Source: Thalassotalea marina | GTDB taxonomy: Bacteria > Pseudomonadota > Gammaproteobacteria > Enterobacterales > Alteromonadaceae | DNA length: 64,000 bases | Assembly: GCF_014656435.1 (NCBI RefSeq) | Contig: NZ_BNCK01000006.1 | Location: 1-64,000, forward strand | Direction: 5' to 3' | Translations under genes and position numbers: made by a program | Notes under the pieces: model-generated | Told to the model about the DNA's origin: nothing | Databases searched by the model: none | What the model saw: the letters and a program-made list of their open reading frames with translations, nothing else | In this document: positions 1-64,000 of the stretch, in pieces | Layout of the letters: each line of letters opens with the position of its first letter | Position numbering within the stretch: position 1 is the stretch's first letter

Positions 1-45
1 ATTGTTTTACGGCCTTTATGACAGAGCGAAGTAATAGATTTTGCT

Positions 46-128
46 GATTGATTAACCATTAGCTGCCTAGCGGCAGCTAAAAAAACACTATTGCCTATTG
101 ACGGGGATAAGGTTCATATGTGTTATGA
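46..128. repeat. Copy A of an ~85-bp imperfect repeat (about 85% identical to 62921-63007) with perfect palindrome AGCTGCC-tagc-GGCAGCT followed by an A-run
   Basis: Direct comparison with 62921-63007: an identical 29-bp core ccattagctgcctagcggcagctaaaaaa, then a similar tail ...attgc(c/t)tattga(c/t)ggggata(a/g)g(g/a)ttca..tgtgttatg(a/t)aa. It ends at the stop codon of minus-strand ORF 123-596. Confidence 0.7.
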
Positions 129-596
129 ATACACTACATTAACACTATGATTGTCATTAATAAAACCACGAAAATCATCGATAGAACAGCTATTTTGTTT
201 AACTGTAATCTCTTTTGGCGCTTTGGCAGGATAGTACAATTTGATTAATTGATTTTGGCCACTCACAAACTGGCAGCTGATTTTATTAACTTCTGTGAGA
301 TCAACTTTATATTTACGAAATATGTTTAAATAAAGAGTAAGGTCATTCCCTTCAATTTTAGCTAAAGGCTTTAAGCGAGTTACAGTTTTAAACAAATAGA
401 TTGCAAAGCCGAAAGGAAAATATATCGCGTACAGTAAGAGAGATTCATCTAGGTTACCTTCACCTAATCGAAAGTACGCAGCTCTATCAACGGCAAATGC
501 AAATATTAGCGGAACGTACAAAATCTCTGTGTTTTTTATTAAAATCTTATAAATCGGATCGTTTATTTTCTTTCCATTTCGATAGATCTTATTCAT
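123..596 (-). CDS. Hypothetical small membrane protein (two predicted TM helices at the N-terminus, soluble C-terminal part)
   Basis: 157-aa ORF with hydrophobic stretches ILYVPLIFAFAV and LLYAIYFPFGFAIYLF. I recognise no motif. Confidence 0.4.
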   Translation of the reverse strand: MNKIYRNGKKINDPIYKILIKNTEILYVPLIFAFAVDRAAYFRLGEGNLDESLLLYAIYFPFGFAIYLFKTVTRLKPLAKIEGNDLTLYLNIFRKYKVDLTEVNKISCQFVSGQNQLIKLYYPAKAPKEITVKQNSCSIDDFRGFINDNHSVNVVYS

Positions 597-706
597 TGGT
601 AAACACTATACCTTCCATGTATTCATAACGTAAAGCTTTGGGGAGGCTGGAGCGCAGCGTAAGCCGTCCCAGCCACGATAGTGGCGACAATAGCGCCTTG
701 TTATAA

Positions 707-1021
707 CTATATGCCCAATTCATTGCACAATTCATGGTGCTTTTCCGTGATAGCATCAATCAGTTGCAGGGAGTCAGACAGAATTAACATTTCTGGTGAC
801 AGATTATCTACTTTTATGGCAAAAGCTAAACCGCATCTACTAGACTGAAATGAGAAAGACATTTGAATCACATCATGGCTATTGTCTTTCACGCTATAAG
901 CAAATCGCTCAATATGTGCTAATTCCTCTTCGCTGATGCCTCCATCAATCAAATCGCCAATTTTTCTCCAAAATGCGGCAATATTTCTCAAATCACAATT
1001 TGCTGAAAATTCATAATCCAT
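707..1021 (-). CDS. Hypothetical acidic cytoplasmic protein
   Basis: 104-aa ORF immediately upstream of 123-596 and co-oriented with it. I recognise no family. Confidence 0.35.
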   Translation of the reverse strand: MDYEFSANCDLRNIAAFWRKIGDLIDGGISEEELAHIERFAYSVKDNSHDVIQMSFSFQSSRCGLAFAIKVDNLSPEMLILSDSLQLIDAITEKHHELCNELGI

Positions 1022-1151
1022 TGAAGGAACACCGATAGTTATAACAGCTTATTAGAAGGCTCAAGTCTCTCTATCACCAAGCTTAAACCTTAATACTTTT
1101 GTTTAAATAGTATTCCTGATACTTATAATTTTCAACGACTTATTTCTTTTG

Positions 1152-1224
1152 TGTCTCGCTTTCCACGCAGAAAGCGAGATCTATTCTCTATTTCTTGTAG
1201 AAAGCGAGACAAACGCTAAGCTGT
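1152..1224. repeat. Intergenic hairpin/repeat with three arm copies: gtctcgctttc (1152-1162), gaaagcgaga (1170-1179), gaaagcgagac (1201-1211)
   Basis: The 10-11 bp arms are perfectly complementary, so arm 1 can pair with either arm 2 or arm 3. cgctaagctgt recurs at about 1213 and about 1364. The element lies in a 560-bp non-coding region. Confidence 0.5.
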
Positions 1225-1530
1225 ATATAAATACAACACAATTAACTCTTCATTTTTATCTTCACTGAAAGAACATATGTGGACTTGGCGTTATGCCAAA
1301 AGAACTATCGAAAGTTACTTATATTGGATCAAGTATTTTATAAACTTTACAACAAGCGCCACCCGCTAAGCTGTCACAAAGCAGAAGTAGCGTCTTTGTT
1401 AAATTATTTGTCAAATGAAAAAGTTAAGCCGCATTGATATTTATAGGTCGCTCTTCGATGTTTATCAGGTGAAATTTAAGCCAATTTTTTAGCACTATCT
1501 TCCCAAACATAACCAAGAATATTGAGCATT

Positions 1531-1566
1531 AAAAAAGCAGCCAAGCTTTCACCTGGCTGCTTTTTA
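1531..1566 (-). terminator. Rho-independent terminator (bidirectional form) downstream of ORF 1583-2080
   Basis: aaaaaaGCAGCCAAGctttcaccTGGCTGCttttt: a GC-rich 9-bp stem with a T-run on the minus-strand transcript. Confidence 0.6.
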
Positions 1567-1582
1567 CATCGGTTAAATAAAT

Positions 1583-2080
1583 TTATTTAAATTCGATTTT
1601 TGCAACTTCTATTGAGCCATCAAAAGTACGAGTTTTAATATCACCGCGCCCTTCAATGTTTACCGTATTAACTTGGCTTGGCCAAATATCTCGCAATGCA
1701 GAGTGTTCAACCGTTAAACCGTTTAGCAAAAACGGTTGTTTCGTTTCTTGGTAAACCCAAAAAAAGCGACCATCAACTTCAAAGCCTACCGGTGAAAGCG
1801 CAATTGGCTCACCTTGATCATTTTTTAATGAAAAGCGTTGCATCACATATTCAAAGAACTTTTCTTGGGTTTCTTTTGAATTAATGATGTCTGCGTTTTT
1901 ACCAAAAATATGTTTTACCGCGTGTTCAGCATCGTGCAAATAAAATCGGTGACTGACTTCAATATTTTCAGTTCTTGGATTAAACAACACGGTACTGATT
2001 GCTGCTTTTTGTTGATGTGCTAGTGCCATGTCACTAAGTAACATCACACATAGCAATAAACCGTTAATTAAATATTTCAT
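1583..2080 (-). CDS. Secreted protein of unknown function, co-transcribed with the M1 peptidase
   Basis: N-terminal signal peptide (MKYLINGLLLCVMLLSDMALA). It lies 12 bp downstream of the peptidase gene on the same strand. Confidence 0.55.
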   Translation of the reverse strand: MKYLINGLLLCVMLLSDMALAHQQKAAISTVLFNPRTENIEVSHRFYLHDAEHAVKHIFGKNADIINSKETQEKFFEYVMQRFSLKNDQGEPIALSPVGFEVDGRFFWVYQETKQPFLLNGLTVEHSALRDIWPSQVNTVNIEGRGDIKTRTFDGSIEVAKIEFK

Positions 2081-2091
2081 ACTACTTTTGT

Positions 2092-4551
2092 TTACTTATC
2101 TTTGTTGTCGTCTTTATCTTTATCTTTATCTTCTTCGTCTTTTTTCAACTTGGTTTTGATTTCGTGCATTAAGTCGCGACGAACACCCGTTGAAGAGCTC
2201 TTAGATTTGAAACTTTCGATACGAGAAGGAATAATTTGTCGAGGGAAATGGTTGTTCTCAACATTAACATCGGCAGTTTCCCAACGAGGATCAACCACAA
2301 CACTAACTAAGTTTTTGCCTTTCTCAGTAACAATTAGCTTGCTAACTGCTTTAGGAGACTTACGCCAGATTTCCGCTGGAATGTACATGTTCTCTTTAGT
2401 ACCGTCTTCAAAAGACAATTCAAGAATGATAGGCATCACCAAGCCGCCTTTGTTAGAGAAGTCTAAAACATAGTAGTTTTTATCTTCTTTAACAGCGCGT
2501 TCTAGTGCTTTGCGCTCCCAATCTTTTAAGCCTTTCATAAACTTGTTGTACTTGTTACGGTCTTTATTGGTAACCGTCCAAATATCTTTTTCATCATAGA
2601 TGTCTTTGATATCAGAGAAGCGTTCAACCCAAAGCTTTTGGCCTTCTGCTTTGTTGCGCTCGTCTGTTAACGACATAGGCTTGTTCTTCTCAACTTCGCG
2701 CTCACGAGCAAAGTCAATATCTGGGTCTTCAGTGTCAATACGAAGTTTGTATACGCTGTCTAAAGAAATATCTACATGATCTGTAGTGTAGAACCAACCA
2801 CGCCAGAACCAATCTAAATCAACACCTGATGCTTCTTCCATTGTGCGGAAAAAGTCTGATGGTGTAGGACGTTTAAATTTCCAACGCTGTGCATATTCAC
2901 GAAATGCAAAATCAAACAATTCACGGCCTAAAATAGTTTCACGTAAAATGTTTAACGCTGCAGCAGGTTTAGTGTAAGCATTTGGCCCTAAGCGCAATAC
3001 GCTGTCAGACTGTGTCATGATAGGTACTTGTGTTTCGCCTTTCATGTAGTCTGTAATATCGCGAGGTTCAACTCCCCAAGGAATGTTTGGATCCCATTCG
3101 CGACCAGCAACACCGTCTAAAAAGCTGTTAAGACCTTCATCCATCCAAGTCCATTGGCGTTCATCAGAGTTAACCACCATAGGGAAATAAATGTGACCAA
3201 TTTCATGAATAACCACACCAATCAAAAAGCGTTTTTCCGCTAATGAATAAGTACGTGAGCCATCATCACGTAATTCTGTGCGCGGGCCATTAAAGGTGAT
3301 CATTGGATATTCCATACCACCTACTGGGCCATTTACTGATTGTGCCGTTGGGTATGGGTAGTCAAATGAAAAGCGGTTGTAAACATCCATGGTATGAATG
3401 ATTGACTCAGTCGAATACTTCTTCCACAGGTCGCCACCTTCTTTAGGGTAGAACGACATTGCCATTACCACTGGATTTTCGTCATTGTCTTGCTTAAAGC
3501 CACGAGCATCCCACATAAATTTACGAGACGACGCCCAAGCAAAATCACGAACGTTATCGGCTTTAAACTTCCAAGTTTTGGTTTTGTTTGTGCCTTCTTT
3601 TTCGTTTTCTAATGCTTCTTCTTCTGTCACGATGAACACGATACGATCAGCATCTTTTGCTTTTTCTAAGCGATTACGTTGTTCTTTTGTTAGAACATTC
3701 TTTGCGTTCGTTAATACACCAGTTGATGAAACAATATGATCAGCAGGTACTGTCATTTCTACCTGATAATTACCAAACTCTAAAGTAAATTCACCTTTAC
3801 CTAAGAATTCTTTGTTGGTCCATGCTTCATAGTCAGTGTAGGCATGTAAACGCGGGAACCACTGAGCAAATAAGAAAATGTCGTTACCACCTTCACGTGC
3901 ATCATCTGGGAAATGTTCATAACCTGAACGAGCATTTACTGCATCTTCTTCAACAATGTTAAAAGCAAAATCTAAAGAGAATTCAGTTTTTTGACCTGGC
4001 TTAAGTGGTTTAGGTAAATCAACACGCATGTTAGTGCCAACAATAACGTATTTTAGTTTGTTGCCACTTGCATCTTTTACATTGCTAATTTGGTAGCCAA
4101 CATCAACGTCATCAATAAATTGCTGACGACGTAAATCAGACAAACTAATTTTACCTGTTCTAGGATCTGACCCTTTCTGTTTGCCTAAACCACCAAAAGT
4201 TGTGGTTAAAGAGCTCATTGAGTCTTCTTTAAAGATATTTTGATCTAATTGTATCCACAAATATTTCAAAGTATCCGGAGAGTTATTGGTATAAACGATG
4301 TCTTGGCTAGCTTCAATGCGGCGCTTAGCTTCGTCTAATTTTGCTTTAATTTTATAATCAACTTGTTGTTGCCAGTAAGCATGTCCAGGCTCACCTGCCG
4401 CGTTACGGTATACGTTGGGCGTTGGTAACACTTCATCGAGTTGACGGAATTTATCTTCGAAATCCCCTTTAGTCTGCTTGATAGCAGCGGTAGCACTTAA
4501 TGAAGCACCACACACTAACAAGACAGCCAATTTTATCGTTTTTATATACAT
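2092..4551 (-). CDS. Secreted M1-family zinc metallopeptidase (aminopeptidase N-like gluzincin) with a K/D/E-rich C-terminal tail
   Basis: HEIGH (HExxH) followed by WMDEGLNSF (the gluzincin third ligand Glu). Signal peptide present. 819 aa. ATG with an AGGA RBS. Confidence 0.8.
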   Translation of the reverse strand: MYIKTIKLAVLLVCGASLSATAAIKQTKGDFEDKFRQLDEVLPTPNVYRNAAGEPGHAYWQQQVDYKIKAKLDEAKRRIEASQDIVYTNNSPDTLKYLWIQLDQNIFKEDSMSSLTTTFGGLGKQKGSDPRTGKISLSDLRRQQFIDDVDVGYQISNVKDASGNKLKYVIVGTNMRVDLPKPLKPGQKTEFSLDFAFNIVEEDAVNARSGYEHFPDDAREGGNDIFLFAQWFPRLHAYTDYEAWTNKEFLGKGEFTLEFGNYQVEMTVPADHIVSSTGVLTNAKNVLTKEQRNRLEKAKDADRIVFIVTEEEALENEKEGTNKTKTWKFKADNVRDFAWASSRKFMWDARGFKQDNDENPVVMAMSFYPKEGGDLWKKYSTESIIHTMDVYNRFSFDYPYPTAQSVNGPVGGMEYPMITFNGPRTELRDDGSRTYSLAEKRFLIGVVIHEIGHIYFPMVVNSDERQWTWMDEGLNSFLDGVAGREWDPNIPWGVEPRDITDYMKGETQVPIMTQSDSVLRLGPNAYTKPAAALNILRETILGRELFDFAFREYAQRWKFKRPTPSDFFRTMEEASGVDLDWFWRGWFYTTDHVDISLDSVYKLRIDTEDPDIDFAREREVEKNKPMSLTDERNKAEGQKLWVERFSDIKDIYDEKDIWTVTNKDRNKYNKFMKGLKDWERKALERAVKEDKNYYVLDFSNKGGLVMPIILELSFEDGTKENMYIPAEIWRKSPKAVSKLIVTEKGKNLVSVVVDPRWETADVNVENNHFPRQIIPSRIESFKSKSSSTGVRRDLMHEIKTKLKKDEEDKDKDKDDNKDK

Positions 4552-4898
4552 GTTGTATCCTGCTCAGCACTTGATTTACGCGAAAGATGACTCGCGCAGC
4601 CTTGTGATAATATAACAAACGACGAATAAATACTCGTCGTTCGTCAGATTTATTCCCCACCTTATCGTATTTAATTCACTTTTTCACTCAAATAACGAAC
4701 GAAATCATTCGTAAGTCAGATAGTTACAACACTTATTTGTTAAATTAAGAAAAACCTTGTTTACAACTCATTAAACTGTACTAGTTCAACACCGATCATA
4801 TTTTGTAGATAGCTTGCAAAAAACACTTTGTGATTAACCAACATTTGCAACTTTGTACTAGGATTAAATAAGGGTATCTGCACAGATAAAACACTGTT

Positions 4899-5828
4899 AT
4901 GGCCGAAGAATTAGACCAGGTTATTGCTAACGCACTACGAGAAGTACTCGAAGTAACTCCCAATGCTATTGGTATTTTTGACCAGTCACTTACTTTGATT
5001 TATTGCAACGATGTTTTAGCCGGTTTGTTCTGTATGACTAGAGCTGAAGCTTTAGGTAAAACACAAGAAGAAATTTTAAAGCGATCTTTTGATACTTCGG
5101 AAGGAATAAACATAGCGTCAGACGATTTTGATTCCTGGTACCAAGAATTAAACTGTAACCAACAGCAAACTCACTTTAACCAATTTGAAGCCGATACCAC
5201 TGAGGGTGTTGTGTTCAAAATGACACGTATGACACTAGATAGTGGTTTAATGGTAATGTTGGGCACCGAGATTACTGAGCTCAAACAAGTACAATCATCA
5301 CTTGAACTCGCACTGACTAAACTTGAATTGTTGGCGAATACTGATCAGCTTACTGGCGTATATAATCGACGATACTTTGAAGATATTGCTCGCAAAGAAA
5401 TTGATCGCTGTATTCGCTACCAACAAACATTTTCCCTATTGTTAATTGATTTAGATCATTTCAAAAACATCAATGACCATTTTGGTCATCATATTGGCGA
5501 TGAAGTATTAATTCATGTGACGTCTATTTGCCAGCGTCAATTGAGATTAACAGATACTTTGTGTCGTATTGGTGGAGAAGAATTTGCCATCATATTACCC
5601 AGTACAGAAGCCAGTGATGCACTGCAAATCGCGGAGCGAATTAGGGAGTCTGTTAACCAGGCAAACATCCCTGTTGATGAACATCAAACCAATATCACCA
5701 TGTCAATTTCCATCGGTGTCACTGAATATAAACGACACGACATGGCGATATCCGATACTTTAATAAGAGCCGACAAAGCACTTTATCGAGTAAAAGAAAA
5801 CGGCAGAAACAGTTGCCTGCTTATTTAA
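4899..5828 (+). CDS. PAS-GGDEF diguanylate cyclase
   Basis: RIGGEEFAIILP (GGEEF active site) and DQLTGVYNRRYF upstream. The N-terminal ~130 aa are PAS-like. No TM segments. Confidence 0.8.
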   Translation: MAEELDQVIANALREVLEVTPNAIGIFDQSLTLIYCNDVLAGLFCMTRAEALGKTQEEILKRSFDTSEGINIASDDFDSWYQELNCNQQQTHFNQFEADTTEGVVFKMTRMTLDSGLMVMLGTEITELKQVQSSLELALTKLELLANTDQLTGVYNRRYFEDIARKEIDRCIRYQQTFSLLLIDLDHFKNINDHFGHHIGDEVLIHVTSICQRQLRLTDTLCRIGGEEFAIILPSTEASDALQIAERIRESVNQANIPVDEHQTNITMSISIGVTEYKRHDMAISDTLIRADKALYRVKENGRNSCLLI

Positions 5829-5837
5829 CGGGGTTTA

Positions 5838-7160
5838 TCAAAGCAATCGATCAAGTTGCTGTTGATATTGCGCAACCGCCATTTCGTCAGCTTTTGCTTT
5901 ATCCAATGCCTGTTGAAAATGTTTAACCGCTTGTTTTGTGTTGCGCTCTATTAGATATAATTTAGCGAGTTCGCCAGATAATTGATGAACTTGGGGATGC
6001 TGTTTTATTCCTGCTTTCAATACTTTAATCGCACGTTCAACATTGTCATGCTCAGCAAAGAACTTAGCGTAGCTTGTAAATCGATTATTGATTTTGTATT
6101 CGCCTAAATAACGCTCAAACTCCTGAAACGCCTGATAATTATTTTCCTCAAGTGCGTATCTAAAAAGCGTAAAATGCGCCACTTCCCCTACCGTTTCAGG
6201 GACGCCATATTTTTTTGCTCTGCGTTTAAAATAGTCAACTATTGCCGTCACGCCACCAAAAGCTTCAACATCTTGTAATGAATAAAAAGTTAAGTCGTGA
6301 TAATCATTAAACTGCCATGTCAGCCCTTTGCTTAACGCGTCAAATGGCGTAGTAAAATGATCGATATGACCACTATAGTTATCATGATAATGATAATTCC
6401 AATCGACTGTCGCTCTGCCGGCTGCTTTAAACACCTCAATTAAACCTTCATGACCTACAAGCGCGTGTTTTTCTTTTTCACCCAACGACAAATAAACCTT
6501 TACACCTAGCCCCTTATTTAACGCTAGGGTGTCTTTGGTTCTAGCAATTTGTGATTCACTATAATATGGCCCACTTGCCAACAATAATCCTTGGAAAGCT
6601 TGTGGGTAGTCATTAAAAAGGCTTAAGCCAAACGAGGCGGCAAACTGCCAGCCAAAATAGAGGTTCTGACCACTGGTATGAAAGGCGTTATCAACTTTTG
6701 GCATAATGTGTTCAACCAAGGTTTTGCTTAGCTGTGCAGAATTACTATTTAATAACTGTGCACGCTGCCTTTTCGAGTTTTGTACAAGTTTTGCGGTGTT
6801 GATGCCGACAACAATAAAAGCGGGACTTGCCGTCATGGTATGAATACCGGCACTTAACGTTTGTTGAAAACCTATGGCGTTGTAAAGGTAATGTTGCCCG
6901 TCCATAACATATAGTACAGGCAGGCGAATGTCTTTGCTGTTGCTGGGAACAAAAACGTCAAGACTTAAGCCTTGTTCTAGCTTAAGTTGATAAAAGTGTC
7001 CCATGTCATTGTTATAAACGTTAGTAAACTTGTGGTCTTTGGCAAATGACATCGAAGAACACAAAACGGTCAGCCAAACAATGGTTTTGCATAAGTTACT
7101 GATTAATGTTGCTGTTGATATGCTACTGAAATTTTTATAGCGCAATAATGATAAAAACAA
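5838..7160 (-). CDS. Secreted esterase-family (alpha/beta hydrolase, enterochelin-esterase-like) protein with C-terminal TPR-like repeats. It may be catalytically atypical
   Basis: LPVLYVMDGQHY motif typical of the putative-esterase fold. Where paralog 9798-11105 has GHSYTG, this protein has FGWQFAASFG, so no clear GxSxG. The C-terminal 100 aa form helical TPR-like repeats. TTG start preceded by AGGAAAGGGG. Confidence 0.6.
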   Translation of the reverse strand: MFLSLLRYKNFSSISTATLISNLCKTIVWLTVLCSSMSFAKDHKFTNVYNNDMGHFYQLKLEQGLSLDVFVPSNSKDIRLPVLYVMDGQHYLYNAIGFQQTLSAGIHTMTASPAFIVVGINTAKLVQNSKRQRAQLLNSNSAQLSKTLVEHIMPKVDNAFHTSGQNLYFGWQFAASFGLSLFNDYPQAFQGLLLASGPYYSESQIARTKDTLALNKGLGVKVYLSLGEKEKHALVGHEGLIEVFKAAGRATVDWNYHYHDNYSGHIDHFTTPFDALSKGLTWQFNDYHDLTFYSLQDVEAFGGVTAIVDYFKRRAKKYGVPETVGEVAHFTLFRYALEENNYQAFQEFERYLGEYKINNRFTSYAKFFAEHDNVERAIKVLKAGIKQHPQVHQLSGELAKLYLIERNTKQAVKHFQQALDKAKADEMAVAQYQQQLDRLL

Positions 7161-7500
7161 AATGATCCCCTTTCCTATTTAACCTCAGGTTTGTATAAGA
7201 AATAGTGCTAAATCAAAGAAAACAATAAGTTAGCAATCTCTTATATTTCTAGGACGATATTTTTGTCTGAATTAAAGGCATTTTGCAGCAGGAATAGCTA
7301 GCTATTTCGCTTCAAAATAACGCAGAAGTCAGTAAAAATAGCACCTAGAAACGCATTGTTTATGCGAAGCTGAGGTTATTTAATTAATTTACGCCTTTTT
7401 AAATGGCAGGGGCAAGCAATACAACCTTAAACCCAGTTGTTTAACTGATGATGAGCTGATGTTTAACTGATGCTTATTCTATTGCTTAAATATCAACAAG

Positions 7501-9579
7501 TTAAAATAGCTTAACTAGCTCTTTTCGAGCAGAAATTATTTGAGTTGTTAGTAAGTTATCGGCCTTTACGTCAGTAATAAAGGTGGTTTTATCTTTCAGT
7601 GTCATCAGTGTGTTAATGCTTGACTGGTTATACGATTTACTCATCAAGTGTCGGGTTTTATGGTTAGTCCAATAAACGCCATCAATCGCAAAAACTGCCA
7701 CATCCACTTGTTCAGCCAGAACTTCAGGGCTGGTTTGTTGCAGTTCAGCCATCGCTATTTGCATCAAGCGATCATCTCTATCAAGTACGTATAAGGTGTC
7801 ATCTCTAATCGCGGCACTTGCCACATTGTCGATGCCTAAAGAGGTTAGTTCACCATTTGTTAGATTCACCACATATAACTCTCTAACTTTATGATGGTTT
7901 GCGCTGATTAAAACTTCATTATCGCTATACCAATCTAGAACAAATCGAACAGGTACTGACACAGCATGTATTTGACTATTGCCCTGCAAGTCTACTTGCA
8001 CTAACTGGTCATTGGCAGAAAGTAAAAGATGTGTTCCATCAGGAGACCAATGAATGTCATTTAAATTGCTCCCTTGACGAAACCTTGTCAGAGGGTACGC
8101 ATGCTGTAGATCAGTTAACCACACCTGCTCTGAGCCATTTTTATCAGAAATATAAGCAATTAAATCACCATTAGGTTGAAACTTGGCTTTTCGTTCAACC
8201 GCAGTACTTCGGCTTAAACTTTTATAAGGCTGAAACTCTTGATTAAAACTACCTTGTACCGACTGCCAAGTTGCCTCATCAGCTAGGTTTATCAAGGCGA
8301 CATCAGTGTCTACATGTCCACGCACACCAACTAAACTTTGCATATCAGGTGCCGCAGTCACCATAATTATGCCCTTTTCAGCTATGGTTATCTCTTCTGT
8401 TTTACCCGATAAATAGAGATTAAAAGTGCCCGAATTATTGGCATAAATAAGGTATTCGCCATTGGCGGCAAAATTTGCTTCAACATAATCATATGCGCCA
8501 GATTGAACTGGACGTTCAATCAATACTTCAGATATTAACTGTCCCTGCTCATCCAGCAAGATAAGCCAATCATTATGATCGCTGTCTCTGGCGATAACAG
8601 CAAACGTGTTTGTCGCAGCATGGTGATCATAATAATAAATGCGCTTTTCACTATTTTGATAAATGGGTTGTTCAACTTGGGTTCTGTTGTCAACCTGCAT
8701 CAATTGATAACGATTTTGTATCATTTTTAAAAATGCGACTTTGTTATTGCCCAACCCATGGGCAAGTTCAATTAAGTGTTGATCACAACGATGTACAGTA
8801 TTTAATTTCGCAGGTGCAGTTAACGCTTGAGCAAAATCAACCGATTGAATAGACCAACAATTATTAGTGGAAGCTTGAGGAGTGCAGCTTTCTTGCACTG
8901 TGGTAAATATCTGACTGCCATCAGGTGAAAAGCTTGGCAAAGTGTAAACAGCGTCAACTTGTGTTAATTGGCTTTCTTTGCCTGACTCAAGGTGTTTTGC
9001 CCATATTTGGCTCTGGCAAGTGCCGATCATGCGGGTAAAAATTAAATATTGTCCGTCGGGTGAAAAAGTTGGAAATAAATCATTTTCTTCACTTTGGGTA
9101 AGTTCTTGTATGTAATTATATTTCACCATTGGCGACGATGACTGATGGTGCCAAAAAAAAACACTCGCGACTAATACCAGCAAAAATAAAATTAAGCCGC
9201 TTTTAAAACTAAAGCGCTGAGGTGATGTAGCAGTTTGCTCTAGCGTTTTGTTATTGGTTTCAATGATTTCAACACGGGCCGTTAATCGATAACCAATTTT
9301 TGGATGTGTAACAATAACCTCCTGGCGTTTTGCATCATCACCTAACACTTTCCTTAATTGTGCAATGCAGCGCTGCAAAGCATTAGGTACCACTTCAACA
9401 TTGGGCCAAATCGCATTTTTTATCACGTCATGCGTCACCACTTCATTTTGATGCTTGGCCAATAGCGCTAATACTTTTAGGATTTTAGGCTCTATCGATT
9501 GTGTATTATCGTCAATAGTCACGGTTGAATGTAAAAGGTCAACCAAAGTGTTATTAACATAAAAGCGAGTGGCAAACAT
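7501..9579 (-). CDS. ToxR/CadC-like membrane-bound one-component regulator: N-terminal OmpR/PhoB-type winged-helix DNA-binding domain, one TM helix, periplasmic TolB-like beta-propeller
   Basis: N-terminus resembles the trans_reg_C domain (LLAKHQNEVVTHDVIKNAIWPNVEV...IGYRL). TM segment LILFLLVLVASVFFW. The periplasmic part has repeated FSPDG, SFSPDGSQIF and WSPDGTHLLL blades. Confidence 0.7.
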   Translation of the reverse strand: MFATRFYVNNTLVDLLHSTVTIDDNTQSIEPKILKVLALLAKHQNEVVTHDVIKNAIWPNVEVVPNALQRCIAQLRKVLGDDAKRQEVIVTHPKIGYRLTARVEIIETNNKTLEQTATSPQRFSFKSGLILFLLVLVASVFFWHHQSSSPMVKYNYIQELTQSEENDLFPTFSPDGQYLIFTRMIGTCQSQIWAKHLESGKESQLTQVDAVYTLPSFSPDGSQIFTTVQESCTPQASTNNCWSIQSVDFAQALTAPAKLNTVHRCDQHLIELAHGLGNNKVAFLKMIQNRYQLMQVDNRTQVEQPIYQNSEKRIYYYDHHAATNTFAVIARDSDHNDWLILLDEQGQLISEVLIERPVQSGAYDYVEANFAANGEYLIYANNSGTFNLYLSGKTEEITIAEKGIIMVTAAPDMQSLVGVRGHVDTDVALINLADEATWQSVQGSFNQEFQPYKSLSRSTAVERKAKFQPNGDLIAYISDKNGSEQVWLTDLQHAYPLTRFRQGSNLNDIHWSPDGTHLLLSANDQLVQVDLQGNSQIHAVSVPVRFVLDWYSDNEVLISANHHKVRELYVVNLTNGELTSLGIDNVASAAIRDDTLYVLDRDDRLMQIAMAELQQTSPEVLAEQVDVAVFAIDGVYWTNHKTRHLMSKSYNQSSINTLMTLKDKTTFITDVKADNLLTTQIISARKELVKLF

Positions 9580-9797
9580 AAAACTTCATTAAAAAACGGC
9601 AATTCGCTCATTGTAGCGAGGGAAAATATCAATTGAAATAACTAACTAAAGAAGTGCCGAAATATCACTTTTTTAACTAGCGTAACAGCTATTACAGTAA
9701 TACATCAGCAATTCATCAGCCCGAAAACATTGTACTCTAGTGACAATTATTCAAAGGTAGCTTTAACTTTTGTTTTAAAATACAAATCAGAGGAACA

Positions 9798-11105
9798 ATG
9801 AAGATTTTTAAACAAGTTACTTTTTGCCTATTAACTATTTATTTAACTTTTGGTGTGATAAATCAATCTATCGCAAATGACACGATACAATTTAACACCA
9901 ACGAATTTAACGCTAATAAATCATTAGTCATAAAACTACCCGAAAGTTATCAGCAATCGCCCAATCGACATTACCCTGTTGTTTACCTGTTAAATGCTAA
10001 CGACTTTTATTTTGGTGATATCACCGAGCATTTTGAACAAACCATCACACGACTAACTTTGCAAAATCGCATTCCTGAAAGCATTGTTGTCTACGTGAAT
10101 AATAAATCTTGGTATCAAGACGCTATAAACCAAGGTGACAGTTTTACAACTTTTTTAACTGATGAGGCGATTACAGCAATCAGCAGTAAGTACCGAGTGT
10201 TAAACAAGCACATACTCGTTGGACATTCGTACACAGGTGCTCTTATGGCAAAAAGTTTTGCCAAGCTGAGTAAGGCATTTACTCATCAACTGATCATTTC
10301 ACCAATATTCCCAGACGTTGATTTTATCCGAGGTGCAGCCAATGCTCAGCAGCCGTCAATGACCAAATACCAGCAAGCACTCTTATTTGTTGACCCGCAA
10401 AATCAACTAGATGTTAGCTTATTAACTGACATGTTATCGGCATCACAATTGCCAGAGTATTTTGATGTTAGCGTTGAACAACACACGGGGCACTTCACTG
10501 TGTTACCTGTTGCAATAACTAAAGGTATGGCAAAGATCTATGCAGACTTTTTACTGACTGAAGAAAAGTCAACGCCACTTAGTCTTGAGCAAATCAAAAG
10601 CCAATATTTAGCCGTACAAAATAAATATCAACAACCTACTGAACGCCAAGACATAGACAGTATTATTACCGCTTTTGCCTCGAGCTATTTAGAACAAGGC
10701 TATTTTGAGCAGGCTTTTGATTTGTGGCAGCACAGTAAAACTAAATTTAGACATTATTTTATTAACAGAGCGGCACAGCGTTTCATGGCTAAACATAACT
10801 ACCAAAGCGCAGAGCAAGTATGGCTAGGGCTAGCTAAAATATTTCCAAACTCTCCTTACGTTTGGCAACACCTTTTAAACCTTGCTGATACAACAAACAA
10901 TAACAAACTAAAACAACATGCTACGTTAGGCTTTGATAGTGCCGTTAAGCAATTTACACAACAAGATCACGCCATGTGGCTGGCCTATATCGAACAAACA
11001 CAGTCGATCAATCAACAGTTAAAACAAGCAGTATTAATCCGAGTTCTGCAGCAAGAGCCAAATAATGAAAAAGCACAAAGTCTTTTACTTAAACAGCATG
11101 ACTAA
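9798..11105 (+). CDS. Secreted esterase-family alpha/beta hydrolase with C-terminal TPR-like repeats (paralog of 5838-7160)
   Basis: Signal peptide. HYPVVYLLNANDFYFG. Nucleophile elbow ILVGHSYTGAL (GxSxG). C-terminal helical repeats. GAGGA RBS before the ATG. Confidence 0.65.
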   Translation: MKIFKQVTFCLLTIYLTFGVINQSIANDTIQFNTNEFNANKSLVIKLPESYQQSPNRHYPVVYLLNANDFYFGDITEHFEQTITRLTLQNRIPESIVVYVNNKSWYQDAINQGDSFTTFLTDEAITAISSKYRVLNKHILVGHSYTGALMAKSFAKLSKAFTHQLIISPIFPDVDFIRGAANAQQPSMTKYQQALLFVDPQNQLDVSLLTDMLSASQLPEYFDVSVEQHTGHFTVLPVAITKGMAKIYADFLLTEEKSTPLSLEQIKSQYLAVQNKYQQPTERQDIDSIITAFASSYLEQGYFEQAFDLWQHSKTKFRHYFINRAAQRFMAKHNYQSAEQVWLGLAKIFPNSPYVWQHLLNLADTTNNNKLKQHATLGFDSAVKQFTQQDHAMWLAYIEQTQSINQQLKQAVLIRVLQQEPNNEKAQSLLLKQHD

Positions 11106-11149
11106 GTGACATACCTCACGCCCCAATTTAAGCGCTTTAAGAAGTTAAC

Positions 11150-14100
11150 TTACTCAATGGAGTTAACTTCATCACTGCTATCTACTTTTGTCTGATTTTT
11201 ATTGTCAGTTGACAGTTCTCTGCTGATTTTTTGGATTGGCGTTTCTTTTGTTGTCGAAGCTTTCCCCGCCGGATGATTCAAATTCGACAACACATTTACC
11301 AGCTCGCCGTCTAATTGCTGCTTGTCAGCAAGTGTCTGTGCAAGAGGTGAAAATACGCTTTCAAGTTGCTGAGAGAACAAGCCAAGCACTTCACTTAAAT
11401 CATGACCTTGCTCAGATTTAGCTGATTTGTTTGGCTTTAAATCACGAACAGCGTCAGTTAGCTCAGATAAGTTAACACTATTGGGTTGTTGTAATATCTT
11501 CGCCAAATTTGTCAATTCCTTCTGCACCAATGAAACTTGCGAAGCAATATTGGCCACAGGGTTGTCACTACCACCCAGATTTTTATGGCGTACGTACTCT
11601 TCTTTGATTTGTAACCAACGATGCTGATCTTCTGGAGTTAAGGTGTTTCTTAACTCACCAAGCTTAAGTAAATTCTCTTCAGCACCAACCGTTAATGTTT
11701 GTGCTTCACCGCGATAGTGATCGGCTATCAGCTGCTCAATTTCTTGCTCTGTCATCACAGGCACAACTTTTTCTGCCATTTTATTCATGTTGCGATAACT
11801 TCCCTGCAACTTAAATGGCGGCTCTATCCGATATTTATCATCTTGAGCGGCAGAGGCAATATACTGCTCGTTGGTTTTTAACACCGTTTGTTGTATTTGC
11901 CTAATGCGCTTAATCACTGCGATGATTTCGTTAACTTCTGCTTGAGAGTATCCGTGTTTTAAATCACTGGCATTGACCGGTTCGCCATCAGCTTGTTTGA
12001 TCAGCTGATACAAGTCATCCATATCTCGTGTTGCCAATGGTGCTAAATAACGGTTACTGGTTAATGAGTTTTCGATAAAACTCAATGAAAATTCATATTC
12101 TCGGCCACTTAGCGTGTCACCTAGATTATAAATATCTGCTCGGTTCGCCAACATGTCTGGGATAGTGAACGCTTCGCCAGACTCTGTATAAGGGTTGCCC
12201 GCCATGATCACAGCAAACTTTTTACCGCGTAAGTCGTACGTTTTGCTTTGTCCTTGCCATACACCATCAACCTTTCGAGAGCCATCACACAGTGAAATAA
12301 ACTTTTGCAAAAACTCAGGGTGAGTGTGCTGAATATCATCGAGATACAACATCACGTTGTTACCCATTTCAAACGCTAGGTTAATTTTTTCTACTTCACT
12401 CCTAGCCGTTGAGTTATTTGCTTGCTCGGGATCGAGTGACACTTGGTCATGACCAATAGAAGGGCAATTAACCTTAACAAAAGTCATACCTAACTTACTG
12501 GCAACATATTCAATTAACGTAGTTTTACCGTAACCTGGTGGAGAAATAAGTAACAATAAGCCCATTAAATCGGAACGCTTTTGGTTGCCTGCTGCGCCAA
12601 TTTGTTTTGCTAAATTAGCCCCAATGATCGGAAAATAAACATCGTTAATTAACTTGTTTCGTACAAAAGAAGATAAAGCTTTAGGCTGAAATTCACGCAT
12701 ATTCAGCTGGGTTCGCTTGTGCTCTAATACTTGTTGTTTTTGCTGATGAAATTGCTTAAATGCTGGCACATGTACATCAACAAATTCTGTTAACCTTGAA
12801 ACAAACTCTTGATAATTAATAGTCAGCTGACGATCAACAATATTGCCGTGTTGCCCTAAGAGTTCCGAGACTGTTTTGTCCGTTTCAGCGGACGAGCTAT
12901 AAAACTGAGCAGCCTCGCCAAAGGTCATTAAACATGCAGCTTCCACTAAAGTATCTTCTGCTGCCTTGATCTGTTGATTCTCAGAAAAGGCACTTAGCCA
13001 AGCATAATAAAGTGCATATTGCTGCCCTGTGTGCTGGCAGGCACCAATTGCTTGTCCAATAGAATGTTCTAAGTTATTAGCTTTGAGTTGTAGTTTTAGG
13101 TCTTTAACGAGAGTTTGACTGGCTTCTTTGGTCACAAAGCTAGAATTACCCTGTGACAATTCTTCGAGTAAATAACGTGCCGCCAAAGCAGGTTGAGCGC
13201 TCAACCATACATGTTGCTGCTGAAAATCACTCAACAGTTCAGTAAATTCAGCTAATAAATCGTTGCGCAGTCCACTAGAGCCAAAGGTTTGCTCCATCAT
13301 ATTTAAATTTACGCAACGGTTTTGTATATCGATACGACTATTATCATTGAGCTGCATGCACCAAAAAGCAAGTACTAGGCGCTTTTCTTGGCAAGGATAA
13401 GCAAGTAAACCAATATCAGCTTTTAACGATAACAAAGCGTTTAAAATCGCCACTGCGTCTTGGTCATGTACCCCCTTGTCATAACCTTCTTGATACCGTT
13501 GTTCGACATAACGTTGAACAACTTTTATCAAGCTATTATCACTTGCGGCGGCGGTTAATTCGGCGATAGCTTGCAGCCCTTTCTTTTCAGCGTCAAATAA
13601 AATACTTGCCGCCAGATATTCACCGCGATACACCGTGCTATTTTCTGATATTAGGTCTTGTTGCCATAAATATTGAGTACCAGCAAACATCGAGCTGTCT
13701 ATGACTTCAAAATATTCACTGCCAGAAATATGCAACAGCATCTCGTTATCTCTTGGCAGTAACGTTAGCTCTGGCTGTTGCTTATTCACGGAAAATTGAT
13801 GATCGCCAATTTTAACTAAACTGCCGTCTGCCGAATAAATATCTGACTTATCACGTAATGCTCGAACCGCCTGCTCTTTAGCGTTTTTTAACTTAGCGTC
13901 TACATCGTCAGCTTTAACATGATCATCTAAGGCTCTAAGCTGCTCAACTAACTGTCTAAGCTTTGTCACCATAGGGTCTGCGGCAAAATAGCTATTGAGT
14001 TTATCTAGGCTGTCAAAACCACTGGTTCGACGGTCGATTCCAGACAAAATACGCTCTGCCGCTGTAAATAACGTCAAACAGCGCTTTTGCTGCGCATCCA

Positions 14101-16387
14101 TCAATTGCTGTTTATGCTGCTCGAAGTTGTCATATACTTCATCGCGTTTTGCCAAGATTTCGCCATGAAACTCATCATAGTCACTAAATTGGCTTTCTAA
14201 TTCTTCCAGCTGGATCAATAACTGCGATAGCTGCTGATCACACTCTTGAGGTGTGTTACTGGCGTTGAGCGCACTGGTTACGCTTTGGTTTAGTAATTTA
14301 AATCGTGCGCCAAATTCAGCACGAGCTTCATCAATACCAACATTTTTCACTGCTAGATCAGCGTTAGCATTAACTCGGTTAACTAAACTAAAAACCGCAG
14401 AGATATCTTCCAGAATACGTGTACGTTGTCTGCTGTCTTCAATATCTATCGACAACATAGTTTGATTAAGTAACTCAAGCCCTGCAATAAGCGTTTCAAT
14501 GCGCTCTTTAATCGGTTTTAGCGCAGAAATTGCATCACATTGAGCCACTGCCTGTTCAATCGATTCTATTTCTTGATAATAAGGTGTTAATGCATTTTCT
14601 TGCTGTAAAAAATCAGCCGTTTGTTGGCTTAATGATTTGCTTAATTGGTCAAGTTGTTGGTCTATTTGATCGATGGCCTCAACATCAATGTATTTAAGTT
14701 CTTTGTGAGAAATAAGCTCACCTTTAAAGCCAGATAATGCCACCAAACCTTCAACATATTGTGCCGCATTATCTGCCGACATATCGGCCAATTCACTTGA
14801 AAGTTGCGCAAACTTCTCTTTTGCGCCAATCAATGTTTCATCTGAGTTTTGCTTAATTGCGGTAACTTTTTCAAACTCATCTAATGCCAATTCTGCCGCT
14901 TCAACCACCTGTTGTAACAATGCATACAAAGAAGCTAGCTCTGAATCATTTAACCAGTGATAGTGGTCAAACAGTTGCTTCGCCTCTTTGACCAAATCGT
15001 TAAAGTGCACCATGCTAGGCGTTTTAACGCCAATTAATTTAACCACGCTGTAAAGTGCAGAAATACCTCTTACTAATTCTGCATTACCTATTTTTCCAAA
15101 GAAGCTGTTATCCGCTGGTTGGCTGCTCGCGTGCTCTTCACTGCAAAATGGTGTTGTCCATATTTGCATTGAGTGCAGTCTTGATGGCTCAGATTCGGCT
15201 GCAAAAATTACTGCTCGGCCATTTTCGTAAATACTTTGACCATGACCGTAAATCGGGTTTTGTAGCGTTCTCGTAATTAAGTTATAAGCAAACAACGCAT
15301 ATTGGCCTGCACTTGGCTCATAAAAGATGTAGAGAAAGTCTTCACCGTTAGGTGACTTGATAATGCGGTGAAGCTCTAAATTATCGGATTTGTCATCAAA
15401 ACTTTTATGGTCACCATTTTGTAAGTAATAGCCACCGGGGAAAATAATGCCATGATCTTCTGGTAATTGAATACAGGAATTTGCAATGGCATCTTGTCGC
15501 AAGACCTGCTGAGTTTTGGTATTAAAAATTAAATGGCGAGTGTGCTCTTCACGATAAGGCTTCACCTTTAACAGGATCAGTTCACCAACCATAGCATAAT
15601 CAATATCAGCATCATCAAGTGACTGGTGTGTATCTTCCACTGGTTCACTATAAATGCCTTCGCCTGCCTCAGTATTATTTTCCACTTTGAGTGTTAGATT
15701 GCCACCCGTGCATTCTACAAACAAAGTATCAAACAAGTTGTAATGGGCAAACTTGCCACTTACTTGCTGGTCACGAGTTACACTTTGCCATTCAAAATCA
15801 AAGTTTTCAGGCTGTTTTAGTGCACGTTCGCCTCGGTTATCGATGTAAGTCACTTGGTGGTTAGCATCGATTGCCCACTGAAATACCCGAATATCATCGA
15901 GACGTTCACCTATCTGAAATATGGCAAACACTTTGCTGCCTTGACGGTAAACATGTGCTAGGAATGTTTTTTTGTAATAGGTGTATAGCTCATCAAAATC
16001 ACGAACAAATTCTGGCTCTTCCAGAAAACTGCCTTCAATAGGTAAGTCGACAATATCGACACCTTCGTCGGTAACTTCCAACTTATGCAAACTGAAAACA
16101 TCCGCCACGGTGATGTTACGTTTTAGACCCAAAAATACGTTGTAGCCAAAAAGTAAGATATCACCAATGGCTGCGATATCACGAGCAACGCAGTTGTTTT
16201 CTGTTCTCACTCTAACACGAGACTCAACCGCCATATCGGTATCACCAAAGGTATTGATACGATCGGTGTTAAGTTGTTGAATTTGTGTATTTAGCTCTGT
16301 ACCTAGGTGGGTCAGTCTACGCTGAATTAGCTCGTAAGAACCGCCTTCTGCAACAGCCTGATTAGTGACATTGTCCTGAATTGCCAT
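11150..16387 (-). CDS. Giant (1745 aa) multidomain protein: N-terminal ~420-aa beta-rich region, ~800-aa alpha-helical/coiled-coil middle, and a single AAA+ ATPase module (AAA_5/MoxR-dynein-like) at residues ~1270-1450
   Basis: Walker A ISPPGYGKTTL (DNA ~12520-12545). Walker B VMLYLDDIQH (DD rather than DE). Sensor-1-like AVIMAGNPYT and RADIYNLGD. ATG with a GGAG RBS. It is the last gene of the patatin/NfeD/flotillin operon. No TM segments seen. Confidence 0.75.
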   Translation of the reverse strand: MAIQDNVTNQAVAEGGSYELIQRRLTHLGTELNTQIQQLNTDRINTFGDTDMAVESRVRVRTENNCVARDIAAIGDILLFGYNVFLGLKRNITVADVFSLHKLEVTDEGVDIVDLPIEGSFLEEPEFVRDFDELYTYYKKTFLAHVYRQGSKVFAIFQIGERLDDIRVFQWAIDANHQVTYIDNRGERALKQPENFDFEWQSVTRDQQVSGKFAHYNLFDTLFVECTGGNLTLKVENNTEAGEGIYSEPVEDTHQSLDDADIDYAMVGELILLKVKPYREEHTRHLIFNTKTQQVLRQDAIANSCIQLPEDHGIIFPGGYYLQNGDHKSFDDKSDNLELHRIIKSPNGEDFLYIFYEPSAGQYALFAYNLITRTLQNPIYGHGQSIYENGRAVIFAAESEPSRLHSMQIWTTPFCSEEHASSQPADNSFFGKIGNAELVRGISALYSVVKLIGVKTPSMVHFNDLVKEAKQLFDHYHWLNDSELASLYALLQQVVEAAELALDEFEKVTAIKQNSDETLIGAKEKFAQLSSELADMSADNAAQYVEGLVALSGFKGELISHKELKYIDVEAIDQIDQQLDQLSKSLSQQTADFLQQENALTPYYQEIESIEQAVAQCDAISALKPIKERIETLIAGLELLNQTMLSIDIEDSRQRTRILEDISAVFSLVNRVNANADLAVKNVGIDEARAEFGARFKLLNQSVTSALNASNTPQECDQQLSQLLIQLEELESQFSDYDEFHGEILAKRDEVYDNFEQHKQQLMDAQQKRCLTLFTAAERILSGIDRRTSGFDSLDKLNSYFAADPMVTKLRQLVEQLRALDDHVKADDVDAKLKNAKEQAVRALRDKSDIYSADGSLVKIGDHQFSVNKQQPELTLLPRDNEMLLHISGSEYFEVIDSSMFAGTQYLWQQDLISENSTVYRGEYLAASILFDAEKKGLQAIAELTAAASDNSLIKVVQRYVEQRYQEGYDKGVHDQDAVAILNALLSLKADIGLLAYPCQEKRLVLAFWCMQLNDNSRIDIQNRCVNLNMMEQTFGSSGLRNDLLAEFTELLSDFQQQHVWLSAQPALAARYLLEELSQGNSSFVTKEASQTLVKDLKLQLKANNLEHSIGQAIGACQHTGQQYALYYAWLSAFSENQQIKAAEDTLVEAACLMTFGEAAQFYSSSAETDKTVSELLGQHGNIVDRQLTINYQEFVSRLTEFVDVHVPAFKQFHQQKQQVLEHKRTQLNMREFQPKALSSFVRNKLINDVYFPIIGANLAKQIGAAGNQKRSDLMGLLLLISPPGYGKTTLIEYVASKLGMTFVKVNCPSIGHDQVSLDPEQANNSTARSEVEKINLAFEMGNNVMLYLDDIQHTHPEFLQKFISLCDGSRKVDGVWQGQSKTYDLRGKKFAVIMAGNPYTESGEAFTIPDMLANRADIYNLGDTLSGREYEFSLSFIENSLTSNRYLAPLATRDMDDLYQLIKQADGEPVNASDLKHGYSQAEVNEIIAVIKRIRQIQQTVLKTNEQYIASAAQDDKYRIEPPFKLQGSYRNMNKMAEKVVPVMTEQEIEQLIADHYRGEAQTLTVGAEENLLKLGELRNTLTPEDQHRWLQIKEEYVRHKNLGGSDNPVANIASQVSLVQKELTNLAKILQQPNSVNLSELTDAVRDLKPNKSAKSEQGHDLSEVLGLFSQQLESVFSPLAQTLADKQQLDGELVNVLSNLNHPAGKASTTKETPIQKISRELSTDNKNQTKVDSSDEVNSIE

Positions 16388-16450
16388 GAAAAACTCCGTG
16401 AAGATTGGGCAGCCACTTATGTTATTTAGAGCATAAGTGGCTTAGTAACA

Positions 16451-18433
16451 CTATTTAACGTCGGTTGTATTTTTGTCACCTAAATTTAATAAGTTTGCCA
16501 ACATACCTTTTTGGCTATCGTCTGCGTTGTTCAGTGTTGATAACAACTTAGCCATATTAACGTTTTTCAATGTTTCACTGGTTTGATTAACCCCTGAAAG
16601 CACCCCTCCTAAATCATCCATAATATTGCGATCACCGTTTAATTGATCTTTGAACAGGCTTTGAACCGTTTCACTCTCGTTAACTAAGCCATCAATTGAT
16701 TTACCAACGGTAATAGACTTCATGAACTGTCTTAAGAACTCTCCGTCACCGCCCATGATATTAATATTGGCTTCTGCAAGTGCAGTTGCTAGAACTTGGG
16801 CTTGTTTTTCAGCTAAATCAACGCTGTTATCTAGTTTTGCAAGCGTCAACTCACGTTCTTGATTTAAGCGTAAGCCAAAGGTTTCAAATTCACGCGCTTG
16901 CTCTGACATGGCGTTTAATACTTCTTGTTTCTCTCTTAAACCTGTTGCCTCTGCTAGGGCTTTTTCTTCGATACCTTTTGCTTCGGCAGTCAATTTAAGT
17001 TCAAGCGACTTAGCAATCGCCTCACCTTCTTTCTCTTTAGCCTCAGCTTGCGCCAATGTTACTTGTGCATCAGCTAAACCAGCTGACGCGGCTTCTGCTT
17101 GGTTACCTTCAGCAAGGATCTTCTTAGCTTCCGACTGTTTAGACGCGGCTTTTAACTCTGCATCAGCAATAACTTGTAGCTCTTTCGCTTTAAATTCTGC
17201 AGCCTGCTCTTTAGCCTTAGCTGCTTCAATATCTTTAACTAACGCTTCTTCTGCTTCAGCCTGTGCTTTTATTACTTGTTCGTCTTTTAGGCGCGTTGCT
17301 TGTGATACCACGCGAAGATCTTTAATTCGCTCTTCTTCTTCCGCAACACTTTTTTCAACCGCTATACGCTCTTTTTGCACCTGAGCAATATTTTTACGTT
17401 CAACTTCTAGCGCTTTTTCTTTATCTATACGTAAAGTTTCTACTTCTTTTTCACGGTCAATAGATTCAATTTGACGAGCGCGAGTTACTTTTTCTTGTTC
17501 AATTGCCACAGCTCTTAAGCGGTTCTGTTCAGCAACTTCAGCTTCACGCATTTTGTTTTCTTCAGCAATAGCAACAGCTTGCTCTGTTTGAATGCGTGCT
17601 TGCTCAGACTTAGCTCGCTCTTCTTCAACAATTTTAGCTGTTTCTGCTTCTTCTCTTGCTTTAACAGTAGCAATCTCACGTGCTTGTTTAGCGGATGCAT
17701 CAGCCAACTGGCGGTCCAGCTCTAATCGTTTTTCTTCTGCTTCAATGTCTTGACGTTTAATTCGTATTTCTTCTTGGCGTTTTAAATCGTTAGTTTGAAC
17801 ACTTTGTTGCGCCGTTAATTCAGTGATTCTGCGAATACCTTCTGAATCCATAATGTTGTTTGGATCAAGATCGTTAATTGACGTTTGCTCTAAAAAGTCG
17901 ATGGCAACATCTTCTAAAACAAAACCAGATAAATCTTGCCCAATCACTTCTTTAATTTTGTCTCTAAAAATATCACGCTGAGTAAATAATTCAGTAAAGT
18001 TAAGCTGTTTACCTACCGTTTTAAGGGCTTCTGAAAATTTCGCTTCGAATAATTCTTGTAATGTTTCAGGGTACGCAGAACGTTCACAACCTACCTGCTT
18101 AGCAACACGTAAAATGTCTTCTTTAGTTTCATTTACACGGATATAAAAGGTGATGATGATGTCAGCACGAATATTATCTTGGCATATCAAACCAGAGCGA
18201 CCTTTACGCTCCAGTACCATACGCTTTGTTGAAATATCCATAACTTCTTTTTTATGGATAATTGGAATGACCATGCCACCAGTTGTACTAATGGTAGGCT
18301 CAGCTCTGAGCTTATTGATAATGAGGGCTTTGCCTTGTTCTACTTTGTTATAAAACTTCGCCACCATGATTAATAAAGAAAAGACGACTAATACGCCAAT
18401 GCCAATAGCTAGGTAAAGTGGTTCCATTACCAT
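16451..18433 (-). CDS. Flotillin-like SPFH/band-7 protein (YqiK-like) with a long E/A/K-rich coiled coil
   Basis: N-terminal TM (LAIGIGVLVVFSLLIMVA) followed by an SPFH core (…MVIPIIHKKEVMDISTKRMVLERKGRSGLICQDNIRADIIITFYIRV…). Then ~300 aa of EA-rich heptad repeats. 660 aa. Confidence 0.8.
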   Translation of the reverse strand: MVMEPLYLAIGIGVLVVFSLLIMVAKFYNKVEQGKALIINKLRAEPTISTTGGMVIPIIHKKEVMDISTKRMVLERKGRSGLICQDNIRADIIITFYIRVNETKEDILRVAKQVGCERSAYPETLQELFEAKFSEALKTVGKQLNFTELFTQRDIFRDKIKEVIGQDLSGFVLEDVAIDFLEQTSINDLDPNNIMDSEGIRRITELTAQQSVQTNDLKRQEEIRIKRQDIEAEEKRLELDRQLADASAKQAREIATVKAREEAETAKIVEEERAKSEQARIQTEQAVAIAEENKMREAEVAEQNRLRAVAIEQEKVTRARQIESIDREKEVETLRIDKEKALEVERKNIAQVQKERIAVEKSVAEEEERIKDLRVVSQATRLKDEQVIKAQAEAEEALVKDIEAAKAKEQAAEFKAKELQVIADAELKAASKQSEAKKILAEGNQAEAASAGLADAQVTLAQAEAKEKEGEAIAKSLELKLTAEAKGIEEKALAEATGLREKQEVLNAMSEQAREFETFGLRLNQERELTLAKLDNSVDLAEKQAQVLATALAEANINIMGGDGEFLRQFMKSITVGKSIDGLVNESETVQSLFKDQLNGDRNIMDDLGGVLSGVNQTSETLKNVNMAKLLSTLNNADDSQKGMLANLLNLGDKNTTDVK

Positions 18434-18500
18434 GTGTTCTTCCTCTTTGTAGATGTTGGCCTATATTAACGGCCTAAAATATGGGTAGGTTATATTCAAA

Positions 18501-19127
18501 TTAGATTGCATAACGTGCAACGATATAGACGTGCGAATCAGCGTTATATTCGATGAGTAACACTTTGTCGCCACGATTAAAAAGCTGATCTTCGGCGCAA
18601 CGAACATCAAGTAAGATTTCTGCACCGTCGTTAAAAATTTTTGCTTGACCAAATGTTGGCGTCACGCTGCTTGTTGAAATGGTTGCTTCTAAACCAACAA
18701 ACTTAGCACTGCTTGCCGTTTCAGCAGTGGCAAACATAGACTTAAATGGTCTTAACATGATTGCCGCTATTGGCAGTGAGATAAAAAAGATAACGACATT
18801 TGCAATCGCCCCAGCGCCAAAATACAGCCAACCACTGGGTAACAAATCAAGCACATAATACTGTGTGTAAACGCTGATTAGCCAACACACGAGAGCAACA
18901 ATGCTAATGACCAGTGTGAAAGGAATACCAGATAAGCCAAACGTTAACATAAAGCCAGATAGACCACCTATTGAACCATCGGCGTCAATATCCGCGTCAA
19001 CATCACCAGAGAAGTCTAAGTCGACCAGCCCTAAAAGACCAACAATCCAATAAACAACGACAACTCCCAATACCACAGAAAATATGACAGTTGGGAAGTT
19101 AGTAGAGACTTGAAATAGCTCTTCCAT
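18501..19127 (-). CDS. NfeD-like (YqiJ/YuaF-like) membrane protein with a C-terminal OB-fold
   Basis: Four hydrophobic segments, then a C-terminal beta-rich tail (KFVGLEATISTSSVTPTFGQAKIFNDGAEILLDVRCAEDQLFNRGDKVLLIEYN). It has the canonical position upstream of the flotillin gene. Confidence 0.7.
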   Translation of the reverse strand: MEELFQVSTNFPTVIFSVVLGVVVVYWIVGLLGLVDLDFSGDVDADIDADGSIGGLSGFMLTFGLSGIPFTLVISIVALVCWLISVYTQYYVLDLLPSGWLYFGAGAIANVVIFFISLPIAAIMLRPFKSMFATAETASSAKFVGLEATISTSSVTPTFGQAKIFNDGAEILLDVRCAEDQLFNRGDKVLLIEYNADSHVYIVARYAI

Positions 19128-19325
19128 GCTTCATCCTAAAAATACATCACCTAATAGCAAGGAGCATCTAAAGCAATGTGTATTATCAATAAGTTGATTA
19201 GTACCTAGCACCATCAACGTAAACAATTTGTTAATAATAGAGAAACTACCACACAAAAATACGACTGCCTATAAAAAATTTCTGCTAAGCCTTTGTGCTT
19301 ATTCAAACCTTGCTATTGAATTGAA

Positions 19326-21788
19326 TTAAATAAACTCAGTAAAAGGAACCAATTCATTCTTTAATAGCCAATATTGTGTAATAGGGTTATGAATTGGCGA
19401 GTCGCTAGGCACCAATTCGGTTTTACCCCAAAAAACGGGATACCCCATCAACTTTGATTCGGCTAGCAGGTTTTGCTCAGGTAAAACAATGCGATAATAA
19501 CCGTGTTTGTCTTTAAAAAAGCCATCGCGGTCTATGATCAATTCACCATTTTTAACATTGTAGCCAGTCCACACTTTTTGTTTGCTGTGCCAAGTTGCAA
19601 AACAAATCAGGTACAGTTGATTGTTTTGTTTGCTAAGCCTTATTGGGTGGCGATCATCATCAAAGGTATTTTTGCCATCAAGTTCAAAATCACCATCAGA
19701 AACTGGCACTCTAAGCTCTACCACCACCTCTTCTATCTGCTGATATTCAATGGCATTTATTTTGTCTTTAATAAAACTGGCCAACATGCTCAGTAATGGC
19801 CCATTAATTAAACCTAAATTTAACAAATTTGACGATGTGACCATTTGCTCAACGCGGTTTGAAAGTGCCATCAACCCCATTTTAAAATGGGCCATATAGG
19901 TGTCGTATTCAGGGTAGTTTTTATCAAATGGCGCTGGCAATGTTGTTGGAACTTTACCATGTGGGATCGCAGAGGCTTGCTGCATAAATTCCATTGCACA
20001 ATACCTGGCAACGTCTACCTCATAACGGCTTGGTATCGGCGACATAAAACCCGCAAATGCAGCTATAGGACTTCCCGGTAAAAATATTTTTTCGAAATTT
20101 TCATCAGACTTTTTATAAAATGGACCAATCGCAATGAGTTGGCTATTGCGACTTTTTGCCGCTAACCCACTAATAATATCAACAAAACTAAACACCAATG
20201 CCGTCATGATTTTCTTTTGTTCGTCTGCAGAAAACTCAGTGATGTCATTACTGACGTCAATTTGCTCTGCTAATGGCGATAAATCTGCGACAACGGAGTC
20301 TTTTTCATTAGCTAAGCGCCAGATTTCACCGGCAATAGTGGTTGGCAATGTAGGAATGGGATCTTTGTCAGATAATTCAGTTAAAAAATTAGCGATTTGA
20401 GCTTTTAAATTTAAAAAATTATCGTTATTTGGCGCAATAGCATTGGTAATACATGCTCTGAGCTCATTTCGCATTAATAACTTGTTTGCGATTTGAAAAG
20501 TGCGATGTTCCTCTTTTGCTTCGGCTTGTGCACTAGAAACGGTTGCCTGAGTCACTACTTGCCCAATAAGCTTATCCAGCGACGTTTTTTGATATAAATC
20601 GTTACCGTCAAATGCTCTAAAAACTTTTAGCGGCCCTGCTAACGCTTGTTGCGTCTGCCAATCGGTCAACCCAGGTAAATAATAATTAGGCTCAGCACCT
20701 ACGTTAGGGTCAACAAAAATTATCCTTCGTTCATAATTGGTATTTTTATCTAAGCCATCAATATGAGAAGCAAGTTTAAACGCTTCAGCAACAGGCTCGT
20801 TATTAAATGCTCCACCATCTATGTAGCTAAACCGCCCAGAGCTTTCTCCTTTATATGGCCATAAAGTCGACGGATATTCCCAGTTGTATCGCTTTAAGGT
20901 CACTGGCTCAAATGCCACCGGAAAACTGCCACTGGCGACAGCCGTTGCAACGATATGCTTCCAGTCGTCACCAGAGCGTAGGTCAAAGGTTTCATCAGGT
21001 ATTTGATCGCCCCAATGCAAACGGACCCAACGTTTAGGGTGCTGGTCTTGTTGGGATAGTTTTTCACTTGGCACCGCAGCAAAGTTAATATCAAATATTC
21101 GCATTTCTTTGTGCTGAAACGATGTAAGTGCATCATTGGTTGCAATATTGCTATCTTTGGCAACGGGATATAATTGGTAAGCTTTAGCATGAATTGGGTT
21201 TAAGTTGGCAATGCTGCAGCCATAAAGTACTCGATTAGCCAGCAACATGTGTTTTGCTTTATCACTGTTTTTATATTGCCCACTTGAAGGCATTAAATTT
21301 GCGCGAGCAATATCCACCACTGTTTTTTTATTGACCACACCACATTGAAATTTAAGCGGTGGAATATTGGCATCGCCATCTGGTTCTAACAATCGCTCTA
21401 AAGTAATTTGGTTAACCCAAATATCATTCATCACCTCTTGTGCCAGTTGAGCATCAACTAATTGCTGTTGCTTTTTATCACTAAACCCTTGCCACTTTTT
21501 GTCACTAATATCGTAAAGCGTTTTTAATGATTGTATTGCATTGTTTCTTTTTTCTGCGCCTTTATTGGGAAAAGCTAAACATTTGAGCATGATCCCTAAG
21601 CTCATTGCCCCAGCACTGGCACCAGCAAACACATCAATTTCAACACTATCATAGGGTTGATTTTGCCCATCGACACCATAAAGCAAGGCGAGTTTTATTG
21701 ATTCAGTCAGTGCAGCGCCACTAAATGATCCCAGTGAAACACCGCCGCCCATTGCAAATCCTAGTTTTAATTTAGTTGCCATATCCAT
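19326..21788 (-). CDS. Patatin-like phospholipase (820 aa) with a ~420-aa C-terminal extension of unknown function. It is the first gene of the operon
   Basis: Oxyanion-hole Gly-rich motif FAMGGGVSLGSFSG, nucleophile elbow GASAG (GxSxG), and catalytic Asp in YIDGGAFNNEP (DGG). ATG start. 350 bp of AT-rich promoter region upstream. Confidence 0.8.
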   Translation of the reverse strand: MDMATKLKLGFAMGGGVSLGSFSGAALTESIKLALLYGVDGQNQPYDSVEIDVFAGASAGAMSLGIMLKCLAFPNKGAEKRNNAIQSLKTLYDISDKKWQGFSDKKQQQLVDAQLAQEVMNDIWVNQITLERLLEPDGDANIPPLKFQCGVVNKKTVVDIARANLMPSSGQYKNSDKAKHMLLANRVLYGCSIANLNPIHAKAYQLYPVAKDSNIATNDALTSFQHKEMRIFDINFAAVPSEKLSQQDQHPKRWVRLHWGDQIPDETFDLRSGDDWKHIVATAVASGSFPVAFEPVTLKRYNWEYPSTLWPYKGESSGRFSYIDGGAFNNEPVAEAFKLASHIDGLDKNTNYERRIIFVDPNVGAEPNYYLPGLTDWQTQQALAGPLKVFRAFDGNDLYQKTSLDKLIGQVVTQATVSSAQAEAKEEHRTFQIANKLLMRNELRACITNAIAPNNDNFLNLKAQIANFLTELSDKDPIPTLPTTIAGEIWRLANEKDSVVADLSPLAEQIDVSNDITEFSADEQKKIMTALVFSFVDIISGLAAKSRNSQLIAIGPFYKKSDENFEKIFLPGSPIAAFAGFMSPIPSRYEVDVARYCAMEFMQQASAIPHGKVPTTLPAPFDKNYPEYDTYMAHFKMGLMALSNRVEQMVTSSNLLNLGLINGPLLSMLASFIKDKINAIEYQQIEEVVVELRVPVSDGDFELDGKNTFDDDRHPIRLSKQNNQLYLICFATWHSKQKVWTGYNVKNGELIIDRDGFFKDKHGYYRIVLPEQNLLAESKLMGYPVFWGKTELVPSDSPIHNPITQYWLLKNELVPFTEFI

Positions 21789-22154
21789 ATACCTATCCGT
21801 AGCCTCACCACTAAGATAGTTTATTTTTTAGGCATGGCAAATTAAAAACTACTTAATGCTCTTGTACGGAACAACACTGCGAGATAAACGTATTTCTGAC
21901 ATAACTCTAGCTAAGCAACATATTGATTTAGTTAAAAGATACTCTTCACTGCCAAACAGTTGAAGCAATATTGGTATGTTCTAATCAATGATCAGTCACG
22001 ACATTGTTATAGTATAACAATACCTTAGCCTGCATTGGTTAACTACTGGCAGGTTATCTCAACTTTTAGTCGTCCAAACGCATTTAAGCTGCAATTGGTG
22101 TCTTTTCGTCCTAAGTTATCGTGGAAAAATAAAATAATAATTTTAAGGACTCTA

Positions 22155-23852
22155 ATGAAAAAGCTCTCTTTAATGGCACTTTGTGCCTCTACAGCTTTTA
22201 GCATGTCAGCAAGCGGCAATTCAGACCTAGACATCGCTAATAAAATTCGCGCAGAAGGCTTCTACAACTCAGAAGTAATGCATACTTTACAATACCTTAC
22301 TGACAATATTGGCCCAAGGTTGTCTGGTTCTCCTCAAATGAAGGAAGCTAACGAGTGGACTTTAAAGCAGCTAGAATCATGGGGCTTAAAAAATGCTTAT
22401 TTAGACCCATTTGAGTTTGGCCGTGGCTGGACTCACAGCGCTGCGTCAATTGATTTAATTTCTCCACGTAAAGTGTCGTTCCACGGTATTCCAGTTGCTT
22501 GGACACCAGGTACTAATGGTGACGTTACCGCTGAAGTTATCATGTTTGAAGCGTCTTCAATTGAAGATTTGAAAAAGTACAAAGGTAAACTTCGTGGCAA
22601 AATCTTAATGATGGGCGAAGGTCGCACTATTGGTGAGCCTCAAAGAACTATTTTCAAACGCCATGAGTCTTCAGATTTAGGCAAAATGAAAGAGTTTCCA
22701 GTAAACCGTGGTCCAAGTCATCGTTCTGACCGTCATCCTCACTACCATGAAACAAGTAAACAGCGTTACCTTTTCAACAAAGCGTTAAATAAATTCTTGA
22801 AAGAAGAAGGTGCAGTAGCTGCTGTTTACCGTAGCTGGCGTCAAGGTGGATTAGTAGGTATTTGGGGTAAGTCACATCAAGTAGGCAATACCTTCCCAAT
22901 TCCAGCTATGGTAATTGAAGCAGAGCAATATAACTTAATTAACCGTTTAATGGATGATGGCGATAATCCAAAAATCACCATGAACGTTAAAGCGAAATTC
23001 CATGACGAAGATCACAACGCATACAACACTATTGCGGAAATTCCTGGTACATCGGAAAATCCAAAAGTTGTTATGTTAGGTGGTCACTTAGACTCATGGC
23101 ATGCAAGTGATGGTGCTGTTGATAACGGTGCTGGTGTTGCGGTTGTCATGGAAGCGGTTCGTATATTAAAGGCATTGGATATCAAGCCTAAAAACACGAT
23201 TCGAATTGCCCTTTGGTCAGGTGAAGAGCAAGGTTTATATGGCTCTCGCGCCTATGTAGAAGAGCATTTTGCAACGCGTCCAAAACCAACTGATAAAGAT
23301 GAAGCGGCATTACCATCTTACTTATGGAAATCTCCAGGATGGCCAATTCAACCAAAATCAGACTACGAAGACTTCTCTGTATACTTCAACATGGATAATG
23401 GTAGTGGCCGATTCCGTGGTATTTACACAGAAGGTAACGTTGCCGTTAAGCCAATTTTTGGTGGTTGGTTTTCACCATATTCTGATTTAAGCACGGGTAC
23501 TATTACAAACCGTTCTACTGGTGGTACTGACCATGAATCATTTGATGATGTAGGTTTACCGGGCTTCCAGTTTATTCAAGATCCTCTTGATTATTCATCA
23601 CGTTTGCATCACACCCATATCGACTCGTTTGACCATGTTCTTGAAGACGATATGAAACAAGCATCAGTTCTTATGGCGGCTTTTGTTTACCAAGCGGCGA
23701 TGAGAGATGACGTGTTACCACGTAAACCAATGCCACAAGGTCCTTCGAAGTTGCAGAAAGAACAAATGCAACTGAAGAGTGACAAAGAGCGCAGAAAACG
23801 TGAACGCGACGCTTTACGAGCTTTAGAAGCACAAAAGTTAATTGAAAAATAA
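22155..23852 (+). CDS. Secreted M28-family zinc aminopeptidase with a PA domain and a K/R/E-rich C-terminal tail
   Basis: Signal peptide MKKLSLMALCASTAFSMSA. M28 metal ligands GHLDSWH, DNGAGVAVVME, WSGEEQGLYGS, and a HTHID segment. I place the start at 22155 (ATG, AAGGA RBS) rather than the track's upstream 22035. Confidence 0.8.
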   Translation: MKKLSLMALCASTAFSMSASGNSDLDIANKIRAEGFYNSEVMHTLQYLTDNIGPRLSGSPQMKEANEWTLKQLESWGLKNAYLDPFEFGRGWTHSAASIDLISPRKVSFHGIPVAWTPGTNGDVTAEVIMFEASSIEDLKKYKGKLRGKILMMGEGRTIGEPQRTIFKRHESSDLGKMKEFPVNRGPSHRSDRHPHYHETSKQRYLFNKALNKFLKEEGAVAAVYRSWRQGGLVGIWGKSHQVGNTFPIPAMVIEAEQYNLINRLMDDGDNPKITMNVKAKFHDEDHNAYNTIAEIPGTSENPKVVMLGGHLDSWHASDGAVDNGAGVAVVMEAVRILKALDIKPKNTIRIALWSGEEQGLYGSRAYVEEHFATRPKPTDKDEAALPSYLWKSPGWPIQPKSDYEDFSVYFNMDNGSGRFRGIYTEGNVAVKPIFGGWFSPYSDLSTGTITNRSTGGTDHESFDDVGLPGFQFIQDPLDYSSRLHHTHIDSFDHVLEDDMKQASVLMAAFVYQAAMRDDVLPRKPMPQGPSKLQKEQMQLKSDKERRKRERDALRALEAQKLIEK

Positions 23853-23870
23853 ACTTTTGTTTAACCATTA

Positions 23871-23903
23871 AAAAAACGGTGGGCTTGCCCACCGTTTTTA
23901 TTT
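23871..23903. terminator. Bidirectional Rho-independent terminator between convergent M28 peptidase and katG
   Basis: aaaaaAACGGTGGGCttgCCCACCGTTtttatttg: a 10-bp GC-rich stem flanked by an A-run and a T-run. Confidence 0.8.
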
Positions 23904-23922
23904 GTTCAAAAGAAAATTCAAT

Positions 23923-26190
<2,268 letters not shown>

Positions 26191-26346
26191 AATAGACTTC
26201 CTTCTATCTCTTGCTTTTTAAGGGTTCTGCATGAGTATAGAAGTAATCTGACAAAGCGAAATTGAGTAAACTAGAAGATGACGTTCAGTTTTTTTAATCA
26301 ATGTTTTTATATTTAACAAAAATAGTAATTTACCTAGTTCACCCGC

Positions 26347-27285
26347 TTATAATCGAACAAACATACTGGTATCAACTTTCTCTGTGATGCTTTGATTTAA
26401 CAAGCCATTGTTTAACATAACTTCATCGAGGATTAACATGGTCGCTTCCAGTTTGTAACGATTAATATAGGTATTGTTTAACTCTTTATTGGCCAGTTGC
26501 ACTCCTGTGGTCATCTCAGGCCACTCTGCGGGAGGTAAGTTTAAATTTGTACCCACTATTTTAAGCACCTCGGGATCTTTGTTTAGTAGCCTATTATTCA
26601 CTTTATATAAACTGTTAATCAGCTGACTTAACGTTTCTTTTCGACTGTCTTTTGCATAGCGATTAACCACCATAACATCAATAATTGGCGCATCATCCAT
26701 TTGTGAACTATCAAAAAGTTTATGCATACCCTGATTTAACATGTGATCGCTAAAAGGCGGAAAGGTAACAGCGGCGTCAATTTCATTTTTTTGAACCATT
26801 TCAAAGTGTTTATCTACTGTGGAATTGACAATTTCTACGTCTTCTAACGTTAAATTTGCGTGATCAAGCAAACTACTCAACACCAAGCGGCCTAAGGCTG
26901 TCGTTTCTACGCCGATACGCTTATCTTTTAACTGCGTTATCGATTCAACTTGCTCAGATGCTAACACCTGATCTGCGCCATTAGAAACATCCATGACGGA
27001 AACAAAGTGCAGTTCAACGCCCTTTTCAATCAATATCATAGCTTCATCTAAGGTAAGGCAAGCAACATCAATTTTTCCCTGCTCGAATAATGACATGACA
27101 TCAGTGGCATTAGATTGGCGTATCAAAGTTAACGGTTCATCAAGCATATTAAGTTTGTCGATTACATATAACGATTCATACCCTATCCAATTATTTGTAC
27201 CAATTTTTAACGGCCTAGTTTTGTCTGAACAACTCATTAACAGTAAAGCGCTTATCAATAACAATGTTTTCCATACTTTCATCAT
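26347..27285 (-). CDS. Periplasmic substrate-binding protein (NMT1/SsuA-like ABC-type SBP fold) acting as a partner of the upstream histidine kinase
   Basis: Lipoprotein-like signal (LLISALLLMSCSDK). SBP-like fold of 312 aa. Its ATG overlaps the kinase stop in an ATGA arrangement. Confidence 0.6.
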   Translation of the reverse strand: MMKVWKTLLLISALLLMSCSDKTRPLKIGTNNWIGYESLYVIDKLNMLDEPLTLIRQSNATDVMSLFEQGKIDVACLTLDEAMILIEKGVELHFVSVMDVSNGADQVLASEQVESITQLKDKRIGVETTALGRLVLSSLLDHANLTLEDVEIVNSTVDKHFEMVQKNEIDAAVTFPPFSDHMLNQGMHKLFDSSQMDDAPIIDVMVVNRYAKDSRKETLSQLINSLYKVNNRLLNKDPEVLKIVGTNLNLPPAEWPEMTTGVQLANKELNNTYINRYKLEATMLILDEVMLNNGLLNQSITEKVDTSMFVRL

Positions 27286-29153
27286 TCACTCTCCACAGGC
27301 ACTAAGTTCGCCAATTTGTTGTGCAGTGCGTTAAAATTAATGGGCTTTGTTAAATAGTCATCCATACCAGCGGCTAAACATTTTTCTTTATCACCCTCTA
27401 AACTGTTTGCCGTTAATGCAATAATATGGATGTCTTTGACCGGCGCAGCGAGCTCTCTTATCTCTTTTGTAGCTTGATAGCCATCTTTAACTGGCATCAT
27501 GCAGTCCATCAATACCCCTTGGTGACAACTGCTGATCTGTTTTACCGCCTCTTCACCATTGCTGACGAGATCGACAGTACAACCCATTTTTTTTAACGCA
27601 TCTTTGATCACCACTTGATTAATGCGATTATCCTCAGCGACCAATAAGTGTAAATTTAACGGTTCAAATGTCAGGTTTTCAGCTGGTTTGTCGTTATGTG
27701 ATTGCTCTTGTCTGGTATCAAATGCTTGGTCGGCTATTTCCATTAGCACGGAAATTGTAAACGTACTGCCATGCCCTTCCTCACTTTTTACCGATAAATC
27801 GCCAGCCATTTTTTCGCATATTTTTTTAGAAATAGACAAACCAAGGCCAGTGCCTCCGTAATGTCTTGTAGTACTTGCGTCGGCTTGTAAAAATGGATCG
27901 AAAATAGAATCCAATTTATCTTGTGCTATGCCAATACCGGTATCTTGAATATCAATGGTTAATTTGACGCCTTCCTGCAGAGTTTGTGTTGTCGCAATAA
28001 TCGAAATACTTCCTGCTTGAGTAAATTTAAAAGCGTTATTGAGCAAATTATTCAGCACTTGAGTTAAGCGATGACTATCACCTTTAAGTTTTGATTGACT
28101 GATGCCCGAACCGTCAAACGTTAAATTAACCGCTTCATTGCCATTACTGGCCTGATAAATTTCAACTTGCGCGTTAATTAACTCAGTAATATCAAAGTTA
28201 ATTTGCTCTAAAGTTATACCTGTACTCTCAATTTTTGACAGATTAAGAATGTCATTAATGATCATTAACAAGTTTTCACTGCTTGAAAGCGCTAACCTAA
28301 GATACTGTTTATCTTTTCGAGACATATCTTGGTTATCAATCATTTTCAATAAGCTTAAAGATGCATTCATCGGCGTACGAATTTCATGGCTCATGTTAGC
28401 TAAAAACTGCTCCTTAGCTAGTGCAGCCTGCTTAGCTTCGGCCAAAGATTGAGTAATTTTATCTTCATTATCTTTGAGTTTTTTACCTAATCGATGACCA
28501 AATAACGTGACTATGCTGATGATCACTAATACAACCACAGAGATCACAGATTCATACTGTTTCATCTGCTTAGCTCTTAATAGTTGTCGTTGAAAATGTT
28601 GATTTTGAATTTCAGTAATATATTGGGTTATTTCACCAATGGCGTGCGTAGTTGCATATAATTCCGCATCCATTTGCGACATATGCCCACCTGCCCTGAC
28701 GTTTTCATTTTTTGATATTGCATCAAAAATGTCGTAGGTATGGCTTACCATAGCGTTCATGTTGCTATTAATTTCTTCCAGGTAATGCTCTAGCTCAACA
28801 AGTTGCTCGGTAGTAAAAGATGAATTTAGATTCGCTTTTGCGTGTTTAAAAGCGGTATTAAACCAAGTAAGGTTTTGTTTTAAAGCTTGAGATTCGGCAT
28901 TAATATCACGTGACTCAAAAATTCTATTTCCAGGCTCGTTAACGGCCTGAGCGATGTAGCCAAGTTTGACAAACTCATTGACACTCAATGACATTTTTTT
29001 GTTGTCATTAACCGAGCTTTCATAAGTACTCATTAACACTTGTGTTAATGACAATGCCGCGACAATAGTGATGATATCAATTAGGGCCAACACATAATAT
29101 ACATGGTGCCAACGCAACTTTTGTTTCTTAGTCGCCAATGTTGATTGTTTCAT
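27282..29153 (-). CDS. Hybrid sensor histidine kinase (TM, helical sensor, HisKA, HATPase_c, C-terminal receiver)
   Basis: H-box SHEIRTPMN. G-box GTGLGLSISKKI. Receiver LVAEDNRINQVV…MDCMMPVKDGY. GGAAGG RBS. Confidence 0.85.
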   Translation of the reverse strand: MKQSTLATKKQKLRWHHVYYVLALIDIITIVAALSLTQVLMSTYESSVNDNKKMSLSVNEFVKLGYIAQAVNEPGNRIFESRDINAESQALKQNLTWFNTAFKHAKANLNSSFTTEQLVELEHYLEEINSNMNAMVSHTYDIFDAISKNENVRAGGHMSQMDAELYATTHAIGEITQYITEIQNQHFQRQLLRAKQMKQYESVISVVVLVIISIVTLFGHRLGKKLKDNEDKITQSLAEAKQAALAKEQFLANMSHEIRTPMNASLSLLKMIDNQDMSRKDKQYLRLALSSSENLLMIINDILNLSKIESTGITLEQINFDITELINAQVEIYQASNGNEAVNLTFDGSGISQSKLKGDSHRLTQVLNNLLNNAFKFTQAGSISIIATTQTLQEGVKLTIDIQDTGIGIAQDKLDSIFDPFLQADASTTRHYGGTGLGLSISKKICEKMAGDLSVKSEEGHGSTFTISVLMEIADQAFDTRQEQSHNDKPAENLTFEPLNLHLLVAEDNRINQVVIKDALKKMGCTVDLVSNGEEAVKQISSCHQGVLMDCMMPVKDGYQATKEIRELAAPVKDIHIIALTANSLEGDKEKCLAAGMDDYLTKPINFNALHNKLANLVPVESE

Positions 29154-29329
29154 GCCTTCCTAAATGACAAACGTCTGAAATTTTTGTTGAAATACCATTC
29201 CTTCTTGTTCTAACTCTAGCGCTAATCCATGAAAAATCAATGAATGATATCGGCTAAAACCTTTTCTAGAGAGATTAAACTTTTAGCGGTAAATTTAACG
29301 CAGGTTAAATGCATTAAAGCTCCAAAATA

Positions 29330-30112
29330 TTATTCAACACTTGTGCTTAAAGTTGCGTTTTTAATTTGTTCGATATAGTAATAAATAGGCCAAGTATGCG
29401 GTTTACCCAAAAAATTAGCCTCGGACTTTAATGCAGTTATATCAACACCTTGGCTATGTTTTGGCGCTTGATTACTACCAGGTACGTTATCGTCAGTATC
29501 AAAATAAGTGTTGCTAGCATCAGCACATTGGCCAAAATGATTTAACCCATAATGCCAAAACACACCACCATAAACGGATACCGGGTCAAGATAAACACTA
29601 TTAACTATCACGGATTGCCCTTCTAATGTTTGTGACTTGAGCCCTTCACAAATCCCTAAATTGACAAAAGCTCCACAGCTGTGGCCGATTACTTCAACCC
29701 GTTTAAGGTGCTGATTGGCCATTAACTTTTTGGCGACAATCTCTCCTATACGCCTGCCGTTCACAGAACATGTAAATGCGTTGTCGGCATATCGCTGCCA
29801 ATCTAAGGCGATAACCTCTGCTTGCGGATTTTTTTCTTTCAATGCTTCCTTAAGGTCAATTGCCCAAGAGTCGGCGTTATCTTTTAAGCCATGAGAAACA
29901 ACAATAACATGTGTGCTTTCACTTTGAGGAACCGATATTTGGTAAGGGGTAAAAGGCCAAAAAATGTAGCCTAGCAATACTAGAGTGACAACAACAAAAG
30001 AGACAACGGGAAAGTAAATTAAAAAGAATAATAGCCAAAACACTAGAGGTGTATGACGCTGATAAAATTTTCTAAACAAAGCGTTAATTTTCATGACAAT
30101 TCGACAGTTCAA
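29330..30112 (-). CDS. Membrane-anchored alpha/beta hydrolase (lipase/esterase-like). The likely real start is the ATG at ~30094
   Basis: N-terminal TM helix. GHSCG nucleophile elbow (VIGHSCGAF). It overlaps the upstream PPTase stop. Confidence 0.55.
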   Translation of the reverse strand: MNCRIVMKINALFRKFYQRHTPLVFWLLFFLIYFPVVSFVVVTLVLLGYIFWPFTPYQISVPQSESTHVIVVSHGLKDNADSWAIDLKEALKEKNPQAEVIALDWQRYADNAFTCSVNGRRIGEIVAKKLMANQHLKRVEVIGHSCGAFVNLGICEGLKSQTLEGQSVIVNSVYLDPVSVYGGVFWHYGLNHFGQCADASNTYFDTDDNVPGSNQAPKHSQGVDITALKSEANFLGKPHTWPIYYYIEQIKNATLSTSVE

Positions 30113-30737
30113 TAAATGTTAATTGATTTTCAGCTGGCAACACACAGGTGCAAATGTAGTTATCTTGGAGCAGATGCTGCGACACTAAGTTGTTGGCGGT
30201 AAGTAATGCTTCACTCTCTAATGAGAATAACTTTGTGAGTGAAATCTTGGTTGCTTTTGAAAGCGCTTCTTTTAATGTCCAAGCTTGATAAAAAGCACTA
30301 AAGGCATCTGACGAGTGCAACACATGGTTAACTTCATCCGCTGTTAAACAAGACACTGCCAATGCCTCTACACCACGCTTACGATTAATAAGCTCAATAT
30401 CGATGCCAATTGTAAAGTGCTGGCCAACAGCAAATATAACTGCAACCGCGTCATTAGAGTGGCTTAGTGCGCCATAGGCAAATAGTTCACCTTCAACAGT
30501 AATGTTTAACACGCTGGTATTAGTATCAAAAAACACTGCTACCGCCTGTAAACCGCATCCAAGGTGTTTCGCCACAACGTGTTTAATAAACCCTCGCGAC
30601 GCCAAAAACTGCCGCTGTGCTTTGTTACTCGTTTTTGTTGAAAATTGCGCTAATTCATTGGCCTGTAATGCCGACTTATCAAGAGCAAATTTGGCAGCTT
30701 TAGTCGAAACCGCCACATAAATAGGTTTATTTTGCAT
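30084..30737 (-). CDS. 4'-phosphopantetheinyl transferase (Sfp/EntD family)
   Basis: PPTase motifs FTIGIDIE (GxDxE) and WTLKEALSKA (W/FxxKEAxxK). 217 aa. Confidence 0.75.
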   Translation of the reverse strand: MQNKPIYVAVSTKAAKFALDKSALQANELAQFSTKTSNKAQRQFLASRGFIKHVVAKHLGCGLQAVAVFFDTNTSVLNITVEGELFAYGALSHSNDAVAVIFAVGQHFTIGIDIELINRKRGVEALAVSCLTADEVNHVLHSSDAFSAFYQAWTLKEALSKATKISLTKLFSLESEALLTANNLVSQHLLQDNYICTCVLPAENQLTFIELSNCHEN

Positions 30738-30840
30738 TCGTCATAAACGCCTTTTTGCCTATATCAATTGTACAAATGTTTGAATTTAGGGCGTATAATG
30801 CGCCATTCGAATAAAAGATGGAATACTTTAAAGGAATCCC

Positions 30841-31227
30841 ATGAAGAATGTTACTTTCTCATTATTAATGTTGTTTGCTGTTGCTGGCTGTTCAACTTCA
30901 CAACCAATATACAACGCAAATACAACAGTTCCAGTGACTATTAGCAATGACGCGATGGAAAAAGCGATTGTAGAGGCACTACTGTTTAAACGTTGGAAAA
31001 TTTTGTCACAATCTGAAGGTAAGATTGTTGCTGGTATTGAAGTAAGAACACACTATGCTGAAGTGGAAATAACGTTCGACGCTAACAAGTACGAAATTAA
31101 TTATAAAGACAGCAATAATTTAGACCATTCATCAGCTAGAAATAAAATTCATAGAAACTACAATAAATGGATCAAATTGTTAGCCACTGAAATAGATAGA
31201 AATGCATATATGGCTAAAAGCCAATAG
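30841..31227 (+). CDS. Small lipoprotein of unknown function
   Basis: Lipobox LFAVAGC|S. 128 aa. Confidence 0.5.
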   Translation: MKNVTFSLLMLFAVAGCSTSQPIYNANTTVPVTISNDAMEKAIVEALLFKRWKILSQSEGKIVAGIEVRTHYAEVEITFDANKYEINYKDSNNLDHSSARNKIHRNYNKWIKLLATEIDRNAYMAKSQ

Positions 31228-31235
31228 CATTACCT

Positions 31236-31269
31236 GAAAAAAAGCACTAATTGATTTAGTGCTTTTTTA
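31236..31269. terminator. Bidirectional Rho-independent terminator between the lipoprotein gene (+) and the end of the pigment operon (-)
   Basis: gaaaaaaAGCACTAAttgatTTAGTGCTtttttacc. Confidence 0.65.
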
Positions 31270-31288
31270 CCTTCTTCTATTCAAAACT

Positions 31289-32098
31289 TTAATTAAACAC
31301 CCAGGCAAGTCCTAACCCAACTGAAACATTTTCTTTTTGTTGCACGAGAGGGCTGTTTTCATTTTTACTACCACCGATATGGCGATAAAGCACAAAGCCA
31401 GCAAGCCACCATTGCTGTTTGCGATAAACAAGCCCAGAAGATAAGCTGGTGCCTAGGTATCCTGATTTAGCATCAAACGCTGGGCGATGAGCAAGTTGAT
31501 ACTGTTTGTCTACCTGATAATAAACATCTTGATATGTTTCAGAGGCAAAGTTTACCGTTAAACGATTTTGCCAAGTTAACTGCCCCTGATTAACTGCAGC
31601 TAATGTATGTTGTGCATGTAACGCAGTGCCATATTGCCACCCAGCATCAGACAATGTAGAAAAATCTGTCATGATTGCTTTGCGCGTGAACAATTCAGTA
31701 AAGAGCTTGTTATCTGCTGACGGCGTACCTGACAAATAATATTTGATGGCGCCGCCAAGCTGGAAAGTCCAATCAATGTCAGGCATACCAGAGCGAATAG
31801 CCACATCATCACTGTTTACGGGCAACTGCGCTGACACCGAAAAATCAACATATAAACGTTGTGTTTGCCACAAGCTGCTGAGCAGACCATCGCGATCAAC
31901 TTTGATGTGTTTGTCTTGATAATACACATAAGGCAGTGGAACTATATGTTGGCGATAATCCTTTGCCCCAGCATATTCTGGAACATGAAGCGCAAAGGCA
32001 CCAACACCAATTTCAAAAATTCGTTCAGGCTGCTCGCCAGCCTCTGTTAACGTAGCGCACAAAAGTAATAGTGCACAAAACAATCCTTGTCGTTTCAA
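31289..32098 (-). CDS. MipA/OmpV-family outer-membrane beta-barrel protein (last gene of the aryl-polyene operon)
   Basis: Signal peptide. Alternating amphipathic beta-strands. C-terminal aromatic residue (...GLGLAWVFN). 3-bp gap to the upstream KS gene. Confidence 0.55.
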   Translation of the reverse strand: MKRQGLFCALLLLCATLTEAGEQPERIFEIGVGAFALHVPEYAGAKDYRQHIVPLPYVYYQDKHIKVDRDGLLSSLWQTQRLYVDFSVSAQLPVNSDDVAIRSGMPDIDWTFQLGGAIKYYLSGTPSADNKLFTELFTRKAIMTDFSTLSDAGWQYGTALHAQHTLAAVNQGQLTWQNRLTVNFASETYQDVYYQVDKQYQLAHRPAFDAKSGYLGTSLSSGLVYRKQQWWLAGFVLYRHIGGSKNENSPLVQQKENVSVGLGLAWVFN

Positions 32099-32101
32099 TG
32101 A

Positions 32102-33325
32102 TTAGTTCCAGCGTTTAAAAATAAGAGAGGTGTTGATACCACCAAAGGCAAAGTTATTACTCATTACATGATTGGTAACAATTTCTCTGCCAGCGCCTCG
32201 AACATAGTCAAGTTCAGCACACTCTGGATCAATAGTGTCTAAATTGATGGTTGGAGCAAACCAGTTGTCATTCATCATATTGATACAAGCCCATGCTTCA
32301 ATTGCCCCACAGGCACCTAGCGTATGGCCTAAGTAACTTTTAAGTGAGCTTATTGGCACTTGCCCCAACATTTGGTGTGTTGCATGTGTTTCTGCAATAT
32401 CACCGCGTTCCGTTGCTGTACCATGTGCATTGACATAACCAATTTGTGTAGCATCCAAGTTAGCATCTTCAAGTGCTAATTTAATCGCGCCAGCCATGGT
32501 TGCTTGTGTCGGTTGAGTTACATGCACACCATCGGCATTGGTGCCAAAGCCAACAAGCTCAGCCAAAATTGTTGCGCCACGAGCTTGGGCATGTTCTAAC
32601 TCTTCTAACACCAAAGTACAGGCGCCTTCGCCAATAACTAAGCCATCTCTTGAGGCTTCAAAAGGACGAGGGGATGATTTAGGGGCATCATTTTTAATAC
32701 TTGTCGCAAAAAGTGTATCAAAAACTGCAGCTTCTGTGACACAAAGCTCCTCTGCACCGCCTGCAACCATCACTTTTTGCTTGCCATATTTAATGGCTTC
32801 ATAAGCATAACCTATGCCCTGGGAGCCAGAAGTACACGCAGAGCTAGTAGTAATAGTGCGCCCTTTTAACTCAAAAAACACACCAACATTTACTGCCGTA
32901 GTATGAGCCATCATTTGAATGTAACTTGTTGCTGTTACGCCGGACATTTCACCATTTTTCATCAAGTTACCAAAAGGCACAATAGGATTGGTTGAACCAG
33001 TAGATGAACCATACGCAATACCCGTTGAACCATCAGTTAAACAGTCTTTATCAATTAAATCTGCTTGAGTAAGTGCTCTTTCTGTCGCCAGCGTTGCCAT
33101 TAATGAAACGCGCCCCATCGAGCGAACTTTCTGTCGTTTATAGTGTTTTGGCTTTTCAAAGTCTGTTACTGGCGCCGCTAAACGGGTGTTTAATCCGTCA
33201 ACATAATCCCATTCAGACATGTTGACGACTGCATTTTCGCCTTTAACTAACGCGCCTTTAAATGTTTGCCAATCTTGCCCTAAAGACGTGATGGCAGACA
33301 TTCCAGTCACAACTACACGTTTCAT
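32102..33325 (-). CDS. Beta-ketoacyl-ACP synthase (KAS I/II-like, elongating KS)
   Basis: Active-site Cys in TSSACTSGSQGIGY. His residues in NAHGTATERGD and GHTLGACGAIEA. TAATG overlap with the upstream gene. Confidence 0.85.
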   Translation of the reverse strand: MKRVVVTGMSAITSLGQDWQTFKGALVKGENAVVNMSEWDYVDGLNTRLAAPVTDFEKPKHYKRQKVRSMGRVSLMATLATERALTQADLIDKDCLTDGSTGIAYGSSTGSTNPIVPFGNLMKNGEMSGVTATSYIQMMAHTTAVNVGVFFELKGRTITTSSACTSGSQGIGYAYEAIKYGKQKVMVAGGAEELCVTEAAVFDTLFATSIKNDAPKSSPRPFEASRDGLVIGEGACTLVLEELEHAQARGATILAELVGFGTNADGVHVTQPTQATMAGAIKLALEDANLDATQIGYVNAHGTATERGDIAETHATHQMLGQVPISSLKSYLGHTLGACGAIEAWACINMMNDNWFAPTINLDTIDPECAELDYVRGAGREIVTNHVMSNNFAFGGINTSLIFKRWN

Positions 33326-34050
33326 TATACTAACCCACCATTTACTGATAACACTTGGCGTGTCATGTAAGCAGAGTCGTCAGACATTAAAAATGCCACG
33401 GTTCCTGCAACTTCTTCAACCTTGCCCATGCGTTTAATCGGCACTAATTTTAAGATTTCATCAACAGGCAAATCGTCGGTCATTTCAGTTTCTATCAACC
33501 CAGGCGCTACACAGTTTACGGTAATTTTTCTTTTGGCTAGCTCTAACGCCAAAGCTTTAGTTGCACCAATAATACCTGCCTTGGCGGCACTGTAATTAAC
33601 TTGGCCTCGATTACCAGCAATACCAGATACTGACGCCATGGTGACAATACGACCACCCTTTCGAGCTTGAACCATAGGCATTACCGTTGGATGTACAACA
33701 TTGTAGAAACCTTCCAATCCTGTTTTTATAACGGCATCCCAATCATCACCTGACATGGCAGGAAACGCCATATCTCGTGTAATACCTGCATTGCAGACTA
33801 CGCCGTAATATGCACCATATTGTTCAATATCTTGCTCAATGGCTTGTTGCGCTAATTGGCGATCACAAACATCAAATTGCAACACAGATGCATCTTGCCC
33901 CATGTCTTTTATTTCTTGAGCAACCGCTTGCGCTTGTTCTATTTGGCTGCGGCAATGTACAGTAATGTCAAATCCTTGCTTTGCTAACCTTAATGCAATG
34001 GCTCGCCCAATACCGCGACTTGAACCCGTTACTAATACACGTTTATTCAT
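33325..34050 (-). CDS. 3-oxoacyl-ACP reductase (FabG-like SDR)
   Basis: VLVTGSSRGIGRAIA Rossmann motif. YSAAK catalytic YxxxK. Confidence 0.85.
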   Translation of the reverse strand: MNKRVLVTGSSRGIGRAIALRLAKQGFDITVHCRSQIEQAQAVAQEIKDMGQDASVLQFDVCDRQLAQQAIEQDIEQYGAYYGVVCNAGITRDMAFPAMSGDDWDAVIKTGLEGFYNVVHPTVMPMVQARKGGRIVTMASVSGIAGNRGQVNYSAAKAGIIGATKALALELAKRKITVNCVAPGLIETEMTDDLPVDEILKLVPIKRMGKVEEVAGTVAFLMSDDSAYMTRQVLSVNGGLV

Positions 34051-34502
34051 TATTGTTCCTTTAAAAATGCTATTGGGTTTTCAGGTTGAAAGGCATTCAC
34101 TTTCGCCTGTGCAATCACTTGGTTTTCACGTTCTATTTTACATTCAAAAACCGTTAAACCTGAGTCGTCTCGATAGAGCTCTTCAACATGAACTTGATAA
34201 CTTTCACCCAATTCAAATGCAGGTTGAAACGTTTGATATTTGCGACTACCCAGTAAAAAACCTATATCAATTTTTTTATCTTTATCTAATGCATTAGCAC
34301 CAGCAAAAGCGGCGATAGTTTGAGCCATATATTCAATGCCGATATAGCTTGGGACCCCTTGAAGCTGTTCTTGATAAAAGGGAGAAGTTGGCAAAATATC
34401 TACCTCACAGGTCGCCGAGTCAGCCGTATAGTGAGTTAATCGAGACAACAAAATCATTGGTTCGCGATGAGCAATCACCTCTTCAATCGCGTAGTTTTTC
34501 AT
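34050..34502 (-). CDS. Hotdog-fold 3-hydroxyacyl-ACP dehydratase (aryl-polyene type)
   Basis: 150-aa hotdog fold. Translationally coupled between the KS and FabG genes. Confidence 0.6.
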   Translation of the reverse strand: MKNYAIEEVIAHREPMILLSRLTHYTADSATCEVDILPTSPFYQEQLQGVPSYIGIEYMAQTIAAFAGANALDKDKKIDIGFLLGSRKYQTFQPAFELGESYQVHVEELYRDDSGLTVFECKIERENQVIAQAKVNAFQPENPIAFLKEQ

Positions 34503-35689
34503 GCGGTTTTACCCAAAATAACACTGATATTATTGCCACCAAAAGCAAAAGAATTAGACAAAGCATTGTCTAATCGCTGTACTGAGTGGCCTTGAGAAAC
34601 GGCAATTCTAGCAAGATCAGGCGCAATTCCAAAGTCACTTTTATTTTTTGGTAAAGCACCGTGTGTATTGCGTGGTGAAAGTAACAGCCACAGTAGTGCA
34701 GCTTCAATTGCGCCAGCAGCCCCTAAGGTATGGCCAGTAAATCGTTTGGTTGAGCTGCAAGGTACTTGCTCGCCAAACACCTGTGAAACTGCAAGTGTTT
34801 CCATGGCATCATTTTTGGGCGTCGCCGTCCCATGTAGGTTGATATAATCAATGTCTTGCCCTGATAAACCTGCATCGTTTAACGCTTGCTGCATCGCTGA
34901 TTGAGCACCAATCCCTTCTGGGTGTGGCGCAGAAATATGATGAGCATCAGAGGTTTCACCTACACCACGCAACATGATAGGGCTAGTTTGACGAGACATA
35001 ACAAATAAAGCCGCCCCTTCACCAATGTTAATGCCGTCTCGTTCAGCTGATAATGGGTTACATAAAGTCGCTGCAATTGACTCTAATGCATTAAAACCGT
35101 TATTGGGTAAATGGCTTAGCGTATCTACACCACCACAAATAACAAGGTCAGCTAAATCACTTTGCAATAACGCTCTGGCGCTGGCCAAGGCTTTTGCACT
35201 AGAGCTACAAGCGGTAGAAATACTGTAAACAGGGCCTTTGGCACCACTTACCGTCGCAATAAAGTCAGCGGGTGACACCATTTCTTGTAGTGCGTAATCA
35301 AAATCACTTGGCCATTGCTGATGGTCACAAAATACTTGTCGCGCCACTTCCCCTTCTTTAATGCCCGAGGTACTTGTGCCAACAACGACTGCTATGCGTG
35401 TTGCTGGCATATCTTGCGTTAACATATCAATAGCGGGCTTAATTTGCTGATAGGCCAACATCGCTAATTGATTGTTTCGAGTTTGCATCGCTGGCTCATA
35501 ACCGTCCAACAGGCTTTGCATATTGCTGGTTTCAGCAACTTGACCACACCAAAATACTTTGTCGCTATCTAACGCTTTTGACCAAGGTTTTAAGTATTCT
35601 TCATCGGCCTTGTTGATCAGCGAATCAAAAACGCTATCTTTATCATGACCAAGGGAACAAACAATACCAACATCGTTTAAGAAACTCAT
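34499..35689 (-). CDS. Beta-ketoacyl-ACP synthase (second KS)
   Basis: STACSSSAKAL (Cys), NLHGTATPKND and GHTLGAAGAIEA. Confidence 0.85.
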   Translation of the reverse strand: MSFLNDVGIVCSLGHDKDSVFDSLINKADEEYLKPWSKALDSDKVFWCGQVAETSNMQSLLDGYEPAMQTRNNQLAMLAYQQIKPAIDMLTQDMPATRIAVVVGTSTSGIKEGEVARQVFCDHQQWPSDFDYALQEMVSPADFIATVSGAKGPVYSISTACSSSAKALASARALLQSDLADLVICGGVDTLSHLPNNGFNALESIAATLCNPLSAERDGINIGEGAALFVMSRQTSPIMLRGVGETSDAHHISAPHPEGIGAQSAMQQALNDAGLSGQDIDYINLHGTATPKNDAMETLAVSQVFGEQVPCSSTKRFTGHTLGAAGAIEAALLWLLLSPRNTHGALPKNKSDFGIAPDLARIAVSQGHSVQRLDNALSNSFAFGGNNISVILGKTA

Positions 35690-36240
35690 GAGTTTTGCCT
35701 CAGATTTTTAATGCTAAGCTGGTAGCCACGTGTTTTATGCGAAAAGTGTATCAGCTGCTCGGTATATCGCACTTCAATCACTAAAGTATCCTGATGATAA
35801 ATACGACGATACCTATCACCATTTTCTATCTCTTCAACTAACCTAGCGCCAACAAGCTGACTTTGCACGTCATTCAGTGGCAAGTGTATGACTTGCATAT
35901 CCGCCAAAACATACTCTGCCTTCATCGGTATTGGGATATATCGCTTTGTTGATATCTCGCCTGTTGCACTTTGCGTTAATTCAAACAAGGGAACACCTTG
36001 CAATGACACACCTACCATCACAAATTTATTATGGTTAACTTCAGTGGTCACCAGCATTTGATGGCTTTGTTGAGCAAATTGTCCAGTGACTAACACCTGA
36101 GTATCAGCAAAGGTATTATTTTGCGTTAACACTTGTAATGGCCAATTAACACCTGGCGACAATGTCACTTGACCAGCAGGTAAAGTCACACTGCAGCCCA
36201 TTAATCCCATAAAAAAAACTAGGCTTAACCATTTTTGCAT
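35686..36240 (-). CDS. Lipoprotein of unknown function (the DUF3261-like position in aryl-polyene clusters)
   Basis: Lipobox MGLMGC|S. Co-operonic with ATGA overlaps. Confidence 0.5.
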   Translation of the reverse strand: MQKWLSLVFFMGLMGCSVTLPAGQVTLSPGVNWPLQVLTQNNTFADTQVLVTGQFAQQSHQMLVTTEVNHNKFVMVGVSLQGVPLFELTQSATGEISTKRYIPIPMKAEYVLADMQVIHLPLNDVQSQLVGARLVEEIENGDRYRRIYHQDTLVIEVRYTEQLIHFSHKTRGYQLSIKNLRQNS

Positions 36241-37466
36241 AATTGCGCCAATACGTTTAAACGTCGTTCACTTTGAGCGACATACGGGTTTTCTATATCC
36301 CATGCATAACCTGCCAATATTGAGCTGATCATGCTTTTCACTTGTTGATCTTGTTGACCGTAGAAAATAACATCTTGAAATCGCCCATCATACCACGCGG
36401 TGACAAACGTTCTAAAACAGTCTACACCTGCTTTTAATGGCTTTGCATAGTCATTTTCTAGATCTATAGACTCGCCATTAAGTTTGCGAACAATTAACGG
36501 CGCAATCAGTGAGGCCGACTTTAATGCGATGGTTACCCCAGAAGAAAAAACTGGATCTAAAAATTCACCAGCATTACCTAACAACGCAAAATTGTTGCCA
36601 TGTAAACGCGACACATTGGCTGAATAACCTTTGATTGTTCTGACATTGTTTGCCAACGTAGCTTGGGCAAGAAGCGCTTTTAAATTGTCCGCTTGTTCGA
36701 TAAAAGACAATAAGGTTTGTTGCTCGGTTAAGCTAGGGTCAAACCGCGCTGGCTCACCCACAACCCCGACACTGGCTGTGCCGTCTGAAAAAGGGATCAG
36801 CCAATACCAAACATCTTTGTACTGTGGATGCACAGTGATCAAAATTTTATCGCGGTCAAAGCTAGGATCAGTGATTTGGTCATTAAAGTGCGCAAAAAAT
36901 GAATGACGTACAGGAAAATCTGACGGCGTTTCTAAATCCAGTAAACGCGGTAAAACACGACCAAAGCCGCTAGCATCTAGCAAAAACTGACCTTGAACTT
37001 GATACTCGTTACCCTGTTCATCTTGTACATCAATTGTTGGCTGGTCATCAGCAACATTTACCGCAAGCACTTGATGACCATATCGAATTTCAACGCCTTG
37101 CGCCTCGGCACCATCAGCAAGCACTTTGTCAAAATCAGCACGTTTAACTTGAAACGTTGTGCCAGGTCCAGTGCTAAATTTCTGTGTAAAATCAAACTCA
37201 ATGTCATGAACCTGATTACAAAATGCCGCACCATTTTTAAACTGAAATGCCAATGACGGTGCTTGTTCTGTAACCTGATCAACTAATCCAGCTTGTGCTA
37301 AAAATTCCATACATTGGGGCAATAAACTTTCGCCAATAGAAAAACGTGGAAAGTGTTCTTTTTCGACAATAAGGACCTTAATTCCCTCTCGCGCTAACAT
37401 CGCGCCAGCAACGGCACCAGAAGGGCCAGCACCTATGATAATGACATCAACTGTTTCTGTTTTCAT
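36225..37466 (-). CDS. Flavin-dependent halogenase-like FAD monooxygenase
   Basis: GxGxxG VIIIGAGPSGAVAG. Halogenase signature WxWxIP present as VWYWLIPF. IGESLLP segment. Confidence 0.65.
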   Translation of the reverse strand: MKTETVDVIIIGAGPSGAVAGAMLAREGIKVLIVEKEHFPRFSIGESLLPQCMEFLAQAGLVDQVTEQAPSLAFQFKNGAAFCNQVHDIEFDFTQKFSTGPGTTFQVKRADFDKVLADGAEAQGVEIRYGHQVLAVNVADDQPTIDVQDEQGNEYQVQGQFLLDASGFGRVLPRLLDLETPSDFPVRHSFFAHFNDQITDPSFDRDKILITVHPQYKDVWYWLIPFSDGTASVGVVGEPARFDPSLTEQQTLLSFIEQADNLKALLAQATLANNVRTIKGYSANVSRLHGNNFALLGNAGEFLDPVFSSGVTIALKSASLIAPLIVRKLNGESIDLENDYAKPLKAGVDCFRTFVTAWYDGRFQDVIFYGQQDQQVKSMISSILAGYAWDIENPYVAQSERRLNVLAQLCKNG

Positions 37467-39684
37467 TTTCTTCCTTTACAACGAGTGGCGCCAAAACATA
37501 AACCAAGATCAGGCCAAATGTTACGGTTAATCCAAAATGATAAATCGCTGGTGTTTTACTCAAGGCTAACATGCCAAACACCATTAATGAGGACGCCGAC
37601 GAGAGGCTAATTGCTAACACATTGCCTTGTGTTACCTGCCGCTCGCGATAAAAAATAAGATAATCTACTGCTAAACCAATCACTAAAATGGCACTGAGTA
37701 AATTGAATAAAGTTAAATGACCTTGCACTTGTTGCGCTAGCACCAATGCACCATAAATAGTGCCAGCCAATACGACACTGGCTTTTAATGCGGTTTTCAC
37801 ATCAAAACGCCAGCAAAGAATAAGTAAAATAATGCCAACAGCGAACATTAACCAATAACTAAGCTGATGCCTAAAATGTATCAATACCTTGTTTAACGAC
37901 GTCTGTTTATCAAACATCATCATGTTTGGCTCTGATGCAATAAGCGCAGACACTTGCTCACTACTGATACCGCTAAGTTCAACAATAGACACATGATTAT
38001 TATCAACAGTTGTATAAAGGTGCGAAAAATAGTCCGTTACCGTTTCTTGGTTAAGTGTTTGATAACTTAAAAACCTTGGCCGCTCGTTGACGCTAAAGGT
38101 TGGCATCATGTGTTGAAGCGCGGCAAACACACCACTAGATTCAGCCTGCTGATAACGGGCAAAATTGTTGGCCTGCCTCTGTTCAGATGGCAACCAATCA
38201 CTTAATTTATTGATTTTAACTTGTGGGTAATGACTATGCAGTTTAGTGGCTAAGCTTTCTTCTTGTTGCAACAGCTCCTCTAAACTATCGGCGTAAACAA
38301 ACACACGGACTTTATCTTGCTGTTGCAATAATTGACCATGATAATGCTCCGCTTGCAACAAGGCAGTAGAGCTGGCATTAAACTGTTTAATACTGTCGTC
38401 AAACGATAAGGGCTTAAAAAAAGACCACACAATAAACGTACCCACAAAGACGATGGTAAATTGCTGAGCTCGCTTGATGTATCGCTTAAACACCACAAGT
38501 TCAATTGTTCTTTTGTTGGATAAATCTGCTCGTTTTATTAAACGCTCTTCCAGTGTCAAGCTAACTAACAAAGCGGCAAAAAGTCCAGCACCAACAAACA
38601 CGGCGACCTGTTTTAAAATGGCTAATGGCGTAAAGTAAAACAAGGCATAACATAAAGCGGTGGTTAAAAAGGCAAACACAAGTGTTCGGCTAACCTTAAC
38701 TGACGTTTTAACCTGATGATGTGACAATACATGCAAGCTATAATCTACAGCCAAACCAATGAGTGTGACACCAAAAACTAATGTCATTAAGTGCACTTGC
38801 TCAAAGCACCACACTAATGCGGTAAAGCCCGTAAACATAGCCAAAGCAACCGAGCTAACCATCCAGATCAACGGGGCAAACGCTTTAAATGCCCACATCA
38901 CCAATAACATGGTGCCAAATAAACTCAGCGCGCCAAAGGTGTTCATTTCCCATTTGGCCTGTGCTGCATTTTGTGCAGTGTGAAGTGCTATGCCTGAACT
39001 GGTAATTTTCACATTAGGGTAAAGTGTCGCTAACCGTTGCTGCTCGTTAGCAAGGCGGTTTGCCACCTCAATGGCATAATCAAGCTTATTCATTTGACTG
39101 TGCTGTGGCGCAATATCAATAAAAGCCAGTACCGGTTTGCCTGCTTGGTGAGCAGCAACAAAGCGGTTGTTTTCAACTTGTAAATTAACGTTATTACTTA
39201 ACAAATAAGCCAGGTAGCTAGCACTAGCTAAGCTTGGGTCTTGACTAAAAGTTTTACTGACAAATGGCTGAGCTATTTGTGATAGTTGCTGAGCAAAAAA
39301 TGAATGAAAACGCTCAGTAGAATCAAGTTGCGCTTGGTAACTTGGACTTAATAACAAACCAGCATAGGGTGTATAAACATCGGCTAATTTTTCCAACACT
39401 GCGGCATCTGCCACTTTAAGTTTCCAGCCTTGTTTGTTAACAAACTGCACAAACTCGTCATAGGCAGCTGTTTTTTTATCACCAACAAACGAAACCACCA
39501 GCTGATTGCTCAGCCGCTCAAATAATAGCGACTCGGCATCTAAAATAATTTGTTTATCATTTCCTGCTGGCAGCACAGATAACATGTCTGCTTGAAACTT
39601 TATCCCCTTTGTTATGGCGATAACAAAAAGCACACTGATGATCAGTGTATGTAAAGCAAGCACATGTATTTTAGCCAGCTTCAA
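37447..39684 (-). CDS. MMPL/RND-superfamily membrane exporter
   Basis: 745 aa with two clusters of ~6 TM helices and periplasmic loops. TTG start preceded by an AAGGAG RBS. Confidence 0.7.
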   Translation of the reverse strand: MKLAKIHVLALHTLIISVLFVIAITKGIKFQADMLSVLPAGNDKQIILDAESLLFERLSNQLVVSFVGDKKTAAYDEFVQFVNKQGWKLKVADAAVLEKLADVYTPYAGLLLSPSYQAQLDSTERFHSFFAQQLSQIAQPFVSKTFSQDPSLASASYLAYLLSNNVNLQVENNRFVAAHQAGKPVLAFIDIAPQHSQMNKLDYAIEVANRLANEQQRLATLYPNVKITSSGIALHTAQNAAQAKWEMNTFGALSLFGTMLLVMWAFKAFAPLIWMVSSVALAMFTGFTALVWCFEQVHLMTLVFGVTLIGLAVDYSLHVLSHHQVKTSVKVSRTLVFAFLTTALCYALFYFTPLAILKQVAVFVGAGLFAALLVSLTLEERLIKRADLSNKRTIELVVFKRYIKRAQQFTIVFVGTFIVWSFFKPLSFDDSIKQFNASSTALLQAEHYHGQLLQQQDKVRVFVYADSLEELLQQEESLATKLHSHYPQVKINKLSDWLPSEQRQANNFARYQQAESSGVFAALQHMMPTFSVNERPRFLSYQTLNQETVTDYFSHLYTTVDNNHVSIVELSGISSEQVSALIASEPNMMMFDKQTSLNKVLIHFRHQLSYWLMFAVGIILLILCWRFDVKTALKASVVLAGTIYGALVLAQQVQGHLTLFNLLSAILVIGLAVDYLIFYRERQVTQGNVLAISLSSASSLMVFGMLALSKTPAIYHFGLTVTFGLILVYVLAPLVVKEENENRNS

Positions 39685-39689
39685 CTGCC

Positions 39690-40268
39690 CTACTCCTTAG
39701 GCGATGAATTTTCTGCATGGGGAAACACGTTAATTTCGGTGTAATTGTCATTAGGTTCATTCAACCGAATCGATAACATGTTGTTGGCATGACATAACAA
39801 AATAGTATCAGCAATCATAGACATTTGCTTATCGATAGGGGCTAACAATACACATTGTGATTGCTCTGTAGCTGACAACTTAAAATAGGACGATAGCGTT
39901 AATATATCGCCAGTAACCAAGGCATTAATCACACGGATAAAACTTTCAGACAGCGGTAATTGAGTACGTTGGCCATTGGCGTCAATTTGCCAAAGGTTTT
40001 GGCCATCAAACGTTAAAGTAGTTGGCACAGGCGTTTGTGTTGCCCAAATAAATTGCTCAGCATCTTGTTGATAATGACCTGCTGACACAAAAGGCACAGA
40101 CAATACTTTAAAATATTTTTTTTGCTCAAACTTGCCTTGTTTGGCCAAGGTGTTTGGCAAATTTAATACCTTACTCGCTTGTTCTGCTGTTAATGTCGTT
40201 GCTTGCGCATTAAACAACAGAAAAACGAGTGAAATAAAGGTGATTAGCTTAAGCATTAGTCTAACCAA
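39690..40268 (-). CDS. LolA-like outer-membrane lipoprotein carrier-family protein (the likely real ATG at ~40256 overlaps the upstream stop as TAATG)
   Basis: Signal peptide, ~190 aa, LolA-like size and position between the thioesterase and the MMPL exporter. Confidence 0.55.
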   Translation of the reverse strand: MVRLMLKLITFISLVFLLFNAQATTLTAEQASKVLNLPNTLAKQGKFEQKKYFKVLSVPFVSAGHYQQDAEQFIWATQTPVPTTLTFDGQNLWQIDANGQRTQLPLSESFIRVINALVTGDILTLSSYFKLSATEQSQCVLLAPIDKQMSMIADTILLCHANNMLSIRLNEPNDNYTEINVFPHAENSSPKE

Positions 40269-40684
40269 GGTTTAAGTTTTTCTAGGAAAATTGCCGGGCT
40301 TTCAAACTGCATTTCTTTACTATTAATACATACCGCCACTTGGATGGTATATGCTTTAGTCAGTTTTTTTCCGGTTTTAACATCTGATATCACGTAATCA
40401 ATTTTTAAACGAGATTCATATTCTTTTAAATAGGCATCAATGCGTATTTCCTGTGAAAACACAGCAGATCCCACATACTTTAACCGCATATCAATAATGG
40501 GCCATGCAAAGCCGGAGTCATGCATTTGCAAGTAGTCGTAGTCAATTTTACGCAACAATTCTCGACGCGCTTCTTCTAAATATCGCGCGTAGTTACCATG
40601 CCATACAACCTGCATAGGATCACAATCTTGAAAAGGCACATCAACAATGGCATGTGCGCTTAACAATGCATTTTTACTATTCAT
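40256..40684 (-). CDS. Hotdog-fold acyl-CoA/ACP thioesterase (4HBT/YbgC-like)
   Basis: VVWHGNYARYLEEAR motif typical of 4HBT thioesterases. I place the start at the ATG at 40684, 2 nt after the ammonia-lyase stop. The track's 40717 start is TTG. Confidence 0.65.
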   Translation of the reverse strand: MNSKNALLSAHAIVDVPFQDCDPMQVVWHGNYARYLEEARRELLRKIDYDYLQMHDSGFAWPIIDMRLKYVGSAVFSQEIRIDAYLKEYESRLKIDYVISDVKTGKKLTKAYTIQVAVCINSKEMQFESPAIFLEKLKPWLD

Positions 40685-42212
40685 AAAGAGCCCAACGCTT
40701 TTCTTGAATATGAGCAATGGTTTGCCTTAAGACTGACTCTAGTGGTCTATCTTCAGATAAATCATCAAAATACTCACTGATATCTTGATACATTGCCACT
40801 AAAGCTGGTGATAAAGACGTTAACGATACTTCATCTTTGCTGATACGTATTCTAATCGCTTGTACCGCAGCCAATAGCGTGCTGGCTAGTACTTGTTCGG
40901 TTAATTGCAGCACACGTAAACCGTCTCTTGCTGCAATCGTGCCCATACTAACTTTGTCTTGATTGTGACATTCAGTTGAGCGAGAAAACACACTTGCTGG
41001 CATAGTCAGTTTTAGTGCTTCAGCGGTATAGGCTGACGCGCCAATTTGCACCGCTTTAAAGCCATGATTGATAAAGCGACGGGTATCACAACTTGACGAT
41101 AAATTTGCCGGCAAACCGTTGTTGTAACGGGTATCAACCAAAGAGGCAATTTGTCTATCAGCCAAGTCAGCTAAGTTAGCAACAGCTGTTTTTAAGCTGT
41201 CCATCACCATGGCAATATGACCACCGTAAAAATGGCCACCATGTAAAACGTGTTCGCCTATACCATCAATAATCGGGTTATCGTTGGCAGAATTTAATTC
41301 GTTTTCAATGGTAAGTTTGTAAAAAGGTAAACTGTCTTGTAATACACCAATAATATGCGGAGCACAGCGAATTGAATACCTATCTTGCAAACGGTCAGCA
41401 TTTCTTGGGTGTTCGTGGTGATTTAAATCATCACGTATCCAAGCGGCAATTTGCTGTTGTCCTAAGTGTGGTTTTACCGAAAACAATATTTCATCAAAAT
41501 GGTGGCTATTCCCTTTTAAGGCAATGCTCGACAACGCGGTAATACGTGTTGCCAATTTTGCTGCATATTGTGCTCTGTCATAGGCTAAACATGAAAGCGC
41601 TGTCATAACAGCCGTGCCATTCATTATCGCTAAGCCTTCTTTTGGTCTTAACGTTAACGGCGTTAAATTTAGCTCGGCCATCGCCTGTTTACTGTTGACC
41701 ACTTGCTGCTGGTAAAAAACGTCACGTTCACCCACCAGTGCACCTGCAACATAAGAGAGCGGTGTTAAATCACCACTGGCGCCAACAGACCCCTCTTGAG
41801 GGATCACAGGGATCACATCGTGATTAATAAAGGCGGCTAGTAACTGCAATAATTCCCAGCTCACCCCAGAATAACCTTGGGTTAACGAGGCTAGTCGGGC
41901 AGCTAATATTGCTTTGCCTTGTACAAGGCTGAAAATATCGCCTAAACCACAACCGTGAAAACGTGTTAAGTGCAATGGTAATTCGCGTACTAAATTCAAT
42001 GGAATTTCTGTGGTTACCGAATCACCATAACCGGTTGTTACGCCATAGATAACCCCTTCTTCAGCTAATAAGCTATCTAGAAAATTAACAGCGCTATCAA
42101 TACGCTTTGCAAAGCTTTCATCAGCTGAAATTTTAACGCCACTTTCACTGGTAGCAATTGCAACGATGTCGTCAATCGACAGCCTACCATTGCCAAATTC
42201 TATTGCGTTCAT
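40677..42212 (-). CDS. Aromatic amino-acid ammonia-lyase (HAL/PAL/TAL family, MIO cofactor)
   Basis: GSVGASGDLTPLSYVA contains the ASG triad that forms MIO. Start taken at ATG 42212 (MNAIEFGNGRLSIDDIV, AAGG RBS), 7 bp after the upstream gene's stop. Confidence 0.8.
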   Translation of the reverse strand: MNAIEFGNGRLSIDDIVAIATSESGVKISADESFAKRIDSAVNFLDSLLAEEGVIYGVTTGYGDSVTTEIPLNLVRELPLHLTRFHGCGLGDIFSLVQGKAILAARLASLTQGYSGVSWELLQLLAAFINHDVIPVIPQEGSVGASGDLTPLSYVAGALVGERDVFYQQQVVNSKQAMAELNLTPLTLRPKEGLAIMNGTAVMTALSCLAYDRAQYAAKLATRITALSSIALKGNSHHFDEILFSVKPHLGQQQIAAWIRDDLNHHEHPRNADRLQDRYSIRCAPHIIGVLQDSLPFYKLTIENELNSANDNPIIDGIGEHVLHGGHFYGGHIAMVMDSLKTAVANLADLADRQIASLVDTRYNNGLPANLSSSCDTRRFINHGFKAVQIGASAYTAEALKLTMPASVFSRSTECHNQDKVSMGTIAARDGLRVLQLTEQVLASTLLAAVQAIRIRISKDEVSLTSLSPALVAMYQDISEYFDDLSEDRPLESVLRQTIAHIQEKRWALYE

Positions 42213-42219
42213 TTTTACC

Positions 42220-43173
42220 TTATTTATCGTTATTTCGTATTGACCCATCGTCTTTTTGCCAAAAATCGAAAAAGTTAAACCATTGAAATGGGTATTGCAG
42301 CGCATAATACTCCAATCGCTGTGCATATGCAGTGATTAATGCGCTAAGTGTTTCTTTTCGTTGTTTTCTTGGTAATTTCAACTGATCTGATACTTTCTCA
42401 AAAACCAGATGAAAACCCTGTGATTCTTTTAAACAAAATAGCCAATATACAGGGCACTCTAATAAAGCGGCTAGAATAAAAGGCCCTTGAGAAAATGGTG
42501 CATCTTGACCTAAAAATGGCACGTACTCTACTCGGCCAGCTTGAGTGACACTGGTGCGATCACCAACAATCACCACCATTTCACCACCGTCGACTTTTTC
42601 TTTCAACATGATAGCCAAAGCTGGCGACATCTCAGTGACTTGAATCAAGTTTACTGACACTTGTTGATTAACACTTTGCAGCACTTCATTAAATTTGACG
42701 GCATTTTCAGTAAACACCAACACATTGATCGGTTTTTGATATTTTCCTTGGCTTAACGCCCTACACACTTCTAAATTACCTAAATGTGAGCCAATAAAAA
42801 TAGCCCCTTGGCCTTGCTCAACCAGTTGCTTAAAAGTTGAATCGTCGTTGTAGGTAATATTTTGTTGAGTAATATGACCAAGCCAAGCATCAAGTTTATC
42901 AAACGCCGAATCAGCAAACTTGCAAAAATGTTTTAGCCCAACTGTAAAACTGGGTTTAGGTACAGATGGCGATATTTGATGCGCTTTGGCGAAAAACTGA
43001 TATGACGCTTCACGTGCACTGCGGCCAGTGACACACATAAATAACACCACGGGGAATAGAAAAACCCACAACACACGACGGCCAAAGACTCGATAGACCC
43101 AAAGCAAAATTTTTATGCCTAAAATTGAGCCACGCTCTTGTTGACGTGACCAATGCTGTTTGGCCTGACTCAT
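42220..43173 (-). CDS. LpxL/HtrB-family lipid-A-type lauroyl/myristoyl acyltransferase-like protein
   Basis: N-terminal membrane anchor (ILLWVYRVFGRRVLWVFLFPVV). ~310 aa. ATGA overlap with the GT2 gene. Confidence 0.6.
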   Translation of the reverse strand: MSQAKQHWSRQQERGSILGIKILLWVYRVFGRRVLWVFLFPVVLFMCVTGRSAREASYQFFAKAHQISPSVPKPSFTVGLKHFCKFADSAFDKLDAWLGHITQQNITYNDDSTFKQLVEQGQGAIFIGSHLGNLEVCRALSQGKYQKPINVLVFTENAVKFNEVLQSVNQQVSVNLIQVTEMSPALAIMLKEKVDGGEMVVIVGDRTSVTQAGRVEYVPFLGQDAPFSQGPFILAALLECPVYWLFCLKESQGFHLVFEKVSDQLKLPRKQRKETLSALITAYAQRLEYYALQYPFQWFNFFDFWQKDDGSIRNNDK

Positions 43174-43904
43174 GGCTTCGACCTTCTAAACAGCAATTTA
43201 GGCAAGCGCAATAACATGCCAAAACAAAGTTTAGTATGCATCCAAGAAATACGGACATTGTCTTCAAAGGCACGAAAATGTGAGGTACCCGCTTCAGGAT
43301 AAATCACTTTTGTATCAATAAACTGAGTATTAGTACCTCGCCAGTACAATCGCACAAGTATTTCTATATCAAAGTCCATGCGTTTACCAATATTGACCTG
43401 ATTAATTAACGCAACACTCGGTTTTAACGGGTATACACGAAAGCCACACATGGTGTCTTTTAACTGCAAAGATAAGGTTTCGACAATGACCCAAAAGTGG
43501 GTAATGTAGCGCGCCCAATATCGATGTTTTGGAATAGAGTCATCATATACTGGCTTGCCGCTAATCACGTCTTCCGGGTGTTGATGTGACAGAGTCAACA
43601 AGCGAGTAATATCGTCAAGGCAATGTTGCCCATCAGCGTCAACTTGTATCGCGTAGTCAAAGCCGTTTGCTAACGCATATTTTAAGCCCGTTTGTACCGC
43701 GCCACCTTTTCCTTGGTTAACGTCGTGATGTAACAAAGTTAATGATGGCGTTGAGCCTTCTATGGCCACTAACTGTTGCTTAACGGTTTCGTCACTCGCA
43801 TCGTTTACCATAATGATCGGCAGCTCAAAGGCTGTTAACGCACTGATCAATGAGTCGATACATGCAACATGGTTATAATTGGGGATAACAAAACAATAAC
43901 GCAC
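43170..43904 (-). CDS. Family-2 glycosyltransferase
   Basis: CFVIPNYNH…VNDASDE…QVDADGQH (DxD). Confidence 0.75.
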   Translation of the reverse strand: MRYCFVIPNYNHVACIDSLISALTAFELPIIMVNDASDETVKQQLVAIEGSTPSLTLLHHDVNQGKGGAVQTGLKYALANGFDYAIQVDADGQHCLDDITRLLTLSHQHPEDVISGKPVYDDSIPKHRYWARYITHFWVIVETLSLQLKDTMCGFRVYPLKPSVALINQVNIGKRMDFDIEILVRLYWRGTNTQFIDTKVIYPEAGTSHFRAFEDNVRISWMHTKLCFGMLLRLPKLLFRRSKP

Positions 43905-43915
43905 TACGGTTCCTT

Positions 43916-44275
43916 TTATTCTGCTAATGTCACAATGCGACCAGAAGCATGAGTGCCTTTTTCCGATACATATTTAAAGGTAAATTTATTGGCTGATTTT
44001 TGTGTCAGAATTAATTTCACCTCTAATTCTGGTTGAATCACCACTTGAAACTTAAGCACTTCAACATTTTGCACTACATGAGACGATAAGGTTAAATACT
44101 GGCTAGCAAAATGAACCGCCCAATCTAACTGTGCAACGCCAGGCAATACAGGCGCCTGCGGGAAATGGCCTTTAAAATAGTCGATTTCAGCACTGATATA
44201 TAAAGTGAGTTCGGTTTCATCGCCAACCGTGTTTACTTTGACAAGGTCAGGCAATAAGTGATTGAGTTCAGACAA
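43916..44275 (-). CDS. FabZ/FabA-like hotdog dehydratase
   Basis: GHFPQAPVLPGVAQLDW, similar to the FabZ HFPGxPVMPG motif. Confidence 0.7.
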   Translation of the reverse strand: MSELNHLLPDLVKVNTVGDETELTLYISAEIDYFKGHFPQAPVLPGVAQLDWAVHFASQYLTLSSHVVQNVEVLKFQVVIQPELEVKLILTQKSANKFTFKYVSEKGTHASGRIVTLAE

Positions 44276-45611
44276 ACAATTTCTCCAATTCTTTCACGGG
44301 CAATTTACCTTGTGCGTTAAAAGGAAGTTCAGTTAGGTATCGCCATTTACGCGGTATTGTCACTAATTCAAAATGTTGTTGTAAATGTATTTTTAACTGC
44401 TGACTGACCTGACGTGCCCCCTCCTGTTGCAAGTGTTGCCAGCCTTTTGCATTTAATTGAACTACTGCAGCTAAAACCGTGCGCTTTCCTTCTAAGACCA
44501 ATAACTTAATATCTGTTACCCATTTATGGTTTTTACAGCACAGCTCCATTTGCGTCAGATTAACACGCTTTTCTTCCAGTTTAATGGTTCGGTCAATTCG
44601 CCCTAACAGCTTTAACTTGCCGTCAATGAGTTGACCGGTATCATCTAATGGCATGTGCTGCTGGTGAATAAACGGCGAATTTAAAATCAAGCGGCGACTC
44701 TGTGGCTCGACTTGACAACTAACACCAGGAAAAAACTGCCATAAATCATCTGACGGTGCACTTTGTTGGCGATAGGCAATGCCACCAGTTTCAGTGCTAC
44801 CGTATACTTGAGTCACAGCAAGGCCTAATTGATAATGTAAAGTCAGCGCATCTTGAATTGCCAATAAACCACCAGAACTGAAAACATAGCTCAATCTATT
44901 GGCAACGTCAGTAATTACGTTATCTTGCTTAAGCCTTGATAAAAATGCTGGGCTAGAAACCAAGATAACTTGCTGGTGTTGCTTGATTAAACTGGCAAGT
45001 TCTTCAGGGTATTCAATGGTATTTGTCACCTGACACTGCAGCTTTAACGGCAACAATGCACGAAACAAAAGTCCATAAATGTGTTGATGCGACACCGTTG
45101 AAATAAACACACTGTCAGCTTGTATCTCAAACAAGGATGCCAGTGTTGCTAATTCGTTGTTAATTAATGGCCAATCTTTAACTATCGCTTTAGGTTTACC
45201 TGAAGAGCCTGATGTAAAAAAGACAATGTTGCCTTCAGTTGGCCAAGCTAAAGGCGCATTTTCAGTTTGTTGTGGCGTAGCTTGTACTGTTGATGCGTGT
45301 TCATCTAACAATGTTTTTCCACTAACAGACACCGCACCACAGCAATAATCGACATGTTCAGCTAATTCATTAAGCGTACCTAGTTGATCATTAGGCGGTA
45401 ATACAACTGTATGTTGCTCAAGTCCTAATGCTATCAACCGAGTTAAAAAAGCATAAACATCAGCTTCAAACAACAATACCTTGGCAACGACACCATGGGG
45501 AATGCTCTGCCTTAAAACGTTCCTAAAGTGAGCAACGTCATTAATAAAGGTTGCGTCACTAAAGTTTATTGTCTTTTTACTAACTGGCGCAGCGGATGAA
45601 GAATTATTCAT
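44268..45611 (-). CDS. AMP-dependent synthetase/ligase (aryl/acyl-CoA or -ACP ligase)
   Basis: FFTSGSSGKPKAIV (AMP-binding box I) and VYGSTETGG. Confidence 0.8.
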   Translation of the reverse strand: MNNSSSAAPVSKKTINFSDATFINDVAHFRNVLRQSIPHGVVAKVLLFEADVYAFLTRLIALGLEQHTVVLPPNDQLGTLNELAEHVDYCCGAVSVSGKTLLDEHASTVQATPQQTENAPLAWPTEGNIVFFTSGSSGKPKAIVKDWPLINNELATLASLFEIQADSVFISTVSHQHIYGLLFRALLPLKLQCQVTNTIEYPEELASLIKQHQQVILVSSPAFLSRLKQDNVITDVANRLSYVFSSGGLLAIQDALTLHYQLGLAVTQVYGSTETGGIAYRQQSAPSDDLWQFFPGVSCQVEPQSRRLILNSPFIHQQHMPLDDTGQLIDGKLKLLGRIDRTIKLEEKRVNLTQMELCCKNHKWVTDIKLLVLEGKRTVLAAVVQLNAKGWQHLQQEGARQVSQQLKIHLQQHFELVTIPRKWRYLTELPFNAQGKLPVKELEKLFV

Positions 45612-45615
45612 GGAT

Positions 45616-46146
45616 TTAACTATGTTTAACTTTTTGCCTAACTAACCATTCAATGGCAAATAATAATGCAACTAGGATATACGATATCAAGCCGTTATAG
45701 AGTATCCACGCTTGTTTAGACAAGCAAAGCGCACTGTATAACGATACCGCAGCATTTAATGCAAAAAACGCACACCATACTTTTGTCACATTTTCAGTGT
45801 ATTTAACCGCTTTATCACTTAATTCTGGCTCTTTAATACGAGCAAATGTTTCAATAATACTCGGCTTATTGATCAGCGAGTAGGCAAACGCCAACATCAT
45901 AGCGATGTTAACCGCCACCGGATAAAGCAAGATGCCCAATTCATTATTGGCAAATGCAGACATCAACAACACCATCGCACCCAAAGCAAAAGCAACAGGT
46001 AACCAAGGCATTTTGGCTAACAATGGTTTTGACAAAAACAAACGTAAACTGATCAAGGCAAGCAGTGCAATGCTTAACCATCTTGGTGGTAAATATTGTA
46101 ACCCGATATAAACAACAAATGGGTAGGCTACAAGTAGCATACCCAT
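45616..46146 (-). CDS. Integral membrane protein of unknown function (aryl-polyene cluster-associated)
   Basis: Five hydrophobic helices. 176 aa. Confidence 0.5.
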   Translation of the reverse strand: MGMLLVAYPFVVYIGLQYLPPRWLSIALLALISLRLFLSKPLLAKMPWLPVAFALGAMVLLMSAFANNELGILLYPVAVNIAMMLAFAYSLINKPSIIETFARIKEPELSDKAVKYTENVTKVWCAFFALNAAVSLYSALCLSKQAWILYNGLISYILVALLFAIEWLVRQKVKHS

Positions 46147-46166
46147 TGATATGTTTAAGATTGTGT

Positions 46167-46418
46167 TTACGCGGTTAATAGTAGTTTCTCTATTTCGTCA
46201 ATCACATCTTGTACGGTTCTAACACGTCGAAATGCGTCAGGATTAATTTTCTTACCTATGATTTGACTTAACTTAACCACTAAGTCAACAGCGTCAATAC
46301 TGTCAAGTTCAAGGTCTTCATATAAATTGGCTTCAAGCGTAATATCGGCCTCGTCTATCTCAAAATCTTCCACTAAGATTTCGGTTAATGTCGCTAACAT
46401 TTCTTCTCTAGACTTCAT
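46167..46418 (-). CDS. Acyl carrier protein (second of a tandem ACP pair)
   Basis: Phosphopantetheine site LELDSIDAVDL. The ATG at ~46418 (MKSREEML…) is 8 bp after the preceding ACP stop. The track's start at 46460 would overlap it by 34 bp. Confidence 0.7.
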   Translation of the reverse strand: MKSREEMLATLTEILVEDFEIDEADITLEANLYEDLELDSIDAVDLVVKLSQIIGKKINPDAFRRVRTVQDVIDEIEKLLLTA

Positions 46419-46426
46419 GGTTTTAC

Positions 46427-46687
46427 CTACTTCTCTCTCACGCTTTCTATGAAGGCACATAAACTGTTTACTGATGCAAAGTGCTGTTTAGTTTCTTCTG
46501 AATTTGCATCTAGCTTGATATCAAAACGCTTTTTAATAGCTAAACCTAGCTCTAATGCGTCGATGCTATCTAGACCTAAACCATCGACAAAAAGTGGCTC
46601 GTCGTCTTTTATTTCGTCTACTGTGATGTCTTCGAGATCTAGTGTCTCGATTATTAACGTTTTAACATCAAGTGCTAAACTACTCAT
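46427..46687 (-). CDS. Acyl carrier protein (first of a tandem ACP pair)
   Basis: LGLDSIDALEL. 86 aa, acidic. Confidence 0.8.
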   Translation of the reverse strand: MSSLALDVKTLIIETLDLEDITVDEIKDDEPLFVDGLGLDSIDALELGLAIKKRFDIKLDANSEETKQHFASVNSLCAFIESVREK

Positions 46688-47451
46688 GCTTTTTTTAGTT
46701 CCTGTATAAAGTGTTGTTCTAAAACGGCAGTAAATTGTCTGCTCATTTTACTCATGGCTTGACCTTCAGCCATTTCAAAGTTGGGAGTGCTGTTTGATAT
46801 TCTTAAAGTGAATAACGCTCGCCTTTGTGGAATATGATACCACTTTTCAGCTTTTGTTAACGTAGTTGGCGTAACATTTATAACAACAGTGGTTATTGCT
46901 GCTCGACACCTTAGAGCAATATTGGCTGCACCACGCTGAAACTTAATTGTTTTACCGGCAGTGGTACGTGTGCCTTCTGGGAATATAATTAGATTATTCC
47001 CGGCGGCTAACGATTGATTGCAATCGTCCATCACACCGTCTGCACTGTCGTTACTGATATAACCGGTATTGTTCAATATCGCTTTCATAAAAGGATTTTT
47101 GAACAAACTGGCTTTAACCACACAATCAGCATTGGGAATAATAGAGATCAACACAACAACGTCAATTAAAGACGGATGATTAGCCATAACAATATGGCCA
47201 CGTAAATTATTTAATTCTTGTTTGTTTTCAATGTTAAATCGAATAGTGCCGGTAATGTTCAATACCTGTACAAAAAACTTAAAAAGATAATGCACCATTT
47301 GGCGAGTTTTTTGGTTTCGCACCATTTGATCGCGATACATTAAACGTTGTAAAGGACAAACAAAAATTGAAATAAGTAGCCCACCAAGACCAAACAAGGT
47401 GAAACAAAATGCCGTTGAACACAATCGCCAACAATAACTTAAATACTTCAT
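46684..47451 (-). CDS. 1-acyl-sn-glycerol-3-phosphate acyltransferase-like (PlsC family)
   Basis: HxxxxD acyltransferase motif in MANHPSLIDVV. FPEGTR motif. Confidence 0.75.
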   Translation of the reverse strand: MKYLSYCWRLCSTAFCFTLFGLGGLLISIFVCPLQRLMYRDQMVRNQKTRQMVHYLFKFFVQVLNITGTIRFNIENKQELNNLRGHIVMANHPSLIDVVVLISIIPNADCVVKASLFKNPFMKAILNNTGYISNDSADGVMDDCNQSLAAGNNLIIFPEGTRTTAGKTIKFQRGAANIALRCRAAITTVVINVTPTTLTKAEKWYHIPQRRALFTLRISNSTPNFEMAEGQAMSKMSRQFTAVLEQHFIQELKKA

Positions 47452-48164
47452 AAGGCGAGCTTTATTTGACCTGTGTTTCTTGCGCCAACAATATGATGTT
47501 CCGCTAAACTATTGTTGTTCATTGCATCAATAAAGGCGATGGCCTGAGGTATATCTTTATCTGGTAGCGTTTCATGACTTGGTATCAAGTCAAAAGTACA
47601 AGCTCGGCCATGTTCGGCTTGTTTTGACAGGATAAAAGCAACGGCATGATCAATTTGCTTTTCATCACTGAAAACTTGGTATTCTTCGGGTAATGCTTGG
47701 TCACAATGTATAACCAATATCTCTTGGATTTCAGAACTTTTTAATCTGGCGTAAGCATCAATAACACCAGCTAAAAATGTATCTTTACCGGCTGATACCG
47801 TATTGGATGCAGCAACGTTGTTAGTCAAAATACTCAATAAACCTGCTGACGCGTTATGCACCGACATACTAAAAGCCGTAGGTGATAGACTTTCTTTAGC
47901 AGCGACGGTATCGAGTAGCCCAGCCGTTTTATGAATATCGCCGTGCCTTGTAGAAAATACCACGGGGATTTCTTCTCTTCCGTCTAAAGCTTGGTGTGCA
48001 CAGTGTAGCGCTATTTTAGTAAAAGCACTTAACCTGCGCCTTTGCATTGCGGGCACCCAATCTAAAACGGGTAATTGTTCCTTGGCAAAACGTTGACTTG
48101 AACCCTGTTCAACTATACTCGACTCTGCAATTAGGTAACTTAAATGATGAATGTAAAATTGCAC
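47448..48164 (-). CDS. Ketosynthase-like protein (KS N-terminal-domain / chain-length-factor-like). First gene of the operon
   Basis: 238 aa with a thiolase-like N-terminal half and no complete Cys-His-His triad. GTG start preceded by AGGAAC. ATGA overlap with the PlsC-like gene. Confidence 0.55.
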   Translation of the reverse strand: MQFYIHHLSYLIAESSIVEQGSSQRFAKEQLPVLDWVPAMQRRRLSAFTKIALHCAHQALDGREEIPVVFSTRHGDIHKTAGLLDTVAAKESLSPTAFSMSVHNASAGLLSILTNNVAASNTVSAGKDTFLAGVIDAYARLKSSEIQEILVIHCDQALPEEYQVFSDEKQIDHAVAFILSKQAEHGRACTFDLIPSHETLPDKDIPQAIAFIDAMNNNSLAEHHIVGARNTGQIKLAL

Positions 48165-48424
48165 GTTGTTGTTCCTAGTATCGAGTATATTTTGGTTACT
48201 TTTAAATAAAGCGGCGAATTATATCTGTTTATTTTTGATATTCAATCTTTCTATTCTTTGAGAAATAAAACATATAGTTAACCACCCATTAACACTGTAT
48301 CAACTTGGTTTATAAACTCTTTGTTCAATACATAAAAAACATCATTAAAACAGTAAATAAGGCTATTAAAAATAGCGATCTGAATTATACTTTTTTCAGT
48401 TGTAACAAGGATTAATCAATACCC

Positions 48425-50059
48425 ATGAATATTTCCACTATTAGAGTTAGATATACATTACTGTTTTCTATTATTGCCCTGTTATTTATTATTTCAATGG
48501 CTTTAAATTATTCGCTTATTAGTAAAACTGAAAGCGGCATTACCAGTTTTTCAAATACCTACAATCCTGCTATTTCTGCGGTACTTAATGCTGATAGAGA
48601 TTTATATCAAGCCAGAGTTGCTGAATTACAATTATTGTCCACTTCGCCAGGTTCAAAAGCAATTTCTTCTTTCAAAACTGATTTTGAAGAAAATGCCAAA
48701 CAAGCCTTGGACAGAATGCGCCAATACCAAGGCTTAATGTCTGGTTCTCCTGAAGTATTAGCCAAACTTAGCGGCTTTGACCAAGCCTATGAACAATGGA
48801 AAAAACAAGCTTCGCGTGTTATCCAGCTGATTAATAGCAGCCAGTTAGCAGAGGCAACACAACTAAGCGAAGGTCAATCACTCGAAGCGTTTAACGCACT
48901 TCGAGAGTTTTACAATACCGCAGGTGAAGAAGTAGACCGCTTAAGTCAAAGCGAATCTGAACAAACGATCACTTCAGTTAACAATCAACAAGTCGTCTTA
49001 TTTGTTATCAGCACCATCATTATTGTCGCTGTTGTTTTCATTGGCTATTTTGCACCCATGAGGCTCTCCAATGCACTACTAACATTGTCGACGCAAATCA
49101 AAGAAATCAACAGTGGCGATGGCGATCTAACGCGTCGTATTAATTCAACAAGGCAAGATGAAGTGGGACAAGTGGCCAACGACTTTGATCAATTGATAGA
49201 TACACTAGCAACGCTACTGCATTCAATAGTTGAACAATCTTCACAAGTAACCCAAAGTATTGAGCACCTCGCTGATGGCGCTTCACGCATTCAGGACACC
49301 AGTTTAGCGCAAACCGAACGTGTTGAATTAATTGTGACCGCGGTAAATGAAATGTCTTATGCCATTCAAGATGTTGCACAAAATGCGCAAGAAACGGCGT
49401 CTGAAATTGACGAAGTTAACAAGCTAACTAACCAAGGAAGTGAGGTTACCCGAGCATCGGTTGAACAAATTCAAATGCTTTCTGCCGCGGTTGATAATGC
49501 AACCGACGTCATCACCAAACTTTCAGTGAATTCTTCTGAAATCGCCTCGGTCATTGATGTTATTCGTGGCATTGCAGAACAAACTAACCTGTTAGCACTT
49601 AATGCGGCAATAGAAGCAGCTAGAGCGGGAGAACAAGGCAGAGGGTTTGCGGTGGTTGCTGATGAAGTTCGTACGTTAGCCAGTCGAACACAAGAATCAA
49701 CACAAAGTATTCAAAACATGATTGAAACACTACAAAACGGTGTTAAAGAAGCGGTAAGTTCAATTGGCGAAGGTAAACAAGCGACTATTACCACAGTTGA
49801 GTTATCTCAAAAAACGTTAGAAGCATTAGAGCAAATCACTTTGGCTTCTTCACGAGTTTCGGATGTAGCCACACAAACGGCAACAGCAACAGAAGAGCAA
49901 AGCCAAGTAGCACAAGATGTTAGCCAAAACTTAACTTTATTAGCTGACCAAACACAAGAGAATATGGACGAAGCACGCCACAACGGCGACACATCAAAAG
50001 CCACCAGCCAATTAGCTTATGCGCTGGCCAATTCAGTTAACCGATTTAAGTTAAATTAA
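48425..50059 (+). CDS. Methyl-accepting chemotaxis protein (periplasmic helical sensor, HAMP, MA domain)
   Basis: Two TM helices bracketing a ~170-aa periplasmic domain. Highly conserved signalling segment [30 protein letters not shown]. Confidence 0.9.
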
Positions 50060-50087
50060 TTGTTTGTTGCTGTAATTTAAACTAACC

Positions 50088-50122
50088 AAAAAGGCTGGTG
50101 TTTTATCACCAGCCTTTTTGGT
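50088..50122. terminator. Bidirectional Rho-independent terminator between the MCP (+) and GntR (-) genes
   Basis: aaaaAGGCTGGTGttttatCACCAGCCTttttgg. Confidence 0.8.
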
Positions 50123-50143
50123 TAATACCATTTGATATAACAA

Positions 50144-50890
50144 CTAAACCGAGCCTTCTTTTAAAATTTTAGCCACTTTTAAATGTTTGTCTCGGCTATT
50201 AGCAAGATGAGCTCTGGTTGCTTCTCTTGCTTGTTGTGGCTCTTTATCTTCTATCGCTCGAGCAATTGCAGTGTGTTCCTCGTGGATAATTGACAAATAC
50301 TGCTCTCGCGTTAATTTGTCGTATTCACTGATCAATGTACGTCTTGGAATTGCACCTTGGCCAATATAGCGAATAAAGCGGCCAAAATATGGGTTGCCCG
50401 AAGCATCAGCGATAGCTAAATGAAACGCCAAATCTTGCTCCATAGCATCACCACCAGCAAGCACCTCTTTACTAAAGGCTTCCAGCGCCTGCCATATCGC
50501 ATGCATTTGTTCGTCTGTGCGGTTTTTTGCTGCCAATGCAGCCATTTCAAGTTCCACTGACATACGCAATTCAACAATGTGAACCGCATCTTCTACCGAG
50601 GTAAACTCGGTTTTATCTATTGAAAAAGGTTTTTGGCTTGCCGCATCAGCAACAAACATCCCAACACCTTGACGACTAGATATTAAACCTTCGGCTTTTA
50701 AGGCGGCAATAGCTTCGCGAACCACGCTGCGACTTACACCTGCCTTTTCTTCAATTTCTTTCGCTGGAGGAAGTTTAGTTCCTGGCGTTAAATTTCCTTC
50801 AAGAATTTGCTTGCGTAAGTTGATCACCAAATCCTTGGTTAAATTACGTGAACTTTGCAGTTGCGAAATATTTAGTAGTTGCAGTCCCAT
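50144..50890 (-). CDS. GntR-family transcriptional regulator (FadR subfamily, FCD C-terminal domain)
   Basis: N-terminal HTH LPPAKEIEEKAGVSRSVVREAIAALKAEGLI. All-helical C-terminal domain of ~150 aa. Confidence 0.85.
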   Translation of the reverse strand: MGLQLLNISQLQSSRNLTKDLVINLRKQILEGNLTPGTKLPPAKEIEEKAGVSRSVVREAIAALKAEGLISSRQGVGMFVADAASQKPFSIDKTEFTSVEDAVHIVELRMSVELEMAALAAKNRTDEQMHAIWQALEAFSKEVLAGGDAMEQDLAFHLAIADASGNPYFGRFIRYIGQGAIPRRTLISEYDKLTREQYLSIIHEEHTAIARAIEDKEPQQAREATRAHLANSRDKHLKVAKILKEGSV

Positions 50891-51264
50891 GTTATTTCTT
50901 CCACACCTTCCCTTAATTCAGGGGTGTTATTTGAGCTCGCCATAAAATCATTGTAGTTTATATTATTATCGATTAAATGGCAGCGTTTAATCATATGAAG
51001 TCGGATAACAATATGAATTACATCTGTCATATTGCTATTACGAATACGAATAAAACCCCAAAAGTGAACGAATGTAAAGGCCGAGCTTTAGATTGATTGC
51101 TTTTGGAGTTGAACATTTTGTTTGATTTATCGTTTATAGAGCAAGTGGTTAAGGTCATTTTTACTTTCCTAACCACTCCCCTGCTTAAACACTTTTTTAT
51201 ATGTATGGCGAAAACACTTAATCAGTGTCACAAGCGTTTGCCATTACATTTAAGTATTTTTTAT

Positions 51265-52437
51265 TTACTGAGCTTTTTGTAATCGAATAACTTCAGCACC
51301 AGCACTTAAAAATGCACCTACACCATAAACTTCAGTTTTATTTGGGCCAGAATCACCGGGCGCCGCACCAACGGGTTGAACATATCCCAGCATGCCATTT
51401 GGTTGAATTGAGGTTTCTAAGGCATACCAACCGCGTTTTACTGTATTAATATATTCATCTTTTTCTAATAGGCCTGAATTAATTCCCCATGCTAAACCAT
51501 AGGTAAAAAAACCCGTTCCACTGACTTCTTTGTTTGGATAACCTTCTACACCGCCCAATAATCCCATTGGCCAGCTACCGTCAGGTTTTTGTAATCCTTT
51601 TAAACGTTTAGCCATTTGTTTAAACAAATCTTGATAAAATGCTTTGTGTTGCCATGTATCAGGCAAGTCTTGCAACATAATGGCTAAACCACCAAATACC
51701 CAACCATTACCACGTGACCAAAAGACTTTTTCACCATTTTTTTCACGTGCATCGAAGAAGCTAGAATCACGGAAAAATAAACTTTCTTCAGTGTCCCACA
51801 GGTAGTTATATGTCGCCATATACTCTTCATGCATAAAGTCTAAGTATTTTTGCTCATTGGTAATTGCAGCTAAACGAGCAAACACTGGTGGTGCCATAAA
51901 CAAGGCATCACTCCAGCCCCAGCGTGTTAATCTGTCGGTGCCTTTTTTCCATTCCAACGAGCCCGTCTTGCGGTTTGCCATGATCCAATCTAAGTGATTT
52001 TTTATCGGTTCAAACATCTTTTTATCACCAGATTGTAGATACAAATCAAAGTAAGCTTGTCCTACAGCATAATCGTCTGCATGATAAATACGACCTGGGT
52101 ACTTGTCATAGGTTGTATCACGAGTCCAATTGGCTTGTTCACCTCGCTCAACCACCCATTGCTGGTATCGCTCGTCACCTGAAACTTCTGCCAATTCAAG
52201 CATGCCAACGTATAACGTTGCGTTGGTCCAATTTGCAACACCATGTTGCTTAGTTAACTTACCGCCTTTGTTCCAATCTACTCGCTGTGTCCAATTGTTG
52301 ATTTGCCAATTGGCGACACGTTTCATGTTTGTTTCAATTTGCTCAACATCAGCCAGAGGCGGTGCTGACTGCTGATTTGCACAAGCCGTTAATACCAGTG
52401 CTGAAGATATAAATAATAAATGCAGTTTTTTTAACAT
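51265..52437 (-). CDS. Unsaturated glucuronyl/rhamnogalacturonyl hydrolase (GH88/GH105 family) lipoprotein
   Basis: Lipobox LVLTAC|A. WSRGNGWVFGGLAIML motif. (alpha/alpha)6 barrel-type sequence. Confidence 0.7.
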   Translation of the reverse strand: MLKKLHLLFISSALVLTACANQQSAPPLADVEQIETNMKRVANWQINNWTQRVDWNKGGKLTKQHGVANWTNATLYVGMLELAEVSGDERYQQWVVERGEQANWTRDTTYDKYPGRIYHADDYAVGQAYFDLYLQSGDKKMFEPIKNHLDWIMANRKTGSLEWKKGTDRLTRWGWSDALFMAPPVFARLAAITNEQKYLDFMHEEYMATYNYLWDTEESLFFRDSSFFDAREKNGEKVFWSRGNGWVFGGLAIMLQDLPDTWQHKAFYQDLFKQMAKRLKGLQKPDGSWPMGLLGGVEGYPNKEVSGTGFFTYGLAWGINSGLLEKDEYINTVKRGWYALETSIQPNGMLGYVQPVGAAPGDSGPNKTEVYGVGAFLSAGAEVIRLQKAQ

Positions 52438-52458
52438 GTTTACTTCTCTTGTTTATAT

Positions 52459-54006
52459 TTATTCGTTTTTAGCTGTAATTTTAAAAGCGTAAGCATACAT
52501 ATGCTCAGCTCTAAAATGTTCAGGATTAAATTCAGGCATATTGACCACTAAGTCTTTTCCTTCATTTTTCCAAGACAAAATTTGCTCACCCGCTAACAAG
52601 CTCACTTGACCCTGTTTTGGTAAATTAAAGTCTTTAATGCGCAATGTGTTACCGGGCCATTTAGGTGAAATCGCATAAAGTGCGTTAGTTTTGCGGGTAA
52701 AGAAGATATCTTTGGTCGCATAACCTGGTTCAGGATCAACCGTCAGTTTTAAGATATGTTCACCACTGACATATCTGTCATCTGATTTATATTCGCGATC
52801 ACCTTCAGACCACTGAACGGGCTTATGCCAACGTTGTGTCCCGTAAATTGCCTCACCATTAACCTTGAGCCACTGACCAATTTGCAACAACCTTTCTTGC
52901 ATGATCACCGGAATATTGCCACGCGCATCAGGCCCTACATCTAACAACAAGTTGCCACCGTGACTAACAATATCAATCAAGGTTAACACTAACGCGCGGG
53001 TTGAGGTGTAATCGGCAATATCTTCATTTTGGTTATATCCAAATGAAAAGCCCATGCCACGGCATTCTTCCCATACTCGGTGTAATTCACCACTTTCATA
53101 TTCTGTTGTGAGAAAACCACCGTGTTTTTTATACGTTTCTTTACCCCAGCGATCGTTAACCACAACCTTTTCTGCCACAGGTGATTCGTTGTATAACCAA
53201 GCCAACAATTCTGGCGTTTTCCAATCATCTGATGGCATGCTCCATTGGCCATCGGCCCATATGAGATCGGGTTGATACCGGTTAACCAAGTCCTTAAATT
53301 GTGGATAGAAGTGTTCAGTGACATAAGTTGGGCGCTTTGCCTCATCCTTCCACATTGGGTGATACCACTCATATAACGAATAATACAATCCCAGTTTTAA
53401 GTCTGTTTTGCGAATGGCTTGGCTAAACTCACCCACGAGGTCGCGTTTGGCACCAACTTCCATGCTATTCCATGCAAAACCACGTGAATTGGCTTCTTTA
53501 CTCGGCCAGAGAGTAAAGCCATCATGATGTTTGCTGGTTAAAACCACGTAACGAGCACCGGCGTCACTAAATAGTTGTGCCCATTCATCAGGCTCAAATA
53601 AGTCGGCAGTAAACTGCTGTGCTAAATCATAATAGCTGGTGTTTTCACCGTACGTGCTCACGTGATGATCTGGAATTTCATTTCCAGTAAATTTTCCGTT
53701 ACCCGACAATTTTCGCTCTTGCAACCAATATTGATACCACTCGGCATAGGTACCTTTGGGCGAATATGCTGGCACCGAATACGGCCCCCAATGGATAAAA
53801 ATACCAAATTTAGCGTCAGCAAACCAAGGTGCCAACGGGCGCGAATCGAGTGAGTCCCAATTAGGCTGATATTGCGCCACAGTTTCGTCAAGTTTTAAAG
53901 TTGGCGTTGTTGCACCAACAGTTAAACTGATACCAGCCACAACTAAAGGCATAATTTTGCAAAACAGTGCCTTGCTCAACGACGTTTTTTTTAAAAGATG
54001 CTTCAT
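52459..54006 (-). CDS. Alpha-L-fucosidase (GH29)
   Basis: YVVLTSKHHDGFTLWPS catalytic-nucleophile region. Signal peptide. 515 aa. 21 bp upstream of the GH88/105 gene. Confidence 0.8.
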   Translation of the reverse strand: MKHLLKKTSLSKALFCKIMPLVVAGISLTVGATTPTLKLDETVAQYQPNWDSLDSRPLAPWFADAKFGIFIHWGPYSVPAYSPKGTYAEWYQYWLQERKLSGNGKFTGNEIPDHHVSTYGENTSYYDLAQQFTADLFEPDEWAQLFSDAGARYVVLTSKHHDGFTLWPSKEANSRGFAWNSMEVGAKRDLVGEFSQAIRKTDLKLGLYYSLYEWYHPMWKDEAKRPTYVTEHFYPQFKDLVNRYQPDLIWADGQWSMPSDDWKTPELLAWLYNESPVAEKVVVNDRWGKETYKKHGGFLTTEYESGELHRVWEECRGMGFSFGYNQNEDIADYTSTRALVLTLIDIVSHGGNLLLDVGPDARGNIPVIMQERLLQIGQWLKVNGEAIYGTQRWHKPVQWSEGDREYKSDDRYVSGEHILKLTVDPEPGYATKDIFFTRKTNALYAISPKWPGNTLRIKDFNLPKQGQVSLLAGEQILSWKNEGKDLVVNMPEFNPEHFRAEHMYAYAFKITAKNE

Positions 54007-54133
54007 TTAAGTTTCCAATAGTTTTAACACAGTTTTGCTTACCCAAAATGGGAAGGTTCGGCCCAGACTCAGCTTAAAGGAGAAACATATAAGAACTAGG
54101 CCTCACCTAAAACAAAACTTTTTGCGTCAATGA

Positions 54134-57091
54134 TTAAAAGCGATATTGCACCCCTAAGTTATATTTAGCACCAGCACTAGCAACATAGTTAGTTAGCTGG
54201 CGATATTTTAGGTAGCGTTCGATATCTTGATCATCAACATTTACCGCAGAAAACGTCACTTTTAGATCTGGGCTGATATTATAGTTGGCCGAAATATCAA
54301 GCTGCCCCCTCTCGTGCTCCATCTCAGGTAAAAACTGACCTGTGCCATAACCTAAAATAGTGTTGGCGTTTCTTACAAAGGTGTCGCGCCAGTTATAAGC
54401 AAAACGTAAACTAAAGGTGCCATCGTCATAAAAAGCAGTTACGTTATAGCTATTTTTTGATAGTCCAACACGTGGGATTTCACTACCTTCGTCATCAACC
54501 ATTTCGCTGTTTTCAGTGCTATAGGTGTAGTTTGCACTCAAACCTGCATGTTGAATAATTGGTAACTCAGTAAAACCAAAAGATTGTACCCAGTTGGCTT
54601 CGAACCCTTTAATTTTTGTACCAGGCAAGTTAACCTTTTGATTTACTTTGTAAAGTAAACCATCAATTTTCATGTCCAGCTCGTAGTCAGGATAACCAAT
54701 GCTGCTGTCGATGTCTTTATAAAACACTGCACCTGCTAACATGCTGTCTTCATTCATGTACCATTCAACTGAAAGATCTAAGTTGTCTGCCAGCATGGGT
54801 TCTAGATTAGGGTTACCGGCACTGCCTGAGCCGTCATAACCAGGAATGCTGTCCTCACCATCAAGAGAGACACGAATTCCTGGTGATAAATCAGTTACCG
54901 CAGGGCGAGCAATGGCGCGATAATAAGCCCCCCTTACCAACAACTCTTCTGACAATTCAACATTGACGTTTAACGTTGGTAGCAGGTTGTTGTAACTGCC
55001 TTTTAACGTGATTGGATCCCACTGATCCGTTTTGATTTTGTAAAAACCACTCGATGTAGTGTCTGTTTTCACATAACGTAAACCTGCATTACCAAACACC
55101 CCAAAACCAGCAACTTCAGTATCAAAATCGGCTCTTACATAAAGTGCAGTGGTTTTTTCTTTTACTTCGTAGCTAGAACTTAAAATTTCGTAGTAGCCAA
55201 AGCCTGTTTCAGGATTAATTGCACGTAACTCTGGCAAGCCAAACATTTCTTGGAAATAATCGAAAGTACAAGTTGCGTCAATAACATTGCGATTAATATT
55301 ACCACTTCGGTGTGACATGACGTTGCCATCAATCACTTTATGGCACTGCAATGCTTTTTCCGCATATGCCTTTAATTGAGGATCGGTATTGGCATCAGGG
55401 TTTACCTTAATTTCACGTGCAGCAAATGCAATTTGTTGATCGCCAACAAACTGGTTTTTACTGGCGTTATAGTTAGCGTAGCGCTTGCTGTTAAATGAAC
55501 GTTCAGCAATGCGCGCGCCCATTTTAATTTGGGTAAACACTTCACCGTCTAACAGGTATGTTGCGTCAAATTTTAATGATGTGTCTTTATTGCGAACGTT
55601 TGAGCCACCACGATCCATTTTTACATATAAATAATGAGGATCCATGACATTCGCAGAGTCAAATGGTACAAGCTTGTCAGGTGTTTCACTGTAAAATGGT
55701 GCTTCGTACGCCTGAAAGTCAACAATATCTGAATTGGTTAAATCAAAATCGACGATGCCTGACCAATCAGCAGCACCAAAGTCTTTATCATGGTTCCAAT
55801 CCACCATCATATAGGTTGAATTTGAGTTAGTTTCTTTTGTACCTTTTGCATAAGAAAGTTCAGCACTTAACGATAACTTGTCGTTAACGTCGTAATCACC
55901 GCCTAAAGTGAATTTCTGCGACTCGGTATCTGAAAAGCCATTTGACGGTAAGCCGCCCATTCTAGCATTAGCACCGCTAACGCGACCTTTGGTCATGTAG
56001 TAAAAATCGCCATTAGGTTGGTTGGCTAACAATTCATAATGATTATCGCCACTGGCCATAGGCATCGCCTGTGGTCGACCAAGTCGCATACCGTGATATT
56101 GAGAATTTCTAGACCAGTTATCACTCGATGTGTACGTTGCATCAAAAAATATATTGGTAGCATCGTTAGGCTGCCATTGTGATGATAAACCCAGTGAATC
56201 ACGCTCAGATTCTTTTTGTAGCACACTAACAATGTAAAGTTGCTTCATGTAGAAAACATCGTTTTTATCTGATACGCCGTCCCCATTGGTATCAATGGCA
56301 TCATCGTAGCGCCATTGACCATTCTCACCACCTTCTGCAAATGGCGCAGCTGGGACCATATCGCCAGTTCGCCTTAACCAACCGCCAATACCATCGTCGG
56401 TACCGTCTGAACTTTCCGTGTAGGAGGTAACCGTTTTACGACCAGCAGTTAACATTAAGCCAAAGTCACCTAAAGCGGTATCGCGCAATTGCTGACCTGC
56501 AATCAAGTTGAAATCAGGCTCTACTTTGTCATTTTTTTCTAGGTACTTAGCTTTGGCTGAAACGTTAACAAAGCTAGGTTTATCCATTTCCAACACACGT
56601 TTTGTTTGCAGGTTGATGGTGCCACCAAGTGAGCCTTCAATACGATCAGCTGTTGGCGCTTTTAGTACTTCAATACCGGAAAACAACTCAGAAGGAATAT
56701 CTTGAAAGTTAACACTGCGGTTTGCACTAGTGCCTACTAAGGTTTGGCCATTAATTTCAACATTGTTATTAGAAATACCACGAATCTGTACAGTAGAGCC
56801 TTCTCCATCTGAACCTCTAGACATTTGAATGCCAGTAACACGCTGTAATGCCTCAGCAATATTTTCATCTGGCAGCTGGCCAATGTCTTCTGCCGAAATA
56901 ACATCTTTAATTTCTTTTGAGAAACGCTTTTCGTTCATCGAAGCTTTAATACTGCGCTTAATACCAGTAACTTCGATTACCTCAATTTGTTCTTCAGCTT
57001 GCGTTTCATTTTGAGTTTTAGCTTGCAGCTCAAACGGGGAAATAAAATACAACATTAATAATGTTGCCGCGTTGTAGGGAGACGTTTTCAT
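54134..57091 (-). CDS. TonB-dependent outer-membrane receptor
   Basis: TonB-box-like IEVIEVTGIK. Plug then 22-strand barrel length (985 aa). C-terminal ...QYRF. Confidence 0.85.
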   Translation of the reverse strand: MKTSPYNAATLLMLYFISPFELQAKTQNETQAEEQIEVIEVTGIKRSIKASMNEKRFSKEIKDVISAEDIGQLPDENIAEALQRVTGIQMSRGSDGEGSTVQIRGISNNNVEINGQTLVGTSANRSVNFQDIPSELFSGIEVLKAPTADRIEGSLGGTINLQTKRVLEMDKPSFVNVSAKAKYLEKNDKVEPDFNLIAGQQLRDTALGDFGLMLTAGRKTVTSYTESSDGTDDGIGGWLRRTGDMVPAAPFAEGGENGQWRYDDAIDTNGDGVSDKNDVFYMKQLYIVSVLQKESERDSLGLSSQWQPNDATNIFFDATYTSSDNWSRNSQYHGMRLGRPQAMPMASGDNHYELLANQPNGDFYYMTKGRVSGANARMGGLPSNGFSDTESQKFTLGGDYDVNDKLSLSAELSYAKGTKETNSNSTYMMVDWNHDKDFGAADWSGIVDFDLTNSDIVDFQAYEAPFYSETPDKLVPFDSANVMDPHYLYVKMDRGGSNVRNKDTSLKFDATYLLDGEVFTQIKMGARIAERSFNSKRYANYNASKNQFVGDQQIAFAAREIKVNPDANTDPQLKAYAEKALQCHKVIDGNVMSHRSGNINRNVIDATCTFDYFQEMFGLPELRAINPETGFGYYEILSSSYEVKEKTTALYVRADFDTEVAGFGVFGNAGLRYVKTDTTSSGFYKIKTDQWDPITLKGSYNNLLPTLNVNVELSEELLVRGAYYRAIARPAVTDLSPGIRVSLDGEDSIPGYDGSGSAGNPNLEPMLADNLDLSVEWYMNEDSMLAGAVFYKDIDSSIGYPDYELDMKIDGLLYKVNQKVNLPGTKIKGFEANWVQSFGFTELPIIQHAGLSANYTYSTENSEMVDDEGSEIPRVGLSKNSYNVTAFYDDGTFSLRFAYNWRDTFVRNANTILGYGTGQFLPEMEHERGQLDISANYNISPDLKVTFSAVNVDDQDIERYLKYRQLTNYVASAGAKYNLGVQYRF

Positions 57092-57672
57092 AATTTTGTA
57101 CCTTCTCTTATTGTTATCTAATTTTCTGACTTGTTTCTGAGTTATTATTTTCTACATTCTTTTATGATGTATGATATCTGACATGAGTATGCCACTAAAA
57201 TAAACAAATGAAAACACCAAGAGACATTTCGTAACATTATGAAAGCTGATGTGCGACAAAGACAAGAATATGAAAGCAAGAGAGGCTTGACAAAAACCAC
57301 CTCAACCCTTTGTTTTTCTTGAGACTTATTTAGCCAACACTTTAAACCAACTGAATATTTACACCCGAGATAAAAATTAATATACAGCTTATATTCTGCT
57401 GCGTTTTTAACGTTTTTAAACAAATACACAGCTGTACAAACCTTGCACTTGTCTGACATCTAAGGTTAAAGTCAGAATTTTAAATTGAACATAGAGTTTA
57501 GGTGTGTTTAAGCGCTTGCTACCTTACTTTGTCAGTAAAAAGAAAACACCTTGGTAGCTATTAGCCAAAAAAGATGGGAATAAACATGGCTACGTTAGGC
57601 CGTAACTTCGTTGGAATATATCTATTTAAATAAAGAGGTGGCTAACCTACATGTTAGCCAACCTCAAAACCG

Positions 57673-60486
57673 TTAGAACTTAAAGTTCATGCCAACACCA
57701 TAACGGGGGCCATAATCGGAATATGAACTGAAGTGAGTTTCAAATCGTCCATAGCTATGATTGGTTTCGCCATTTAAATTCACCGCTTCAGCAAATACGC
57801 TTAAGTTATCGTTTATCTCATAACTTGCGCGTGCATCAATTTGAGCATACTTTTTAACAAAGCTAGGCTCTGTACCTAAACCACTTAGGTATTTGTCACG
57901 CCAGTTATAGGCAATACGCGCTTGCAATGGCCCTTGATCGTAAAAGGCTACCAAGTTAAAGGTATCGCTAAGCCCTGTTAAAGCAAACGATTTTTTCCTA
58001 GTAGTTAAATCAGGTTTTGCATCAGAATCAACCCAAGTGTAATTAACCGTAAAGCCAAAACCACTTTCAAAACTGTGGGTTAAATTAGCTTCTATACCTT
58101 CAATGCTGGCATCTTCGCCATTACGAGGTCGAGTCACCTCAAATGACTTCCAGCTTTCGTTGGCATCAACACCTGTTACTTTGATATCAAAGATTTCTGT
58201 CGCTGTAGTGGTGATAATGAAATCTTCCACATCTTTGCGATATGCCGCTAGAGAAAACATACTAGACGGCGCGTAATACCAAGCTAAAGAGATATCAAAG
58301 TTTTCTGAACTATAAGGTGTCAACCTTGGGTTTTTACCTGAGGCAAATCGGTGAGTTTTTGTGGTGTAACCAAAGCTCATTGATGGTGCCAGTGAAGTCA
58401 ACCCTGGGCGCGTTAGTGTTTTTGAATATGCCGTTCGAAGAATCAAGTCATCTGTTATCTTAAGGGTAAAATTCGCCGATGGTAACCAGTTATCATAGCT
58501 ATTGTCAGCACCATCAGCACTAGCGCTATCACCATAAATTTTAGTTAAATTATCTTTATCATCTTGCTGTATCAACTCAGCTAGGTCGGTAATTAACCCT
58601 TTAGATGTTTGATCTGTATCGGAATACCTAATACCAGTGGTTAAATTCCACTGCATGCCAGAAACCTCTCCCGAGAAAAATAGATCGGCGTATAAAGACA
58701 ACACCTTTTCTTCTATAGTAAAGGCGTCCAAACGCTTTTGCGCAGTCCAACCGCCATTTTCAGCGACGGCCTTTTTAATGGCTTCACGCATTAAGGTGTT
58801 TTCTTCATCACTCTTTTTTGGATCGGTTAATAAGTCAATGGTCGCAGGGTTTTCTAACAATGCCCATAAGGCATTACTGTTAACCACGTAATGGTCGGCA
58901 CTTAACTGTGTAGTATTAGGGAACAAATTACCTGGCGTTACAATGGAAATCACATCAGAGGTTAACGGCACGTTTTGTCCATAGTGCTGATACACTTTAT
59001 TTAAATCATAGCCGTTAAGGTTTGACGGTGTGCGATATTGCTCATTGATTTTGTCTTTTTTAACGTAATGTGCGCCAAAATTTGCTCGCACTAAATAATC
59101 AGTGTCGAACTCATAGGTAAAGTCCAGCTTCAGTTGTTCATTATTACCTTCATAATAAGAGCCAGACCGTGTTTGACCACGTGGTTGCAACTTTGCAATA
59201 TTGGCTTCATTAATAGCAACTGCTGCTGGATCACGAGGAATTAATGACGGGTAATCACCAACGGTAAAGTCAACGTCGTAGCCTGACTGATTCACCATCT
59301 CTATGATCTGCACACTGTTGAGACCTCGGTTATCGTTTTTTGCTTTGGAAAAAGCGACATCAGCATTTAAACGCAATGCGTCTGAAATTTGCCACTGAGC
59401 ATTTATCCCCAACATAGCTGTGGTTGATGGCCTAAAACTGTTAGAACTGCGAAAACCGTATCCTGAAAAATCATCAGCATGTGTAAACTTGCCCACCGTT
59501 CTAAGATCGTTACCATGATCTATTACTTCAGCACTTTCTAACGCCCAAAACCAATTATCAGAACGTTGCCCTAACGAGTTAACATCAAGCTTTGAGTAAA
59601 TGCCGTCTAGGGTTAACACTAAATCATCATTAACTTGATATTGCGCAGCAAAATTAGCTCCTAAACGTTCGCGGGAGGTTTGAGTGTAGTTTCGATACAG
59701 TTGCTGAGGTCGGTAAACATTGCTTAGTGTTTCATCTTTTTCTACTTTGGGCGCACCATGTTCACGAAGTGGGATACTACTGAAGTAACGCATTAACGCA
59801 CTGACGCCATAATTTTCTGATTCACGCTTTTGGTAGGTAACCGATCCGAGTAGCCCCAACTTGCCGTCTAAGAAGTTGTCGGTAACAAAAATAGAGCCAT
59901 TAGGTGTGTATTTTCCGCTATTATCTTCCAATACAGCCTTTACATTTCCAGCGATTGTTGGTTTATCAAAATCAAACGGTTTTGCTGTTTTGATGTCAAC
60001 TAAACCGCCTATGCCGCCTTCCATCAAGTTAGCATTAGATGTTTTGTACACATTGACCTTGCGCACCAATTCAGACGCTACAGTGTCAAAGCTAAACGAG
60101 CGACTGCTATTATCTGTCGCAATTTCCCTGCCGTTAACAATCGTTGTACTAAAAGAAGGGCCTAAACCGCGAATACTCACGTAACGACCTTCACCACCAC
60201 TACGACTAATCGAAACACCTGTCACCCGCTGCAATGATTCAGCTAAGTTGGTGTCTGGGAACTTACCTATATCTTCAGCTGAAATGCCATCAAGTATTGC
60301 ATCGGCAAATCGCTTTTCATTCATAGATTTAACTAAGCTTGCTCTAATGCCTTGTACTTCGATTCGTTCCACTTGATCAGCGTCAGCTCCTTTCTGATCG
60401 AGTTGCTGCGCTTGCGCAAAACTGGATAATAGCGCCAAATTAATTGCTATAGTCAGTTTTCCGATATTTGTTTTTAACTGTTGCAT
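57673..60486 (-). CDS. TonB-dependent outer-membrane receptor (paralog). Start at ATG 60486 with an AGGAGG RBS
   Basis: Signal peptide MQQLKTNIGKLTIAINLALLSSFAQA. TonB box IEVQGIRAS. C-terminal ...MNFKF. The track's 60519 start is GTG. Confidence 0.85.
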   Translation of the reverse strand: MQQLKTNIGKLTIAINLALLSSFAQAQQLDQKGADADQVERIEVQGIRASLVKSMNEKRFADAILDGISAEDIGKFPDTNLAESLQRVTGVSISRSGGEGRYVSIRGLGPSFSTTIVNGREIATDNSSRSFSFDTVASELVRKVNVYKTSNANLMEGGIGGLVDIKTAKPFDFDKPTIAGNVKAVLEDNSGKYTPNGSIFVTDNFLDGKLGLLGSVTYQKRESENYGVSALMRYFSSIPLREHGAPKVEKDETLSNVYRPQQLYRNYTQTSRERLGANFAAQYQVNDDLVLTLDGIYSKLDVNSLGQRSDNWFWALESAEVIDHGNDLRTVGKFTHADDFSGYGFRSSNSFRPSTTAMLGINAQWQISDALRLNADVAFSKAKNDNRGLNSVQIIEMVNQSGYDVDFTVGDYPSLIPRDPAAVAINEANIAKLQPRGQTRSGSYYEGNNEQLKLDFTYEFDTDYLVRANFGAHYVKKDKINEQYRTPSNLNGYDLNKVYQHYGQNVPLTSDVISIVTPGNLFPNTTQLSADHYVVNSNALWALLENPATIDLLTDPKKSDEENTLMREAIKKAVAENGGWTAQKRLDAFTIEEKVLSLYADLFFSGEVSGMQWNLTTGIRYSDTDQTSKGLITDLAELIQQDDKDNLTKIYGDSASADGADNSYDNWLPSANFTLKITDDLILRTAYSKTLTRPGLTSLAPSMSFGYTTKTHRFASGKNPRLTPYSSENFDISLAWYYAPSSMFSLAAYRKDVEDFIITTTATEIFDIKVTGVDANESWKSFEVTRPRNGEDASIEGIEANLTHSFESGFGFTVNYTWVDSDAKPDLTTRKKSFALTGLSDTFNLVAFYDQGPLQARIAYNWRDKYLSGLGTEPSFVKKYAQIDARASYEINDNLSVFAEAVNLNGETNHSYGRFETHFSSYSDYGPRYGVGMNFKF

Positions 60487-61032
60487 TCTAGTTCCTCCTG
60501 CGAATAAATTGAGAGGCACTTAACTACGTCAAACAACCACACGTAATACATATGCTTATATGATAAGTAGTTTCAAAATTCCTCTTAAGCGTTCAATGAC
60601 CACTGATAAGTAGCGTCATTTCATTTGATGATTTTTGTTTTTATCAGATACAACCATCAATTAAAGTCATCTAAAGCTATGTTAAACATCAAGTAAACCA
60701 ACGCAAAACCACCCAACAAACCCTCATTAAAACAGCAAGTTAAACACATAAATCCCAAAAGGCATCATCTGTTTTTAATGCTGACATCTGTAATAAAGTG
60801 TTAAATGTGCACGAATCGGCAAATCGGTATTTGTTCACATATCACCCAGACAACTTGTCTGACATCCTACAACCCAAAAACCAGAATTGCTACTTTTTTA
60901 AGCACAAAACCCACTCCGAACCAGAAAAAACTGTAATATGTCACCTTATATGATATTAATAAGTTTGCTTTTGCGAAGATTAAGCCGCGTTGAGTATTTA
61001 TCAGTACTCGTTTCAGAATAAAAGAGGAATAC

Positions 61033-62292
61033 ATGAAACCTTTATCAGCACGTCAATTAACCCTGCCCTTTATCATCACTAGCCTTTGTGCTGGTATTAC
61101 CGGTTGCAATCAAGCTCAACAGGCTAGCTCAAACATTATCGAACTTAATGCAGTTAACCCCCTGAGTACTGACGTTGCAAACGCACCAATTAAAATTTCG
61201 TTGCAACAATTAACTGCTAGCAATAGTCAAGTTAACGAACAATGGGTACTCACCCAAGGTAACAACACCATATCGCAACAATGGATTGATACCGATGCTG
61301 ACGGCAAAGTTGACCATTTACTGGCAATAACTGACTTTAACGCCAATGAAAGTAAAGCGCTGATCCTTAGCAGCAATAAAGTAAAGGCCGCAAAAGATAC
61401 GGCTCAACGCGTTAATGTAGAGTTGGCGATAAAACAAAATGCCGAGCTTGTTGACGGTATATATCAAGGTGGAGAATTTAATAGTATTGATAAAGTCATT
61501 GTACCTAGTGAACATAAGGTGGGTGATCAACTTTATCGCTTTGAAGGGCTAGGTTGGGAATCTGAATTGGTAGGTTACCGCCTATATTTAGATCACCGAA
61601 ATACTGCTGATATATTTGGTAAAAAGCAAACCGACATGGTATTGGCACACGTGGGTGAACCTGGCAGCAACTACCACAAACCTGCAAATTGGGGCATGGA
61701 TATATTAAAAGTAGGCCCGTCGTTGGGTATGGGCAGTATTGGTTATATTGAAGAAGGAAAAGCACAAAGAATTAGCAGTGCTCGGGTTATCGACGCCACT
61801 ATTATTCAAGACGGTCCTATACACGCTATAGCCCAAGTTAGGCATTTAGGCGCAAATTACCAGCAAACACCATATCACTTGACCAGCCAATACAGTATAC
61901 ATGCTGGTAGTCGTTTAACTTGGCATCAAGCAAGCATTGAAGGCGCATCATTACCACTAGTTGCTGGTATTGTTAAACACCAAAACACTGAATTGCTTAG
62001 CTCTAACACCAACAAATCTTGGGCTTATATCGCAAGCTTTGGACCACAAAGTGAAGCGAAAGATGCTCTAGGTATGGTGATGTTTTACCAAACGAGTGAA
62101 GTACAAAAGGCCGCAGAAGATGATTTTAACTACCTTATTGTATTTAAAAATAAGCTGCAAAAAGTTAACTACGCCTTCGCCGCCGTATGGCAACAAGATA
62201 GCAGTGGTTTAACATCAAAAAGCCAGTTTGAACAATGGCTAAACCATGAACTAGACAAATTAAACAACCCTATTGAGATTCGCGTGCGCTAA
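61033..62292 (+). CDS. Lipoprotein of unknown function, divergent from the TonB-dependent receptor/GH genes
   Basis: Lipobox LCAGITGC|N. 419 aa. I assign no motif confidently. Confidence 0.5.
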   Translation: MKPLSARQLTLPFIITSLCAGITGCNQAQQASSNIIELNAVNPLSTDVANAPIKISLQQLTASNSQVNEQWVLTQGNNTISQQWIDTDADGKVDHLLAITDFNANESKALILSSNKVKAAKDTAQRVNVELAIKQNAELVDGIYQGGEFNSIDKVIVPSEHKVGDQLYRFEGLGWESELVGYRLYLDHRNTADIFGKKQTDMVLAHVGEPGSNYHKPANWGMDILKVGPSLGMGSIGYIEEGKAQRISSARVIDATIIQDGPIHAIAQVRHLGANYQQTPYHLTSQYSIHAGSRLTWHQASIEGASLPLVAGIVKHQNTELLSSNTNKSWAYIASFGPQSEAKDALGMVMFYQTSEVQKAAEDDFNYLIVFKNKLQKVNYAFAAVWQQDSSGLTSKSQFEQWLNHELDKLNNPIEIRVR

Positions 62293-62711
62293 TTAATTTA
62301 CTTAACCTTAAGCGGCACCAGGACTTATGGCTACTCAAACAATTGTGGTAGCCATACCAGCCTCGCTAAAAAGAGCACAACTCAACGATTAATTTGCAAC
62401 TGCAAACCAAATTTGACATATCGAATCCTTTCTTTTCTCAACATTTTTAGGCAAACTCCCACGCTAAACCAACGTTGAAGCTACCAATAATTAAAAGCAC
62501 ATTGCATACAGATTTAAAACAGCGAAATAAGCAATTGTTTTTATTCACACCCTATATTCAAAAATAATCAGCTTTTTATTTCCTAGCAATTAGTTAGCGA
62601 CTTTGTTACAAAAGTAACACTAAATAAATTAACCGTATACGAATTTGAAAACTCGATTCAATACAACAAACAGATGAAAAATACACCTCATTGTTAACTT
62701 AAGGAAAGCCG

Positions 62712-62906
62712 ATGAAAAAGTTTGAATATAAAATTGTTGATACTCGAGATGTTGATGCACCAGGATTATTTAAAGGCAAAAAGCGCGAAGACGTCGAAGC
62801 CTACTTAAATTCATTTGGCGATGAAGGTTGGGAGTTAGTAAATGTTGATTTTCGTGAACTTGAGGGTGGATTAGAGTTTGCAGGAATAATGAAAAGAGAG
62901 AGCTAG
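62712..62906 (+). CDS. Small conserved hypothetical protein (64 aa)
   Basis: Compact ORF with a GGAAAG RBS-like sequence. Its stop abuts repeat copy B. Confidence 0.45.
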   Translation: MKKFEYKIVDTRDVDAPGLFKGKKREDVEAYLNSFGDEGWELVNVDFRELEGGLEFAGIMKRES

Positions 62907-62920
62907 ATACATTACTTTCT

Positions 62921-63007
62921 GTTGATTAATTTACCATTAGCTGCCTAGCGGCAGCTAAAAAACTGCTATTGCTTATTGATGGGGATAGGATTCAGTTGTG
63001 TTATGTA
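62921..63007. repeat. Copy B of the ~85-bp imperfect repeat (see 46-128)
   Basis: Same 29-bp core with the palindrome. It lies between convergent ORFs 62712-62906 (+) and 63001-63354 (-), overlapping the stop of the latter. Confidence 0.7.
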
Positions 63008-63354
63008 AGTGGAATATCACCATAACCCCAAATAATTGTTCCTATAATTGCTAGTATAGGGCTCAACATTTTCGCAACACTGTGTGACATTTTCCATGCT
63101 ACGTTTAAATTTTTCAAATTATCGACACCTTGCAACAATATAGATTCTGCAATAATAGCGAATATAACTAATAAAGAGCCACTGCGTTGAAACCATATGT
63201 GTGGCGCTTCTCCTTTAGGCGGTTCAACTATAGAGAACAAAACTAACATAGGGGTTAAAATGCCAAGAAAAACCAGAAAATAACTCATAAAAATTAAATT
63301 TTTGCCATTTAAATTAAAAGCTTTGCCCACAATCAGACTCCTTTCTCGACTCAC
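63001..63354 (-). CDS. Small hypothetical membrane protein (three predicted TM helices)
   Basis: 117 aa with hydrophobic segments. Confidence 0.4.
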   Translation of the reverse strand: MSRERSLIVGKAFNLNGKNLIFMSYFLVFLGILTPMLVLFSIVEPPKGEAPHIWFQRSGSLLVIFAIIAESILLQGVDNLKNLNVAWKMSHSVAKMLSPILAIIGTIIWGYGDIPLT

Positions 63355-63426
63355 ATAACGAATGATTTAAACTCTCCATTCGGCATTAATAATCTTGGGT
63401 GTCCAGATAAATTCCCTCACCCTTTG

Positions 63427-63963
63427 TTAGCTTTTGAATGTATCAAAGTGTTTAGCTTTTTTGTATGCACAAAAATATTCCACCTTAACATCTAGCCGAT
63501 TTAACCGCTCTTTCATTTCTTTCAAAACGTTAGGAGAATCACACGGGAAATCTATGATTATTAAATCCTTAATCTCCCCTGCTCGCATTGCATAATCATC
63601 TCCTAGAGTTGATCGAAACCATTTACATTTGGTTCCTTTTGTCACATGCTTAATAGCGGCATCATAATCACAAGGCTTATTATCCAAATAAACTTGAAAA
63701 GACTTTATAAACGCGGGACCTAGCCCATTATTCATTAGCTGCAAATGGAGCTTTCCCACATTTCCATCCACGTGCTCATGCGCGAAGCTTGTCAAATGAG
63801 GCTGGACTGACAATACATTATGTCGCCTCTGAACTATTGCTTGGTAAATAGTAAAAAACAATGCACAAAGAGCGATAATCTCTGCACCATGATCACTGAG
63901 AAATTGCATCAAATCTCCGACTTCCTTTATAGCTAACGCTGCGTTAAGGGATGAATGCCACAT
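63427..63963 (-). CDS. Hypothetical protein with one N-terminal TM helix
   Basis: 178-aa ORF. No recognisable motif. Confidence 0.4.
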   Translation of the reverse strand: MWHSSLNAALAIKEVGDLMQFLSDHGAEIIALCALFFTIYQAIVQRRHNVLSVQPHLTSFAHEHVDGNVGKLHLQLMNNGLGPAFIKSFQVYLDNKPCDYDAAIKHVTKGTKCKWFRSTLGDDYAMRAGEIKDLIIIDFPCDSPNVLKEMKERLNRLDVKVEYFCAYKKAKHFDTFKS

Positions 63964-64000
63964 AAACCAGCTTTTCGCAGACCACTCTCACCACTAAAAC

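What the first reader, a model, noticed from the sequence alone, without database searches (positions are those of the whole stretch)
31289..48164. 17-kb aryl-polyene / xanthomonadin / flexirubin-like pigment operon with a flavin-dependent halogenase and an aromatic ammonia-lyase
About twenty translationally coupled minus-strand genes (many ATGA/TAATG overlaps) encode the hallmark aryl-polyene set: a tandem ACP pair, KS + KS + CLF-like, FabG-like KR, two hotdog dehydratases, a thioesterase, an AMP-ligase, LpxL-like and PlsC-like acyltransferases, a GT2, a DUF3261-like lipoprotein, LolA-like and MMPL exporters and a terminal MipA/OmpV-like outer-membrane protein. Two features differ from the E. 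coli-type cluster. There is a MIO-type ammonia-lyase (ASG triad), implying a cinnamate/coumarate-derived starter as in flexirubin. There is also an FAD enzyme with the halogenase WxWxIP signature (VWYWLIPF), as in brominated xanthomonadins. I see no SAM methyltransferase, which the 3-methyl/3,5-dimethyl head groups of the E. coli and Vibrio APE types would require. Several genes use TTG/GTG starts with good SD sequences.
Basis: partly seen in the sequence, partly recalled or inferred. Interest (0 to 1): 0.7.

Follow-up and report, generated by a model that had tools for sequence, protein, structure and literature searches.

The report
Aryl-polyene pigment-lipid operon with halogenase
This is an intact aryl-polyene pigment-lipid gene cluster in the marine bacterium Thalassotalea marina, a common Vibrio-type version that carries an aromatic ammonia-lyase and a halogenase-like flavoenzyme but no methyltransferase; it is an ordinary member of a very widespread family, although whether its halogenase really halogenates the pigment has never been tested.

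Summary
Window 31289-48164 (minus strand) holds 20 tightly packed genes: 12 of 19 junctions overlap and the largest gap is 26 nt.

Every E. coli Ape protein except the methyltransferase ApeB has a homologue here. ApeJ is split into a GT2 and an LpxL-like acyltransferase. The cluster extends beyond the given coordinates: an ApeA lipoprotein (30841-31227, plus strand) and an AcpT-like PPTase (30084-30737) were missed.

The two "unusual" genes are not unusual.
- The lyase has an invariant [F/Y]-H-G-C-G motif and matched more than 589 stretches in a collection of 185,579 species genomes.
- Of 70 complete clusters sampled, 54 also carry the halogenase.
- Aliivibrio fischeri has the same 20-gene layout with lyase, halogenase and ApeB.
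- The Thalassotalea cluster is that type minus ApeB, and halogenase-only is the commonest architecture (40 of 70).

The halogenase keeps GxGxxG, the catalytic Lys and WxWxIP in 59 of 59 orthologues. The lyase is not a histidine lyase, and tyrosine is the likelier substrate.

A halogenated 4-hydroxyphenyl polyene lipid is plausible but unproven. Verdict: a new member of a known kind, of modest interest.

The parts
47448..48164 (-). ApeC: KS-like chain-length factor, no active-site Cys; GTG start
   Evidence: Pfam Ketoacyl-synt_2 E 1e-54. 31% identity to E. coli ApeC, E 9e-27. No Cys/His KS motifs.
46684..47451 (-). ApeD: PlsC-type lysophospholipid acyltransferase
   Evidence: Pfam Acyltransferase E 4e-22. 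39% identity to E. coli ApeD.
46427..46687 (-). ApeE: acyl carrier protein (DSI serine)
   Evidence: Pfam PP-binding. 58% identity to E. coli ApeE. DSI motif.
46167..46418 (-). ApeF: second acyl carrier protein (83 aa by NCBI's start; the longest ORF starts at 46460)
   Evidence: Pfam PP-binding. 53% identity to E. coli ApeF. NCBI gene call.
45616..46146 (-). ApeG: small polytopic membrane protein (COG4648 type)
   Evidence: About 6 hydrophobic segments. 43% identity to E. coli ApeG, E 2e-31.
44268..45611 (-). ApeH: adenylating acyl-ACP synthetase that loads the aromatic starter
   Evidence: Pfam AMP-binding. Best NCBIfam hit is 4-coumarate-CoA ligase TIGR02372, below its cut-off. 33% identity to E. 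coli ApeH, E 3e-44.
43916..44275 (-). ApeI: hotdog dehydratase; TTG start
   Evidence: Pfam ApeI-like E 2e-15. 37% identity to E. coli ApeI.
43170..43904 (-). GT2 glycosyltransferase, equivalent to the N-terminal half of E. coli ApeJ; GTG start
   Evidence: Pfam Glycos_transf_2. 54% identity to E. coli ApeJ residues 8-247.
42220..43173 (-). LpxL-like acyltransferase, equivalent to the C-terminal half of E. coli ApeJ
   Evidence: Pfam Lip_A_acyltrans. 42% identity to E. coli ApeJ residues 243-550.
40677..42212 (-). MIO-dependent aromatic amino-acid ammonia-lyase (511 aa): ASG triad, Phe-His selectivity pair, N-Q-D instead of the HAL Glu. Probable tyrosine ammonia-lyase.
   Evidence: Pfam Lyase_aromatic E 1e-159. 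Alignments to SgTAM and RsTAL. Motifs invariant in 82 homologues.
40256..40684 (-). ApeK: 4HBT-fold thioesterase
   Evidence: Pfam 4HBT_2. 48% identity to E. coli ApeK.
39690..40256 (-). ApeL: LolA-like periplasmic carrier with a signal peptide
   Evidence: Pfam LolA. NCBIfam LolA2_flexi, below cut-off. 24% identity to E. coli ApeL.
37447..39684 (-). ApeM: RND/MMPL-superfamily exporter; TTG start
   Evidence: No Pfam hit. Topology is TM1, large loop, TM cluster, large loop, TM cluster. 24% identity over the full length to E. coli ApeM (annotated MMPL family), E 8e-37. Orthologues carry Pfam MMPL.
36225..37466 (-). Flavin-dependent halogenase-like enzyme (413 aa): GAGPSG, Lys77, WYWLIP, FLDPVFSSG
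   Evidence: Pfam Trp_halogenase E 1e-24. PDB: 3nix E 5e-102, then CndH, Mpy16, PltA, CmlS, Bmp2. Motifs kept in 59 of 59 orthologues.
35686..36240 (-). ApeN: DUF3261 lipoprotein (lipobox LMGC), LolB-like
   Evidence: Pfam DUF3261 E 2e-27. Sequence. 30% identity to E. coli ApeN.
34499..35689 (-). ApeO: ketosynthase partner of ApeC (Cys, HGTAT, GHTLGAAG)
   Evidence: Pfam ketoacyl-synt N and C domains. NCBIfam PRK09185, 475 bits, above cut-off. 43% identity to E. coli ApeO. Motifs.
34050..34502 (-). ApeP: hotdog dehydratase
   Evidence: Pfam ApeP-like E 3e-20. 30% identity to E. coli ApeP.
33325..34050 (-). ApeQ: FabG-like ketoreductase
   Evidence: Pfam adh_short and KR. 59% identity to E. coli ApeQ.
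32102..33325 (-). ApeR: FabB/F-like ketosynthase
   Evidence: NCBIfam PRK09116, 722 bits, above cut-off. 60% identity to E. coli ApeR. Active-site Cys and His motifs.
31289..32098 (-). MipA/OmpV-type outer-membrane protein, last gene of the operon; TTG start
   Evidence: Pfam MipA E 5e-35. Also follows ApeR in Thalassotalea, Pseudoalteromonas, Litorilituus and a few other loci. A MipA gene also sits in the Azoarcus arc cluster.
31238..31268 (.). 13-bp-stem hairpin flanked by an A-run and a T-run, between the convergent ApeA and MipA genes; probable bidirectional terminator
   Evidence: Terminator scan. Terminator-like sites overall were not above shuffled expectation, so the assignment rests on position.
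30841..31227 (+). ApeA-like small lipoprotein (128 aa, lipobox VAGC), convergent with the operon
   Evidence: 34% identity to the E. coli ApeA lipoprotein, E 4e-24. Lipobox. Homologues sit next to the cluster in 17 of the other loci. No Pfam family.
30084..30737 (-). Sfp/AcpT-type 4'-phosphopantetheinyl transferase, probably activates ApeE and ApeF
   Evidence: Pfam ACPS E 1e-14. 24% identity to E. coli AcpT, E 5e-8; AcpT directly follows ApeR in E. coli. PPTase genes flank the cluster in about 12 other loci.
48218..48245 (-). Promoter-like -35/-10 pair (TTGAAT, 16 nt spacer, TATAAT) 54 nt upstream of the ApeC start
   Evidence: Weak evidence: the number of promoter-like sites in the region equals the shuffled expectation.

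Best explanation
This is the aryl-polyene (APE) lipid biosynthesis and export operon of Thalassotalea marina. It belongs to the Vibrio fischeri-type APE subfamily.

Proposed route (inferred):
1. The MIO lyase deaminates tyrosine to 4-coumarate.
2. ApeH adenylates 4-coumarate and loads it on the tandem ACPs ApeE and ApeF. The neighbouring AcpT-like PPTase activates these ACPs.
3. ApeR and the ApeO-ApeC KS/CLF pair extend the chain with malonyl units. ApeQ (KR) and ApeI/ApeP (DH) leave each unit as a double bond, giving a 4-hydroxyphenyl-polyenoyl-ACP.
4. The flavin-dependent halogenase adds Cl or Br ortho to the phenol, probably on the carrier-bound intermediate. These are the ring positions that the methyltransferase ApeB, missing here, methylates in E. 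coli and Vibrio.
5. ApeK releases the acid. ApeD, the GT2 and the LpxL-like acyltransferase attach it to a glycolipid or phospholipid anchor.
6. ApeG, L, M, N, A and MipA move and hold the lipid in the outer membrane.

Shown here: gene content, order, orthology and the catalytic motifs.
Inferred: the starter (about 0.75 for tyrosine), halogenation of the product (about 0.55), and the timing and carrier-bound nature of halogenation. That the locus is an APE cluster at all I hold at about 0.97. The confidence given below is for the full statement, including the tyrosine starter and halogenation.
For: Orthology and colinearity with the E. coli ape cluster:
- Homologues exist for ApeA and ApeC-R, for example ApeR 60%, ApeQ 59%, ApeE 58% and ApeJ 54%/42% for its two halves.
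- The gene functions are those tabulated for E. coli and Xenorhabdus in PMC8253772.
- Pfam ApeI-like, ApeP-like and DUF3261 hits support this.
- KS active sites are present in ApeO and ApeR and absent in ApeC; both ACPs have the DSI serine.

Same layout in A. fischeri:
- The order is Hal, ApeB, lipoprotein, then ApeC to ApeR with the lyase after ApeJ.
- Identities to the window proteins are lyase 65%, Hal 56% and ApeR 66%.

Lyase:
- It has the ASG triad.
- Gln replaces the HAL-specific Glu, as in RsTAL and SgTAM.
- His sits in the column of SgTAM His93.
- RsTAL is the best solved match for the C-terminal part.
- The lyase co-occurs with two enzymes that act on phenols: ApeB-type methyltransferases and/or the halogenase, in 62 of 70 clusters.
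- AltA in Pseudoalteromonas alterochromide synthesis shows that a TAL-made coumarate can start such a polyene and that a halogenase (AltN) can brominate it (PMC5577590).

Halogenase:
- The closest characterised solved relatives are halogenases: CndH, Mpy16, PltA, CmlS and Bmp2. By my knowledge, most of these act on carrier-bound substrates.
- Its Lys aligns with the CndH Lys.
- GxGxxG, Lys, WxWxIP and FxDPxFSSG are kept in 59 of 59 orthologues.
- Xanthomonas clusters with a halogenase gene give brominated pigments. The Lysobacter cluster without one gives a non-brominated pigment (PMC3691225).
- In Microbulbifer an ApeB homologue occupies the slot between ApeM and ApeN where the halogenase sits here.
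Against: No chemistry is available for this organism or for any halogenase-only cluster that I could find.

Against tyrosine as the substrate:
- The lyase has Phe, not His, in the RsTAL His89 column, which is the classical PAL-like state.
- It is about equally distant from the HAL, TAL, PAL and aminomutase NCBIfam models, and falls below every curated cut-off.

Against halogenation of the product:
- The A. fischeri cluster carries an orthologous halogenase. The APE_Vf product from heterologous expression was, as I recall from Cimermancic et al. 2014 (not held in the library), a non-halogenated dimethyl-hydroxyphenyl polyene.
- Azoarcus arcuflavin is C41H52O4 although its cluster has a gene annotated as a halogenase.
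- No flavin reductase gene is in the cluster.
- Related Pseudoalteromonas strains with the cluster are described as non-pigmented (PMC10286705; PMC9966250), so expression may be low.
Confidence: 0.5

Rival explanations
1. Same APE operon, but the halogenase-like flavoprotein does not halogenate the pigment in vivo. It could be inactive on this substrate, serve another substrate, or act as an oxygenase. The product would then be a plain 4-hydroxyphenyl polyene lipid.
For: - A. fischeri has the orthologue, yet its reported product is non-halogenated (from memory, Cimermancic 2014).
- Arcuflavin has no halogen despite a gene annotated as a halogenase in its cluster.
- The closest solved structure, 3nix, is annotated only as flavoprotein/dehydrogenase.
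- NCBI names the gene NAD(P)/FAD-dependent oxidoreductase.
- 16 of 70 clusters do without it.
Against: - All halogenase signature motifs, including the Lys, are invariant in 59 orthologues across several orders of bacteria. That is hard to explain for a non-halogenating enzyme.
- WxWxIP is held to block monooxygenation (established knowledge of the family).
- The non-halogenated products came from hosts or media without added bromide. In the Vibrio case both ortho positions are methylated.
- Presence or absence of a halogenase gene tracks bromination in Xanthomonas versus Lysobacter.
Confidence: 0.3
2. The lyase is a phenylalanine ammonia-lyase. The starter would be cinnamate and the head group an unsubstituted phenyl ring, possibly oxidised later.
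For: - Phe occupies the column where the RsTAL His-to-Phe change switches preference to phenylalanine (plus established knowledge).
- Phe or Tyr is conserved there in 82 homologues.
Against: - His is invariant in the next column, where SgTAM His93 contacts the tyrosine hydroxyl (established knowledge). PALs carry Leu or Val there.
- Both tailoring enzymes that accompany the lyase (ApeB-type methyltransferase, flavin halogenase) need an activated phenol.
- The APE products known from E. coli and V. fischeri are 4-hydroxyphenyl compounds (PMC8253772).
- The best solved match for the C-terminal part is a TAL.
Confidence: 0.12
3. The cluster makes a flexirubin-type pigment, that is, an aryl polyene esterified to a dialkylresorcinol.
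For: - A TAL-like lyase and a LolA with a weak match to the flexirubin LolA2 model are present.
- The halogenase is about 50% identical to a Cytophaga hutchinsonii protein (3nix).
- Some Pseudoalteromonas strains are reported to have APE-resorcinol hybrid clusters linked to yellow-orange colour (PMC9966250).
Against: - The extra ACP, KS and 173-aa genes found upstream of the cluster in Pseudoalteromonas L082 have no counterpart in the window.
- The five genes on each side are unrelated: a chemoreceptor, a GntR regulator, glycoside hydrolases, a histidine kinase and KatG.
- The lyase scores 345 bits against a 700-bit cut-off for FlxA.
- Gene order follows E. coli ape, not the flexirubin cluster.
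Confidence: 0.05

Closest known systems
Vibrio (Aliivibrio) fischeri APE_Vf cluster (MIBiG BGC0000837; by my count VF_0841-VF_0860)
   Same: - Same core order from ApeC to ApeR, with the lyase inserted after ApeJ.
- Orthologous lyase (65%, same RFHGCG and ECHNQDK motifs) and halogenase (56%, all motifs kept).
- ApeR 66% and ApeQ 64%.
- Published genome papers rate Pseudoalteromonas clusters of this kind as most similar to the V. fischeri cluster.
   Different: - A. fischeri has the ApeB methyltransferase; the window has none.
- There the halogenase and ApeB lie upstream on the other strand. Here the halogenase is in-line between ApeM and ApeN.
- ApeJ is fused there and split here.
- The window adds MipA, an ApeA-like lipoprotein and a PPTase.
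E. coli CFT073 / Xenorhabdus doucetiae ape cluster (APE_Ec, APE_Xd)
   Same: Homologues of ApeA and ApeC-R, colinear from ApeC to ApeR, with an AcpT-type PPTase downstream in both. Enzyme roles are established in vitro and by deletion for that system (PMC8253772; bioRxiv 10.1101/2020.12.19.423268).
   Different: - E. coli has no lyase and uses 4-hydroxybenzoate from UbiC.
- E. coli has no halogenase and no MipA.
- E. coli has ApeB.
- ApeA is first in the E. coli operon, whereas here it is convergent at the far end.
Xanthomonadin clusters (Xanthomonas; Azoarcus arc cluster)
   Same: A type II aryl-polyene synthase with a halogenase gene and, in Azoarcus, a MipA gene. Brominated pigments occur where the halogenase gene is present.
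   Different: - The xanthomonadin starter is 3- or 4-hydroxybenzoate from the XanB2 chorismatase, not a lyase product.
- No XanB2-type gene is in or next to this cluster.
- Gene order differs.
Flexirubin clusters of Bacteroidota (FlxA tyrosine ammonia-lyase)
   Same: An ammonia-lyase supplies a coumarate-type starter for an aryl polyene. A LolA-like gene is present. The halogenase's closest solved relative is from Cytophaga hutchinsonii.
   Different: - No dialkylresorcinol genes.
- The lyase is not an FlxA equivalog (345 vs 700 bits).
- Different phylum and gene order.
Alterochromide (alt) cluster of Pseudoalteromonas piscicida
   Same: AltA converts tyrosine to coumarate, which primes type II polyene synthesis. 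AltN brominates the phenol. Both roles were shown by deletion (PMC5577590). This is the best experimental precedent for the chemistry proposed here, and it comes from a related marine genus.
   Different: - The alt polyene is passed to an NRPS to make a lipopeptide.
- The window has no NRPS genes and instead has lipid attachment and outer-membrane export genes.
- Sequence relatedness of AltA and AltN to the window proteins was not tested.

Membership tests
Aryl-polyene (ape) biosynthetic gene cluster | KS (ApeO) plus a Cys-less chain-length factor (ApeC), and a second KS (ApeR) | tested here: met
   Pfam and NCBIfam hits. Identities of 43%, 31% and 60% to the E. coli proteins. Active-site motifs present in ApeO and ApeR, absent in ApeC.
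Aryl-polyene (ape) biosynthetic gene cluster | Tandem ACPs, ApeH adenylating loader, ApeQ KR, ApeI and ApeP dehydratases | tested here: met
   Pfam PP-binding twice, AMP-binding, adh_short/KR, ApeI-like and ApeP-like. Homology to the E. coli proteins.
Aryl-polyene (ape) biosynthetic gene cluster | Attachment and export set: ApeD, ApeJ (GT plus AT), ApeK, ApeG, ApeL (LolA), ApeM (RND/MMPL), ApeN (DUF3261) | tested here: met
   All have homologues, colinear with E. coli. ApeM rests on 24% full-length identity (E 8e-37) and its topology.
Aryl-polyene (ape) biosynthetic gene cluster | The product is an aryl-polyene carboxylic acid bound to a membrane lipid | not testable with these tools
   Needs pigment extraction and MS/NMR.
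V. fischeri-type APE subfamily | RFHGCG-type ammonia-lyase inserted between ApeJ and ApeK | tested here: met
   Same position and 65% identity in A. fischeri. Same position in 78 of 80 sampled loci.
V. fischeri-type APE subfamily | ApeB methyltransferase | tested here: not met
   No tblastn hit in the whole window. It is present in A. fischeri and in 22 of 70 complete loci.
Flavin-dependent halogenase | GxGxxG FAD-binding motif and WxWxIP motif | tested here: met
   GAGPSG at residue 12 and WYWLIP at residue 220.
Flavin-dependent halogenase | Catalytic lysine that holds the hypohalite or chloramine intermediate | tested here: met
   Lys77 (FQFKNGAAF) aligns with the Lys of CndH (FPIKRGGTF) and of 3nix. 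It is invariant in 59 of 59 orthologues.
Flavin-dependent halogenase | Halide-dependent halogenation of a substrate | not testable with these tools
   Needs an enzyme assay or product MS. Indirect evidence is mixed.
Tyrosine ammonia-lyase (MIO family) | Ala-Ser-Gly MIO triad and the catalytic Tyr of the YGxxTGxG loop | tested here: met
   GSVGASGDL and IYGVTTGYG. GSVGASGDL is invariant in 82 homologues.
Tyrosine ammonia-lyase (MIO family) | His-Leu selectivity pair of RsTAL (His89-Leu90) | tested here: not met
   The pair is Phe-His (LTRFHGCG). The His falls in the column of SgTAM His93 and HAL His83.
Tyrosine ammonia-lyase (MIO family) | Preference for tyrosine over phenylalanine and histidine | not testable with these tools
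   Inferred from context only. All NCBIfam TAL models are below cut-off.
Histidine ammonia-lyase | Ser-His pair plus Glu414 (NQED) for imidazole binding | tested here: not met
   Phe-His, and NQDK with Gln in the Glu column, as in RsTAL and SgTAM. hutH scores 393 bits against a 539-bit cut-off.
Flexirubin cluster | FlxA-type TAL and dialkylresorcinol (DarA/DarB) genes | tested here: not met
   FlxA model 345 bits against a 700-bit cut-off. No resorcinol-type genes in the flanks.
Xanthomonadin cluster | XanB2 chorismatase supplying 3- or 4-hydroxybenzoate | tested here: not met
   None among the cluster genes or the five genes on each side. The rest of the window was not scanned with a XanB2 model.

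The most novel reading that the evidence does not exclude
The conserved in-line halogenase is active, probably with bromide. The halogenase-only clusters, which are the commonest architecture among lyase-bearing APE clusters, would then make brominated or chlorinated 4-hydroxyphenyl-polyene lipids. The clusters occur in Shewanella, Pseudoalteromonas, Colwelliaceae, Idiomarina, Rheinheimera, Kangiella, Cellvibrionales and Marinobacter.

Halogenated outer-membrane lipids would then be a widespread but unrecognised feature of marine Gammaproteobacteria. The methyltransferase ApeB and the halogenase would be interchangeable tailoring modules competing for the same ring positions. The non-halogenated V. 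fischeri product would be explained by ApeB blocking those positions and by bromide-free heterologous expression.
Probability: 0.4. Interest if true: 0.55.

Novelty: new member of a known kind. Interest (0 to 1): 0.33.

Why it matters
[quoted passage not shown] Their lipids protect against oxidative stress and affect biofilm formation (PMC8253772).

This analysis shows that the lyase-primed subfamily is large: more than 589 stretches matched in a collection of 185,579 species genomes, including Vibrio vulnificus. Most of its members carry a halogenase with every catalytic motif intact, yet no halogenated product has been reported from them in the literature I could search.

Thalassotalea marina lacks the competing methyltransferase, so it is a clean system for asking what that halogenase does. 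As a finding about this window, however, it is an expected and correctly recognised cluster type.

Tried and rejected
- **Literature on this combination.** Searches combining aryl polyene with halogenase, ammonia-lyase or tyrosine ammonia-lyase found no paper on it. The Cimermancic 2014 paper is not held, so the APE_Vf structure and cluster limits are from memory.
- **Third protein search.** A search with an Aliivibrio lyase was swamped by V. vulnificus and did not list A. fischeri. The A. fischeri protein was reached instead through the 90% cluster members and its contigs.
- **Alterochromide link.** I tested whether the Pseudoalteromonas lyase P0209 was the alterochromide TAL AltA. It sits in another APE cluster, so no experimental TAL link was obtained.
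- **ApeM versus solved structures.** This gave only E 0.13 to the HpnN RND transporter. The RND assignment rests on E. coli ApeM homology and topology.
- **Promoter and terminator scans.** Counts were not above shuffled expectation. Only the position of the 31238-31268 hairpin and of one -35/-10 pair is suggestive.
- **Lyase loci outside APE clusters.** L062 is a decayed remnant and L075 lies next to two photolyase genes. Neither gave information on substrate.
- **ApeH divergence as a sign of changed starter.** ApeH is 33% identical to E. coli ApeH, but it is also only 43-53% identical among close relatives, so this was rejected as evidence.
- **Structure prediction.** Not run. A 50%-identical crystal structure (3nix) already exists for the halogenase, and the tools give no residue-level geometry for the lyase pocket.

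Full report
**Source and observation**

The window comes from Thalassotalea marina (GCA_042677825.1, contig JBHUDA010000015.1). The halogenase and lyase proteins are found there with 100% identity.

In transcription order the genes are: CLF-like KS, PlsC-type acyltransferase, two ACPs, a polytopic membrane protein, an AMP-binding enzyme, an ApeI-like dehydratase, GT2, an LpxL-like acyltransferase, a MIO aromatic lyase, a 4HBT thioesterase, LolA, a 745-aa transporter, a Trp_halogenase/FAD enzyme, a DUF3261 lipoprotein, KS, an ApeP-like dehydratase, an SDR ketoreductase, KS and MipA.

Twelve of the 19 junctions overlap by 1-20 nt and the largest gap is 26 nt. GTG or TTG starts are used by five genes. 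GC content (about 0.41) does not differ from the surroundings.

**Comparison with the E. coli cluster**

I fetched an E. coli ape cluster (L085) and compared all proteins. Its gene functions are documented in PMC8253772.

| E. coli protein | Match in T. marina |
|---|---|
| ApeR | 60% |
| ApeQ | 59% |
| ApeE | 58% |
| ApeF | 53% |
| ApeK | 48% |
| ApeO | 43% |
| ApeG | 43% |
| ApeD | 39% |
| ApeI | 37% |
| ApeH | 33% |
| ApeC | 31% |
| ApeP | 30% |
| ApeN | 30% |
| ApeL | 24% |
| ApeM | 24% (E 8e-37) |
| ApeJ (fused) | GT2 54%, LpxL-like acyltransferase 42% |

- ApeO and ApeR have KS catalytic motifs, ApeC has none, and both ACPs have the DSI serine.
The 128-aa lipoprotein at 30841-31227 (plus strand, lipobox VAGC) is an ApeA homologue (34%, E 4e-24). 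The PPTase at 30084-30737 (Pfam ACPS) is related to AcpT (E 5e-8), which directly follows ApeR in E. coli.
- A 13-bp hairpin with A and T runs (31238-31268) lies between the convergent ApeA and MipA genes.
- Missing relative to E. coli: ApeB. Extra: the lyase, the halogenase and MipA.
- The flanking genes are unrelated: a chemoreceptor, a GntR regulator, GH88, a fucosidase and a TonB receptor upstream; a lipase-like protein, a hybrid kinase, an NMT1 protein and KatG downstream.

**How common the lyase and halogenase are**

Both proteins have thousands of close homologues. I scanned one genome per species (185,579 species) with an alignment of 16 lyases. These cover Alteromonadales families, Shewanella, Vibrionaceae, Kangiellaceae, Cellvibrionales, Marinobacter, Psychromonas, Deefgea and others.

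In 78 of the 80 loci the lyase sits in an ape cluster. The tailoring genes in the 70 loci where the whole cluster is visible are:

| Tailoring genes | Loci | Notes |
|---|---|---|
| Halogenase only | 40 | In-line between ApeM and ApeN, as in the window |
| Halogenase plus ApeB | 14 | Mostly Vibrionaceae, both genes divergent upstream |
| ApeB only | 8 | In Microbulbifer, ApeB occupies the halogenase slot |
| Neither | 8 | |

The methyltransferase is an ApeB homologue: Pfam Methyltransf_2 plus a dimerisation domain, and 52% identity to E. coli ApeB.

**Link to the characterised Vibrio cluster**

A. fischeri proteins fall in the same 90% cluster as an Aliivibrio lyase. The A. fischeri locus reads: halogenase, ApeB and a lipoprotein on one strand; then ApeC, D, E, F, G, H, I, a fused ApeJ of 563 aa, the lyase, and ApeK to ApeR on the other. 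That is 20 genes.

The fused ApeJ gene is 1,692 bp, the size listed for VF_0851 'acyltransferase' in PMC7811199. This places the halogenase at VF_0841 and ApeR at VF_0860, which are the limits I recall for MIBiG BGC0000837.

T. marina shares 65% (lyase), 56% (halogenase), 66% (ApeR) and 64% (ApeQ) identity with it. Genome papers already describe Pseudoalteromonas clusters of this kind as most similar to the V. fischeri cluster. The window therefore holds a member of that subfamily lacking ApeB.

**The halogenase**

- The best solved match is 3nix from Cytophaga hutchinsonii (E 5e-102, annotated only as a flavoprotein).
- Next come CndH, Mpy16, PltA, ChlB4, CmlS and Bmp2. By established knowledge these mostly act on carrier-bound substrates and, like this 413-aa protein, lack the large substrate domain of tryptophan halogenases.
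- Lys77 aligns with the CndH lysine.
- GxGxxG, Lys77, WxWxIP and FLDPVFSSG are kept in all 59 orthologues, including those of Vibrionaceae.

Evidence on whether such genes lead to halogenated pigments is mixed:
- Xanthomonas (gene present, brominated pigment) versus Lysobacter (gene absent, non-brominated pigment) supports the link.
- Arcuflavin from Azoarcus is C41H52O4 despite a gene annotated as a halogenase.
- The V. fischeri product is, from memory, not halogenated.

**The lyase**

- It has the ASG triad and the catalytic Tyr loop.
- At the classical selectivity pair it reads Phe-His (LTRFHGCG).
- The alignment to SgTAM puts the His in the column of SgTAM His93 and HAL His83, and the Phe in the column of RsTAL His89.
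- At the HAL Glu414 site it has Gln (NQDK), as in RsTAL and SgTAM. RsTAL is the best solved match for the C-terminal 140 residues.
- [F/Y]-H-G-C-G, GSVGASGDL and STECHNQDKVS are invariant in 82 homologues.

It is therefore not a histidine lyase. Tyrosine is favoured by the His, by the phenol-dependent tailoring enzymes that accompany it, by the 4-hydroxyphenyl products of known APE clusters, and by the alterochromide precedent, in which AltA makes coumarate and AltN brominates. Phenylalanine cannot be excluded. All NCBIfam HAL, TAL, PAL and mutase models score below their cut-offs, so this is a distinct, uncharacterised lyase clade.

**Verdict**

The cluster is a normal, intact member of the Vibrio-type aryl-polyene family in its commonest tailoring state: lyase plus halogenase, without a methyltransferase. 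The predicted product is a halogenated 4-hydroxyphenyl polyene lipid, and this prediction is untested. I found no report of such a product from this subfamily in the searchable literature.

Novelty: a new member of a known kind. Interest is modest. The one real open question is what the universally conserved halogenase does, and T. marina would be a convenient organism in which to answer it.

Noticed in passing
window 30841-31227 (+): A 128-aa lipoprotein gene (lipobox VAGC) with no Pfam family. It is homologous to E. coli ApeA (34%, E 4e-24) and was found beside ape clusters in 17 other loci, in varying position and orientation.
   Followed up: yes
window 29330-30737 (-): An AcpT-like PPTase overlaps a lipase/DUF676-like serine hydrolase gene (29330-30112). 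The PPTase recurs next to ape clusters in other genera. The hydrolase was seen only in T. marina, and its link to the cluster is unknown.
   Followed up: partly
L072 15054-16112 (Microbulbifer rhizosphaerae): An ApeB-type methyltransferase sits in-line between ApeM and ApeN/ApeO, the slot the halogenase occupies in the window. This suggests that the two tailoring genes replace one another.
   Followed up: partly
L082-L084 1-3860 (Pseudoalteromonas, e.g. CP011026.1): The same lyase-plus-halogenase ape cluster is preceded by an ABC transporter, an extra ACP, an extra 368-aa KS and a 173-aa protein, all absent from the window. A paper links hybrid APE-resorcinol clusters in this group to yellow-orange colonies (PMC9966250). 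In L082 the ApeM region is split into several ORFs and no halogenase or KR gene was called, so that copy looks decayed.
   Followed up: partly
L075 7127-11521 (Pseudomonadota MAG): A 63%-identical RFHGCG-type lyase lies outside any ape cluster, directly after two photolyase/cryptochrome genes and before a prolyl oligopeptidase. No explanation.
   Followed up: no
L062 8601-11527 (Photobacterium chitinilyticum): The lyase is accompanied only by ApeC-like and ACP remnants among unrelated genes. This looks like a decayed ape cluster.
   Followed up: partly
L073 1-6600 (Saccharospirillaceae MAG): A compact set of CLF, AMP-ligase, dehydratase, lyase, KS, dehydratase and KR genes without the lipid attachment and export genes. 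It may be a different use of the same lyase-primed polyene synthase.
   Followed up: no
L003-L006, L012-L019, L024 downstream of ApeR/MipA (e.g. L012 20188-20622): A conserved ~144-aa ORF without a Pfam family follows the cluster in Pseudoalteromonas, Rheinheimera and Idiomarina and lies upstream in some Cellvibrionales. It is absent from the window.
   Followed up: no
window 50144-57091 (-) and 23923-26190 (-): Upstream of the cluster lies a polysaccharide-utilisation set: a GntR regulator, GH88, alpha-L-fucosidase and a TonB-dependent receptor. Downstream lies a KatG catalase-peroxidase. Both appear unrelated to the finding.
   Followed up: no
one search hit list: The same lyase is present in many Vibrio vulnificus assemblies; individual sequence variants were each seen on up to several hundred contigs. 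This human pathogen therefore carries the lyase-type ape cluster.
   Followed up: no
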